Shown here: one piece after another, positions 1 through 64,000 of the stretch | Position numbering within the stretch: the stretch's first letter is position 1 | Layout of the letters: each line of letters starts with the position of its first letter | Origin: Cyanophora paradoxa CCMP329 | Lineage: Eukaryota > Plantae > Glaucophyta | NCBI GenBank assembly: GCA_004431415.1 | Contig: QPMI01000520.1 | Location: 492,025-556,024, forward strand | Direction: 5' to 3' | DNA: 64,000 nucleotides | Made by a program: the position numbers and the translations under genes | The notes under the pieces: generated by a model | Database searches by the model: none | Told to the model about the DNA's origin: nothing | The model's input: the letters and a program-made list of their open reading frames with translations, nothing else

Positions 1-1998
1 CTCAATAAATTCGTATTGATCCGCATCACTGATCTGTTCTATCGCGACCCTCGTATGCTTTAACATCGCGTCCCACGATAGTCCCGGTGCGCTCACATAA
101 TGCGTGGGATCCAGACCGTATTGCTCATGTGCGAGCATACTGAATTTACCGAATTTTACCATGAGATCATTAACATCGGACGCCTGAAAATCCATGAAAT
201 TCGAGGCGTCTATAAACTTGTAAAGTCCCCACTGTAAAGAGAGATACTCGTCGAAATTCTTACTTAGGATCTCGACCCGCAGCTTATCGTCTTGCTGTGC
301 GATTTTCCTGAATATAGCATGCCCGCACTCGTCCATCCGATCAATGACCACGGCTACTTTCGTTTGCTTTGAGATCCTCCTGTGTAAATTGCATTTTCGG
401 CAAGCTTTCCCTATATAATCGCCGCTTTGGTGACAGTGATCGCGCACAGGGAAGTTTTCGTGGGTAAACCGCTGATTGCATATATAGCAGTGCTTGGTGA
501 TTTTATAGGCTTGCTTTTGCGCCTCTGTGAGCGGAATCATAGGTGTATTGGTAAATAGGGTATTAAGCATCTCGCGGCACAGTTCCCCTAACGTGGTAAA
601 CATCTGTCCCAGCGGATCCACGCCCTCGAATTCGTGATTTTCAACATGAGAGCCCATAACAACATTAAGTGCCACCGACTTTACCTCTCGCTTGGTTCGA
701 TTTGGTTCATTAGGAACCGGCACCGACTCCATCTCTACCTTGCAGTAGCAGACAGTAGGAAGCCACACCATTTTCCTTAGGTGTTGCAGTCCGAAAGTAA
801 TAAAGCTTCCGGGCTCCGGGCATTTACCTTTACTCAGCCGCCAATCGATACAGCGATTAGAGTCGGTGTGGCTATCGAGTTTCTCCTGTGATCTAAACCG
901 GGACAAACAGGTTTCGCAGTAGAAAATGCGCCCGTCGTTTGCTTTATCAAAGGTGGTCTTTAAGAGGCGGCTCAGTGACATTATCGTAATATAGTGACCC
1001 TGTCCGTTTGCGTCCTCGATCAGCAGCAGGTTTACCTTCGATTTACGACGCGGATTACTTGACATGTGCAGTGGATAAAAGGTTTGGGTCGCATTGTCGG
1101 CGCCATATATATTAATTGACAGCTCGGGATTATTGTCCTCGAAACGATCTATTAATGCAGCATCGCAAGCCACCGGGAAATTAATGCCTGAGAAGTCCAG
1201 CTCAGTCATCCACCGCCTATATTGGAACGGATCATTACGTTTGTGTCTGTTTATGTCGTTTCTGTGCAGCCATGCGAGGATAGCGTAATTAAAGCAGTCG
1301 TGACCATCGATATTCTTAATATTTACTGTGGCTCGCTTTAATCCAATCCATTCGGGGGTCTCAATGTAGCAACCGCCCATCGGCGCATATGACAAAACGG
1401 CGACATGTAGCTTATCTAATTTACTGAGCCGGTAGCTGTCAACCTGTATCATCTGTTCATTCATTTGCTGAGCTACACCCACTAACTCAGTGAGAATATT
1501 GCGCGACCTTGTGATTACGAAATAATCGCTGTATATGTGTTTGGTGATAAAAACGTTAGGATCACTCACTTTTACGTATCGGCAGATGAAAGTAAGTCGC
1601 ACCTTAATAGCTTTCAGTTCATCCAGCCTTTCTTTCAGCCGCCCAGGCAGATTTGCAGCGATGGTAGTGAGAAATTCCACCGGATCTAAGATTATCTGTT
1701 CATCCGCCTTATAGCTATACCAGGCGTATGCTTTATTCATTGCAAAACCGTCTTCCTCATCGGGTTCTATGACGGCTAAGCGCCGCCCTTCGGTATAGAA
1801 GCGCTCCACATTTTCCAGGCGATTGTAGAGCTCGTCGGCAATATTCGCAAGGTTAGCTAAGCGGGGTTTTCGATCTAAGATCGCCGCCCTCCGATCGTAT
1901 TCGGCTTCGGTGATCTCCCCAGTGACTAAAAGACTACCTAACAAGCCTAATATTTCGTCCTTTTTCTCTTTTATAAGGCGATTAGTTTGGCGGGGCAT
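1..1998 (-). CDS. Polinton-type (protein-primed family) DNA polymerase B, N-terminal 666 codons, partial
   Basis: Manual translation from ATG 1998 is open to base 1. Motifs: GGCYIETPEWIGLKRATVNIKNIDGHDCFNYAILAWLH; FYCETCLSRF; EndoVII-like CYIC..VRDHCHQSGDYIGKACRKCN; FIDASNFM; YGLDPTHYVSAPGLSWDAMLK. Absent from the ORF track because its stop lies outside the window. Confidence 0.9.
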   Translation of the reverse strand, partial: MPRQTNRLIKEKKDEILGLLGSLLVTGEITEAEYDRRAAILDRKPRLANLANIADELYNRLENVERFYTEGRRLAVIEPDEEDGFAMNKAYAWYSYKADEQIILDPVEFLTTIAANLPGRLKERLDELKAIKVRLTFICRYVKVSDPNVFITKHIYSDYFVITRSRNILTELVGVAQQMNEQMIQVDSYRLSKLDKLHVAVLSYAPMGGCYIETPEWIGLKRATVNIKNIDGHDCFNYAILAWLHRNDINRHKRNDPFQYRRWMTELDFSGINFPVACDAALIDRFEDNNPELSINIYGADNATQTFYPLHMSSNPRRKSKVNLLLIEDANGQGHYITIMSLSRLLKTTFDKANDGRIFYCETCLSRFRSQEKLDSHTDSNRCIDWRLSKGKCPEPGSFITFGLQHLRKMVWLPTVCYCKVEMESVPVPNEPNRTKREVKSVALNVVMGSHVENHEFEGVDPLGQMFTTLGELCREMLNTLFTNTPMIPLTEAQKQAYKITKHCYICNQRFTHENFPVRDHCHQSGDYIGKACRKCNLHRRISKQTKVAVVIDRMDECGHAIFRKIAQQDDKLRVEILSKNFDEYLSLQWGLYKFIDASNFMDFQASDVNDLMVKFGKFSMLAHEQYGLDPTHYVSAPGLSWDAMLKHTRVAIEQISDADQYEFIE

Positions 1999-2128
1999 CT
2001 TTTACTCTAAGGGAACATTTTAATTTCGGGAAAGGACGCGTTCAAAAAATGTGGAAACATATTTAAGGACATCTCAAAAAATGACACGGAGGAAAACATT
2101 TTATGTGTATCAGATATAGAGAAACACA

Positions 2129-2623
2129 ATGAATACCCAAGAGATAATAGAATATTGTAAGACACTTACAAATATTCCCGTAACAGAAGCAACAAAAGAA
2201 TGCACAGACAAGAACTATCTCAAATGGGAAAAGAAGAATGCCCGTAAGAAGGTAATCTTTGTTATATCACAAACGCGTAAACATCAGGACATGTTTTTAC
2301 ATCTTAATATGGCTTCCCAGTTTTACCATCCTCGTAGGCAGCACATATGCGCATTGGTTTACAAAGGATATAAAATGTTAATACCACTTGACATTACGAA
2401 AGAGAAATGCATTGAGGTAATACAAAATGTTATATCGGGCTTTTCTAAAAAACAAGATGGGGAAGTTAAGTGTGTGATTTGTTTAGAGGTTATAGAAACG
2501 GAAGATTTAGCTTGTGTGCAGTGCAATAGTTCTGTGTGTGAATCTTGTATATCCGAAATGACTTATAAACAACGTTTTTCCTGTCCAGTTTGTCGTATTG
2601 AGAGTTTGCAACAATACCATTAA
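2129..2623 (+). CDS. RING-finger protein (putative E3 ligase)
   Basis: C-terminal CVIC-x9-CVQC-x4-CESC-x11-CPVCR; intact 164-aa ORF. Confidence 0.75.
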   Translation: MNTQEIIEYCKTLTNIPVTEATKECTDKNYLKWEKKNARKKVIFVISQTRKHQDMFLHLNMASQFYHPRRQHICALVYKGYKMLIPLDITKEKCIEVIQNVISGFSKKQDGEVKCVICLEVIETEDLACVQCNSSVCESCISEMTYKQRFSCPVCRIESLQQYH

Positions 2624-2633
2624 TTGCAAGTGC

Positions 2634-2870
2634 CTAAGTTAGCTTTGTGACACTTCTTACCGTTAGTCTTACGTTTTCGGGCAGCTCTATTGTCAGTTGC
2701 ATAGTGTCAGATTTGATAACATGGGTTTTTGTCTTTTTACCACGGCAATTCGGGTAGTAACCGAATATTCGCCTGAAAAGATCCTGTGTGGCTTCAATAT
2801 CCATGGTCGCGGTTTGAGTGATCTCGTCCGCAGTCAGGGCGTGCGTATAGGTAGGTCTGATAGCGGTCAT
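2634..2870 (-). CDS. Hypothetical viral protein
   Basis: Short ORF from ATG 2870 (MTAIRPTY...), convergent with and tightly packed against the RING gene. Confidence 0.4.
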   Translation of the reverse strand: MTAIRPTYTHALTADEITQTATMDIEATQDLFRRIFGYYPNCRGKKTKTHVIKSDTMQLTIELPENVRLTVRSVTKLT

Positions 2871-2954
2871 TGTGTTGTCAGTATATACAATCAAAGGAAG
2901 GCTTATATACCTTAATCATATTTTGAGAATGGCACGATATACAGTATACAAAAT

Positions 2955-3225
2955 AATAAACTACTTAATTAATATAATAAACTACATGAAACTACTTGAC
3001 TTTCCTTGCAAAACTACGCAACTTGAAACCAAAACTACGCACTTAATACCAAAACTACGCAACTACGCAACTTTTGCGCTTTTCAGAATTTTTGCCGCCC
3101 CGACCTTCAAACCTTTTGCAGAAAGTTGCGTAGTTGCGTAGTTTTGGTATTAAATGCGTAGTTTCCAGTATTAAATTGCGTAGCTTCGCTATGTAGTTGC
3201 GTAGTTACTAAAAAATGATGTAGTT
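2955..3225. repeat. Iteron palindrome, copy 1 (AACTACGC / GCGTAGTT)
   Basis: Perfect 31-bp inverted repeat TAATACCAAAACTACGCAACTACGCAACTTT (~3044-3074) / 3122-3152 around a ~48-bp spacer, with extra AACTAC units to the left and GTAGTT units to the right. Confidence 0.92.
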
Positions 3226-3245
3226 ATTAATTGTTTCCGTGTCGC

Positions 3246-5660
3246 TTATGCTTCAATATCGTCCTCATCTTCGTCTTCGAACTGTGTCTTGGCGATCTTA
3301 GTGAGCCCCTTATAAACTCGCTTCGACTTCCCTTTAATTGTAGTCACAGTCGATTCAATCTTGAATGTTTCGAGCACTTTGTTACTGATAGTGCGAGTGG
3401 TAACCTTTGTCTTGATATCGTAGCTTCGCATCATTTCCGCGCAAGCTTTGAATACCTCATCGCAGGCAACATGGGCGCCCTTCTCATCTGATGGTTTGTA
3501 GTTTTCGCGCAGATAGGAACCCAGCTTATCGCTGTCGTCGAGGTATTTGGCGCTATGCTCGATGACAGATTGCGGCGGGTTTTGCAGGATCTCTTTAACT
3601 TTGCCAGTAGCGAGCATATCGATGAGAATCTGAATATTTGCCCGCTTGTATTCATTTTTCTCGTCGCCCTCAAACATTTCCATGAGGGTTTCGTCCGCTT
3701 TCTTCTCTCCGGCTTTGGGATTAGGTGAGTAAACAGAGCGGAATGGGATCGATCGGAACCGACGCTTAATAGCTTTGTCGGGCTTTTCGATTTCCAGATT
3801 ATTGTTGCACAGGATCACCATAGTAAACCGAGGCTTGAAATCAATAGGATCCTTGAAAAGTCCTCGGGCTGTGCAGAGCTCGCCACCTGTCAGTGTCTTC
3901 ATCATACCGCATAGAAGCTTGTCGCCATCATTAGGTTCGTTTGCATGGGTGAGCCGGACACCTTGCTTATTAGCAAGCTCGGGAATCGGGCTATTTGCTT
4001 TGTGGACTTGTGTGAGCAAAGTAATGCTAATCGGGCGACCATAATCGCCGAATGTCTCTTGCATAAACGTTTCAATCACACTCTTTCCATTAGCACCGAC
4101 GCCTGTGAACAGATAGAACGTTTGCAGGTCGGTTTTACCTGTGAGTGCATATGCATAGAGGCTGATCAGGTAATTGTAGAGTTCCATATCTCCGCCACAG
4201 ATATCCAAATAAATGTCTTTCAGTCTTTTAACCTTCTCCTGATCCACTTCCTCGCTATAATCAAAGCCGACAGTCTTGCTCACCATATCTTCCATCGTCC
4301 CCTTGCGGAAAGTCATATTATTTAGATCAAACACGCCATTGGTAAACCCCACAATATTGGGAACTGTGTCCAGAGTCGCCATAAAGTCATCGTCTTGCAG
4401 CTGTGTGATAATATGCGGTTCCAGCGACTTTTGATACGGTGTATTCTGAATCCTCTTGTGAATTGCCAGCAACATGTTGGCGCTCTTCTCAGCTTTTTCC
4501 TTCACAAGATCATCTCCACTTGCCCTGAGAGCATTGGAAAGATGATAGCCCGCCCTCTTAGAGAACCACTGTGCCACATGCTCGGGGATCTTAGAAAGTA
4601 ACGACTTCTCCGTTTTATCATATTTCCAGATACCATTTTTGGGGTTAAGGTTAAACCAGACCTTATTTGAATATTTCGTGGTCGCTTTCAGGATCTTGGC
4701 GCAGATAATTGCAACAGGATAATGGGCACCTTCAACTGAAACGGTCTTGTCAATGAGAGTATTAATTTCTAAATGGTGCTTCTCTTCCTCAGTCAGCTCT
4801 ATGTTAACAGAGAACTCTTTCGGCTCGCAGTTCTCGCTATAACTTTTCACAATATACTCATTATAATTGCCATCTCGCTTTTTCTTCACCCACCAGTTAT
4901 TGGAATCGTGGGATTCATCGCAGCAGGGACACAGGAACCCCTTGTTAGCCGAATTAAAGTCAAAGCCCTCATCGCGGCGTGCATAGATGTTTGGGAATAG
5001 GAACCCCATGCCACACAGTCCGGCAATAATAGCGGCTTCGGTATTATCCTTGCTCGAATTTCCCGCTTTCGGCTGTGGATTATTGGCATGCTTGTAATCG
5101 TAGTTCTCGATAATCCATTTACGGAAAGCGTCAGAGGGCTCATTGAACTTGCACGACGGTGCCCACGGCTTAATTACCCAGGTCTTGTTAGGGCTCGGGC
5201 ATACATTGAGAAGTCCCGCAGTGCCAGTGCCAGTGATGGTTTTGAGGTCGACCTTCTTGTATCCCTTAAAAGCCGGCGCGCTATCTGTGATTTTCAGCTT
5301 ATCAAACTCATCAGGGCGTCGAAAGAATACATGGTAGCCCTTTCGAGTCTTTTCGAGCGGCTGATGGGCATCGAAATCACCGGGAAACATCTCAACGAAT
5401 TTCTGATACGTTTCCTCATCGTCGAAATCAACGACCATCATCGAATTCGACAGCAGAATGCCCCAATTAGTGAACTCGTTGGAAGCAAAGGCTTCGTCGT
5501 ATCTTCCCCAGTTCCAAACACCGCCTTTATGGGTGTAGGCGGGCTTTTTAACCTCGTCTTTCATGGGAATAATCGTGTTTTTCGACAAGGTCTCATCGCC
5601 ACGCAGCCAATCAGCGAGCTCTTGGAGTAAAGTCTTTTGTTTCAACGTCATCTTCGCCAT
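3246..5660 (-). CDS. Primase-polymerase (prim-pol/AEP) fused to D5-like SF3 helicase
   Basis: N-terminal WGILL..MMVVDFDD and KTRKGYHVFF (prim-pol); CPCC..H Zn-binding segment; IVGFTNGVFDL (D5 N-terminal); Walker A GVGANGKS; Walker B-like HANEP; KTLTGGE..ARGLF; motif C ILCNN. Confidence 0.93.
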   Translation of the reverse strand: MAKMTLKQKTLLQELADWLRGDETLSKNTIIPMKDEVKKPAYTHKGGVWNWGRYDEAFASNEFTNWGILLSNSMMVVDFDDEETYQKFVEMFPGDFDAHQPLEKTRKGYHVFFRRPDEFDKLKITDSAPAFKGYKKVDLKTITGTGTAGLLNVCPSPNKTWVIKPWAPSCKFNEPSDAFRKWIIENYDYKHANNPQPKAGNSSKDNTEAAIIAGLCGMGFLFPNIYARRDEGFDFNSANKGFLCPCCDESHDSNNWWVKKKRDGNYNEYIVKSYSENCEPKEFSVNIELTEEEKHHLEINTLIDKTVSVEGAHYPVAIICAKILKATTKYSNKVWFNLNPKNGIWKYDKTEKSLLSKIPEHVAQWFSKRAGYHLSNALRASGDDLVKEKAEKSANMLLAIHKRIQNTPYQKSLEPHIITQLQDDDFMATLDTVPNIVGFTNGVFDLNNMTFRKGTMEDMVSKTVGFDYSEEVDQEKVKRLKDIYLDICGGDMELYNYLISLYAYALTGKTDLQTFYLFTGVGANGKSVIETFMQETFGDYGRPISITLLTQVHKANSPIPELANKQGVRLTHANEPNDGDKLLCGMMKTLTGGELCTARGLFKDPIDFKPRFTMVILCNNNLEIEKPDKAIKRRFRSIPFRSVYSPNPKAGEKKADETLMEMFEGDEKNEYKRANIQILIDMLATGKVKEILQNPPQSVIEHSAKYLDDSDKLGSYLRENYKPSDEKGAHVACDEVFKACAEMMRSYDIKTKVTTRTISNKVLETFKIESTVTTIKGKSKRVYKGLTKIAKTQFEDEDEDDIEA

Positions 5661-5842
5661 TTTCGATGTCTTTCTACCTTAATGCAAGAAATTAATTTTT
5701 CTTAGGCTGATCAAATTTTGGCGAGTTGTCTTTAAATGCCCTACAAATTTTTTCCCGATGACTAAAACCGATTAGGGAGCTTGCCGATATGCATCGGAAA
5801 GCCGCTTGAAAAATAAGGAATGGATTCAGCGGCGGATTGCGT

Positions 5843-6064
5843 TTAATACTTGCGGGGTCGCCCGCGGTTTCCACTATGGATGCCCTCTTCTTGCTTGCGA
5901 CGGTAGTAATATTCTAGCGCCTTTTTCTTTTTTAATTCGCGATATTCGGGATCGTCGTTATAGCGCATCCGCTGTTTATATATATCCCTGACACGCCAGC
6001 CCGCCTTATCGAGATCTACCGGGTTCCCGTTCTTATCATACACAGTCATAGCATGCGTCTCCAT
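5843..6064 (-). CDS. Small basic putative DNA-binding protein
   Basis: 73 aa, K/R-rich, ends in AT-hook-like RGRPRKY; upstream TTTCTCAG motif. Confidence 0.6.
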   Translation of the reverse strand: METHAMTVYDKNGNPVDLDKAGWRVRDIYKQRMRYNDDPEYRELKKKKALEYYYRRKQEEGIHSGNRGRPRKY

Positions 6065-6280
6065 TGGTTTACCTTACTTTAAGCTGAGAAAATATTTTTA
6101 TCAGTGGTCTTTGCTATTTCTTCTTTAAATCATTTTCTGAGCTGTCATTTTTGTGACCGAAGCGAGCTCTTCTCTACGTTTTTTAATAGCGGCTTCCAGT
6201 GCATTTTGCGCGCGTTTCCTGTATAGGATCGCGTAGAGATCAGGGTCGGGCATTCGATACTATTTACCGCGAAAATTGTT

Positions 6281-6628
6281 TCAGCGATCGTATTCGCCCA
6301 AATAAAGCGGATTAATTGGCGGATATGGCGAATCAACGCGAATATGACCTTCTACGAAATTAGGGCACGACCGGCGTCTTATATAGGATACTTGCACGTC
6401 TTCTATTGCTACCTGTGGGATTATATTGGAGTCAGCGGGCACAGGCGAGGGCGATCGAGATCGGGGACGATCGTGATTATCGCTGTGGTTGGAATATACA
6501 GATAATCGCCTTCCTCCATTATCCTCGTCCGAAATGTCAACCTCTACGGTTGTGTCGCAGCAGGAGTTGTGGCACGTGCTTGTGAAATGCAGGTGAAACA
6601 TCTCAATGCATTGCGTGATGAAATTCAT
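6281..6628 (-). CDS. Hypothetical viral protein
   Basis: 115-aa ATG-started ORF with Cys/His-rich start and RSRSPSP segment; no recognised domain. Confidence 0.4.
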   Translation of the reverse strand: MNFITQCIEMFHLHFTSTCHNSCCDTTVEVDISDEDNGGRRLSVYSNHSDNHDRPRSRSPSPVPADSNIIPQVAIEDVQVSYIRRRSCPNFVEGHIRVDSPYPPINPLYLGEYDR

Positions 6629-6857
6629 AGATCCTAATATTGCACAACGTATTAAATATTGGAGAAAAGAAAAGGGAATGAGGGTGTTACTTGCTCGTGT
6701 GTTCCCATACGAATTAGTCGACCTTATAATGGTGTTTGTGGAGCCGACCTGTCCCTATTGCAAGGGAATTCATATTAAGACCCGCTCTAAATACGGGCGG
6801 ATTCATTTATGTTTGAACGACTTGCACATTAGAAGCGACGACGCCCACCAAACATAG
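6606..6857 (+). CDS. Small putative zinc-ribbon protein
   Basis: CPYCKG...HLC motif; real start may be ATG 6678; overlaps its neighbours slightly. Confidence 0.35.
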   Translation: MHCVMKFIDPNIAQRIKYWRKEKGMRVLLARVFPYELVDLIMVFVEPTCPYCKGIHIKTRSKYGRIHLCLNDLHIRSDDAHQT

Positions 6858-7500
6858 ATGACAGATTGGCACCCGGCTGTGCATGCACACCCGATGGGTT
6901 AACGAAACCGCCCGGCTTTGGTGCATTTTCAGCTATGACTGTCTCTTTTTTCTCGACTGTCTGAATATCGGGAACAGTTGCCCGCTTCTTTTCCATTTCC
7001 ACTCGAACAGCCTGTTTAATCAGCTTGCGCTGTTTGTAGTCCTTGGTAAAATCATCAAAGGCTCTCACAGTAGTGTCGTAGGTAGCCAGTCGCGCTTCCA
7101 GCACCCTAAACTTCTCCTCTAATTCCTGACCGACTTTCTCGCCCTTGGTCACATAGACAGATGCCCGCTTTTTAGGGGCTTCCATCGATGCAGGTAAAGC
7201 GGCTGTTGCTTCGGCTTTTACCACCTTATTATCGGTTAGCTTTTCGCCTGTGAGCTGTGATTCGGCGAGGGATTGATCCGCCAGCTTTCTATCAGTGGAA
7301 TCGACCGGCTCCCGCTTAGCATCCGCCTTTTGAGCACGCTCTGAAACCTTTGTATTCGGGTCAATCAGATCGAAATCTATTTGGTCAGAAGCGGCAGCAC
7401 CGCCAGTGCGACCAGCATCCTCCGCAGGATTAATCTTGCCAGCGACAACAGCGCTTTGATCTTCCATTTGGATCGCTTTCCGCGAGTTCTTGGGTGGCAT
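6829..7500 (-). CDS. Hypothetical virion/core protein with coiled coil
   Basis: Intact 223-aa ORF directly downstream of the ATPase; charged, helical middle; ends MFGGRRRF. Confidence 0.65.
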   Translation of the reverse strand: MPPKNSRKAIQMEDQSAVVAGKINPAEDAGRTGGAAASDQIDFDLIDPNTKVSERAQKADAKREPVDSTDRKLADQSLAESQLTGEKLTDNKVVKAEATAALPASMEAPKKRASVYVTKGEKVGQELEEKFRVLEARLATYDTTVRAFDDFTKDYKQRKLIKQAVRVEMEKKRATVPDIQTVEKKETVIAENAPKPGGFVNPSGVHAQPGANLSSMFGGRRRF

Positions 7501-7523
7501 TTATCATTATGCGAGAAATTTAT

Positions 7524-8435
7524 TCAAAATTTACCCAATTTCTTTGCAAATTTTGGGCGGCGCTTTTCTTGGTATGCCAGCAATAGATTGGGGTCTTTAA
7601 GTAGGTCGGCTTCTATTATTCTTTTGGTGGATCGCTTTAAAGTGGCGACGTTTCCACTCACAGGTTTCGTAATATCGGTGGTTTGGGGTTGGTCGCCATT
7701 TACCGCGCCCGACGTCGGTTTTACCGGCTGTTTACCAGCGGTCTTTATGTCGTCCGCCGCTTTTTTAAAGAAGCGCTTGAATTTATATTCGTCGGGCACC
7801 GGATCAGCCTTGCCAACAGAGAATTCCAGGCTATATTTCGCATTGTTTACCACGATCACCTGATAGCTGTGACTGTATTCGGTCATCACCTTCTCGAACC
7901 ACCGCTTTTCGTATGGATTAAACTCGTCCTCGGCGCTCTCCATCTCCTTTCTATTCGGCAATGAGAACAGGAATATATATTCGGCGTTTACTCTGAGTGT
8001 CGGCGAGATCTTCGTGAGTTTCTGTGACAGAATCCAGACGCTCACAAACAGATGGCGTCCAGCAGTGAAAAGACGATTTAATATAGGCTCACCCTTTCCT
8101 GACATCGATAGACTCGGATTATCAATAAAATCGTCCAGCACAATTAACAGGTTACCGACTTTCTCATTTTTCTTGATCCTCTCCTTGCGTTTCTCTATTA
8201 TATTGTCGATCAGCTTATGGTCGAAATCCTCATACAGATACGATGTGACATTATCATATTGATGATTCCAGATCGTGGAGGCGAATATCATCACCGAATC
8301 TATCTTGTCCTCGTTGTGGTAAAGCAGGTATTTCAAAAACACTGACTTCCCAGTTGCTGTTTTGCCCACAAAAACGGCGCGATTCGGAAATTCCAGGCTT
8401 CCCGGGTCAAACTCACTCAGATCTTGTATATCCAT
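7524..8435 (-). CDS. A32/FtsK-HerA family genome-packaging ATPase
   Basis: Walker A VGKTATGKS, Walker B LLIVLDD, arginine-finger GRH, ILSQ and LRVNAEYIFLF. ATG at 8435 preferred over the track's 8483. Confidence 0.93.
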   Translation of the reverse strand: MDIQDLSEFDPGSLEFPNRAVFVGKTATGKSVFLKYLLYHNEDKIDSVMIFASTIWNHQYDNVTSYLYEDFDHKLIDNIIEKRKERIKKNEKVGNLLIVLDDFIDNPSLSMSGKGEPILNRLFTAGRHLFVSVWILSQKLTKISPTLRVNAEYIFLFSLPNRKEMESAEDEFNPYEKRWFEKVMTEYSHSYQVIVVNNAKYSLEFSVGKADPVPDEYKFKRFFKKAADDIKTAGKQPVKPTSGAVNGDQPQTTDITKPVSGNVATLKRSTKRIIEADLLKDPNLLLAYQEKRRPKFAKKLGKF

Positions 8436-8486
8436 TTCCCTTATAAGAAACATATAAAAATTACGAAACGCGACAGCCCTCATTCC

Positions 8487-9935
8487 TCAGGCGCTAATTC
8501 TACTGAGACCGTTGGCATTCATTACAAGGATATTGTGGCAATAAGCCGAGATCTGAACACCGACCTTTGTCCAGGTGGCGAGGGGTGTGCCATTGGGTGT
8601 GAGGATTAGGAAGCTCGACGCTGATTGCGTTAGATCGACGTAGCCAGTCGCCTTCTCACCTTTGAGCGCCGCTTTACCATCGAGAGCAAAGCAGAAGCCA
8701 GTGTAAATGGGGCGCTTGTTGCTATCGATCCAGTTAGTCATCTTGAATTTATCGGCGAGCTCCATAGCCGCAGATTGCAGCGGGACACCAGTGTTAGAAT
8801 ATAGGTAATTGTTGTTATTCAGAACTTGCATCACGACATTATCATCGAAGGCAAGGGTGCGGACAGTAGAGTGCCCTCCTTTATTATCGCCGAGTGTGTT
8901 TTCGTCGCGAACCTTGACAACAAGTGCATAAACAAGTCCCGAAATTTGAGATAGTGACAGGCGGAGACCAGAGCCGAGAGCAAGACCGGTATAATCCGCA
9001 AACTGAATATCAGTGTAGGGGATGGCGATGCCAGAGGTCTTAACACGAGTAATGATTTCGCCCATCGTTTCCTCATCGATGTTAACAGCATCCATAATAA
9101 TACGAGGGGTCGTCATTTCCAGATTCGCAAGAGCAGGTGTAGGTGTGAGAGCCGCACTATCGAAAATCGCAGTGGCATTAGGGTGAGCTAAGGTCTTAAT
9201 ATTTCCGAAAGCAGCCGCAACAGCAAGCGTCGTCTCGCCATCAGTAGAATTGGCAGCAGTAATTGCAGTCGTGTTATTCTGAGCGTAAACGCCAGGAACC
9301 GCCGCAGTTTCGAGCAGCGCAGGGGTTTGGAAATATACTTCGACCGCGATTTCGGATGGGAGCGCACCGATGGGCACGCCAGCATCGAGGAAGCTCGGAA
9401 TTCGCATGGTAAAAATGCCGCCAGCTTGGTTGCCGCCCTCTACCTTCGGTCCGAGATGCAGCCCATGCTTGCGCTTCTTTTGGTCGAATTCAGCCGGAGT
9501 GTTAGCGAGGAAAGCGTAATCTACCAGGCGCTCAGCCGGAATAATTTGCTCATACGACCCGTATTTAATGCTGACTCGCTGAACAAACGAGCCAGGAAGC
9601 CCGCGGACGAATCCAGTATTGAATAGATCAGCCGAGCAGTCAGCAGAGGTCTTGGCGATGGCAGTCAGCGCCTTCGCCGACGGGATGGTAACTTGGAGGC
9701 TAATACCATTGCACCAATTGTAGCGAGGGAGATAGAAGACCACACGAGTGGTAGCACCAGTAGAGGAGAACAGATTGCCGGGATCCGCAATTGGGAGCAC
9801 CTCAACACGAGAAGGCTTGAATTGTTTATCAACGCCCACAATAAATCCGCGATCCAAAAGCATGCTCTTGTAATCCTCCGGGGTTTCGAGGACGGATTTG
9901 AGCGTGAGGCGGCTAAGCGAGGTCGTGGGATCCAT
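8487..9935 (-). CDS. Probable double-jelly-roll major capsid protein
   Basis: 482 aa, beta-strand-rich pattern (VVFYLP..ISLQVTIP..FVQRVSIKYG), located between the ATPase and penton genes. Assigned by size, synteny and pattern only. Confidence 0.75.
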   Translation of the reverse strand: MDPTTSLSRLTLKSVLETPEDYKSMLLDRGFIVGVDKQFKPSRVEVLPIADPGNLFSSTGATTRVVFYLPRYNWCNGISLQVTIPSAKALTAIAKTSADCSADLFNTGFVRGLPGSFVQRVSIKYGSYEQIIPAERLVDYAFLANTPAEFDQKKRKHGLHLGPKVEGGNQAGGIFTMRIPSFLDAGVPIGALPSEIAVEVYFQTPALLETAAVPGVYAQNNTTAITAANSTDGETTLAVAAAFGNIKTLAHPNATAIFDSAALTPTPALANLEMTTPRIIMDAVNIDEETMGEIITRVKTSGIAIPYTDIQFADYTGLALGSGLRLSLSQISGLVYALVVKVRDENTLGDNKGGHSTVRTLAFDDNVVMQVLNNNNYLYSNTGVPLQSAAMELADKFKMTNWIDSNKRPIYTGFCFALDGKAALKGEKATGYVDLTQSASSFLILTPNGTPLATWTKVGVQISAYCHNILVMNANGLSRISA

Positions 9936-9968
9936 ATTTCGTTTTTATCTTCCGCTGAGAAATTTATT

Positions 9969-11247
9969 TTAGAAGAACGGATTATTTTTTACAGCCACCC
10001 CGCTCAACGCATTCGTTAAATTGCCGCAATGCGGGTAGTCCTCATATAGCATTTTCGCGAATCCCTTATTAACAATGCGCTGTAAATCGTCGTCGGGCTC
10101 ATCCACTCCCATAGTAATTTCCAAAATGAATGTGTGCTCGCAGCTTCCGAGGAAATACCTATAACCGCTCTCCGTGAGAATTTGAACGGTTAAACTATCA
10201 AAGGAGAGGCGGGTGTTAAAGTATTTCGTGAAAGCATCCGCCCCATAATTAATTAGCTCAGCATCGCATAGGCTGTGCCTTTCGAAATCGGGATCTTAGC
10301 GAGGAATCCATTAGTAGCCTCGGTGCATGTCGTAAAAAGCGAGCAGTCCGGCTCTGTGATCTTTAAAACTATTGCATTATCCGGTGTATAATCGGGGCAG
10401 TGCCTCCGGCTATGCCTAAGACCAGAGCCGTCGAATTATAATTGCGGAATGCATCACCAGCTGAGTAAACGACACCGCTCCCAGCGAAGGCTGTGTAGCC
10501 CGATCCGTTGTATTGATCTATCATTATATTCTCTCTGATCGATGTAAACCCGAGAAGAGTCATCGTGCGATAGGCGAGCACCTTTCTTTCATTCGCAGTA
10601 GACCCAGTGGCATTACTCGGACCATATTTCGTGAAAGCTATGTAGACATAATCACTCGAATAAAAGCATATAGCATTTAATGTGCTCTCAAAACGACATC
10701 TCACCACCGGGTAAAAGGTTCCTCCTGTCGATGCGTAGCTTGGATTAATTTTTGTGTCGATCATATCCTTGATGTAGTTGCCAGTTCCATTTTTCGTTAA
10801 GATGTTATCGATTGCAGTGGCAAGGTCGGTTCCAGTCGAGTATGTGCCCGGAGGGATCGTAATTGCTACGTCTCTGTATCGGGTATATCTTCTGAAAGTG
10901 TTTAGGTAATCAGGCGGTATATAGTTGCCTTGGTCGCCAGCATCTATGGCTTTGTAAGCGTCATATATTGCAGTTGCTGTGTATCTCTATTTCCAGTGGC
11001 ACCATTGAGCTGTCCACTCGAAAATCGGTAAGGAAATGATATGAAAATCGTATTAGCATCATCGGCTTTCGTTCCCCGATTCAGTATAGAATTGAGGGCT
11101 TGGAACCGTCGGAATCGTGTTGGAAAATTCGATCTGTCGCACAGCGATGCTCTTCACATTGTGGTATTGCTTTGGAAGGGTCACCTTATAGGAATGAGCC
11201 GAGCCCTCTGATCGATCACGGCTACTGATGCTGAGATACTCGCGCAT
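9969..11247 (-). pseudogene. Minor capsid protein (penton-like) 1, frameshifted as assembled
   Basis: N-term MREYLSISSRDRS..YKVTLPKQYHNVKSIAVRQIEFSN; later FLAKIPI; C-term KYFNTRLSFDSLTVQILTESG..EHTFILEIT; stop 9969-9971. Needs several frame changes. Confidence 0.75.
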
Positions 11248-11274
11248 TTTATTCTTTATTAATAGGAAATAAAA

Positions 11275-12234
11275 ATGATTCGGAAGCCAGTTAACGATTT
11301 CTATAATGGCAAGTTTACGAGGGTCAATGTTAATATCGATTCTATTGAGCGCAGTGCAGGGCACCCGGGAGAATATACAGTAAAGCTTTCTCAGCGACTT
11401 CTGAACGTAAAAGGGGTGCGCATTGCGAGCGCCGAGCTCCCAAACACGATTTATGCTGTCACCGATAATTCCAGAGGCGTGACCATACAGGGAATGACAA
11501 CAGCATCACCTTTTCCCCTTTCCCTGAATAGGAACTACACCCAGCGATTTGGGGATATGGTAATAAGAACTTAGGCTATTCGGGCGGTTTTATGATTTAA
11601 CCCTCTAAAGAAAGCGTCACAGTCTACTACAAGTGGCTCTATAATCCAGCGACTATGAAAATTACGTTTTATTCGAGCATTCCCTCACACTGAGCTGTGC
11701 ACATGACGACTTCGCAAGGTTCCATGGAATGATCAAAGGGGATATTATCAAACAATTCCAGTTGGTGAGGGTTCAGAGCATCTCACGGTAGACTATTTAC
11801 CCCTCACACCCAGCAATCCAAAATACTCATTTCTACAAGCCTATGAGGGCAAAACAAAATACCCCGCCGGAATATCTGTGCTTCCATTCCCTCTCGAACA
11901 TGCAGTGACCTTCCCAAATGCGATTAATCTAAATCCGACCCCCTATGTTTACCTACAAATTAAAGAGTTTACTCCCTTTTACGACAGTATATGGTAGCAG
12001 CAAAGACAGATGAGGGCGGAAATGCAACCTCGCTAAGATCCACTAACCAGCCCCTTGGGATCGTTTGTTTACTACCTGACATTCCGCAGAATCGATACTG
12101 TGGAGTTCTTTAATTCCCACGATCAGGCTTATGATATAGACACCCTCACAATTAAATGGCTCGATGCCTACAATAATGTAGTCGACTTTAATGGCGTTAA
12201 TCACAGCTTTATATTAGAGGTGCTATCGGGTTAA
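11275..12234 (+). pseudogene. Minor capsid protein (penton-like) 2, frameshifted as assembled
   Basis: N-term VNIDSIERS..YTVKLSQRLLNVKGVRIASAELPNTIY; C-term IDTLTIKWLDAYNNVVDFNGVNHSFILEV; stop 12232-12234. Middle interrupted by indels. Confidence 0.78.
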
Positions 12235-14728
12235 AATAATCTTATATTACAAATGAGTATCACGAATCTCCCCTTTATCACTCGGGAAACCTTGTATTTG
12301 GATGACGGTTTCGAGCTCAGCAGTAACATTACCGCTTCCAATGTGACCATATCTTCGAACCTTGTGGTAAAAGACTTTCTATTAAATCAGAGCAACCTTG
12401 AATATATTGATATCACCAGCAATCTCCCTTTTACCTATGGCACTGATAACTCAGCCCTCGTTATCTATCATGGGGGCTCACCTGTTGCATTCTTTGGCAG
12501 CAATTTCCCCACTGTGCGAACCTTCCAGCACGAAATCAATAAAGCCCGCCCCATCCCACTGACAGCTGTCGTCGAATGGGATCCTGTTGAATATTCGCAG
12601 AGCATCACAAGCAATATCACCCTCACTCGACCGCATTTAATTGATGTCATGGGGGTCGACCTTGTAAAGGAGTTTTATAGTGAGCGATTCACCAGAAATG
12701 AGCGAGATGCAGCCCAGGATCTCGAAATCTCGGGTTTATCAATTGCTACCGCAGCAAACACGGCAGGGCTCGCTGTTTTAACAGGGCTATCACCATCACT
12801 GATGCGATCATGTATTTATCCCGCGATTTGGTGCCTTTGCTCGATCATCAGTTTAATCTCGGGCAATCTAACACTGATGCTGTTAAGAAATGGCTCAATG
12901 TGTATGCCTATGATGGGTGGTTTGATGACTTGCACACGACTAACCTTTATAGCACGACCTCAAAAACAAGTAACATAATCTTGCCTTTCAATCACTCAGT
13001 CCGACCCAGTGATTTACCCACTGATGAGAGAGCTCTGATCAGCTATAACGACTTTAACAGCAATCTTTCCCGCTCAGTTTCGCGGACTGAGACCTACACT
13101 GTCGAGGGATACCCTCAGCAGCTCGCAAATGGGGTCTTTGTCGCTTATGTAGGCAAACCTACATATACATTCACTTGGGATCAGTTGGGTGTCACAGGTT
13201 TCGAGACGACTATACCCACTGTTTCATTGGTGGATCACACTACTTATTATAATCCTATCTATAACAATAATGAATCGAATAAAGCATTTATCCAAAATGT
13301 CACCTCCACAGGGTTTCAGGTTTCGTTTGTCATTAACGAGACATACAATTTACTTATCATCCGAAACAACTCATTGAGTTCCGAAGCTACTATTAGTTTC
13401 ACTCTTAACATCAATTACATTAGCCCTGTATTCGATAGCAAACCCAGAGTAAAGGTTTACCGAGATTTACAAGGTAGCAATATCGTGCCCTTCTCACAGA
13501 ATTTCGATCTTGGGGCGAATTCTTTAAGGTGGAACACAGTTTACTCTTTGAGTGCAAACACCTGTAATATTGTGGTCGCAGGATCATCGGCTACTATTGG
13601 AGAATGACCGCCCCTTTTAGAAAGGAGTTTCTCAGAGAACTGTATATAACAAGTCTGATTTACCAGATGCTATTTCGTTGGTGCTCTCCCCAACTCCCAG
13701 CATCTCATACACAATGTGAAAGACACAGTAATGTAGTGCGGAGTGGAAGCAAAGTATTCCAGGCATCCGAGATATCAGCAACAACATATAGATATCTTGC
13801 AGGGTTCCAGCGAATTTTAATTTCACATTTGAGACACCATTTGTTTCCCCTCCTACTATTGAAATAACAGACACGAATTTGTATGTGTCAATGATGGGTC
13901 AGCTACTCACTTCAAAATGCACCAGCCGGCTACTCCCCATTTGTTGCAACTAACATAACAACCACCGGCTTTACACTTGTAGGAAATGCAACAGTGACAT
14001 ATGCTCTGACATCATACCTGTTGGGTTGTATTTTTCGAAATTTAATCTCTCTGTTATCCCAGCAGTGTCCCTTGCTCCTCCCTTTACTATCAGTTGGAAG
14101 GCAACAGGAACTATTCCGCGATTTGACCCCGAAGATCGATTAAAATAAGGTATCCTCTCGATGTTACAGACATTCACACTACGAGATCAATGGGCAGAAT
14201 TTCGTGTTTAATGGAACCAATGCGACTTTGATCGATAATAGAGTCACAAATAATTACTTTTTCGATTCTCGATATATTAATACTTGCAACATTGTCATAC
14301 AGAAAACGTTTGAGATCGCAGTAAGACCTTAACAGTCACCTTGCCCACTCACTCGAATGTCTCAGATGGATTTCACTATTATCTTTTCAATCGTAATTAC
14401 ACCTCATATATTCCATATCCTTCTGAGACTGTCAACATGAGCTATCCCAGAGTCACCCTAACATCGACCAATGCTGACTTCTTTGGATCCACGGACTTTA
14501 TGACCTTCTTTGCTTTCACATCGTCCACAGATGGTCTCTTAGTTTATTACACTTTCAGATATGATGCTGTTTGGACTCAGCTTGACAGCCACCCAAATAC
14601 AGATGTAATCGAAGTGGGCGATAAGAAATATATTAAAACCGCTTCCCCATGGGTGTGCACTGTCCGGCTCGATGATAGATACACTCCCAACCTAAATAGC
14701 ATCGGAATGCACTCGACTTGCAATATTT

Positions 14729-15562
14729 ATGTGCAAGGTGCAATTTCGGCTACCAAATATTTCGAGGGTGGAAACTGTGATGCAGCCCACAGGTTACTAT
14801 CGAGAAATGGATTCTTTGAGTCATTCAGTGGGACGCTCTACCTCCTTTATTAGGGACACAGTCTATGATACACATGCAATATTTGGGTGTGCGATCTGTG
14901 AGCAATCCGCCTGTAACAAGGAATTATATAAATATCTGTCAGATACCTATGGTGCAATCTCAGGATCCTCCACAGGAAATCCAGCGACGGCTCCCATCGT
15001 GTTTGCAAATGCATACACAGCGCCGACATCATTAGCAGGGTCGACAGAGCCGCCACCAAACGATCCCAATCCGAACCAGCCTAACCCAGATCCCGATTCA
15101 AAAGATCCCCCTACAACTGATCCAGATCCAAACACACCACCTAATAATCCCACAAATCCTACTAATCCAGTCGGAGCACCGGGAACTGATCCAGGAACGT
15201 TAGTGCTTATGATTCTCTTGCCTATTCTTGGTGCTCTTGGGCTTGTGCTTGCATACAAATTCCGAGCTTTGTGTTGTGCTTGCTTAGATAGAACCATTGC
15301 AGGAGCAGGTAATAAATACTCAACACCAGAGCTTAATGTGACCCAAACAGCCGAAGGAGATGTGGGCTTAGAGGTGAGATCAGCCGAGGGGCATGGTCTT
15401 AGTGTTGTGAGGACTGACCGACCACCAGCAAATAGGGCAGCACCCAAAAAATCACGAGCACAAGAATTGGCAGAGCAAACGATGAACAATGATAGAGACT
15501 TTATGGCGGAAATGGCACAGCGAGAAGGGAGAATATATGAACATGTTCCAAACGTTATGTAA
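14729..15562 (+). CDS. Pro/Asn-rich single-pass membrane protein segment within the fibre region
   Basis: PNDPNPNQPNPDPD linker, hydrophobic LVLMILLPILGALGLVLAY, then KFRALCCAC and a charged tail. Confidence 0.55.
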   Translation: MCKVQFRLPNISRVETVMQPTGYYREMDSLSHSVGRSTSFIRDTVYDTHAIFGCAICEQSACNKELYKYLSDTYGAISGSSTGNPATAPIVFANAYTAPTSLAGSTEPPPNDPNPNQPNPDPDSKDPPTTDPDPNTPPNNPTNPTNPVGAPGTDPGTLVLMILLPILGALGLVLAYKFRALCCACLDRTIAGAGNKYSTPELNVTQTAEGDVGLEVRSAEGHGLSVVRTDRPPANRAAPKKSRAQELAEQTMNNDRDFMAEMAQREGRIYEHVPNVM

Positions 15563-16042
15563 CAACCTTAATTTTTGTAGTATTCCATAATAGAGTATAA
15601 TGACTGAACCCATAGTAGAAACGACAATAAAGAATGCGGTATTGGATAATAATTTTATATAACCCATGCCAATATACCCAGTGAATCCAATGACCTGATA
15701 GTAGATCTAAAAGGTATGTGATGGGAGCTATGGCTTCCAATCTGTGGAATGACATTTTTGGTTACGAGTTTGGTCACATATATGACATAGCAAATGGGAT
15801 TGGCTATGTGGATGCAATGGCAGGAACAGCCTTTCGAAATCTTAATTGCAACTGTGTGGGAGGGTGGATGTTTCAGATCTGTTCAAATGTCGATCCTACT
15901 ATTGATCCAGCTACTGTGACCTTTGATTGCAATCTATTCGCCCCTAAAACCATTTTCTCCATCACTTGCAACCTTGTATGTTCAGATGTGCCCATTGTAG
16001 CACCTGTAATAGGTGCATCAAATATGTATATCCAAAGAAATC

Positions 16043-18505
16043 CGGTCGTGCATACAGGAGCTGAATTTATATTGGGCGACAACACCCCAATTAGTCGAAT
16101 CGAACTACCCAATTCTCACAAGCATTTGTGGGAACATATCACCAATGCCCCATTTACCTATCCGCCCAGTTCTCACGAGCATTTGTGGGAGCATATCACC
16201 AATCGACCATTAACCTTCCCACCTGATCCACACACTCATGATTATTTGTCTCTCAAAGGTGGTGTTATTTCATCTAATCTTACAATTTCATCAAACCTTA
16301 CAGTTACAAGTAACATTTATGCCAGTAACATTTATGCCAGTAACATTTATGGCAGTAACCTATGGGCAAGTAATATTAATGGAAGTAATGTAATAGTCGA
16401 TTATCTCACTGTGAAGATTGAAGCAAACCTACCAAATCATCCGACATCGAATGTTGTTTTAGATTGGTTAGCAAAGCAAAAACACACAAAAGCAGATATT
16501 ACAGATTTTGCACACACTCACACAAAAGATCAAATAACAGATTTCGCCCACACTCATTTATGGGAGCATATCACGAATCCGCCATCGACCTTCCCACCTG
16601 GAAAACACACATGATTACTCAGAGATAACTAATAGTAACCACAGGCACCCATGGGAGGAAATAGATGAGAACCACGTTTTGCATCGACAGGTGATTTAGT
16701 AAATGGTGACGATTTTATGGGTTAGTTTCTATCAGAGTGACACCATTCCTGAAAGATTACATTAAGTGAATACTATTTACACCGAAAAGGAATTGAAGCA
16801 GGCACACAATGGAGGAGAGCTATATGTTAAACAACCCACAAGAACAACATTAGTAGCAGCTGGTGGCGATGCATTAATAGACACCAACAGTATATTTTTA
16901 ACAAGTTATATAATGCGGATATCCAGTTACAGCAGGTTTACCACGCTTCATCTGATCAGCAACTTATGATGACAAGACGCCATTTACAAGTGAATGTAAC
17001 AGATGTAAGCGCAACGATGGTTCACGTCCGAAAATTATATTTAGTCGCTCGAAATTCAATTACATCCACTTGTGGGACAACCATACGATGATCACGGAAA
17101 ATGCGAGATGGCGTGGATTAAAACAACAACAGGTGGCGCCTTAGAAGTCAATCAGAGAATGGCGGCTAAAAACTTACACAATACAACCCTTTCAGGTGTG
17201 GTAACAGATGATTACCTCGAAAGTAAAAACTATGTAGACGATACAGAACTTGCAGCAATTCTTGAAGATTATGTACAGATACAGAATTAACGTCGGCTCT
17301 TGGGATTATTTACCCTTACAGGCGGGACTCTCACAGGTGATGTGCATGCTCCGAATTTCTATGTGGACACTCCAAATGATCAAACATTTCCTGTTGTCCA
17401 CCTTGGTGCTGAATATGTTTTAGATCCAAACACCCCATTTAGTCGTCTTGAATTACCCAATGTTCACAAGCATTTTTGGGAGCATATTGTCAATCCCCCA
17501 TCGACCTATCCACCTGATTCACACGATCATGATTATTTACCACTAACAGGTGGAACAATTGCAGGTGATGTGCATGCTTCTAATTTCTTTGTTACTACTC
17601 CGAATGATCAAACATTTCCTGTTGTCCACCTTGGTGCTGAATATGTATTAGATCCAAACACTCCAATTAGTCGCATTGAATTACCCAATGTTCACAATGT
17701 TCGACCATTAACCTTCCCACCTGATCCACACACTCACACAAAGTCAGAGATTACAGATTTTTCACACACTCACACAAAGTCAGAAATAACAGATTTTGCC
17801 CATACCCACACAAAGTCTCAAATTACAGACTTCCCGACATTTGCGACTGTGGCAACAACTGGAAACTATGATGATCTGATAAATACACCAACATACACTT
17901 CACCAACTGATTTTGACGCTACAAGTGGTATTTCCACAGACCGCACAGGAGATTGGAGAGATTATTTTGGGCAACCACTTGTAGGTGACACAAGCACTTG
18001 GGCAAACACATGGATTGATGGTGATGATGATTGTAGTAGCTGTAAGATGTATTGGACTGTTCCAACAGACATGAAATCATGTTATATCTATTATACGTGT
18101 CAGTATGACAGTAGATACTTTGATGTTGTTGGAATTGAACCATCAAACAATACTTATACTCGTTTACGAGTAAATGCCTATGCTCCTGGAATTAATCCTG
18201 TAAGAGATTTTAAACAGTTTGTTGCAATAAATTGTGAAGGACTTGTTAAAGTTGGTGTTCATGGACAAATAGGAAGAATTTATCTTCCAGGTCCGATTAC
18301 TGTTGGTTGGAGCAAAAACCCGCTATATCGTCACACAGTGGTTTCCTCCATTGGAATAATATATACGGGAAGCCAACAGCTTCTACGACTGTCGGTCCTC
18401 ACTCTCATTTTAAAGCAGATATCACAGATTTCGCACATAGTCACACAAAGGCAAATATAACAGACTTCGCCCATACTCACACAAAATCGGAAATCACGGA
18501 TTTCC
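16043..18505 (+). repeat. Coding repeats in the fibre gene
   Basis: Three copies of PVVH.GAE..L..NTP.SR.ELPN.H (~16043, ~17390, ~17618; the last two 228 bp apart) and 33-bp HTHTKS.ITDF tandem units at ~16480, ~17727 and ~18404. Confidence 0.85.
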
Positions 18506-19103
18506 AACCTTAGACCCATTTGTAGCGAACACGATCACAGCAATAATACCATGTATGTGGGATCCGGTCAAATTTACCAACCAGATGCACCACTTTATTT
18601 AGAACAATGGTTTTTCCACAATTCCGCAAATATATACGATAAAACGTTATTATGTCGGGGAAATGCTTACGCAAGAGCATATTATGCAATGGATGAAACA
18701 GATAATACAAAGATCGCAAAACTTGTTTCAGAACAGCGTGTCAATAAAGACCAGTATATACAAACAGGGAAATTCTCAAAATCTTTGACAATCACAGGTC
18801 CGGGTCATTGGGGATTTCCACAGGTTGTCACATTCCCGAAAGCATTTGCGGAAGCCCCAGAAGTGGTTCTCAATCTGATACAAGGATATAATGGTGGTTC
18901 ATATGTATTGGTATATGGTGTCACAAGTTCCACAACAACAACATTTACTATTCATGCAACAATTTCGGCAAATAGAGAATACAATGAAAGCATTGGACTT
19001 TTCCACTATCAAATGAGTTATATAGCAACAGGGAAGATGGTAGCATAATATTCTCACGTAATAATAATAATATTCTCACGTAATAATAAAGAACAATCAA
19101 AAG

Positions 19104-20078
19104 ATGTCGACTGTGTTCACGCCTGTGTTTTCCTTATCAGCCAGTGCTGTCCATAACGTGCAACACACTGTATATGATCTAAACGAGTCATTTCCTTCGA
19201 CTGAGACAGCGAAAACCGATTCTTTCAATGAGACCTCCATACTCAGAGTCAAAGAACTCAGAGCCGACAAGGCTGGTGGAATCGTTAAAGCTACTCAAAT
19301 GATCGTATCGAATCGACCCGCAATATCTTCGGGGCTGGTCACCAAAGATAATCTATATGAAGGTCAAGCGGATTATAAAACAGCTTTTAATCCGGCTGAT
19401 AGGAAATCAGCGGCTTTTCAAGTAGTTAGTGGCGGGGCATGGATCGGGACTGGACTGAGTGTGAATGGAGCAATTACAGCAACAAGTGCAACAATTGGAT
19501 CCCTTACAGCTGGATCATTTGGGACTGTTAATACGACGACTATTGATTCGGGGGCGAACTCAGACTTACTCATTAAAAGGAATGGAACCACAATTGCTAC
19601 AATTGCTTCGAATGGTGTTTCACTACCTGCAAACATGTATTTGATCTCGCCAACAAATTGCAGATTCAGTGCATATGGCAATGGAAGCAATAAACACTTG
19701 CGAACACAACTTGGACATTTATTGACATATTCGGTGCTACATATGAGAATTATGAAACAATTTTAATACTACTACAAAAGCTTTGTTGCTCCTGTCACAG
19801 GAGTGTATATTTCAATATGACTTTTTGAAAGCATCAGGAAGCGCTGGATATATTACGGCGCACTATCAAAGAGCACGACAAACGCAACCATCCTTTATGA
19901 ATCATCGCGGTCTGGATATGATGGAAATAGTCTTGCTCTAAACAGCACGGTTTATGTAAAGGTCGATGCAAACACGACTGTCGCACCAGTGCTCTTTGTG
20001 AACTCTTCAAGTAGTTATACACTGAAAGGAACCGATTTTTATACAATATTCCAAGGAGCTTTACTTTATGCTGTATAG
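19104..20078 (+). pseudogene. Fibre protein with C-terminal C1q/TNF-like head, frameshifted as assembled
   Basis: After ORF 19104-19766, shifted frames give CRFSAY..., FNTTTKAFVAPVTGVY and terminal YTIFQGALLYAV* (TAG 20076-20078), which fit a C1q-like pattern. Confidence 0.65.
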
Positions 20079-20107
20079 ACTACAAAAAATATCTCACATA
20101 TAATTAA

Positions 20108-20368
20108 ATGGCGACTATAACTATTTCATTAACTTCAACAGAATTCAATGCTATGGAATATGCTGCTGTTTCGGCTCAGGAATGGACAGAAATTGCACTC
20201 AAAAACAAGGCGAGAATTGCGATTGATGAGATTGTGGACAAAGAAGTTAAATCGTGTATTGCCGCTGGAATTCCGCTTCCACTCACAAAGGAAGCGATTG
20301 TAGAGCAAGCGTTTGCAAGGGGGACTGTTCGAAAGGCAAGCGAAATTACTGTGAGTGCTCCTATGTAA
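20108..20368 (+). CDS. Small helical protein, possible fibre-associated chaperone
   Basis: Intact 86 aa (ITISLT.TEFNAMEYAA..QEW...NKARIAIDEIV). Resembles small proteins I recall next to C1q-type fibre genes in marine phages; not verified. Confidence 0.6.
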   Translation: MATITISLTSTEFNAMEYAAVSAQEWTEIALKNKARIAIDEIVDKEVKSCIAAGIPLPLTKEAIVEQAFARGTVRKASEITVSAPM

Positions 20369-20514
20369 AGAGAGAATGAGAGATGGGTTTATTGTAATTT
20401 TTCATAGATCATGCATAAGAAAGGCATGTATCTTGCATAGTGGGCGGGGCGCACTGTTTCACACTAAGGTCAATCGATTTTCATAGAGTCTCAGACTGAT
20501 AACAATAAGATAAA

Positions 20515-20787
20515 TAATAAACTACTTTATAATTAATAAAAACTACTTTAAACTACTCAACTACCTATGTTAAACTACGCAACTTAATACCGCAAACTAC
20601 GCATTTAATACCAAAACTACGCAACTACGCAAGTTTTTCACTTTTCTAATTTTTTTCCCCCCCTACTCTCAAATTTTTTCAGAAAGTTGCGTAGTTGCGT
20701 AGTTTTGGTATTAAATGTGTAGTTTTCGGTATTAAAAGCGATCAGATTGCGTAGTTTTCATGCGTAGTTACGTTAAATTGCGTAGTC
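20515..20787. repeat. Iteron palindrome, copy 2
   Basis: TTTAATACCAAAACTACGCAACTACGCAA...TTGCGTAGTTGCGTAGTTTTGGTATTAAA; same orientation and similar spacer to copy 1. Confidence 0.92.
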
Positions 20788-20949
20788 TCCGATTGCCCGC
20801 ATGCATTTAGGTGCGAGACTATTGTGTAGCCTATAAAACGGTCGTGTTTCAGTGCGAAACTATCGCGTAGCTTCCCTTTATAGCATGCCGGCGCTCTTTA
20901 AGTAGAGAAAGCATGGTATATATCATAGAATCATATTGATATTAATAAG

Positions 20950-21215
20950 AAACTACTTTATAATATATAAACTACTTGAAACTACTCAACTTACCATGAA
21001 AAACTACGCAATTCGAAACCAAAACTACGCAAACGAAACCAAAACTACGCAACTACGCAAGTTTTACACTTTTCTAAATTTTCCAGCCCCGAATTTCAAA
21101 CTTTTTCTGAAAGTTGCGTAGTTGCGTAGTTTTGGTATCTTTTCAGTAGTTCCCGGTATTAAATTGCGTAGTTTCTTTGAGTAGTTGCGATAAATTGCGT
21201 AGTTTCTGTGCGTAG
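20950..21215. repeat. Iteron palindrome, copy 3
   Basis: ACCAAAACTACGCAACTACGCAA...TTGCGTAGTTGCGTAGTTTTGGT; same orientation as copies 1 and 2. Confidence 0.92.
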
Positions 21216-21553
21216 CCGCTCGATCTCGATGCGAAACTCATACATTTACATGCGAAACTGATGCTCTCGATGCGCGCGAACGTTCCATGCAGCACATGGT
21301 AGTTGTTTTTGATGAAACGGCGCGTGATCGTCGCTTTTGCATTAAAAATTCAGAACAACACACATATACAACGCCCGGCTTTTAGACTGAGGCAAGTTAT
21401 AATTAAACTAAGTTGAGTCACACCTAAACTATAATGAATCTCACGAGATATATAAGTCTACTCATCGAGAATATAGCTAAACTTCACATAAACTATACAT
21501 ATTTCACATATTTTATTAAAAAGAAGCTATAACCCACGATAATGCGTAATATC

Positions 21554-21850
21554 ACACATAGAGAAAGCCCGCGTTTTATCATGAGGCGTGATATATTTTA
21601 ACTAAGTTTAAAATCCACCTCAAATACAAATGATTACGAGAGATAGAGGTAAAATACATCGGAGATACGAATAAATTAAATAACAGTAAGGGTTTGGATA
21701 GTAATTTATAGGAAATACGCACATAAAAGAAAAGAATAAAGGATAAAATACACATAAATATACGTAAAATATGCAATAAATATAGGTAAAATATAAACAA
21801 AATATAATTAAACTTAGCCGAGGGATAAAACGCGGGCTTTCTCTATGTGT
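21554..21850. repeat. Perfect 27-bp inverted repeat enclosing very AT-rich DNA at the virus/host junction
   Basis: ACACATAGAGAAAGCCCGCGTTTTATC at 21554-21580 and its reverse complement at 21824-21850. Confidence 0.9.
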
Positions 21851-22084
21851 CCCGGAGCACTGCGCGCGGTAGTTTTTGAATTCCTCATCGGCTTCCCCAT
21901 CCTCCCCATCCTCCTCCCCCCCCTGCCCGCCTAAAGGCCTAGGCCTTACAATTCCTTCCCCCAATCTGAAGGCCGATCTCCGAGGCTCAGCCGCGTGGCA
22001 GATACATGTACAGCCCCTGGCAGTTGCAAATTGTGTGTCCACCATAGCTATCATAGTATATATATAGCTAGCCTAGTAGCCTAT

Positions 22085-22410
22085 CTACCCTAGCCTGTCT
22101 GGCAAATCAAATTTAAAGGGCCTCCGCCGATCCTAGGCCTTCAGCCCCGGCCCCAGCGCCTGCAGCTCCGCCTGCAGCATTGATGCCCCGCCCTCGAGCT
22201 CGCCTTCGTGTGTTTCCCTAGCTAAAACAATTCAGGTCGCAAACAATTGTACATGTGTGTCTCCCGAGCTAAATAGCCTATTAGCTATATATATATATAT
22301 ATATTGCCTCCCCCGGGCTTCTCTGGCAAATCAAAGAGCCTCCGCCGATCCTTCAGCCCCCATTTCGGCCTGCAGCATCGACGCCCCGCCCTCGCTTTCG
22401 AATTCGCCGT
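22085..22410 (+). repeat. Diverged local direct duplication (~110-bp core)
   Basis: TCTGGCAAATCAAA..CCTCCGCCGATCCT..CCTGCAGCAT.GA.GCCCCGCCCTCG at ~22098 and ~22322. Confidence 0.85.
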
Positions 22411-23090
22411 CCTCGGCCGCCCAGTCCTGCCGAACATGTAAGGTGGAGGCGCAGGCGCGCGCACGGCTATCATAGTATGGCAACATGCATGGACCCGGCC
22501 GTCCGACGTAAATTAAATATATATAGCGCTAGCTCATGATCATGATCAGCGGCTCGAGCTTGCACGTGATTACGCACATGTACAATATCCTCCATATCAT
22601 GATCATCACGATCATATGCATGATCAACTGCTTGCGTCTCTTCGTCCAGGGACCGGGATACTGCGCAGTTTATTCAGCAAATTAAAAGGTGCGAGCGATA
22701 AATATCATTTGGGCCGCGATAAATATCATTTGGGCCGCTCACTGTAAACGAGGTCGTTGACGTCGTTCTTGCTGCCGGTGCCCTTCACGAGACAGTAGGA
22801 CCCGCTGTCCTTGGCGAATCTGGCCGCGGAATCATGGCGTCACGATCAGCCCGGCAGGCGTCATGATCAGCGGAACTGCGCATGCATGCGCAGAAGCCGA
22901 TCGCGATCGCGAGTTTGAGGTCGCCGCGCGCCGCGCCGCGTCTGCTCACTCGACTTTCTCGTCGTAGGAGCGCCAGTCGTGGTCGAGGCGCGTGCTGAAA
23001 ACTTCGTCCTTCTCGATGTATGCGAGACCGTATGCTACGCACGCCATATATATATAAACCGAATGCGGGGTAAATTAAAAGAATCGGATA

Positions 23091-25801
23091 TCAGTGGATA
23101 GGAAACGCACAGCAGAGTTCGCTCTCATCTGCCGAATCAGTGCAGTCCTTGATCTTGAATTCGGCATCCGACCACCGGACCCACATCTTGGATACGTCGT
23201 AGGTGTTCAGCTTCGCGAAAATCTCGCAATGAGGCTTCAGAATAGTGCGGGTGTTCTGGTCCATGGTCGCCTCGTCCATCGCCAGGACGTCCTTGCACAA
23301 CTGGCACTTGCAGGGCTCGTACACGGGAGTCCCTGAGCTCCGAGGAGGACCTTGTCAGCCTCTTGGATATATATTTTTATATAGCTACGGTTGCCGCAGT
23401 GCGTTGCGTACCTTGGTCATTCAAAAGGTCCTCGCAAGATGCTATCCAGCCTGCGCGTGCGGTTTCGGATATCAGCCCAGCCGGCCATGCGCATGCATAA
23501 ATTATTAAATATGGTTAGAGCCCGAGCCGTCGAGGACCGGACTGATTGGTATTACAGTACGTTATTGTAGACTCTGAGATCTAGATCTAATTAAAGCCAT
23601 CGTCCGCACCGTCGAAGTCATCGGATGAATTCACTCTTTCGCTTGCACTCGTATATTTGAACGACCGAAAACCTGGTTGTTGTTGTCAATTGCCGGCCAC
23701 AAGGGCGCACAAATTACTCTTGAACTTAAGCTTGGAACGGGCTTAATTGCAAATACGGCGTGCAAAACAAGATGCATGCCATGATGGTCATGGAGGGAGA
23801 AGCACGAGATTGAAAACCTTTCATATTTGCTATGTCCGTGAACACAGCAGTGCCCGTTGCTCCATCATGGCTGCCACCAGTGCACTGCACGCGCAAATGC
23901 ATTGAGTTGAACATCAAATAAGAATCAACGACGCATGCGCGTGCAATATTAATCATCAAAACGCGAACCAGCTCCATGCGACCAGCCGAGCCGTCGGCAT
24001 CGGCCGCCAGCAGGTTGAAAAAGGCCCTTCCCCAGCCCGCCTCGTTAACGCTGTCGCTCTAGAGAAGGGAATCGCGAATCAGCAAGGGAATCGATACCGA
24101 TATCGGCAAGAGTCCGTTTGCGTTTGGCTCCGGGGCTCACAAGGTCGCTGCAATCGTCGCACTGCGCGCGCCGTCGTCGACACGCGAGTAAATTAAATTT
24201 ATCAAAGGGGCGCAATTGTAATTAAACGGGACGTATGCACATTGGAGTTCGCGAGGCCGTAGCATTTGTTGAGGCCGGTAGAGAGGCACTTGCCGCCGAA
24301 AGAGGCGAAGGGGTAGCCGGCGGCCTTGCAGTCGTCGAGCTTGGCTGTGAGCGACTTGGCGTCCGACTTCCCGGTACCCGCCGTGAAGCCGGTCCCAGAG
24401 CACTTTGTCGTCGCGCCATCACCCGTGAAGGCGGGGTAGCATACGACATCTGCGCAATTCAAACGACAAGTCTTAGCTATAGAGAAGATCAAAATCAAGA
24501 TCCAAAATTTCAATAACGCCTTCTGAGAAGATTAAAAACAAAATCTAGAATCGGATCTACATGAATCCTTCTCGTCTCTAGATCTGGCAACGCTCAATAA
24601 ATTCAAATCTCAAAGCCTGTGCACCGTCACCAGTGTAGTTGTTTGTGTACGCACTCCCAGAACACTGCAAGCGTGAACGATGAGCGCTAGCGCGGCCTCG
24701 GTGTACCAATATTTATTCAGCCTGGAGTCAGTGCAATAAGTATTCGCCCCAACCTGATTGATGGGACCATGCCAGACCGAACCGAGGAGCTTGAACTCGT
24801 TGTACCCAACTGAATACCTCTCGAATGACATGGTTGATTTCTCGCGGGAGTCCGCGGTACCGGCCGCCACGGCTCTGTAGCCGCCCTTCGTGAGGAAGTC
24901 GTGCTCGGCCTCGGCGCACGTCTTCACGAGACCTGCGGTGAAACGACCGCCGCGCCCGGCCGCCGGCGATCACTATATGTTCGATTTGGAGTACTTAATT
25001 ATAATAAGGGAGCATGCGCACCGGTACTGTAGATCTGTGTCGCGAATTCGAAATCCGCCGAGATTCAATGATCATGATTAGCGCGGTGATGCCAAATTAA
25101 AGTTCTAATACGTATACTATGATAATTTACGTTTACGAGTGCACGTTTGTACACCGTACGTTTGCTGGGCGCGGCGCTCTACTATGACTTAGTTAGTGGG
25201 GTCTAATACCCGGCTTATACGTTTACGCCCCGGGCCCCGGGCCCCACGAAGTAATCAGTGTACGTGTACGTGTCGCGTATAACGCACCATATCCATCTCG
25301 TTGGACCACGCGTACGGATAACCGGCCGCCTTGCAGTCCGCGATCTGGTCGGCCAGGACCGAGTCGCTGTAGCCTTGGATGGTCTTCCCGCGGCCGCCCG
25401 TGCTGGCGTCCTCTTCCGGGACGTCCTTACAGTATACCTGCGCGGACGCTGGTCAAGAAGATGCTATGATATCGCAGCAATCGTCATAGTATACATATGC
25501 ATTCGCAATTGTACATGTACATGTACAACCGCTGAGCTGTACAGGTGCACGTGCGCACAAGCGGCCGCGGCCCGTACGCGTGCTGGCGGCTTCGATTTCG
25601 CCCCGGCCCGGCGGTGGCGGCAGATCTATAGCTAGCTAGATCTAGAATTCGATGTCGCGCGAGCCGCCGCGGCGCGGCGCGCTGGCCATATATATATGCA
25701 CGGGCATCATGATCATATATATATATACGCACATCGTATTTCGGGTTGAGCGTCCGCACCGCGTTGACCACGGCGTCGACCACGTTCTTAAGGAGGCCCA
25801 T
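23091..25801 (-). CDS. Intron-containing host gene, Cys-containing protein with repeated DCKAAGYP module
   Basis: Exon-like GC3-rich segments: MGLLKNVVDAVV (25801), IADCKAAGYPYA (~25330), LDDCKAAGYPFA (~24320), CKCQLCKD (~23300). Exon joining is uncertain. Confidence 0.5.
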
Positions 25802-26246
25802 CGCGCGCCCTTGCTCTTGGTTAGCTTGCCCTCGACTCTGGAGTTGAAGCCTCGTCCGACGGTCGCTCTTGAAGCTTGCGACGTCGAGCCTCGTAACAGA
25901 AACGCGCTATATTGCTACCGTATACGTATACGTGTTACGTGCTACCGTAGTCCGTATACGTAAGGGCCGTAAGCTGGCCCTTCACGTGCACTGTTCACGC
26001 ACGTACACTACAGCCTATATAGCTAGTAGCTGGTACGACGCCGCGGTCCACCGTGGCACCGTCCACGCGTACGGTACGCGTATGCCGCGGACCGCGGTAT
26101 ATATGCGTACGTATACGCGTACTACCGCGTACTCGGCGCGTATACGTATTACGTACCAGGGTAGTACGGACTCTACTACGGAGCCGGACTCGGGAGTCAG
26201 CGCGAACCTTGCGGCAGGCTAGCTACTAATAGGCTAGAAGCAGGTA

Positions 26247-26513
26247 CCGTGTAACAGAATATTAGTTCGCGCATAATATTAGTTCGGCACCAAATTAGTG
26301 CTTTTTTGCCGTGAAAACGCACTAATTTGAGACCGCACTAATAAAAGGACGCTAATTATAACTTTAGTAAGAAAATGCCGTAGGGGTACGGTTTGTACCT
26401 CTCGCCCCATACCGCACTAATTTGAGACCGAACTAATTACTATGGTCGGGGTCTGCATGGGTCTAAAAACGAGCTAATATCGTGCGAATTAATATTGCAA
26501 TTGTGTTACACGG
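26247..26513. mobile_element. MITE of Tc1/mariner-pogo type
   Basis: TA|CCGTGTAACA.AATATTA.TTCGC ... GCGAATTAATATT..TGTTACACGG|TA; TA flanks at 26245-26246 and 26514-26515; internal GCACTAATTTGAGACCG repeats. Confidence 0.8.
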
Positions 26514-28945
26514 TAGTACCACGATAGTACCACCGGGAGTACGGAGTCCGATCGCGCCGCGATTCGCGCGACCGTCGGACTCCGGGAAGTTCCAAAGAAA
26601 AACAACACGCGAGCCACAAAAACAAATGCCAGGTACTACACGTGCACCTTGCGAGCCTCCTACCTTCGCTCGAAAAAAATTGAGTCCTCAGAGTCTCGCA
26701 CTCGTAAGTCCTCCTTGCTTCGAAATTTCCAATTTCGATTCCGATTTCCACACACACCAGCACTGCGGGCCCAGTGCGGGGCCGGCGCCGGGGCTGCCCA
26801 GGCCTAGGGGGTGACCCGGGCACGGTACACCGTACATGTAGAACAAAGAGACGAATTTGAAGAGCCAAAGCCTAAGCCAGGAAACTTGAAACGGCGGTGG
26901 CGGCCGCGCCGGCCCGGCGGGGTCCCCGGGCGCCGGCGCGGGACTAGTGAATCCTGATGGGCCCCGGCCCGCCTCCTGCGCGGCAATCCCTGCTGCTGGC
27001 CCTGCAGCTGGAGCTCGAGCTTAAGCTTGCGATTGGTTACCGGTCTCATCGCGACCCCTCGAGCTCGTCCCCGCCGCTTCTCGGTCTTCTGAGCTTGATC
27101 ATTCGCCCTATTCTTAGAACTTCCTTGATCGTCTTGAGCTTCGCGATCGAGTTTCCAGAGAAAGCCGCTATGACCCGCTAGCTTAGCTAATCGACTAGCA
27201 GGCGCTTGCAAAATTGACCCCTGATTGATTGCCGAAATTAAATCTATTCCCGGACCCAAATCCCGAATTCGAACTCAACGTATACGTACTGCAACGTGAG
27301 CGTCATATGCACGATCACCAGTCTGGTGGGCCCGTAAAGGCTCGCACGGCCGCGGTGCAGACCTAGACGTCGACCACCCTGAGTCGTGGTGCGAATCATA
27401 ACCGAAGGGGCGCCTGGGGCAGCCGCCGGCACGGGCAGCACCGTACCGTGCCAGCGCGTAAGACGGAAGCTGGTCGATAAGATGGCCATGGTCCCAATTT
27501 GTCCGACACCTGTGCACAAAACGCGCAATTTATTGATCAGACTGCATTTTCGAGTATTTTCGTGAGTTCGCCACCAGAATATTCAATGAGTCAGACGTCT
27601 ATAGCTACAACGTTCGAGACGAATCGAAGCTAGACCTTTCTTGATTCATCGAGGCGCCCTGCGCCGCCGACGCACCGTGAACTTGAGCCGCGTCGTGCAC
27701 GTGAACTTGAGCCGCATCGTGCGGAATGAGCCTCGGAGCCTCGGAGTCTTGGGACCCCAACTTGGGGAGCTCCGTTAACGTTGGTGCCAATCGCGAGGCT
27801 GGCCATGCCATATGCATGATGGTGCCTCCTGCCGGACTCCTAGGCGCCCGGGCCTGCTAGGCTGGTAACTACGTATACCTTACCAAGTACAATTGCAACT
27901 GTATATATACACCGCCTGTAGTACCCTCGAGCTCGTATTTACAGGTCGCATATGTAGTACCTATGACGTACGGCGACGAATAACTGAGAATGAAGCGGAA
28001 GCTGAAGACGCACATGCTTATTCGACGATCGCGATCGCAAAGCAGGCTCACGCATATGACATGAGTCACCTCCCTAAATTAAACGAGCTCGATCACGATC
28101 TCTATAGCTAGCTATAGCTCGAGCTCTGTTCAAAATTCGAGCTCGTTTAGGGGTGTCTCCCGGCCCGTTTAGGGGGGTCTCCCAACAAGGCCCGGCCCGG
28201 CGGGGCGTGCCGTTTCCTAACGGGGCCCGCGGCCGGGGCGTGCCGTCTGGCCGGCGCCGGCCGCGCCCTTTGATGCGTGCTTGCGATCGGTACCCAATCA
28301 CGAGCTCGATCACGATCAGAGCTGTGTTCAAATTAATTCGACTCCTCACACGCCTCTAGCTATATAGGCTTGTTTCAAACTTTATGATCATGATCATGAT
28401 CACGCCGTCCCGCGTCCCGGAGTCCCGCCGCGCCCGAGTCCAGACTGATGTCATGTGCGCATGCGGCACTGAATTAGATCTAGACTGTGTTCGAATTCGG
28501 CAAGAAATCAAAGATATTCAATTCGTGTCAATTCAGACCACATTGACACCCTTACGTTTACGTATACCTATGATAAATTTACGAAATCGACGATGATCGC
28601 CGAAAGGCTTTATTCAATAGCTACTTAAGCTTGCCGTGGTGACCTAACAATCGATATCGCGAATGGGAAACTTCGAAAAGTTATCATATACATATATAAG
28701 CGCGAAATGATTCCAAACACGTGCACCCGCCGGGCCGCATCTCATGATCAGCAACGGGGTATTACTGCAATTCTACTGCTACTTCTACTACTACTAGTAC
28801 TACTACCACAGCAGATTTAGTCGAGTCGGAGCAGATCTAGATCCACGTGACTCGAAACCGAAACTCGAAACTCTACCACTACTGCTACTACAGATTTAGT
28901 GAGTTGGAACTGGCCATGGGTTCGAGCTCCGAGGCTGGTTTCCGA

Positions 28946-31900
28946 CTACAGAGAAACACGGTGCGGCTCGTCCGCGAAGAGGCCGCCTTCTTCAAGGCCC
29001 CCGCCGGAGGCGGACTGGCGGAGCTGGACGGACGCCACCTCGCGGCCCGCCAGCGTCGACCCGGCGCCGGCTTTGGACGCCCACGCGTAAACCTCCTCGG
29101 TCACGCGGCGGACCTCGCCGGTCGTCCGGTGCTGCGCGTCGTGCACCCGAACGAGCGCGGCGCGCGATTCGCCCTTCAGGCCGACCGCCGCCACTCGCGG
29201 CGCCCGCAGCGACGAGGCGATCGCCGCCGCGACGTTCTCCGCCCCGGGCGCCCGCTCGGCGAACGAGACTTGGACGTCGACGAACTCGCGGAGGCGGCGC
29301 CAGCGGCGGCGGTAGGTGAAAACCCCCACCAGGCAGATGACGAGCACCATGAGGCAGCCGCCGAGGACGACGGGAATGATCACAGCCGGGGCATACCCGG
29401 GCAGGCTCTGCGCGCGCGCCACCCCAAGTTCATTAATTAATGATGACCCGAATGCATGCGCAGAGTTTGAATTCAGGATTCGCACGTTCGTCTCAACAGA
29501 CTGGTAGGGGGCGAAACTCCCCGGGATGGGCGTGTCGAACCACTCAAAAGCCTGCATTTCCATGCGAACCGGAGATGCATCGGTATTCGTAAATTAACGA
29601 TCGAAGATGCACTACAAAGAATAAAGGGCCCCGGGATCGATCGGACCGCAGGAATGAAGAATGGGCCTTGCTGTGAGGATACAAGCACCACGTCTGGAAG
29701 AGCACAAAGCATAATTATAATGTTAATGATCAGCGACGGTCCGCGAATCATTCGGGATACGAATATCGAATTCGCAGATTTCACGCACCATAGGGGGTGT
29801 TTAGCGCCCTCTGGTCCTGCGCCTGCAGCAGCGAGCGCCGGAAGTTGTCCTTGATGCAGTCGGCGGTGAAGACGGGCGACGCGAAGTCGACTTGCGAGCT
29901 CGACACGATGGTCGCGTTCGGCGCCTTCATCCCGCACGTCCCCGCCGGCCCGCGGTACGCAAAGAGGCCCCCGGGCCCCGGGACCACCCATCCGCGGCTG
30001 TCTTTGTGCGGGATTTGGATGTACACCTGCGTAGGACGTCGACTGATTTTTAGCCGATTCAAAACCTGTCGAACCGATAGCGAAACGATCGCGAGGCGCG
30101 CACCTCAACCACGTCGTTGACGGGGTCGAAATTGCAGCCCTGAATAAAATCAATGAATACAACCAGAGGCCCGGATCAGATTGAATGTGTATGGGACCTC
30201 CTGATCGAGATCTAGCTCATGATCATTTAACGTTTTTGAACTCGAACGAAAGCACCGCGCAGCTGATGGCAACCTTCTCGACGCTGCTTGCCTGCACCCG
30301 CTTGCGGATCCCGATTACCTGAAGCCTGCTCCCGTTCCCGCCCTGTCAACGATCCCATGATCACGAGCTTTAGGGGCAGACAAACATGTCTGTAGATAGA
30401 CTACTGAAAATAGATCATTACCGGCAAAAAGAAAACGTAGGACTTCGGCAGAGTTGACGCGCCGCATGACGTGTTCAGGACGACGTCATATGGCGTTTCT
30501 GCGTTCAAGATTAAACTCAATTGGAAAAAGCTCAAAGGTATTGAAGGTTGTTGCAAGCTCGAGCCCAAAGAATTCGAAGCAGACAATGGCAATATACATC
30601 CCAATAAAACTAAATGGGCGCCTTCAACATTAATATTGCACGTAAAAGCGCGGACCGACTGCAGCCGAGTTGCTCGGGTGCTGGGAAGGCGCCGGGATCG
30701 TGAAGGAGATGAGGGAGGCGTTGGGCGACACGGCGAGGTTCGAGACGACGACGTTGCCGATTCGCAGGGAGAGCGCCGGGTCGTTCGTGGGGAATCCGGA
30801 CCCCGTTATCGTTCGAGAAACTGTGCCGTCGAGCGAGCTGCTGTTCACAGGCAGGATGACGCCCCATTTGACGTCTGCGCGCGGAATTCGAGTTCAGCAT
30901 ATGCATCCGATATCGATACGATTTCGAGTCTCACCGAGTTTGCAGCAGGAGTCTGGCGGTTGACGCGAATCGTAAGGCAATATAGATAATGCGAATTCGC
31001 TAAGAATTCAAATTAAACGAGTGAATGTATCAATACCGGGGAGGGAGTACTGGATGATCGACGGGCAGCCGGCGCCGGAACAGATGTTTCCATCAGCGAG
31101 AGTGGCGCGCCTGGAAGGCCCTAATAGCACACGAGTCCAACGGTTGGACGAAATATCGAATGCGGATGCGTCTGCAGCTGGAATCTACCCACCTGCAGCT
31201 TCAGTGGGTCTGGAGAATCTTGAAGTTGCTTTCGATGTCGGTCCGCGGCTGTAGCGTGCTGCATCGATCGCGATATCCACAAACTGACCTGTCGATGCAA
31301 TTACGACTTTACAAGCTTAAGTGATCCTGACGATCAGAATAAGAAGCAGTCTAATTGAGTTCGCGCACCTTCCGCCTCCGATCGCGATTCGTCGTCGCTC
31401 AGAAGAGAGCGCTTCTGTGGGCAGCTCCCGCAAGTCATATCCCGAGGTAGGTAATAGGTCTTCCCCTCAGCAAAGCGGCTCGGGCAGTTCGGCGACACGT
31501 GGCAGTTGTTTGTTCCGGAGGGAACAGCGACGCTGCATTTCTCAACGCCGTCTCCAGCCGCCAGGAGTCGTCTTTCCGGATGCGCCTCTCCGAGCAGACC
31601 GCGACGATCGCGACGCTTGAGGAAGCACTGCAGTTGCTCAGCATCGGCGCAGGTTCCTTTGCAGCTGTAGCACTGCTGGCACTGCTCCCCTTGAGGCAGC
31701 GCCCCGCCTTCGCAGTTCGCGCAGAACGGAGGCCCTGCCGGGGGTTCGACAGTCCAGTTCGAGCATGCCCTGCATGGGTTCGGCGCTGCAGTAGGAGATG
31801 GGCTGGGGCTGGGGCTCGGAGATGGGCTGGGGCTGGGGCTTGGCGAGGGGCTGGGGCTGGGGCTCGGCGACGGACTGGGGCTCGGGCTTGGCGACGGGCT

Positions 31901-34900
31901 GAGGCTTGGCGAGGGGCTGGGGCTGGGCACTCCCGGAGCCCCGACGAACACGGATGGCCTCTCGGCGGCCGGTCCGCTGCGGACGACCTGTAAACGGACC
32001 AAAGCTTAATTATAATCCGAGTAGCTTCAATCTTCTTCTTGATTAATATTCCTTATAAAATTAGCACACGCCTGCAAAACTTTGGAAAGGTCTCTGGTAC
32101 CGGTGGACGGGCCCGCGTCGCCAATTTTGGCGAGGGACGGATAGAGCGAGAACGCAGCGATAGCTGCACGGCAATGTTCAGCGCCGCGGAATTCGAATTT
32201 CGGCAGATCTAGAAAACAGCGCAATGCACATGTACATATGCATGCACGTGCGCACCGTGGCCGGGCTCCGAGGGTACAATGGCGTACGCCCGCGCGTCGG
32301 TCGGCGCAGCGTTCGCGCCGGAGACAACCGTCGCACAAGGGAAGAACAGGAAAGGTAGGCGCGAGGACACCTGTGCAGGAGCATCAAATTAAAGGTGCAC
32401 TTGAGTCGCGCTAAACTAAAATAGAGATATCGCTGCTAATTTATAAAACAAATGACAAACACACATCGATTTCGGCCCGATACGATTCGTTCCGTGTCAG
32501 AGCCAGGCTGCGTGCGCATGCCAAAATCAAAGATCAGATAGAAGAGCGCGTGGTCCTCGCGATCGGAACGAATTCGCGATCGGATAATTATAAGGAGCAT
32601 AAAAGCATGCATATATATGCGCACGAGCTGCCGGAGGCGACAAAGTGGAACAGGGTTACAAGGGCCTTGGAGCTAGCGCTCCGCGGGAGGTCCTCCGCAA
32701 GCAGACGCCGCGAGCTTGAGCTCGCTGGACGCGGCGCCTCCAGCTCGGATTCGAGTTCTACACAAACGAGAAGTCATGATCATGATCATCAGAAAATCTC
32801 TTCGAAATCATTATATAATTAGTCCTGGGGTTGGCACCCAGCGCTAGCGCTTCATGCCCAGCCTGGCAGAAATTCCTGAGAACATAAATCACTAGCTATA
32901 TTATACGTGCGAAATTGAAGTATGATCAGATGAGGCTATAGCTATACATACAGGTGCGTAGATGGCAAATTCTTTTCGAGATTGGCCTATCCTCTCTGCT
33001 TGCGAAAGCGGTCTAATTGAGTTTGCGCACCTTCCGCCTCCGATCGCGATTCGTCGTCGCTCAGAAGAGAGCGCTTCTGTAGGCAGCTCCCGCAATTCAG
33101 CTTATCCCGAGGTAGGTACCGAATGGTACCAGCGTCGCCGGCCGGGCAGTGCGGCGATACGTGGCAGGCTTTGTCTACGGGTCCAGTGGGAAGTTGAGTG
33201 CGAATAGTTACGCTGCACGCAATAACACCATCTCCCACCGCCAGGAGTCGTCTTTCCGGATGCGCCTCTCCGAGCAGACCGCGAAAACTCGGAGGGCCGC
33301 CCGGGCTAGCGCTCGGAGGGCCGAAGTTGACGCACCCCAATGGCACCCCATCGGCGCAGGTTCCTTTGCAGCTGTAGCACTGCTGGCACTGCTCTCCCTG
33401 AGGCAGCGCCCCGCCTTCGCAGTTCGCGCAGAACGGAGGCCCTGCCGGGGGTTCGACAGTCCAGTTCGAGCATGCCCTGCATGGGTTCGGCGCTGCAGTA
33501 GGAGATGGGCTGGGGCTTGGCGACGGGCTGGCCATATGCATGGGTCTCGGGCTTGGCGACGGGCTTGGGCTCGGCGAGGGGCTGGGGCTTGGCGTCGGGC
33601 TTGGGGTCGGGGTCGGGATGGGCAGCGAAAGGACGTAGAAGCGCCCGTCCCTCTCCGCCACGGCCCCACTGGACGGGCCCTCCCTCGCGCCATTGCCCTC
33701 CGTGAGCCGCGGCGCGTCGGCGTGCACTGTGATGTCGTCGAGGCGGAGCGCCCGCGCGCCGAGGCCGTCGGTAGCCACAAAGAGAAGACCCGCCGTGGGC
33801 GCGAGGACCGACGCGCGCGGTCGGCCGAGGGCGCTTGGGATGTCGACCGTCTGGTTGACAGGGAGGCGCGCAGAGACGGCGCGCAGATCCCGCTTTTTGC
33901 CCACGAGACTCGTTTCCACCCTTGCAGCGGTGTTCAGGCGGACAACTCGACCGGCGGAGCCCTCCCCTCCAATACGAGAAGCGACAACATAGACCTGTGA
34001 TAAAACGTGTTGGGAATTTAAGTTACTCGTACAGATTTTCTAGCGCGTTTCATTTTATACGTATACGTAGCAAATATCGATGGGAGGGCAGCGGTGGGGG
34101 CGCGCGGACATTTTCGCCCGCGGCGTGGACGCCAACGATGCGGTAGGGCGATTCCACGCCAAGGGAGAAGGCGGCCGTCGTCGCGAGCGTGATGGCGTCG
34201 ACTTGGATCACCTCACCCGAGCTCGCGAAATACGCGTACCGGCCTGCTCGCGCGCGCAATTAATACGTTAACGTTGCAATTGCAATCGTTGATCCGCGAG
34301 ATTTCGAAATGTCTTATTTGCAATTCAATGCCCGCATTCGTATTCAATGTATACGTACTTGAGCGCGATTTCAAGTCTGTATAGCTAAAGCGCAATTTAA
34401 AATATGTAATCGATGTGTTCGTGATTAACATGAAACTAAATTAAAAGCGTCCTTGCGAAACCAAAACTTGAAGCTTAATTATATAAGGGCGCTGATGTCG
34501 ATATCCGATGATCACAATTGATCGCGATGCGCACCCGCCGCGTCGATGCTGCAGTTCATTGCGCCCTTCTGGAGGATTCTGGGACTCGACGAGAGGCCCA
34601 GGTCTCGCGACGTCGCCGCGATTGACGTCCACGTTGGCGCGCTTAACTGCAATCGCGCGCGCGAGCATGAAATAGAATGTGAGTTACATTTATATATATT
34701 GAAATTGAAACTTGTAAGGGTGGAATTTGTATTGCGGTGCCCATTATAAAATTATATAATTATCACTGAGTCGAAAACATTTCGAGCACACGATATATAT
34801 AGGTAGCATTCCAACTTGGCAAGGACGTGCTCATGGGTGGCATGATTATTGCAATGCGGCATCGGCGAGCCATTAATATTGCAAGATCGAACGCATGCGC

Positions 34901-35606
34901 ATCGGCGAGTCATTAATATTAATATTGCAGGTCGTAGATATGACCATTAATATTGCCATTAATACCAGCTATATCAGACGTCAATTTATTGATTGACAGC
35001 GTACGTATAATCCGATTTCAGCTGGCGCTCAGCGGCTCAGCGGCTGCAGCTGCGCATGCACCTTCACGAGGTGCGAGTCCTTCGAAGATCCATCCGACAT
35101 GTCGCCGACGGCGGCGATCAAAGATCCGTCTTTAGGCGATGCGACGAAGCACAAGACGCCATCGCCGTCGGCGGAGTCGAACGTCCCCAAAGACACGCGG
35201 TTGACTGCGCTTGTGCGTGAGCGTGGCCGAATCGAATATAAATATGGATTAAGTCGTGATCAACCCCGATATCTGGGGCAGCCGTGGCGCTATGATTTAG
35301 TTATGTGTATTCGCGTACGTAGCCGCGCGCCGCGGCCGTCTAGTTTGCCGCTGCAACCGTTCGCTGTGCGACGGTACATGTTATGTATACGTAACTAGCC
35401 GTAATAGGCCGCTGCAACGCGGATTCCGAAGCGGCGCGTGCGGTGGCAAAAGCAAGAGGACATGCACAATATTAATTGCAAGGCATGCCGCAGTGCGCAC
35501 CTCCCAGTGGTCCGCTGATGAGCGCGCCGTCGAAACTCGCGTGCGCCGGCGCCGTCGACAAGACGAGGAGAGCCACCAAGCTTAAGACGAGCGTTCCGGC
35601 AGCCAT
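28946..35606 (-). CDS. Large intron-rich cell-surface glycoprotein (one gene or two tandem genes)
   Basis: Signal peptide MAAGTLVLSLVALLVLSTAPAHA at 35606; (SP)n tracts; Cys-rich domains ending in RRLL/RSLL; IPT/TIG-like TITGSGF..LRIG; TM helix VIIPVVLGGCLMVLVICLVGVF followed by RRRWRR. Confidence 0.6.
31342..33620 (-). repeat. Internal duplication of the (SP)n + Cys-rich exon (~31342-31930 and ~33008-33620)
   Basis: Near-identical PTAAPNPCRACSNWTVEPPAGPPFCANCEGG...KGTCAD and QKRSLLSDDESRSEAEGA in ORFs 31334-32002 and 32987-33919. Confidence 0.9.
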
Positions 35607-37308
35607 AATCACTCGCGAGGGCGCCGACTGCGACCGCCGCGGCCGGGACCGGCGCAATTCCAAGGCAGCACATGTACACGGAGCTGAAGCTACCGAGTCA
35701 CCCATGTTGCATGCAGGGAAGGCCATATATAGCCGGGCCCGCGGCCCAGCGCTGCTGCTGCTGCTGCACCACCCTGCAGCTGCGCGTGCTGCTTTTGTCG
35801 AGGAGCACTGCTCAGCGGCTGCTGCTTTGGCTGCGCGTGCACGTGCTGGCCATGGCAATATGCTACCTGGTACTGCTCGCGGAATCCCGCGGCCGGTACT
35901 ACGGTACATGTACATGTACAGTGCAGCAGGCTGTGCAGCAGCTGCAGCCTGCAGGCTGCAGCTACAATGAGTGTCAATGACAGGCGCGGCCCGGCCGCGG
36001 CCGGGATCGCGAGGCTCATGATCATGAGTGCCATGATTCAGTGATCATGATCACCGTCAGGGCGTGGCACGGTCACGGTGGCACGTGCAGGCGTACAGAT
36101 TTCGCCAAATTAAATCCCGACATTCCTGGCGAAAATTAATCCGCCAGCGTCTTGATCGATCATGATTTCGGCCACCCCGAGACTTCGCCATAGACGAGTC
36201 AGCCGCTGGTACCCCTCTCTCGATACAAAAGTTCAATTCGCTAGCGTCAAATATTCGTGAGAGCGAGGGTCTGGCGAATATAGTCGAAATTAAATGCTGG
36301 CGGATATTCCGAAGTTCGTACGTTTACAGTACCGTTACACCGTGGCACTGTGACACTGACAGTGCAACTGCAATTGCACTGACAGTGCAACTGCAATTGG
36401 TCCGCGGCCGCCGCGCGGGCTCGCGGCGCGGTCCGCGGCCACCACCGTCACACCGTGGCACCGCCGGCCCACCGGCCGCGGACTCGGCGCGGAGCAATGA
36501 CTCCGAGATTCAATTCAATTCGAAGCTAGTAATGATATCTGCAATGATATTCGAATCATGAATTCGGCCGAAAAAATGAATTCGAATTTCGAAGTCGAAT
36601 GTTTCATTTCATTTCATATCATAGTATTGGGAAATCTTTTTTTATGACGTCAATCGACGTAAAAACAAGGAAAATGTTAAAAAAAGTCGACCGTCGGACT
36701 TAAAGGCGCCGGCACCGGCGGCACGGCGTCCGACGGTCGCGCCGGGCCGCGGCCCGGCCGCCGGCGCCGGGTCGCCGCGACGCCGCCGCGACGCCGCGTC
36801 GGCTGCTTGCAATTGAACCGGGATTCCAAGTTGTGGTGACTAACAATGGTACCGGTTGCGCCTCAGCGCTGTCCTTTTCACTGAGTCAAGTTTCAAAGTT
36901 TACAGGTACCCACTGCGCATGCTACTCAGTGCTTCCCAGTGTTCCCACTGGGCCAGTATACGCAAACAGTTGAACGGAGCCTTAGGGAGGTACTACCGTA
37001 GTAGTAGAGTACTACTGAATAGTACCGTACTAGTACCGTATTACGTTTACCTTCACTCGGTAATTATAAAACTCGCGATCGTGCCTTTTTTTGAGAGACT
37101 AGTGATCTATATATAGCTATAGCTAGCTGTGGCTGAAATGATAGAGCAAAGGCGCCGGCGCGACAGTTAATTAATATTCTTGAGCCGCATCGATATCATT
37201 TTCGCCTGAACGGATGCGGAATTGCGAGGGACCTCACTGAGTCAGAGTCGAGGGATCATCGGATACGCGATGCCCCGCTTTCTACCTACAGCGCTAGCGC
37301 TAGCGCTA

Positions 37309-39801
37309 CCGTTTGTTTTTGCAATAGTGGACGTCGCATTAAAAATATCGATACACCACGGCACATGTATCAATGTTCTACGTGACGTGCCCTTCCGACC
37401 GATCAGCTAGAAAGTTGAATCGAAGAAGCTAGCTAGTTGCCGGCCATGGGACGCTTAATATGGGAGGTTCGCCTGAGTGGGGGAGATCTAAACATCATGG
37501 CCATGGCCATGGCATGGTTTTCGGTGATAGCCGTGATTATATAAATATAACCAGTCCCGCGCGCCCACCCCTTGATCATGATTAACTCCTCCATCCCTCA
37601 TGAGCCCTGGAAGTGGATTGTCCCGCAGTCCGCCGCCCGCCCTTAAAAGCTTGCCGCCGCTCCGGATCCACCGGTACCACCCCTCCGCCTCGAGCTCCCC
37701 CCTCCGCCTCCTGCCTCCTCCTCACCTGCGCCCCAGGACACGGATTAGTCCGTGCCCTGTCTTGTCGAGGTGAAGGAGGTGGTAGGAGGAGGAGAAGAGG
37801 AAGGAGAGAGAGCGCTATATAGAGCTAGCGCTACCGCTCGCTGGCAGAGTCGCTGCTGCCGCCGGGCCGCTGCCCGGCGGCCCTGCACTCCGCACTCCGC
37901 ACCTCGCAAAATTGAAGTAGCAACTCTACCGCCACGTCGAGCCGTGACGGCCCGTGTGCCGTCGAGTGCCGCCTTGGGCTATTTACTAGGGGCCCGGCCG
38001 CGTTTGGCGCGCCGGGGGTGCAAGGGGGGAATCGGGATCTAATGAAAGAGTAGTAGTGGCACGAACATGCACGGGGCAGATGTAGATCGACCCCGGCCCA
38101 GCGCGCGCGGCAGGTTGAAGTAGTAAATTACAGATAGACACAGATTATATATGATTGAAAAGAATAGAAAAGGGCTGATAAGCAGACGCTGCGATCTAAC
38201 CGAAAAAAGAAACGCCTGAATGAAAGGCCAGATTCAGCGCACTGTATATGAAAGATTGTTCTGGAGCGGAAAAACGCTGCGCATCATCTGTGTTCGCGCG
38301 GCCTACCCCTAACCCTGAACAGCTGGCTAAAAGATGATGGTGTTGTCTGCAGAGGGCTAGCCGTAAACATAGGTGATCCAGGCCTTCTGGAGGGGGTCGA
38401 GGCGGAAGTCGACCATGGGGGTGAGCGGCAGCCAGCGGCGGCGGTCCTGAAGAGAGCCGTCTTGCGAGAGCATGGTGAGGCGGCCCGCCGCTTCGAGCGC
38501 CCGCAGAGCGACGCGGCTGACGCGCTGCTCGCTCCCGCTGCGCATCTTGTAGACAAGCTTTAAGGTCTTGAATTTCGATATCCGCGAGGCCGGCGTCACG
38601 GAGGCGCTTGAGGACTCCCATGTGGAGGTCCTCGATCGCAGGCCTGCTGTGGTCAAAATTAATATTTAGAGGAGACAGCTGGGAGAAGTGGTTGCCATGC
38701 AAAACCGCCGCGTGACACCCCAGCGCCGCGCGAAGGAGAGGCCCGGAGAGCTCAGATCTACAGCTAGAGCCTAGAAATTGGTTTTCCCCGAGTTCCTGCA
38801 GACCGCCGGGCAACCTGCTCGAGACTCGAGTTCTGACTGCAGCTGCAGACTGGAGAGAGGAGAGGAGAGCTGTCGCGAAGAGACGAGAAGATGGAAAGAG
38901 AGAAAACTGGTTTTCTCCCTCGAAAACCGCTTTTTGCGTGCACGCTCCCAGCGACAAACACGTGTCGCAACCCCATTTTGGCTCATTTTTTCCCGCGTTG
39001 CATACTGGACCTCGAAAACGGCCTCATAGAAGAATTTTGGCTGAAGCGATCGCGAGGGAACGGGAAGCAAGGGGGTCCCCTTCCCCCCTTGCAATATATA
39101 TATTTAATAAATCTCCCGGCCCCCGGGAGATTGCCACTTTTGCTTGGGGCGTTGTGGGGGACAGTGGGGCGCGCGGGCCGGGCCCTGCCCTAGGCTCGAA
39201 TTCGGGTCGCGCCTCGATCGCGAGTCCCTCGAGCTTCGGCGTCCGACGTCGATCGCGACGGTCGCCCGCGCGCGCGACGTCGTACGCGCGCGGGAGCACA
39301 GCGGCAGCGGATCGGACCCGCCGGGCCGGCCGCCGGCCGGCCGCGAGCTCGATCGCGAGCCGCGCGCGGCGATCGAGCTCGAGCTCGAGGCTGGCCATGG
39401 CCCGACGGCCGCGGCCGGCGCCGGCGCGTGCGGGAGCACGCGTACGGCGGCTCGAGGGCCGTCGAGGGCTGCCGGTGCCGGAGGCCTTCACTAGTACTAG
39501 TACTGCGGCATGTGCACGCACGCCAGGGCTCATGAGGGATGGAGGAGTTGATCAAGGGGTGGGCGCGCGGGTCTGGTTACGGCTATCACCGAAAACCATG
39601 GCTCCCCCACTCAGGCGAACCTCCCATATTGAGCGACCCATGGCCGGCACCTTGCTTAATTAATTAGGCTTGCTAGCATCTTCGACTAGATATATATAGA
39701 TGACCGGTCGGAAGGGCGCGTCACGTAGAACATATATTGATACATGTGCCGTCACTGCCGTGGTGTATCAATGCGACGTCCACTTTTGCAAAACAAAACG
39801 G
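37309..39801. mobile_element. Non-autonomous DNA transposon with ~290-bp TIRs
   Basis: 37309-37610 is the diverged reverse complement of ~39523-39801. Ends are CCGT...ACGG, with TA on the left and CA on the right. Interior has decayed coding-like DNA and no recognisable intact transposase. Confidence 0.75.
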
Positions 39802-41272
39802 CATGTGCACGGCGCTGCACGCACGCGTACGCGCGCCTGCGTGAATGCGATTAATTACGATCGCGAAGTTGACGACGCGAACGCGCGCGGGGCACCGGCC
39901 GCGGCGCGCGCGGCGCGCCGAGCCTCGCGCTTAAAGCTTCAATTGCAAGTCAGCGGGCCCCGGGCGTCAGCTGCAGCCTGCAGCAGCACTGCGGCACGCC
40001 GGCAGCGACGCGTTCGCGAATTCGTACGCTTTTACTAAGTTAAGCAGCGCTAGCTTATATAGCTAAATAGCACTAGCCCGTCACTGAGTCATGAAGGGCG
40101 GCGTCCTGCTGGGTCCCGCACTGCGGCACGGGCCTAAATTTAAGGACGCTCCACTGGGCCAGCTCGCAGGCCGAGTCGCAGGCTCGCAGCCGCTGAGCGT
40201 CGGGCCGTCGGCGGCGACTCGGCGCGCGCCGCCGCCGCGTCACGGCGTCGCTGCCAGGCTGATTGCAATTAATAAATTTATATTAATATTGCGAGTCGGA
40301 GACTCGGAGGCTGGCGCCGGGCCGCCGCCGGCCCGGCCATCGGTCCGGGCGTCGGACCGCCGTCGGTCCGTCGGATCGGAGGCCGGGCGATTCGCATGCG
40401 CAGGCTGCGCAGCTCCTGCCAGCTCGTGGCTCCACACGCAGCTGAGTCCGACGGTCCACAGACAGACGGATCGGAGGCGGAGGCTAGGCGGCCGGAGGCG
40501 GAGGTGGAAGCGCACGTGCGCACTGCGCACTGCTGCTGAGCACCGGCGCGCTGAGTTGAGGCCGCGCTGCTGAGCATCCGATGATCGATTCGAAATTCAT
40601 GATCAGAGGCCTCGAGCTCAGAGCACGCGCGCACGACTGCATCTGCTGCATGCGGAGGCGCCGCAGGCTAGCCGCCACTGCCCGCCAGTAGCGCCGGCCG
40701 CGGCGCCGGCGCGCGGCGCCTAGCGGCGCTAGGCCTAGGTAGCGCTGGCGGCACTGGGTTACCCGGGTACCGTATACGTACTCACGCGTACGCGAACTTG
40801 CCGTCGCCCCAAAGGCCCCCAATCGCCTCGATGCCCCATAAACAGTCCTGCCCCGTGGCAGTGCAGCCTCGGGTCTGAATCAGGTCCTGGGAAATGGGTA
40901 ATAGTAATTAGACCTATTGGCTATAGCTACCCGGCACGATCTGCATTACCATTAATATATAGTTTGGTTAACGGGCCCGGGTAACACTAGATGTAAATCG
41001 ACTTGAGACAATATGAAGGCATATATGGTCGGGACTAGGGATGGATGGGTAAAGCGGAAGGTTACCCGTGGATACGACACTTCGATAATGAGAGGTATAG
41101 GATAAATGGCTTCGTGAGGGGTAGGGCTTATGTACACGATCGACCGTCGGGCACGGTCGTTCGTACCCTGAGGGGTACGTGTATAACAGGACCGGTCAGA
41201 AGCGGGGAGCGCGGCTGAGTCTTCATCACGCGGGCAGGGGAAGCGGGAGCCTGTCGAGCGGAAGAACGTGGC

Positions 41273-44200
41273 ATGGATAGCGCTTCAGGCACGGTCCTCC
41301 CGGGTGTGTGGTGGTGTTGGCGCAGACGCCCGTCGGCGTTCCGAGGCTGACATGTGACGAGCAGATCTAGAAGTTGCGCAGGACGTTGCGCAAGAACCAG
41401 TGAACAGCATGGACACGCCGGGCGTCGATGATGGTGAGAACGCTGACGATGGAGCGATGATTTCGGACTAACCATGGCCAGCCGAAGCAGGAGCTCGTCG
41501 ACGTGAAGCGCGCGATGAGGAAAGGCGAAGCGCGGCAACTGCTGATGATGAGGGTGCGGTCCCGGGCAACGGCGCCGAGCGCGCACCGCATATACAGGGC
41601 GCCCTCGTACGACCGCATTCTCAGTGGTAGACATCGACGAGTTGGTCTTCATTCCGCAAGCGCCAGTGAAGACTGAGATCACGCCGCGCGAGGAGCCGAC
41701 GTCGCCGTCCGCGGAGCCGACGTCGACGGGCGGAACAGACGAAGGTAGGAAGGTTAAGGTAGGCGACGGAATCGATGAATCCATATTAACTAGCAGAGAA
41801 CGAAGCAGCGTCGGACCTCGTGGATAACAGGCGCGCGTACGTCGGAGCGCGAACGGAAGGCGGAAAGTTGCCGCAGCGTACGTACGATGATGAATCGATC
41901 GCTGCTGCTGCGCGCGAGACGGCAGACACTGCGGCAGGAACTACGACATCGACGGGCATCTTACCTAGCGGATCGATCTCCACCGGCGCTCATTTGGATG
42001 CGGGGATGGAAGGGGACGACACAGGTGACTGCGGTTTGATAAAGTGGAGCGTCCAAGTCTAACTCTTGGGTTCGGCAGGCGGCCCGAAACGGGCGGCAGG
42101 GGAATCAGTCGGTGTTAAGAGGGCGTCTGGGGACCTGAAGCCCAACCAAGCACAGGGCGTGCGGGAAGCCAGGGGTGGTGCGATCTTGCGCATGTTCTTA
42201 GAGCGCCGACGCTGACTGTGGACGAACAGGAGGACCGCCGAAGGCAGCACATCAGCCAAGCGCGAGAATTGGGAGCGGCACGGGGTCAGCAGCTGCGGAC
42301 AGGTCAACCCCGCCTAAGATTTTCGTGAAGGCAGAGCGGGCATCCAGCCCTATCGCTACCCTGGCGGCCCGAAGTGGTGCACATATGATATACCTGATAT
42401 ATGCTTTTGCCGGCGCCGGTGCAAGGATCATGCTTATCAAGGAGGTCATGGTCGCAGGCATGTCGTCAGAGGCATCGAAAAGTTCAGCATCGTCGGCGAG
42501 CAAGAAAAGTGCGAGCGGCCCAAGACCGGCAGCACCGCTCAGCTGCAGCACATCCCCGTCGAATATTTCTCAACGGCCGTCGGCGGAAGTGAAACCGGAG
42601 GGGGCATCGAGCTCCCCTCAGGGGACTCGGACAGGTGCACCGCGGATAGGCGCATGTACCGCTACAAGTTTTATGTCTATTAATTATGGCGCAGGCAAGG
42701 GTAGAGAGCCTTTGACGGGACGGCCATCTGCTAGGGAGGGAGGTGCATCCACGGTCACCGCTCCAAAGGGTGCGATCTACCCACTTCGTACCCCCGCTCG
42801 AGCTCGGTAGATCCGACCTGCCTGCAGGCAAGGATCCAGAGCAGGGGGACGGCGAGTCAAGGGGCGGGGCGAGGGGATCCGCTTCCAAGTATTCAACGGG
42901 TACGTCGTCGGCCGGCCCGAAGCCTTAGTCGAGATCGATCACGAGGCACAGTTTGACGTGGCGGACGCAGATAAGAGCATCGCCTCTCCCTCGGAAAAGC
43001 AGGCGGAGGGCGCTGAATCGATAGGAGGAGATGGTGTACCCGAGGGTGCATCTTCTAGCGGCTCGCCAGCGCCCTCCGCCGGCAGCCCTGAACCCCTACT
43101 CTTACCGCCCCTCTGACCTGCGTACAGAATCAAGCCATCCGCCGGCGGGGAGAAAGTACAAGTGTCCCGATTGTTTCAAGATCTACGTAGCAGCAGGGAA
43201 GCATGTTACGTGTTGCGACGGCCTGCCAGGTGCGAACAACACAGCCGAAACGAATGATGCAATAAAAGACGAGGTGCACGCATTGACACGCTGACGCACC
43301 CAACGTAGAGGATGCAATCGTGGAGTCCGGGAAGGTTGAGGAACGGAGCCTTCGATGTTCGCGCTGTCGGCACACGTTTGTGAGGCAGAAAGCATTTGAT
43401 CATCATGTGAAGAACCACATCAGAAAAGGTAAAGCGGCGAGACAAAGTAAAGGAGTCGTGGGTTGTGATAAGGGTTCTTACGATAATCTGTCTCAGAGGA
43501 AGATGCAGAAGGGACCGAGAAGGAGACGGAGGCATCTGAAGCAGAAGAGGACAGTGCCTCACCTCCGCGTACTCGGAAGAAATCAAAGACGGCTGCAGCA
43601 GGTCGGTGAAGAATTGTACTCTTCGAGCGTATTGTATACGTTGAAGCGTTCACGAGCAGGGGACGTCGAGCATATGCAGGAGGGTAAGCGATGATCGAAT
43701 CTGCTCATTCTTTGCGTACGCCGACATGGACTGTGTACATGCAGGTGCCAGCACGCATTCCGAGGGTTCCAATGCGCCTCCTGGAGGGGGAGATGCGGCC
43801 CAACCGGCTGTACCGGCACCGGATCCTGCCCTGGTGTTGGGGTGGACACGCGCAGAAGTCAGCAGGTGGATGAAAGGAACCTTCTCACTTGAAGGGGATT
43901 CGGCAGAGTACGTTGTCCATTAGATATTTTAGACAATCCTGAATACATCTAATATTAACATTTTAACTTCGCAGGTTGAAGTGCCTGCAACTGTTGTCCT
44001 TCACAGGTCGAGCTCTGCTGATGCACTCGGCGAAGGAGCTGCGAGGCCGGCTGGTGGAGTTTGAGAAAAAGGAGGGGATGCGCCTCGACGGCGCCAGCGA
44101 CGCGGGTCTCAGTTACGGACTCGAGGCGGTCCTCTTCTCATTTGACAAACATGTGCGTTCATCCGCCAGCAACCTGCAGAAAGACGGTAATAAGTATCGG

Positions 44201-44398
44201 GATTGTTTCTGTGCAGGTGGCGCTACTCGTGGACAAGGCAAAACAGACGTGGGCCCTTCCCGTACCCCCCCCTCCCCCCCCCCTTCCAACTCCGTATCCC
44301 TATATATGACATGTACTGATGGGCTCATTATCGGCAGATGCCAGGATGCAAATACCGTGGCAGAAATCAAGCGCCACTATGCCTGCCGCGACGTTTGA
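41273..44398 (+). CDS. Intron-rich low-complexity protein with C2H2-like Zn fingers and a SAM-like domain
   Basis: Repeated ~50-nt GT..AG introns; YKCPDCFKIY..H and CSRCRHTFVRQKAFDHHVKNH; VLGWTRAEVSRWM...FTGRALL..SAKEL. Boundaries approximate. Confidence 0.5.
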
Positions 44399-44445
44399 AG
44401 ACGAACGGTAGTACTCGCGGAATTTAAGTGAGCCTGGTGATTGCG

Positions 44446-44600
44446 GAATGTGAATTGACACATGGAAATGAAGTGCATAAGCCTTCCCATGTAGCCGAGC
44501 CGCTCGATCGTTCATGGCTCGCCGGATTGCACCTAGGCACCATATGTATATGTAACAGAGGCTGGGGAACGGTTGAAGTTATTTAATGCACACTTAATTG
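44446..44600. repeat. Dispersed ~150-bp repeat, copy A (copy B at ~51230-51370)
   Basis: Shared GAATGTGAATTGACACATGG, CCGCTCGATCGTTCAT, TGCACCTAGGCACCATATGTA and CGGTTGAAG blocks. Confidence 0.85.
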
Positions 44601-44769
44601 AGCTTGCCGGAGTAATACTGGACAATGAAACGGTACAGTTAAGGATATAAAGCAATATGAAAGTACAGGTAGGCTGGGAAGAGCAGGTAAATCGAAAGTT
44701 GCAATTTTCTGCATCTGATTGGGTGTGCCAAAGGCAAGGTCGGCCTTTGATATATATGTAATTATATGG

Positions 44770-45285
44770 TTATTGCGACTGCCGGAGGTGGCTCCGGAGG
44801 GCGTCCTCCAATTCTACGACGCGAGATTGGTGCTCCGCCACCCATCCGTATGCCTCGTTCAGCTTGGTCCTCACAGGGCACGACGGGCCGCATGGTGCGG
44901 CAGCTGTGCGCGGGATGGCGTTGCACCAAACAAGTCGATCCCCGGCGAGAGCTTCAGATCCGGCGATTGCTAAGCGGAGGGCAGCGGCAGGCGACTCCTC
45001 AACTAGAGCTTGCTGGAAAAGTGCGGAAGCAGCAGCCTTCCTCGCTTCGACGGGGCGGGTTGAAGGGTCCACCTGGCCAGGAGCCAGCGCTGGCAGCTCG
45101 CGCTCGAAATTAAAGCGTCTCGAATGAGCGTCGTACCAGTCGTCTAAGTTTGGCTGAACGACAGTGGGCGTCTTGTGCTCATGGTGTCCGCGGCGGTTGC
45201 GGTTGATTGCCGATGGGGCGCTAGCGGGATGTGCCGAGCTACCGGAGGCTTCGAACGATGGCCCGGTCTTGGCACGTTTTGCCAT
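44770..45285 (-). CDS. Orphan-family protein, paralog A
   Basis: 171-aa ORF colinear with 48682-49293 (RFNFERELP.L.PG, RLVWC, CG.SCPV..KL, RV.ELED..RSH). Confidence 0.8.
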   Translation of the reverse strand: MAKRAKTGPSFEASGSSAHPASAPSAINRNRRGHHEHKTPTVVQPNLDDWYDAHSRRFNFERELPALAPGQVDPSTRPVEARKAAASALFQQALVEESPAAALRLAIAGSEALAGDRLVWCNAIPRTAAAPCGPSCPVRTKLNEAYGWVAEHQSRVVELEDALRSHLRQSQ

Positions 45286-45403
45286 TGCTGTCGAATCCGG
45301 AGTTTATAACGTGGGTCCTGATTTTCAGGGTACCCGGAGCGCACGGCGTCCTAAGGCAAAAACACGGAAGGCTAGACGGCTCCGTTTACAGGGCACAACT
45401 CAG

Positions 45404-47257
45404 ATGTCGAACGAAGACGATTACCAGGTTCTGCGGCGGGTGAGTCGCACTCTAGCAGTCAAGCACGCGCTGCCCGAAATCGTTCTTACTGGGCGTCCTC
45501 TACGCGCAGAGGCAGGCAATCGAGCTTGCGCACTGGAATGAGGAGAAACGGAACGAGGTTCAAGCGTGTCAACTCGCAGCTGACGAGGTGCGTGCTGCTC
45601 GGAGGATCGCTGCGTACGTTGCCAGGTTGCCGCAGTGCAACTCAGCCGGGTTTCGGAAACGTAGGGATGCAGTGTCGTCGAACACCAGCAACCGGTTGAA
45701 ATGTGGAGGAGACAAGAACGCCGCAAGGGAAGCATAAGAAGCAGGGGAAACCGGCCTTGTCTGGCCGTGGCAGTGCGGACAGCAGCAACGTCGAACGGGC
45801 GGCGGCCGCAGGAGCAACAGCGACATGCGCAACGCCGGCCGGTCGTCCAGGCGGGACCATGGGAGGGGAAAGCGCTGCCGCCGGCGGCAGCATGCACAGG
45901 GGCTCGGGCACGGTTATCGCACCGGCCGGGCGACCCTGGATGCGTTCCGCAGCGTACCAACGGCCTGTGCATCGATGAAGCCGACCGACAAGATGATCAT
46001 ATCGGAGCTTGCCCGAGGCATCTGCCCTGTGTGCGGGGAGGAGGGCCAGCAGAACGCAACGAGTCCTATCCGCGCAATCGAAAGCGGCTTTGTGGTATGT
46101 AGGTTATGATATATAGGATTTCGGAAGAGATAACGTTGATGACGAGTGGGGCACAGGGCATGTGCTCTTCTGCACGTCGGAGGGTGGAGAGCTGGGAGCA
46201 AGGATGAAGGAAGCGCTCAAGGAGGCCAGCGAGGCGATTGATATTTTCTACCGCGGGACGTCTGCGCATGCTTTCATCGAGGCTCAGCTCACCAATGAGC
46301 TCCGTGCCATAAAAAGCAGAATCGAGAGCTTCACGCAAGACCACCTGTGTTCGTCAGACCGAGCGGTGCTTGGGCTTCGCAGGATGATGCTCTCGCCGTC
46401 GCCAACTCCTACGGTTAGGACACTGGCATTAATATTTTACGCAGCGTCTCGGCCCCCGTATGTGGCTGACACGTGCACTGCCCACAGCAAGGGACGGAGG
46501 GTCCGCAGAATACGCGTCGGCCATCACACATGCTGTGTGCGCGGCAATCAGAGACGCGAGATCAAGCGTGGAGCGGGAGCTGGATTGGATGCGGAGGATT
46601 TCCAGCAAACTCGCCAAGCTTGATGGCGGCGCCTTCATCGTTACATGGGAAGTGGACGCTCTGCGGAAACTCGTAGGACAAGGAGGGGAGACGCAACAAT
46701 CAGTCAATCATCCCCTGGATATTGCAGCCTTGCACCATTTCAGTTACTACGTCAACCCCATCGTCAACCCCGGTCGGAACATATCGTCAACTCCGGTTGC
46801 AAAGCATCGCGATCGGCCGTCCCCTACATTCCTCCGATGGGTATGTTATCCCTGCCAGCCTCTTTTATTTCGTCGTGCCGTCTGATGTGAACGCCAGCGA
46901 GTACGAAGACGGGCAAGACTTCCAGTGAGGTGAGCATTCTTAGTTTCCGGCCCTCTCTGCCGCTCTTTACTAGACACATGAGTGGTTATAATTATGTGAT
47001 CACTTGCGATTGCCATACCGATGCCTCTGCAGAAGGACACTTCTCACCTGAGAATCGGTGATCTCCGGAGTGCGTCAGTTGTCGGTCCATGCGGCCGGCA
47101 GACCAGTACAATTACGTCACTCTTATCTGCACATGCAGTGTGCCGGGACACGATCGACTTCCTGCTCGTACGCTGCGCATCGTCCCAGGCCGATTCAGTC
47201 AGCATCCTGGAGCTCCTCAATTCTACGAGCACCATCGTTAGTGCTTTTTCATCATAA
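45404..47257 (+). CDS. Intron-containing hypothetical protein
   Basis: ATG 45404 (MSNEDDYQ); exon-like ORFs with CPVCG and helical segments joined by short GT-AG introns. End is uncertain. Confidence 0.4.
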
Positions 47258-47927
47258 ACGCGCCCGTAAGAACGGCCTCATGACAAGGCATCTCGTCTTC
47301 CACGCAGGCCCGCGAAATCATTGTTAACAAGCCTGGCATCCTTCAACTGAGTCGATCCCTGAAAGGTATCTCGTATATTTTGTACGCATGCATATAGGTG
47401 CGTGTCGAAGTCTCTATATGATGTTCGGAATTCGGCAGTGCTCGTCGATGCCATTGCCGACTGTGAGACCGCGGAAATGGTGGCGGTACTGCTCTAGATC
47501 TAGAGCTTTTGATGTTCATGAGTATTCGAACTCACACCGGCCCTTACTAACAATTTGCAGTACTGTAGTTCTGTTTTCTTGGATGTCACCGGTAGTATAG
47601 ATACATTGGGATTGCATTTTTTCTAGTGTAATCGAGGGCAATTTACGTGGATGGTTGACGCTTGAGATTTATGTTCCATGGCATTGAAGTTATAGCTCAC
47701 ACTGGCTGGCTCCAGCACTAGCTTGGTATCATGACATTTCGATCTCGTGCCCTCACCGTGGTACGGTGGTGCTGCGAGCAGCATGCGCGCCTGACATTGC
47801 GAGCAACGAAATGGGGTTTGAAAAGTCGCTCGATGATGCGTACCCGTTGGTCTAATTCGTGCCGTTGCTAGGATAAATACAGTTGCCCTTTCGAAAGTAG
47901 GGCACGATCCAGCGTACACCGGCAGAC

Positions 47928-48435
47928 ATGCCGCGTGTGAAGAAGAAGCCGCGGAAATCCGCCAAGGCCGCTCCGGCCGCCCCGCCCAAGGCCAAGAAGC
48001 ACACGAAGACCGAGTCGCCGGGAAAGAGACCTTACCGCTATCGTCCAGGTGCGGATGCCAATTATGGTAAGCAGTTAGGGAGGCTGAACGAGGAGAGCAG
48101 GTACTGTCGCGCTGCGGGAGATTCGCAGATACCAGAAGACGACGGAGCTCCTGCTTCGCAAGCTTCCGTTCCAGCGGCTCGTGTTCGAGGTCGCACACGA
48201 TCTAGGCGCAACGGATAAACGTTTCCAATCGTCGAGCGTCCTCGCGCTGCAAGAGGCCAGCGAGGCTTATCTTGTCGGCGTTTTTCAGGATGCGAACCTC
48301 TGCGCCATCCACGCCAAGCGGTGCGTTGCCTGAAGGGATGTGTGCTTAATTTCTGATCGGTGCATGGTGCTCAGGGTCACAATCATGCCGAAGGACATGC
48401 AGCTCGCCCGTCGCATTCGCGGCGAGCGCACCTAG
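47928..48435 (+). CDS. Divergent histone H3 variant (3 exons)
   Basis: Exons 47928-48048, 48101-48320, 48375-48435 give ...[101 protein letters not shown]; both introns are GT-AG (52 and 54 nt). Confidence 0.95.
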
Positions 48436-48681
48436 AAAGAGAGAAGAGCCGTACGGTTATACCAGTATCTCTGGCGCACCGGAGTGCATGTAACCCGCAA
48501 ATTCGATGGTGTTATGCCTGTATTGTGTTCTCAAGTACACAACGGCGAGCTCGCTGAGTGCATGAGACGAATGTTTGAGAGCAATTGCGCCTTTTTGTAC
48601 GAAATCGTCATCATGATCACTCGACAACCGACTGTGCTCGACACGAGTGACAGTGGGCAACTAGTGTATTAAATAGAGAGA

Positions 48682-49293
48682 TCATTCATCGTCAGATGAG
48701 GCCTCCAGAATTTCCTGGATCCGCTCGAGTTTATCGATGGCCCGATTGCCTTTCGATACATAACCCTCGTGAGGTCCGTGAGAGCGCACGAGATCCTCCA
48801 ATTCGTACACACGGGTTTGAAGATTTTTCACCCAGGTCCACGCCTGCTCCAGCTTGAGTTTCACCGGGCATGACTGACCGCACATGCTAGACATTTGCTG
48901 GTTGGCGCAGCACCAGACAAGGCGCTCTCCGCAAAGAGCCTCCGCACAGGCAATAGCGGCAAGCAAAACGGCCTGCGGTGACGTAGCAGCTAAGGCTTGC
49001 TGAAAGTGGGCTTTGGCCGCTGCTTTTTTAGCTACGGCTGTGCGCTTCGACGGATGGATTTCGCCGGGAGACAGCTGTGGTAACTCACGCTCAAAGTTAT
49101 ACCGTCGATTATGCACATTGAACCAGTCCGTCGGCGGGACTGGACTGCTCTTTTTACACGGCTGTTTCCTGCGTCGGTGGTGGCTGACCCCTGGTTGCCC
49201 GACGGGGAGCAGGTCGGCTGCTGTCGCGGTAGAAGGGCTTTCAGCAGAGTTGCTAATCGACGCCGTCGGCTCAGACTTCTGGCGTTTCGACAT
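48682..49293 (-). CDS. Orphan-family protein, paralog B
   Basis: ATG 49293 (MSKRQKSEP), 203 aa, homologous to 44770-45285. Confidence 0.8.
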   Translation of the reverse strand: MSKRQKSEPTASISNSAESPSTATAADLLPVGQPGVSHHRRRKQPCKKSSPVPPTDWFNVHNRRYNFERELPQLSPGEIHPSKRTAVAKKAAAKAHFQQALAATSPQAVLLAAIACAEALCGERLVWCCANQQMSSMCGQSCPVKLKLEQAWTWVKNLQTRVYELEDLVRSHGPHEGYVSKGNRAIDKLERIQEILEASSDDE

Positions 49294-49493
49294 TAGGTAA
49301 CTGCCGATCGAATTAGGGGTACGTGCTACAAGCGTTCGAACCTGCGTTACTGCACGCGAGCTTACAGTAGCCGACACGGACACGTTGACGGCAGCCAGGG
49401 TGCAATTGGCGTTTCGACAAGCGATGGGGGACGCAGCAGCACAGACAGGGTTGCTTTCCAAACGTAGGCGGATGAGAAACGCGTGCCCGCACA

Positions 49494-50860
49494 GTGCCCC
49501 TAAAGCGTCGCCTGATTGAATACGCAGGCCCGCGGCTTGAAGAGGTGGGACATGAGCCATTGTCGTACTCTTCGAGTGCGATGGTACCTGTGCAGGACAC
49601 CCGCTATTCGGATCCGGACGTCAACTACGAGATAACAATCGGAGAGGAGCGTGCAGGGCGCAGGGACGTCGGCACATTAACGGAGTTTCCGCGTCCTTAT
49701 GGGTATTATAAGCGTCATCCGCAAGCAGACATCGATGAGTACGTGCTGTGGTCGTTCATGTCAACCGAGGCATGATCTGAGACCGACGCGATGAAGACGT
49801 CGACGTCCCAGTATACGTGTGCATATACATGCACCTCATTCTGGACAGAAGGTTGCCGCGAGTGACGTGTGTCAAGGCATGATGTGTAATTAAGTCGCAG
49901 CGTGCGCAGCTTCGGGTGCAGTTTAGACCAACGTCATGTTTTCACGACAACTTCAAGTATTTCTGCCAGACCTTCAACCTATCCAAAGGCGCTTTCGTGG
50001 TTGGAGGGAAACAATTGCAAGTACGGCCTGTCGACTGTCCCGAGTCCGTAGGGATAGAGGACGGCGACTTCATAACCTACGTTATGGATGGCAAAGGGGA
50101 GAAGCTGAAGCGGTGCGCGTGGTACATATGCATATAGGATGGGAACTCATGGATTCACGGAACAATTCACAGGGAGGAGGAGTTTGAGGCGTACGTTGAA
50201 TGAAAGGACATCAGAAATTCGCGGGTCTGATTATCTCCACTTGAGCAGAGTGGACGAGGAGACTGCTATGGAGGTATGGATGACGGGCAGCGAGGGAGAG
50301 CGTACCATGCAGATGGTGGAACACCACGCAGAAATATTTTAGATCTGCGATCAAACAATGGCGGTACCGATGTTTGTGTGTGAATCGCAGGGACGAAAGG
50401 TGAACCGATCGACCGGAATGTACTGGTTGCCACCGAGACGAAGGTTGAGTTGATGCTCGGGGGAATGAAGAGATGCAAGCTCACGATCGTGCCCGTACCG
50501 CAGGGTGTGTCTGCAAATGACTGTGATGGCGACGCATGATAGAACTTTACATGACACATGTGATGTGCACAAGGTGACGATTCGATGAACGATAAACTGC
50601 GCACGAAGGCGAACCAGTAACACGCTGGTTCGCAGTGTGTCGTTTCCGCAAGGACCTACGAACACCTTTCAGAGACGATGCGGCGCTTCACGGATAAAGT
50701 TATTATGCCCCACAGGCACGTATTCGCAGGGTATGACGCAGTTGAATTCGAGTACCAAGGGAGGCCGCTTCTGAAAGGGGATACTCCGGAAAAACTAGAG
50801 ATGAAACATGACGACAAAATTAAGTGCGTGAGCACTTACATGATGGCATGCGTTACATGA
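49494..50860 (+). CDS. Protein with tandem SUMO-like domains
   Basis: FVVGGKQLQVRPVDCPESVGIEDGDFI (~50000) and FEYQGRPLLKGDTPEKLEMKHDDKIKC (~50750) match the SUMO F.F.G..L....TP..L.MEDGD.I pattern; no terminal GG. Exon structure is partial. Confidence 0.65.
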
Positions 50861-51229
50861 CGGTCGTGCACCAGGGTTATACCCACCTTATGGGGACAGC
50901 ACATCGACTGCAGTCGAGCGCGCATTTCATATGTACAAGACCTGGTTTGCAGCTGCCTCCGACTTCAGCTACATTCATCCGACGCGCCGTCCGACTCCAA
51001 ATAGGGGCGTACACCAGAACGCATTGTAATGCAATCATGATGTACTTCAGGACTCTAGCGGCACACTGAAAGGGGCCCGAGGAGGGACGAATACTGATGA
51101 TTTGCAGTACTCAAGCAGGCATCTCAGAAGACAAGAGCTACGGCCGCGTACAGGCGACCCGACGCGCGGAGCCTTTGCGGCAGGGCCGGGGCGGACGCCG
51201 GGTGCAGCGGTGTGAGCTTGCTGATTACA

Positions 51230-51370
51230 GAATGTGAATTGACACATGGCGATGAAGTGCACTAGCAGTCCCACGTATTCTATCCGCTCGATCGTTCATA
51301 GCTATCCGGGCTGCACCTAGGCACCATATGTAACTGATGACGGGCGCTCGGTTGAAGCATCTTAATGAGG
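51230..51370. repeat. Dispersed ~150-bp repeat, copy B
   Basis: Matches 44446-44600 in the same orientation. Confidence 0.85.
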
Positions 51371-53751
51371 TGCGGGCAAGGCGGGGCGGGGCTGGATGTG
51401 GCAGAGAAGGGCGGGCGGGGTGATGCACTGATGGGTGGGGCGGGCCGAGCCCTGCTTGGAGATTCTAATCTAGTCGGGTATATTGTCGGAAGGGCATGGC
51501 TGCCATCTTCCTGTGTTGTCTATTTCGACAGCGAGATCTGCAGGCGTTGTCTGGAATGAGGGTGTCAATAATTACGAGATGTAAAGGTAAATCGGGCACA
51601 GACCCCATCAAGGATGGACTTGAAGAACTCGTCAATGATGAGATCGTGGAGACCTGCTTGTCTTTGGCAGAATTGGAATGGGCATTCCCTATGGAAAGGA
51701 ATTCATTGTGATCGTGATCATGAGTGCAGGACGAATAGCTGACCAATCTTCATTATGAAGGGAGAATATCAAGTGCTCGTTGAAATCGAAACACTGCGTC
51801 GGGATAAGAATAATGTGGAATTTATGATGGGAATGCGACCACGTACGTGCGGGTGAACGCAGTACACGGATTGAACTGGCACTCTGATACGTTCTGATGT
51901 GTAGGACAGGACAGATGCAGGCGGAATTTCGTATCGAGTGCCCGAGCGATAGCTGGCAGGCGTCTGGTGGTGAGACGTGAAGAAGTAGAGGTTGAAAATT
52001 TACGTAAGGGAAATACCAAATTCACGTCCGGCTTGCCATGGCCTGAAGATGTGGATAGGCTCGATCTGCAGAAATCGTTGCAGAACCGTTCCATCTTCAA
52101 CGATTATGATGCGATCAACAGGCGGTGTGTTTCTCAGAAGAGTAGTGACGTCGGAGAAGTGACTATAGTCACGGATCGGTCCTCTATAGTCATGTGGCTG
52201 CTCGATCCTCTGCATCGTTCCTCTGAACATCCCAGGTGAGATCCCATGGCACGCTTTTGTTTTCGCCATGATCAAGTAATCGGAACCTGTTGAAATATAT
52301 AAGTTAAAAGTCGTCTTTATTTAGACGGCAGTCGAGGATCGGGCATGAGCATGCTTACTTCGAGCCGGGGTATCAGCCGCCCTGCGAATGAGCGCGCTTC
52401 GAATGTACGCCGAGCAGCGGTTGCAGCGCTTGTGTTCGCCTTGCTGGCGCTGGCGTTGGCGAAGGAGCGCGCCGTGCACGGTACGCGTTGCTTCGCGCTT
52501 AGCGGTGGGTTGGCCTAGCTGGAGATTGCGCTGGCTAATGAGCGCGCTATGAACGATGCGACGACCTGCGCGTGTAGCGCACGGGGTGTCGTTCACGCGC
52601 CGGGAATGCATGCTGTACCCCTAATTGCCGGACTTGACTCTTGCAGAGACGCCTAGGCATGTCGTTGACGAATACTTCGCGTCCCATACTCGATTCCGGT
52701 TCCAAGAAGCGATCGAGAGGTATGTTCTCCGTGTGCTTGCTCCGTTCGCTGCTGATGCGAGTGCATGCTGCGATTTGCGCCATCGCAGATACGTCGCCCA
52801 CATCCGATATAGTGCTAGCTGCTTCTTACGCGAGACCGAATCTCGATTTAGCTTCTTACCGCGACATTTCTGAATCAGTGAGAGTCAGCGGCCGCGGTTC
52901 CATCACCGTACTGGAGGCCATGAGCCACATGACCCCGACGTTTTTATAATCAAGAATCCCTGCACAGGCGCCATCGTAGCAGTACCACCTGGGCCTGCAG
53001 CTCTGCGCGTGAGTAACAACGAGTATACTTCTGCGTACGATGTGATTGCGTCCGTTCAGCTTACGGACTGTAATGGAGGTACCTGTACGCATGTAATCTT
53101 GGATGATGATCAACTATTAACCCCATCTTCACCTCAGAGTACGACTTGATGATAAAGGCCTTCGATTGTGCTGGCAGTTGGGACCCCGATCGCCGGTGGG
53201 CCGAAATCTACATGAAGTGGAATGGAACGGTCGTCAAGCACGTCGTAAATCGACCTGATGTGGATCCAGATGGATGGCCGCTGCATGATGATATGTACCA
53301 CGGAATGTACGACGATGTCGGTCAGAATTAGGGCAAGGACGCGCGCCGTACTACATATACGTGTTATGGCAGTCAGTTCACAGTTTCGTATCGATTACTG
53401 TTTCCTATCTCTGACACCTTCTATTCTGCGCTCTACTACTTAGTTTTGTCTGTATTTATTGAATGCGCACATTGGCACTTGCTACCCTCAGCTTGCTTCA
53501 CTTGACTTCTATTCCAATATCATCCACTCATACTACCTCGATCCCTCCTCACATGTACATGTTTCGTACTATGCTAGCTGACTAGGCCTGGACTACAGTA
53601 TAGTAAGCTTAAGCCGCCGGAAGAGAACTCTGCCGGGGTCCGATCCCCTTGCTGCAACAGAGGCGTCGAATGCAGAGCTTACCACACGCGGCCGCACCCG
53701 TGAAGATGCGCACATGAAGAATATGGGTCCGATCACCACCGCAAGGAGGGT

Positions 53752-54072
53752 TTAGAGATCACATGCTGTAGTTACTTGGGGTTGGGGGGAGTGAAAGAAC
53801 TGTAGTAGCAGGGGTCGCAGGAGTTCGGCAGGAATAGTGTACGTAGCGACGTACTCTGTTGGGGTCCGATTCCCTTGCTGCACCGAGGCGTCGAATGCAG
53901 CGTTGAAGGCATCGTAAATCTCTTGTGTGAGAAGCGGCAGACCGTTGTGTGTGAGCTGCCGCCTAGCGAAGAACTTGATGAGGTCACGTCGGAGCCTCTC
54001 GTACCAGGCGTAAACTCTGCCGCATGTGTAACCGCCAGCAGCGTACACATGCACGTTCGCAAATTTCTTCAT
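53752..54072 (-). CDS. Hypothetical protein with an adjacent degenerate partial copy
   Basis: 106-aa ORF; 53625-53680 repeats its GGGGTCCGAT.CCCTTGCTGCA..GAGGCGTCGAATGCAG segment (~53860-53900). Confidence 0.4.
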   Translation of the reverse strand: MKKFANVHVYAAGGYTCGRVYAWYERLRRDLIKFFARRQLTHNGLPLLTQEIYDAFNAAFDASVQQGNRTPTEYVATYTIPAELLRPLLLQFFHSPQPQVTTACDL

Positions 54073-54249
54073 GAACTGGCCGCAAACACAGTATTAACTT
54101 TTCGGGTGAACTCGACACCAGCCGCGATGATCGTATAAAATAGAAACGCACGGGTGCACTCCTGAGGGAAGCAGACCGGTGTCCCCTTCGCAACCAATCC
54201 AATCCAGGTGACGCGCCCTCAGATTCCTGCGCACAACATTTGAGTGTCA

Positions 54250-55230
54250 TCAAAGTAGTTGCAGGACGCCAGCTGCGGAGGCAGGAGGCATTATGCACTC
54301 GAGTTCGGATCTTGATCGCGGGTTAACGTCTTCGATGCCTGAAAGCGATGACGCAAGAACGCGATCGCGGAGGCCAGCAGTAGTATTTATTGTATGCGAG
54401 AGAGTACGTACTCCAGCTCCCGTGTCTTGCACGTATTTCAAAATCCGGGGCACGGAGTAATACGGATGATGCGTGGTTAATACGTGACCATTTTCAACGT
54501 AGTAGAATGGGTGCAGGAGGCCCAGGTAATCCACGTTGATGGGAATTGTGTGCGTGATGAGGGTCATACACGCTGCAAACGTTGCGACCGGGTGGCTAAG
54601 GTCGTCTCCTGGCACGTAGATTGCACATGCAGCGAGGTCGTACGATGATACTATACGCTCAATAGTATTCGAACCCATGACACTGATCTGAGCAACAAGA
54701 TTTGAAAATCAAAATGAGACCGTTCAGAATATTCTGCATGTAACAGGCACCTGCAGAGGTAGGACCCCTGGGGCCATGATCTGGACGCCGTAGGCAAAAG
54801 GTGCACAGAAGACATCCACGGTTTTATTCTTTGGTAGGTAAGGCGCGACTCGTTCTGCGGAGGCGCGGGCTGCAGCTTGGTAGAAGGCGGTGACAACGCG
54901 AGTGAATTCTGCAACGGTCGAGGCTTTACGTAGATGTCGATATCGTTCCTGCAGGCTACTATCAGGACGAACGGTTCGCGCTCACGTTTTCGCGCATGCA
55001 TGCGTACAGTGCCATTCGGTAGGCTATCGGCGGGCACGTGATGGCTTTGAAGGGGAGGCCACCTGTGCGTGTAGAGAGGATGCGTATGTATGTATACGTA
55101 GGCATGGAACGATGAGCGAAGGACGGACCTGATATGAACACGCAGCTTGGTATGTCAGAAGGAAGGTACGAAATTAAGGCGTGGTCGCGGAGACGCTCCC
55201 GAAAGCCGCAGGGTGTGCATAAAAGCCGTC
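54250..55230 (-). CDS. Pol-beta-superfamily nucleotidyltransferase-like protein (intron-containing; 5' end uncertain)
   Basis: Splicing at GT-AG introns gives FRERLRDHALISYLPSDIPSCVFISGGLPFKAITCPPIAYRMALNDIDIYVKP ... LPLQISVMGSNTIERIVSSYDLAACAIY ... PRILKY, i.e. the hGG..DxD motif. Confidence 0.7.
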
Positions 55231-56642
55231 CATCACAGGCAAACCTGGTCCAATGATCCCATGATCCCGGCAGCCATCGTCAATGGCCCTTCCGAGCATA
55301 TCACCGCTCTGTAAAAACTGGAGTAGGAGCACGCATGACATTAGCTATAGTACCATGTGTTTACCGGATGCGCAAGCAAAGTATAGAACATGCGTGTGTG
55401 CGAACCTCGGTGGGCGCGATACATAGATCGGTGGTGGTGGGCTTGTACAAGGCACTCAGATTAAAGCGCGCCGCGAGATATGATGCTAGCTTTCGCCGAG
55501 GATGATTGATCGCGCCTGTGATATCGTACAAGTCGTACATGGCCGCCGAGGAACAGGATATACGGAGAGAGACTGCTGACAGCTATTCTCGGAAGTGTCG
55601 CTGACGGAGCGATAGCACAGGGGCAGATGCTCGCGTCGGAAGGATACTGGGAAGGAAGAGACGACGGAATGGTTTTGGGTATTCTGGGCTGTGACGCGGA
55701 CGCCCTCATACGAGGGTACAGGCCCGAAGAGTAAAAGTGACCGTTGTACAAGCACTAGGAGAGATCACTGAGGCCAAACAATAGCGGCGCGTTATGCAGA
55801 GCGGAGAAGTGCCGAGAGCGAACGAGGAAGAGACGGCTTCGACCCCCATAGGAACACACACGTCGGCAGAGTCAGCAACAAGCGCACGTAAGGCAGTTCA
55901 AGAAGCGGCTGATGATACGCAAACGGACAAGCGGCCAGAACCAGAGGTGCGTGTGCATTTGCTGGCGGGATTGAAGAGATCGCCCAACGAGTACGCCCAT
56001 GCGCGCATCGGGCTGCGCAGGGAGACCGGAGAGATGATGATAGCGATTGCCCGTCGTGCCACTGGGCGAAATCTGGCAGAGTGCGGAGGGTGCAGATCTG
56101 GCGTTGTGTAAAACCTCTGCATCTGAAAACGACTGACCGGCTGCTATTGTTGCGGCGTTGTAAATTGCAGGCAAGGCATGTAAGATGGCGGATGGCGAGG
56201 TGCAAGGCAGCGACAGCGACAGCACCAGTGACGACTCAAGTAAGTGAATCGAGAATTCATGCCCGCATGAATTGCTATCAGATTGATGGCTTGCATTCCG
56301 TATTGATGCAGTACTGACGACCCGATATTCCCAATTCTTCCTATTTCGGACGGGGACTCTATAAGAATGAACGGCCTCCTGACGAGGCTGCAGAAGGTAT
56401 CGATCGAAATGGTAATTTTGACGGAGGCAATTGATGAATTGGCATCCAAGCGACCAGAAATAGTTGCTCTGACATGAGAAAGAGCTCTGTGCACGCATGG
56501 TGTTCATGCAGTTTTTAAGATCGAGCATCAAGCATCTGAGACGGCAATCCAGTTATTTCCGAGTCAAGAACAGGCATAGGCCTGCCGACTCTCGATGTGT
56601 ATCCGAATATCAATCATAGTGTATGAAGTATAGAATTACAGG

Positions 56643-59082
56643 CTACATAGGGGGAGCGGCACGGGTCCAGAGGCGGTGTTCATAGGTGAGAGGACGTTGG
56701 AGGGCAGATGCATAGCTATAGGGCGAGGGCAACGGCTTCAGTGACGACGCGTAGCCGGTGCAAATGTTCCGAATCGGAGGTCCGGGTCGGCGATCTTGAG
56801 GCCGCCGAGAGCGGTCTCTAAATCCTATGCTCACAGACCGAGTCACGGGCGAAGGCTCCCTATAGCACTGGAGGTGCGGGGTGCACCTGCCGCAACTGCA
56901 TGCCTGATCATTGGAGAGGTCATCGTCGGCGGCTCGCACACGCAATGCGGCCCGGAGGCGGCAAAGGCGAGAGCGGAAGGAAGCAAGGACGTCGGGCTCC
57001 AGAGGTACCGGTAGCTTCATTTCGACCAAGTGAAGCTCGCGCAGACTGGTCATGTACTGCGCAATGAGCTGCGGGCGAGTCAGCAGAGAGGCGGGTCGGA
57101 AGCTAAAGGTTTAGAAACAAGGCACTGGCTGCTACACCTTCATAATTGCGTCCACGACGAAGGGGGCGTTTCCAAACCAAATCCCGCGCCTCCATCCCAG
57201 CCGTGCAGATGAAGGTGTGGACCTGTTCAGGCGTTCCAGGCACTGGGTTTGATCTGGGAGCAAATGCTGACCGCAATCTCCAAGTACTGCAAACGAGCGG
57301 GGAGCGGGGAGCGGGGATTGGAATGGATTGAATGCAGGGGTGTGGCGCGGACTCACTCGCAATTCTGTGCAGCGCTCGATCACGCTCTCCATGGCGCCAC
57401 CTTGGTTCTCATCTCCACGCTGACCGAAGTCGAGAGCGTGGAGGCGGGGCGCCAGGGGGACAAGTGGCCATGGCAAAGTGTCCTCATCCACCTCATCGAG
57501 TACAAGCGATTGGAGCTGTGTGAGCGCGGGGATGACGTTGAGGGCTCTTTGTATGCTATCGACCTCATTGGAACCGGCAACGCCGAGCTGCAGCGCTGAG
57601 TGCGCGAAGGCGCTGTCAGCAGGGTAGCAAGCGAGCTGAGAGAGCACCCGGACATGCGCACACTGAGGGCAGTAATTCGGCCTAGTGGGGCAAAGTCGGC
57701 GATGTTGCGAGTTCGCAAAGCGAGGTGCTCGAGGGTCAGTAACTGTACGAGCGGCTCGAGGGAGACCTGGGAGAAGCGTGACCTCCTCTTCACCGTTGTC
57801 TTCATCATCTGGGTCCGCTCCGATAGAAAACACAAGGAGAGTGCTGCGGCATCGTGCGGGTGCGAACATTAAAATGGTGATGATGGGTGCGGGGGCGCGT
57901 AGAAATACTAGGCAATGGAGTGGTGGCAGGCTGTGTTGTGCACGCAAGCGGAGGGAGGGGGGACGGGTCGAGGGGGAAGTGGGGAGGAACTTACATTTTA
58001 GGGGAAGGCTGACGAGAGGGCGGAGGGCGTCAGGGGCAAAGTACGTTGTCTCCGGATACAAGTTTCCGAATATGAATTGAAGATGCAGCTTATGGAGGTA
58101 CTTCAAGGGCCCTTTCGCCAGGAGGTCAAATGCATTGAATACGACGATTGGAGCAGGCCGCCGCTAGAGGATGGCTCCGACAGGATGCTCGCCCGTAACT
58201 CTGTGAGAGCAGGGCCCTTGGTTGCCAGGTATTCGAACGCAGGCTGGCTTAGCGATATCTGATCGCGCTCCAAACCGTAGCGCGCATCTAGATCGAGACA
58301 GGTGAGGTTGACGAACGATGGATCGCGAGGCACGCGACGTTCTCCGGCTTGAAGACGTAGGTAAGCCATTCATCCATCCAAGGCAAGTCGGATGGCGCGC
58401 AGAGAAGTCGGAGAGAAGCGGACGAACGGAGTCAAAACGCAAGTTTGGACTGGATTATCAAGGACGACTTCTGTGGGCCGCGGGTATGGCCGCTGGAATC
58501 TGGGAGGACGGTCCTGCGATGCAACGGCGTGTTGGATTCATGGGATGCTCGACCTCGCAGGGACGCACTAGCAGTAAGATTTCCATGTGGACATCCTCAA
58601 TTCCCGGCACCGCCGCTGCCGCGCGAATGCACGCATTGGCGAGGTCATCCAGACGATGTTCCGCCTTTCGAGGCGGCTTTCCACGGTCTGCAGACTGAAG
58701 AATGCCCGCGGCGCCCGCAGTAGGGTTCTGAACCGACGACAAACTTGCCCGAGCGGGACGAGCACGTGCATGTCAACGCGGTCGATGCGCTTTGATTCCA
58801 ACGGATGCTCCGGCATAGATAAAAGTGATTCGGCGTACGAGCAACAGCCGCCGGGCAACACCGTCCCGACCACGAGCTGGCTTGCAAGCGCAATTATCTT
58901 GGCGAGTAACTCGTCCGGCAGACATAAGATGTTGACCTGCGGTTGCCATGTCCCATGAACAGATTATGACAGGGCATGTGATCACAAGCTATAGCGGCAC
59001 GCGTACGCACGACATTTACATTCAGGTGGGAACTATGCGCAACACGTCGTCGCCTCTTTCCCATCTGCTGGAAGCTGAGCAC
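56643..59082 (-). CDS. F-box-like / leucine-rich-repeat protein
   Basis: LVPLGQVCRRFRTLL (F-box C-terminal half) followed by LRRs LTCLDL, LTELRA, LEHLAL, LTQLQSLVL, LRELHL across several exons. Frames are inconsistent in places. Confidence 0.65.
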
Positions 59083-59218
59083 TTCGAGCCCGTTCGGGGA
59101 GACTTTAATTTTTTGGAGGGGGCGTACGTGAACTGAGAGTGTTGGTGAACGATCGGGAAAGTAGAGTTAGTTCTGAATTTGAAATTTTCGTCGTCCCGTC
59201 ATTCGAGCTTCTGTCGAC

Positions 59219-61612
59219 GTGCAATGGCTCGCCTTCGAAGGCTGTGCTGCTGCCGCCTCAGCTGCAGCGGAGAAGACGGACAGCGTGCTCGAGAAGAAGA
59301 AGTCTGCCGTAGGCGCGTCACCGTCGAAGCCTGAGATCGGCGAGTCAGCCGGCAAGTCACAACTCCCTGACATCGACCCGAGCTCGAGTCGGAGTCACCG
59401 CGGTGCCCAGCAAGCCGGTGGCGGCACGGCGCAGGTTGCGCTGACGGGGGTGCGTCTGCATTTAATCGCTCGCCGAGGCGACATGATCCGGAATTTAGCT
59501 GACGGTCAATGCATAAACAGGATGAACGCTGCGCGCTCCATCGGAAGGAGCAGCCGCAGCTGCTGCTCCGGAGGCGGGGCCGTCACGCACTCGAATGGCG
59601 GCTTGTACACTGCTGACGTTGACAAAGTTACGCAGTCCAAGATTGCGCAAACATTGTTTAAAAAATGTTACGCTGAATTCCGACGCCGCGTAGGTCCGGA
59701 GCTCTCACGGCAAATGGCGCGCCTAAGGAAAATGTGATGCTGTCGTACGTGGTCCACCCCTCATTAGGCCCCATCCGTGATAATCGTCGGAAAATCTGAT
59801 ATCTTGCAGGCCCGTCAAGAAGATGATCGTGAATGTGGGCGCACGTTCACGGAAATGAAGGAGGGAGAGACTTTAATGGCGTCGTGCGGATCGCGAACAT
59901 GCACACCATCACTGGAAGACTGGAGGCGATACCATCCGTGCTACACTGGAAGATGAGGTGCGCAATGACGTTAAGCCGAACGGGGCAGGGACTTTGCCGT
60001 CGGAGCTTACGCAAGGCAGCTTGGGGACAAAGTGCCGCTCCGTATATTCACCGAGCCAGGTAAAAAATTCGAAGGGAGATACTCTCATCGATCAAGTGAA
60101 CAAAATAACCGAACAACTGAACATGAGCTGCAACACGGACGAAATGGTGAGTTGCACTTTACGTGTTACTCTAACGGGATATATCAGGATACTGACAAAG
60201 ATCACATGAAACAGTACCTGAAATGCAAGCTCCAAAAATGCTCGGCATCTGGTGAAGGGGACTGCGACTGAAAAGATGGCTTGGCCATGACGCGAGACCG
60301 CAATCTGGCAAGGAGATCCAGATCAACTCTGGAATGCAGGTCTAATCATATTCGAATCAGTGCATGAGGAGGTCGGTCACTCTGATTTTATTGTTTGTTC
60401 GATACCATATACGCACGCCGTGACCAATTCCCGTGCGCTAGGACTCACGTCTCAGCGGGCTTCCCCATAAAATTATGAACATGGATCGCACGTCATTCGT
60501 CATGATGCGTTACGACATCGTGTCCGATTTCAAGGCCGCCGCAGTGGACTACATGAATGTCAACAAACAGTGCGACTCAAACAGGTTCAGCGAAGTGCGT
60601 CAAATGTAATCTGAAGAAAATGGATAAGATTCCATAGTCGTCATATTGCGCCTTATCTTTATAGCAGACAATGTCATTGCGTTATCAAGGAGGAAGAGAC
60701 GGATACGTGTGCATGGATAAGCTTGGATTAAGGTGTCAGCTCGTTTCGGAGTGAACGCGAAGGTTGAATACGTTGGTGTGCTGTTCGACAACACAGCACG
60801 ATGGGGTTGCAGACATCATCGTTTCGTTCGCGGAGGTGCGGCAGCTATAACATGGATTTTTACAGAAGGAATCAGGATTAACTCGTACGACGTGCGTGCA
60901 GTTCAAATTCGAGAGACCCTCCGGCACGCCGAACCGAACTGTGGTTTGGCTACTTCTCCGATGTGATGGGGCTTGCGGAATACGAGGAGAAAAGAAGACC
61001 CTGCCGGCAGGGTTTGCCACCAAGTCAATCAAAATTCCGGATGTGAATGCTCGCTTGCATGCATCTGTACCGTTCGGAAATGCGTCAACCGACTTGGTGC
61101 GAGAGTCCTGCCAATCTGGTTATAGACTGTATACTCATTTCGTACAGCACTTTTCGGCCGGGTACGGGTGGTAGTGCCCCGACAGGGAGCGTCCCTCTTC
61201 TTGGCGGCTGCTGGACAAATGTCTGCACCGATGGGAAGTCCTGTCAAGTCGGGAATAGAGCTCAGGAACGGGAGCGAATGGAGCTCAAGTCGGCCGATGG
61301 CAGTTTCAGCAATGCACATGCCAATGCAGTCGTGCATGAGCTTGAAGGAAAATCCGTTCGCGGTCACTCTGCGAACGCACCGGAAGTGAGGCATCTTCCC
61401 AAACCGGGACTGGTGAGCGCGAGGTACAGACCTACGCAATCATGCGCAGCTCATACGTCACGTTACAGCTAAGCCTATCGATGGCGCAGGCAACCATCGC
61501 AAAGCGTAAGAAGAGAGGGAACGACAGAGCCAAGACTTCGAAGAAACAGAAAAGCGAAGACGTGGAGGAGGAGGCGGAGGAGGACGATGACGAAGGCGAG
61601 GATGAGAATTAA
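59219..61612 (+). CDS. Intron-containing hypothetical gene, possibly degraded
   Basis: Exon-like ORFs with short introns; ends KRKKRG..KKQKSEDVEEEAEEDDDEGEDEN* (NLS-like plus acidic tail). Confidence 0.35.
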
Positions 61613-61970
61613 AGCGAACGATACTCGACACAGCTCCGATCTATTTACTTCCATGGGGGTTTTTAATTTGAGACCATTTGGCCTGTACAGCAAAGTGGTT
61701 CACGGGTAGTAACTGGGTAGCAAGTATGTAAGCAGTGAGAGTGTTTTTGTACAGCAATTCGCGTCACACACGAGATAAAGAGTGTACTTGAATATAGATA
61801 CAGTTTCATGCAACAGAAACAGTAGAGCAGTCCATGCTTCCTGGACAAGACATGGAAATCTAGGGGCCTATGGATGGCCCGGCGCAGAAGGCGCCACGGC
61901 ATTTGCGATCAGCGGCGAGATTGCGATGATCAGGGGTTGAGATAATGCTAAATTTTCAATTAATATCGCA

Positions 61971-64000
61971 CTAACATACATGTGAACCCGCTACGGAGTA
62001 CGCTGCGGAAGTCGCAGTAATGGCTCGGGGATGCGAATGAGGGCTGTCGCCCCGCCCCGAGTGCCCACGGCAATCTGAGGGACGGTCATCGCACAGCGCA
62101 AGGGGGTGAGGCTGTCGATGGGCATGTACCAATCCAGGTTGTTTTGGAGAAGCAGCTAGGCAAGTGACGGCATGGACAACTATGGGTACAGGATGCGCAT
62201 CTGGGGAGCCGCTGATGGCATGGGTTCCAAGGTAGGGACGGAGGAGAGCCCGGAGACTGAGCTTGAGGACAGGATGGTCGAGCTGGCCCAGTGGCAATGT
62301 CCAGACGATGTCAGCGGGGCCCGGCGTGAGGTCATAGATAAGGAGGTACTGGCCACCCCTTGAACGGGTGGCGATGACGAAAAGAGCCCCAGCATTGGCA
62401 GAAAGGGCGGACGCATTAAATCGGGCGTACGCCCTGGGCAGCGGAGCAACGTGAACGGCCTCGAGAACCATGGGGGCAGAGCCAGAGCCAGCAGGCATCG
62501 GGCGCAGGCGGACGAGCGCGAGGCGATCCTCCAGGGTAACAATCACGAGTTGGGCAAGCCGCCGCTCCTCCTCAGGGTAATCTACAGGGGGCAGGCCGAA
62601 TGGAAGCGGCGGCGGAGGCGGCGGGCCCCCGGGGCGCCGCGGCAGCGCCGGTGCCGGCGGCGTGCGCCGCGCTGGGTCGAAGCCTTGCAAGAAGAAATGC
62701 ACACCTGCACCCCAACGCTTCAATGGCCGGCGGGGTGAGCGCGGCTTGCACCACCGCGGCGCTTACCCCCGGGGACAATGCGGGCCGTGGAGCCAGGGGT
62801 GGCGGTATCCGCGAGATCTAGAGACGCCAGCACTACCGCGCAACCTCATCACAGGCTGCGCTGATCTGGGAGATGAGTGACGGGCGAACCACAATTCGGT
62901 GTGGGTCCATCGGGGGGCTGCGCGTTGAGCAACTCGGCGGAGGGCAAAAAGAGTGCCTGGATACATCTGCAGGCCCTCTGGTGCGTTTGCGGGAGCAGCC
63001 CAACAAATGAGGGGGCGGCGTGCACGTTCCAGAGCCAGCAAAGGTGCAGTAGATCCAGCGCCCTTCCGCGGTAGGGTCGTGTGTAGAGGCGTCCAACGGG
63101 GCAGGGCGGAGCGCCGGGATGCCTGGATTTGCCCACCAAGCGGAAGAGGGGGCCCGGCAGACGGTGGGAATAACCGCTGAGACAGGCAGAGGGTTCGAGT
63201 CGCCGCCAGCAGTGCACTCCACCACCGGCCGCCGGCTCTTCAAGTTCGATATCCTCAAGCGGCCTGTCTGCGCAGGGAGATCAGGGGACAGCTATTGAGT
63301 CGGCACGGCGACAAGGACGGCAGTGCGCCTGGGTGCCAACAATCACGATGTTATTGTCGTGGAGGCTGAAGGTGATGGCGGTCGGCCACTGGGTTATCGC
63401 TAGGTCCTTCGGCATCGCCCCTCATCAATCCAAACCGTTCCCAGCGCGCGTGCCGTCCGTACACACTGACCAGGTAGTGTTACAGAGCGTACATTCGAGA
63501 GTACGGAGGCGGGGCGCGGGGGTACCTGAAGAGGTAACCTGCGGTGCCAAGGGAGGCGAGCATGTACGCGTCGTTCTGCGCCAGCGTCGATGCCGAATAG
63601 CGAGACATCCTGCATGCAGGCAGGCGCGCGCACGCGAGAGACGGCAAGGGTAGGGAGGGCGTGGGCCGCCCGATTCGATCCAACGCGATGCAGCGCATCC
63701 GGCGGCAGCTCCAGAGAGTGCGTGAACATCAGTGGCACCGCCACGGCCAGAGCACCATGCGCTCCGGTAACCTCGGTCGACCCTTGCGATTCTCCACCTT
63801 CTGATGGCTGCAGCTGAGGTGCCACTGCCGGCGCCGCACCTGCCCCACCTGGAACGGCGCCCACCGCGGCGGCGCCAAGGGGGGGGGAGGGTGCCACTGC
63901 CTCAGCCCCGCCGAGGGCCGCACCAGGGACCGCTCCGCCTGGGCCAGGGGCGTGTGCAGACTGAGGCACGGGAGATCATTGGCCCACGGGGACAGGCGAG
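61971..64000 (-). CDS. GC-rich hypothetical gene, partial (5' end outside the window)
   Basis: Overlapping long minus-strand ORFs with a Pro-rich tract and beta-propeller-like segments (YLLIYDL, WTLPL). Confidence 0.35.

What the first reader, a model, noticed from the sequence alone, without database searches (positions are those of the whole stretch)
1..21850. Endogenous Polinton-like virus with an unusual gene set
Seen: PolB plus a separate prim-pol/SF3 helicase, ATPase, MCP, two pentons and ~8 kb of fibre genes; core ORFs from 1 to 9935 are intact. Established: ATPase + DJR MCP + penton define the morphogenetic module of Preplasmiviricota. Inference: a recently integrated, possibly inducible virus from a divergent PLV lineage. 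It lacks the host's palindromic-insertion signature, which fits recent arrival.
Basis: partly seen in the sequence, partly recalled or inferred. Interest (0 to 1): 0.8.

Follow-up and report, generated by a model that had tools for sequence, protein, structure and literature searches.

The report
Multicopy algal provirus, proofreading-dead polymerase
This is the right-hand 22 kb of a Polinton-like virus present in roughly 20 copies in what is likely the alga Cyanophora paradoxa; its DNA polymerase has lost the proofreading residues yet stays conserved, and sits beside a primase-helicase followed by a likely replication origin, a variant of a known kind of integrated virus.

Summary
The virus is real. 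ATPase, prim-pol/SF3 helicase, Polinton-type pPolB and a predicted double-jelly-roll capsid protein are present. The capsid's closest relative (41%) is a Cyanophora paradoxa protein already catalogued as a viral capsid, and pPolB plus primase-helicase in one element is in print, so the gene set is not new.

It is not a single recent insertion. Contig depth in four public DNA runs gives about 18-27 capsid, 17-21 pPolB and 5-8 primase-helicase copies per single-copy flank. Copies differ mostly at third codon positions. The frameshifts in the penton and fibre half are likely assembly errors.

What I did not find described: the pPolB keeps its vOTU protease dyad but has lost the ExoI and ExoII acids and about 100 residues of the exonuclease region, yet is under purifying selection. 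That would be an independent case of the published 'exonuclease lost, helicase gained' pattern. An iteron palindrome follows the helicase gene and recurs twice at the end; this scan noted that layout before on other DNA of this genome. Integrase, left end, polymerase palm and inducibility are untested.

The parts
1..1998 (-). N-terminal 666 residues of a Polinton-type protein-primed DNA polymerase B: likely terminal-protein region, vOTU protease (C235, H335 kept), C2H2 finger, EndoVII-like zinc insertion, degenerate exonuclease (ExoI D to K, ExoII N and D lost, ExoIII Y to F, about 90-100 residues deleted near residue 603). Palm lies left of the window.
   Evidence: deletion bridged without gaps by contigs of two runs (records 9 and 25); 13 of 13 listed differences at third positions
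2129..2623 (+). RING-finger protein; depth like the helicase (5-8.5 copies)
   Evidence: Pfam zf-RING_2 E 1.7e-6
2950..3215 (.). Iteron palindrome 1, directly after the helicase stop codon; likely origin
   Evidence: 8 AACTACGC words, 4 per strand; hairpin z -11.2
3246..5660 (-). Prim-pol / zinc-binding / D5_N / SF3 helicase fusion (804 aa); about 5-8 copies of this allele
   Evidence: Pfam, PHROG primase E 3e-56, ASFV C962R E 1e-8; depth
6829..7500 (-). 223-aa protein upstream in the capsid gene run, no family match
7524..8483 (-). A32-type packaging ATPase
   Evidence: Pfam Pox_A32 E 6.4e-10; 70% to P0004
8487..9935 (-). Major capsid protein, predicted double jelly roll; about 18-27 copies
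   Evidence: depth
10013..11247 (-). Penton-like gene 1, frameshifted in this assembly
   Evidence: one-base gap at 10393 filled in three of four runs
11275..12236 (+). Penton-like gene 2, frameshifted in this assembly
   Evidence: DUF5901 E 0.008; gaps at 11498 and 11681 filled in all four runs
12253..15562 (+). Long frameshifted coding run, ending in a proline-rich linker and a strongly hydrophobic 19-residue segment (15197-15253); fibre identity not shown
15721..19048 (+). Phage-tail-like fibre gene(s): 12-residue PTR-type repeats, C-terminal H-lectin-like tip
   Evidence: PHROG tail protein E 1.6e-9; PTR E 0.004, H_lectin E 0.001
19104..20078 (+). Second fibre-like gene whose last 620 bases are nearly copy-specific (about 2 copies)
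   Evidence: depth 1.6-2.2 times flank; PHROG E 7e-5 to an unnamed family
20510..20790 (.). Iteron palindrome 2
20940..21215 (.). Iteron palindrome 3
21554..21850 (.). 297-base terminal unit with perfect 27-base inverted arms and no flanking duplication; right end of the element
   Evidence: multi-copy (11.9 times flank in X8); single-copy DNA starts beyond it

Best explanation
The element is one of about 20 related integrated copies of a Polinton-like virus, in what is likely Cyanophora paradoxa, that would replicate with a proofreading-dead, likely still active protein-primed polymerase working together with a primase-helicase that likely loads at the iteron palindromes. Shown: the gene set, the loss of exonuclease residues, selection on the polymerase, the multi-copy state, the palindromes and their places. 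Inferred by analogy with mavirus (exonuclease lost, separate SF3 helicase; 10.1101/2024.03.18.585575): the terminal-protein region primes at the genome ends and is released by the vOTU domain, the helicase opens the duplex at the palindromes and its primase adds internal starts, the ATPase fills a capsid built from the MCP and two pentons, and phage-like fibres with variable tips pick the receptor. The helicase slot and fibre tips vary among copies while polymerase and capsid are shared. Excision and reactivation, possibly on giant-virus infection, are inferred only from relatives.
For: Gene identities. All four reference pPolBs keep ExoI DxE, ExoII N..YD and the segment before ExoIII; the window protein does not, while vOTU C and H are kept. 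The deletion is bridged gap-free at 17-18.5 times flank depth in two runs. 36 of 42 listed core differences, 13 of 13 in pPolB, fall on third positions. Depth ratios agree in four runs of 2012, 2019 and 2024. 24 AACTACGC words against 1.7 expected, all in three blocks.
Against: The polymerase palm, integrase and left end lie outside the window. Only about a third of copies carry this helicase allele at 85% identity or more, so exonuclease loss and helicase presence are not shown to go together in every copy. No origin activity was tested. The tool warns that contig depth is no copy number. ExoI (733-747) is not covered by any of the 32 long contigs shown. Third-position counts use the best-supported rows only (63 assigned of 80 shown, of 965 in all).
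Confidence: 0.55

Rival explanations
1. Replacement in progress: the pPolB survives only as a terminal-protein/vOTU scaffold with a dead palm, and the primase-helicase (or a non-homologous gene in the same slot in other copies) is the only replicase, starting at the iteron palindromes.
For: Exonuclease acids lost and about 100 residues deleted; palindromes at the end as well as behind the helicase; dual replicases read as transient replacement states in 10.64898/2026.07.28.741278.
Against: Selection acts along all 666 visible codons, including the stretch running into the palm; the SWD.MLK block before the palm is intact; pPolB is in more copies than this helicase.
Confidence: 0.2
2. The RING-palindrome-helicase block is a passenger: a semi-autonomous replicase cassette that entered about a third of the copies of an otherwise pPolB-only virus, and exonuclease loss has nothing to do with it.
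For: Depth falls from 17-21 (pPolB) to 5-8 (RING, helicase) and returns to 18-27 (MCP); repeat-bracketed second replicases are described in 10.64898/2026.10.13.758929.
Against: The same iteron word is built twice into the element's end, in bins that stay at high depth. Loose ends at 4256 read in frame as a diverged version of the same protein, so some missing copies likely hold distant alleles rather than nothing. No repeat brackets the block on its other side.
Confidence: 0.17
3. This copy is a decaying provirus: the frameshifts in pentons and fibres are real and only the core is still open.
For: Many frame breaks in 10-20 kb; contigs drop rare variants, so one copy's own indels could be hidden.
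Against: All 12 indel rows shown are single bases missing from the window, 8 of 13 such sites (with 6147) beside the same base. In the near-unique stretch 19460-20238 three runs show six gaps and only 1-2 substitutions. 15 of 20 listed penton/fibre differences are at third positions. False frameshifts in multi-copy viral inserts are described in PMC10120064.
Confidence: 0.08

Closest known systems
Cyanophora paradoxa endogenous viruses catalogued by Bellas et al. 2023 (PMC10120064; passages and supplementary rows read)
   Same: P0001, 41% identical to this MCP, is the Table S2 row 106 protein (HHpred to iridovirus MCP, probability 98.47); 366 MCP hits are listed for this alga in two 'iterative HMM' clusters (272 and 94).
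   Different: The rows I saw give no gene-level description; I could not tell which cluster, if either, holds this 41%-identical MCP, nor whether this copy is among their loci. The supplement file was cut when stored.
Mavirus-like virophages (TP-vOTU-palm pPolB plus separate SF3 helicase; 10.1101/2024.03.18.585575, section 10 and passages read)
   Same: Exonuclease loss in the pPolB alongside a separately encoded SF3 helicase.
   Different: Here the pPolB is Polinton-type with the EndoVII insertion, the exonuclease region is still largely there but degenerate, the helicase is fused to a prim-pol, the capsid is not virophage-type by the searches run, and no Ulp1 protease was seen in the window.
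Dual-replicase polisuviruses (10.64898/2026.10.13.758929, parts 1-4 of 5 read; Halocafeteria virophages, 10.64898/2026.07.28.741278, passages read)
   Same: pPolB and AEP/D5 primase-helicase in one element; RING genes; palindromes at ends; one Cyanophora contig is among Barth's examples.
   Different: The passages read do not mention exonuclease status or a helicase-adjacent iteron block; Halocafeteria palindromes are 52-base terminal ones.
Polintons / adintoviruses (Polintoviricetes)
   Same: The nearest pPolBs found come from a spider protein record and three viral contigs, 22-28% identical, with the same vOTU, C2H2 and EndoVII layout.
   Different: Those keep all exonuclease motifs; the MCP here found no Polinton relative by sequence; integrase and protease not seen.
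PLV fibres with PTR and H-lectin domains (PMC12220804; passages and supplement rows read)
   Same: A PTR-PTR-H_lectin fibre is reported from one C. paradoxa PLV; the same domains occur at 17291-19045.
   Different: Copy-specific tip variation is not mentioned in what I read.

Membership tests
Polisuviricotina (Preplasmiviricota) | [quoted passage not shown] | tested here: met
   Low-confidence model, but best five solved matches all DJR; BFVD E 6e-8; Atlas 0.97-0.98 to clusters with Capsid_N on 10-85% of members, recognition score under the tool's bar; homolog assigned by HHpred in print
Polisuviricotina (Preplasmiviricota) | A32/FtsK packaging ATPase | tested here: met
   Pfam Pox_A32 E 6.4e-10, Walker A GKTATGKS
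Polisuviricotina (Preplasmiviricota) | [quoted passage not shown] | tested here: inconclusive
   DUF5901 E 0.008 only; two paralogs; Atlas uninformative; not folded
Polisuviricotina (Preplasmiviricota) | Genome of 15-40 kb with terminal inverted repeats and target-site duplication when integrated | not testable with these tools
   Left end outside the window, no genome held; 21.85 kb visible plus the rest of pPolB
Polintoviricetes (Polinton/Maverick) | pPolB with TP-vOTU-EXO-palm | tested here: inconclusive
   vOTU kept, exonuclease degenerate, palm outside window
Polintoviricetes (Polinton/Maverick) | Retrovirus-like integrase | not testable with these tools
   None in the ORFs scanned in 1-21850; could lie left of the window
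Polintoviricetes (Polinton/Maverick) | Ulp1/adenain maturation protease | tested here: inconclusive
   No Pfam match or crude motif in the visible part; unseen part untested
Polintoviricetes (Polinton/Maverick) | Maverick-Polinton-type MCP | tested here: inconclusive
   Only two sequence relatives among 1.84 billion representatives; Bellas Table S4 lists all 366 Cyanophora hits under 'iterative HMM' columns and none under named groups; no tree built
Aquintoviricetes (PLVs in the strict sense) | MCP groups with TsV/PgVV/Dino types | not tested
   No reference MCP set was available; no phylogeny
Virophaviricetes | Virophage-type MCP and protease | tested here: inconclusive
   No virophage MCP Pfam match; mavirus MCP at rank 36 in BFVD behind NCLDV-type capsids

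The most novel reading that the evidence does not exclude
A third, independent and still unfinished loss of proofreading in a protein-primed viral polymerase, caught while the exonuclease fold is eroding under selection, in a provirus family where a minority of copies carry the helicase and supply it in trans to siblings whose ends carry its origin: a helper system inside one integrated virus population of a culturable alga.
Probability: 0.22. Interest if true: 0.72.

Novelty: new variant of a known kind. Interest (0 to 1): 0.48.

Why it matters
Krupovic et al. proposed that preplasmiviricot polymerases trade their exonuclease for a helicase, from two end states (mavirus, Tlr1-type). This element looks like an intermediate: a Polinton-type polymerase whose exonuclease is dead but not yet gone, still under selection, beside an SF3 helicase. 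With about 20 copies in a cultured alga, the pairing, the candidate origin and reactivation can be tested directly. It also shows that 'decayed' structural genes in such assemblies can be artefacts.

Tried and rejected
Whole genome not held, so no look at the left end or sibling copies. MCP: no hit in the word-indexed protein search, viral contigs, metagenome contigs with a 3-sequence alignment or PDB sequences. ATPase: no related viral contig. AlphaFold of the pPolB part gave pLDDT 34.9 and was not used. ESM Atlas on the penton-2 fragment gave unrelated bacterial clusters. No RNA holder was listed for 7500-16000; this says nothing on expression. Iteron word searches: 1 of 1 viral-contig hit lies about 50 bases behind a VapE/DUF5906 helicase gene of a phage with words on both strands, but 0 of 3 metagenome hits had a helicase or palindrome nearby, so I treat it as a lead only. 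Adding one N at the 11 listed plus-strand gaps lengthened frames more than random sites in all but 45 of 2000 trials: weak support, since only 12 of 121 indel rows were shown, and singly 9 of 13 sites lengthened and 4 shortened or 5 counting ties is not claimed (observed: 8 longer, 5 shorter). The terminal 297-base unit as a freshly inserted host MITE: no flanking duplication and it travels with subterminal viral DNA in a multi-copy contig, so I read it as the virus end, without proof. A C1q-like look of the 19771-20078 tip is recalled from motif memory and got no Pfam or PHROG match. Literature searches for prior description of an exonuclease-dead Polinton-type pPolB with a separate AEP-SF3 and of iteron origins in PLVs returned none beyond the papers cited; the library lacks most subscription papers and bioRxiv supplements were not seen.
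Full report
Observation. Positions 1-21850 are 43% GC against 56% beyond. They hold open frames for a pPolB fragment (1-1998, running off the window), a RING protein, an 804-aa prim-pol/D5_N/SF3 helicase, an A32 ATPase and a 482-aa protein at 8487-9935. From 10 to 20 kb the coding run is split by many frame changes. Short palindromes are at or below expectation in the element and 2.6-4.8 times expectation in the next 16 kb.

Capsid. Sequence searches found two relatives among 1.84 billion representatives, at 41% and 37%. The first is a Cyanophora paradoxa protein and matches the 456-aa entry in Table S2 of PMC10120064 over the part shown, assigned there to iridovirus MCP by HHpred at 98.47; that supplement lists 366 MCP hits for this alga. 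My model from a 3-sequence alignment is poor (pLDDT 40.8). Its best five solved matches are all double-jelly-roll proteins at Z 8.7-7.6, near the level the tool calls common and with high rmsd for the full-length ones. BFVD gives 48 matches at E up to 0.001, mostly capsids where named. The lines together support the fold; none alone is strong. The host is therefore likely C. paradoxa; all 20 runs holding the stretch carry one organism code.

Copy number. I laid contigs of four of the 20 holding runs on 9400-24000 and 1-9990. Dividing single long contigs by the single-copy flank gives MCP 18.5-26.6, pPolB 16.8-20.7, primase-helicase 4.6-8.1, RING 5.2-8.5, the stretch 19460-20238 1.6-2.2 and the terminal unit 11.9. 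The agreement among runs of 2012, 2019 and 2024 fits stable integrated copies better than a free virus pool (inference). An ATPase allele differs at 50-51 of 378-429 bases, so the family holds distinct viruses.

Junction. In three runs a 4.4-kb single-copy contig begins at 21822-21831 and matches to 24000 with no difference. That is 20-29 element bases, under the tool's 31-base rule, so the junction is supported but not formally bridged. The end is a 297-base unit with perfect 27-base inverted arms and no flanking duplication.

Frameshifts. One search lists 121 indel rows (10% threshold, 12 shown) and one search lists 11 (25% threshold), so the two are not strictly comparable. All 12 shown are single bases missing from the window. 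Gaps occur in 16 of 26 element contigs shown, 0 of 6 flank contigs, and 3 of 32 contigs. In the near-unique stretch 19460-20238 three runs show six gaps with 1-2 substitutions. Listed substitutions fall on third positions in 15 of 20 penton/fibre cases and 36 of 42 core cases (67 of the 80 rows shown were used, 13 non-coding or frame-unclear rows left out, 4 fell in no frame, 1 in a small ORF). PMC10120064 describes false frameshifts in multi-copy viral inserts. I read the breaks as assembly error, though contigs can hide one copy's own indels.

Polymerase. Against four relatives (22-28% identical) the window protein keeps the vOTU cysteine and histidine, the C2H2 finger and the EndoVII-like insertion. 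All four references have the ExoI acid pair, the ExoII N..YD and a segment of about 90-100 residues before ExoIII. The window has K for the ExoI aspartate, lacks the ExoII residues, has F for the ExoIII tyrosine and lacks the segment. Contigs of two runs cross the deletion without gaps at 17-18.5 times flank depth, and a loose end at 353 reads as a second allele that also lacks the ExoII motif. All 13 listed differences in the gene are at third positions, 12 silent. So proofreading is predicted to be lost family-wide in a gene under selection. The palm is outside the window; contigs run on past base 1 but their letters were not given.

Palindromes. The word AACTACGC occurs 24 times against 1.7 expected, in three blocks of eight, four per strand: 2950-3215, just after the helicase stop, and 20510-21215 near the end. 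The blocks align at 82% mean column identity and the first folds at z -11.2. I read them as origins by position and form; nothing here tests that. Earlier notes of this scan report the same layout with other words in sister elements; I had formed the reading before seeing them and could not check their sequences.

Mechanism and rivals. Section 10 of 10.1101/2024.03.18.585575 says exonuclease loss goes with helicase gain, in mavirus (separate SF3) and Tlr1-type PLVs (fused SF1), independently. The element fits that pattern with a different polymerase type and the exonuclease region still partly present. I put 0.55 on an active, non-proofreading pPolB working with the helicase, 0.2 on a dead palm with the primase-helicase as sole replicase, 0.17 on a passenger cassette and 0.08 on real decay.

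What is known. Two replicases in one element, including pPolB with a D5 primase-helicase, are reported. Glaucophyte PLVs and a PTR/H-lectin fibre in this alga are reported, and adinto-like contigs in it were noted in 10.1101/697771 (one passage read). PMC12721341 and PMC13215967 (passages) describe other pPolB-helicase pairings. I did not find the exonuclease-dead Polinton-type state described in searches. Class membership is open: integrase, protease, left end and a capsid tree are missing.

Verdict. A real, multi-copy, probably functional-grade endogenous Polinton-like virus of a catalogued capsid family. Interest 0.48, new variant of a known kind.

Noticed in passing
window 14696-15562 (+): The frame ends in a proline/asparagine-rich linker and a 19-residue segment with mean hydropathy 2.64, like a membrane anchor; odd for a fibre, so the 12253-15562 product may be a membrane protein.
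   Followed up: partly
window 19460-20238: Depth drops to about 2 copies while both sides are at family depth: a swappable fibre tip or accessory gene.
   Followed up: partly
window 4256: Contigs of all four runs leave the window sequence here, between D5_N and the P-loop, and continue in what reads as a diverged in-frame allele: likely a recombination point inside the helicase gene.
   Followed up: partly
L001:9532-9675: A phage has the same iteron word in opposed orientation about 50 bases behind its VapE/SF3-type helicase gene.
   Followed up: partly
window 16483-16574, 17729-17844, 18406-18515: Contigs join between the 36-base repeat blocks of the fibre genes (joints), which may reflect repeat-number and module variation among copies or repeat collapse.
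   Followed up: no
window 37309-39801: A host-side element with long interrupted inverted arms about 1.9-2.4 kb apart, likely a DNA transposon.
   Followed up: no
window 31334-34039 (-): Duplicated exons encoding Ser-Pro repeats and a cysteine-rich segment in a spliced host gene with a predicted C-terminal membrane span near 29300-29400; no Pfam match.
   Followed up: no
window 44770-45303 and 48682-49620 (-): Two similar ORFs without Pfam match in a stretch with strong G and A skew and fewer palindromes; possibly another mobile region. An F-box-like ORF lies at 58568-58963 (E 2e-4).
   Followed up: no
window 21359-21414: A degenerate extra copy (77% over 56 bases) of the terminal unit's arm, just inside the end.
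   Followed up: no
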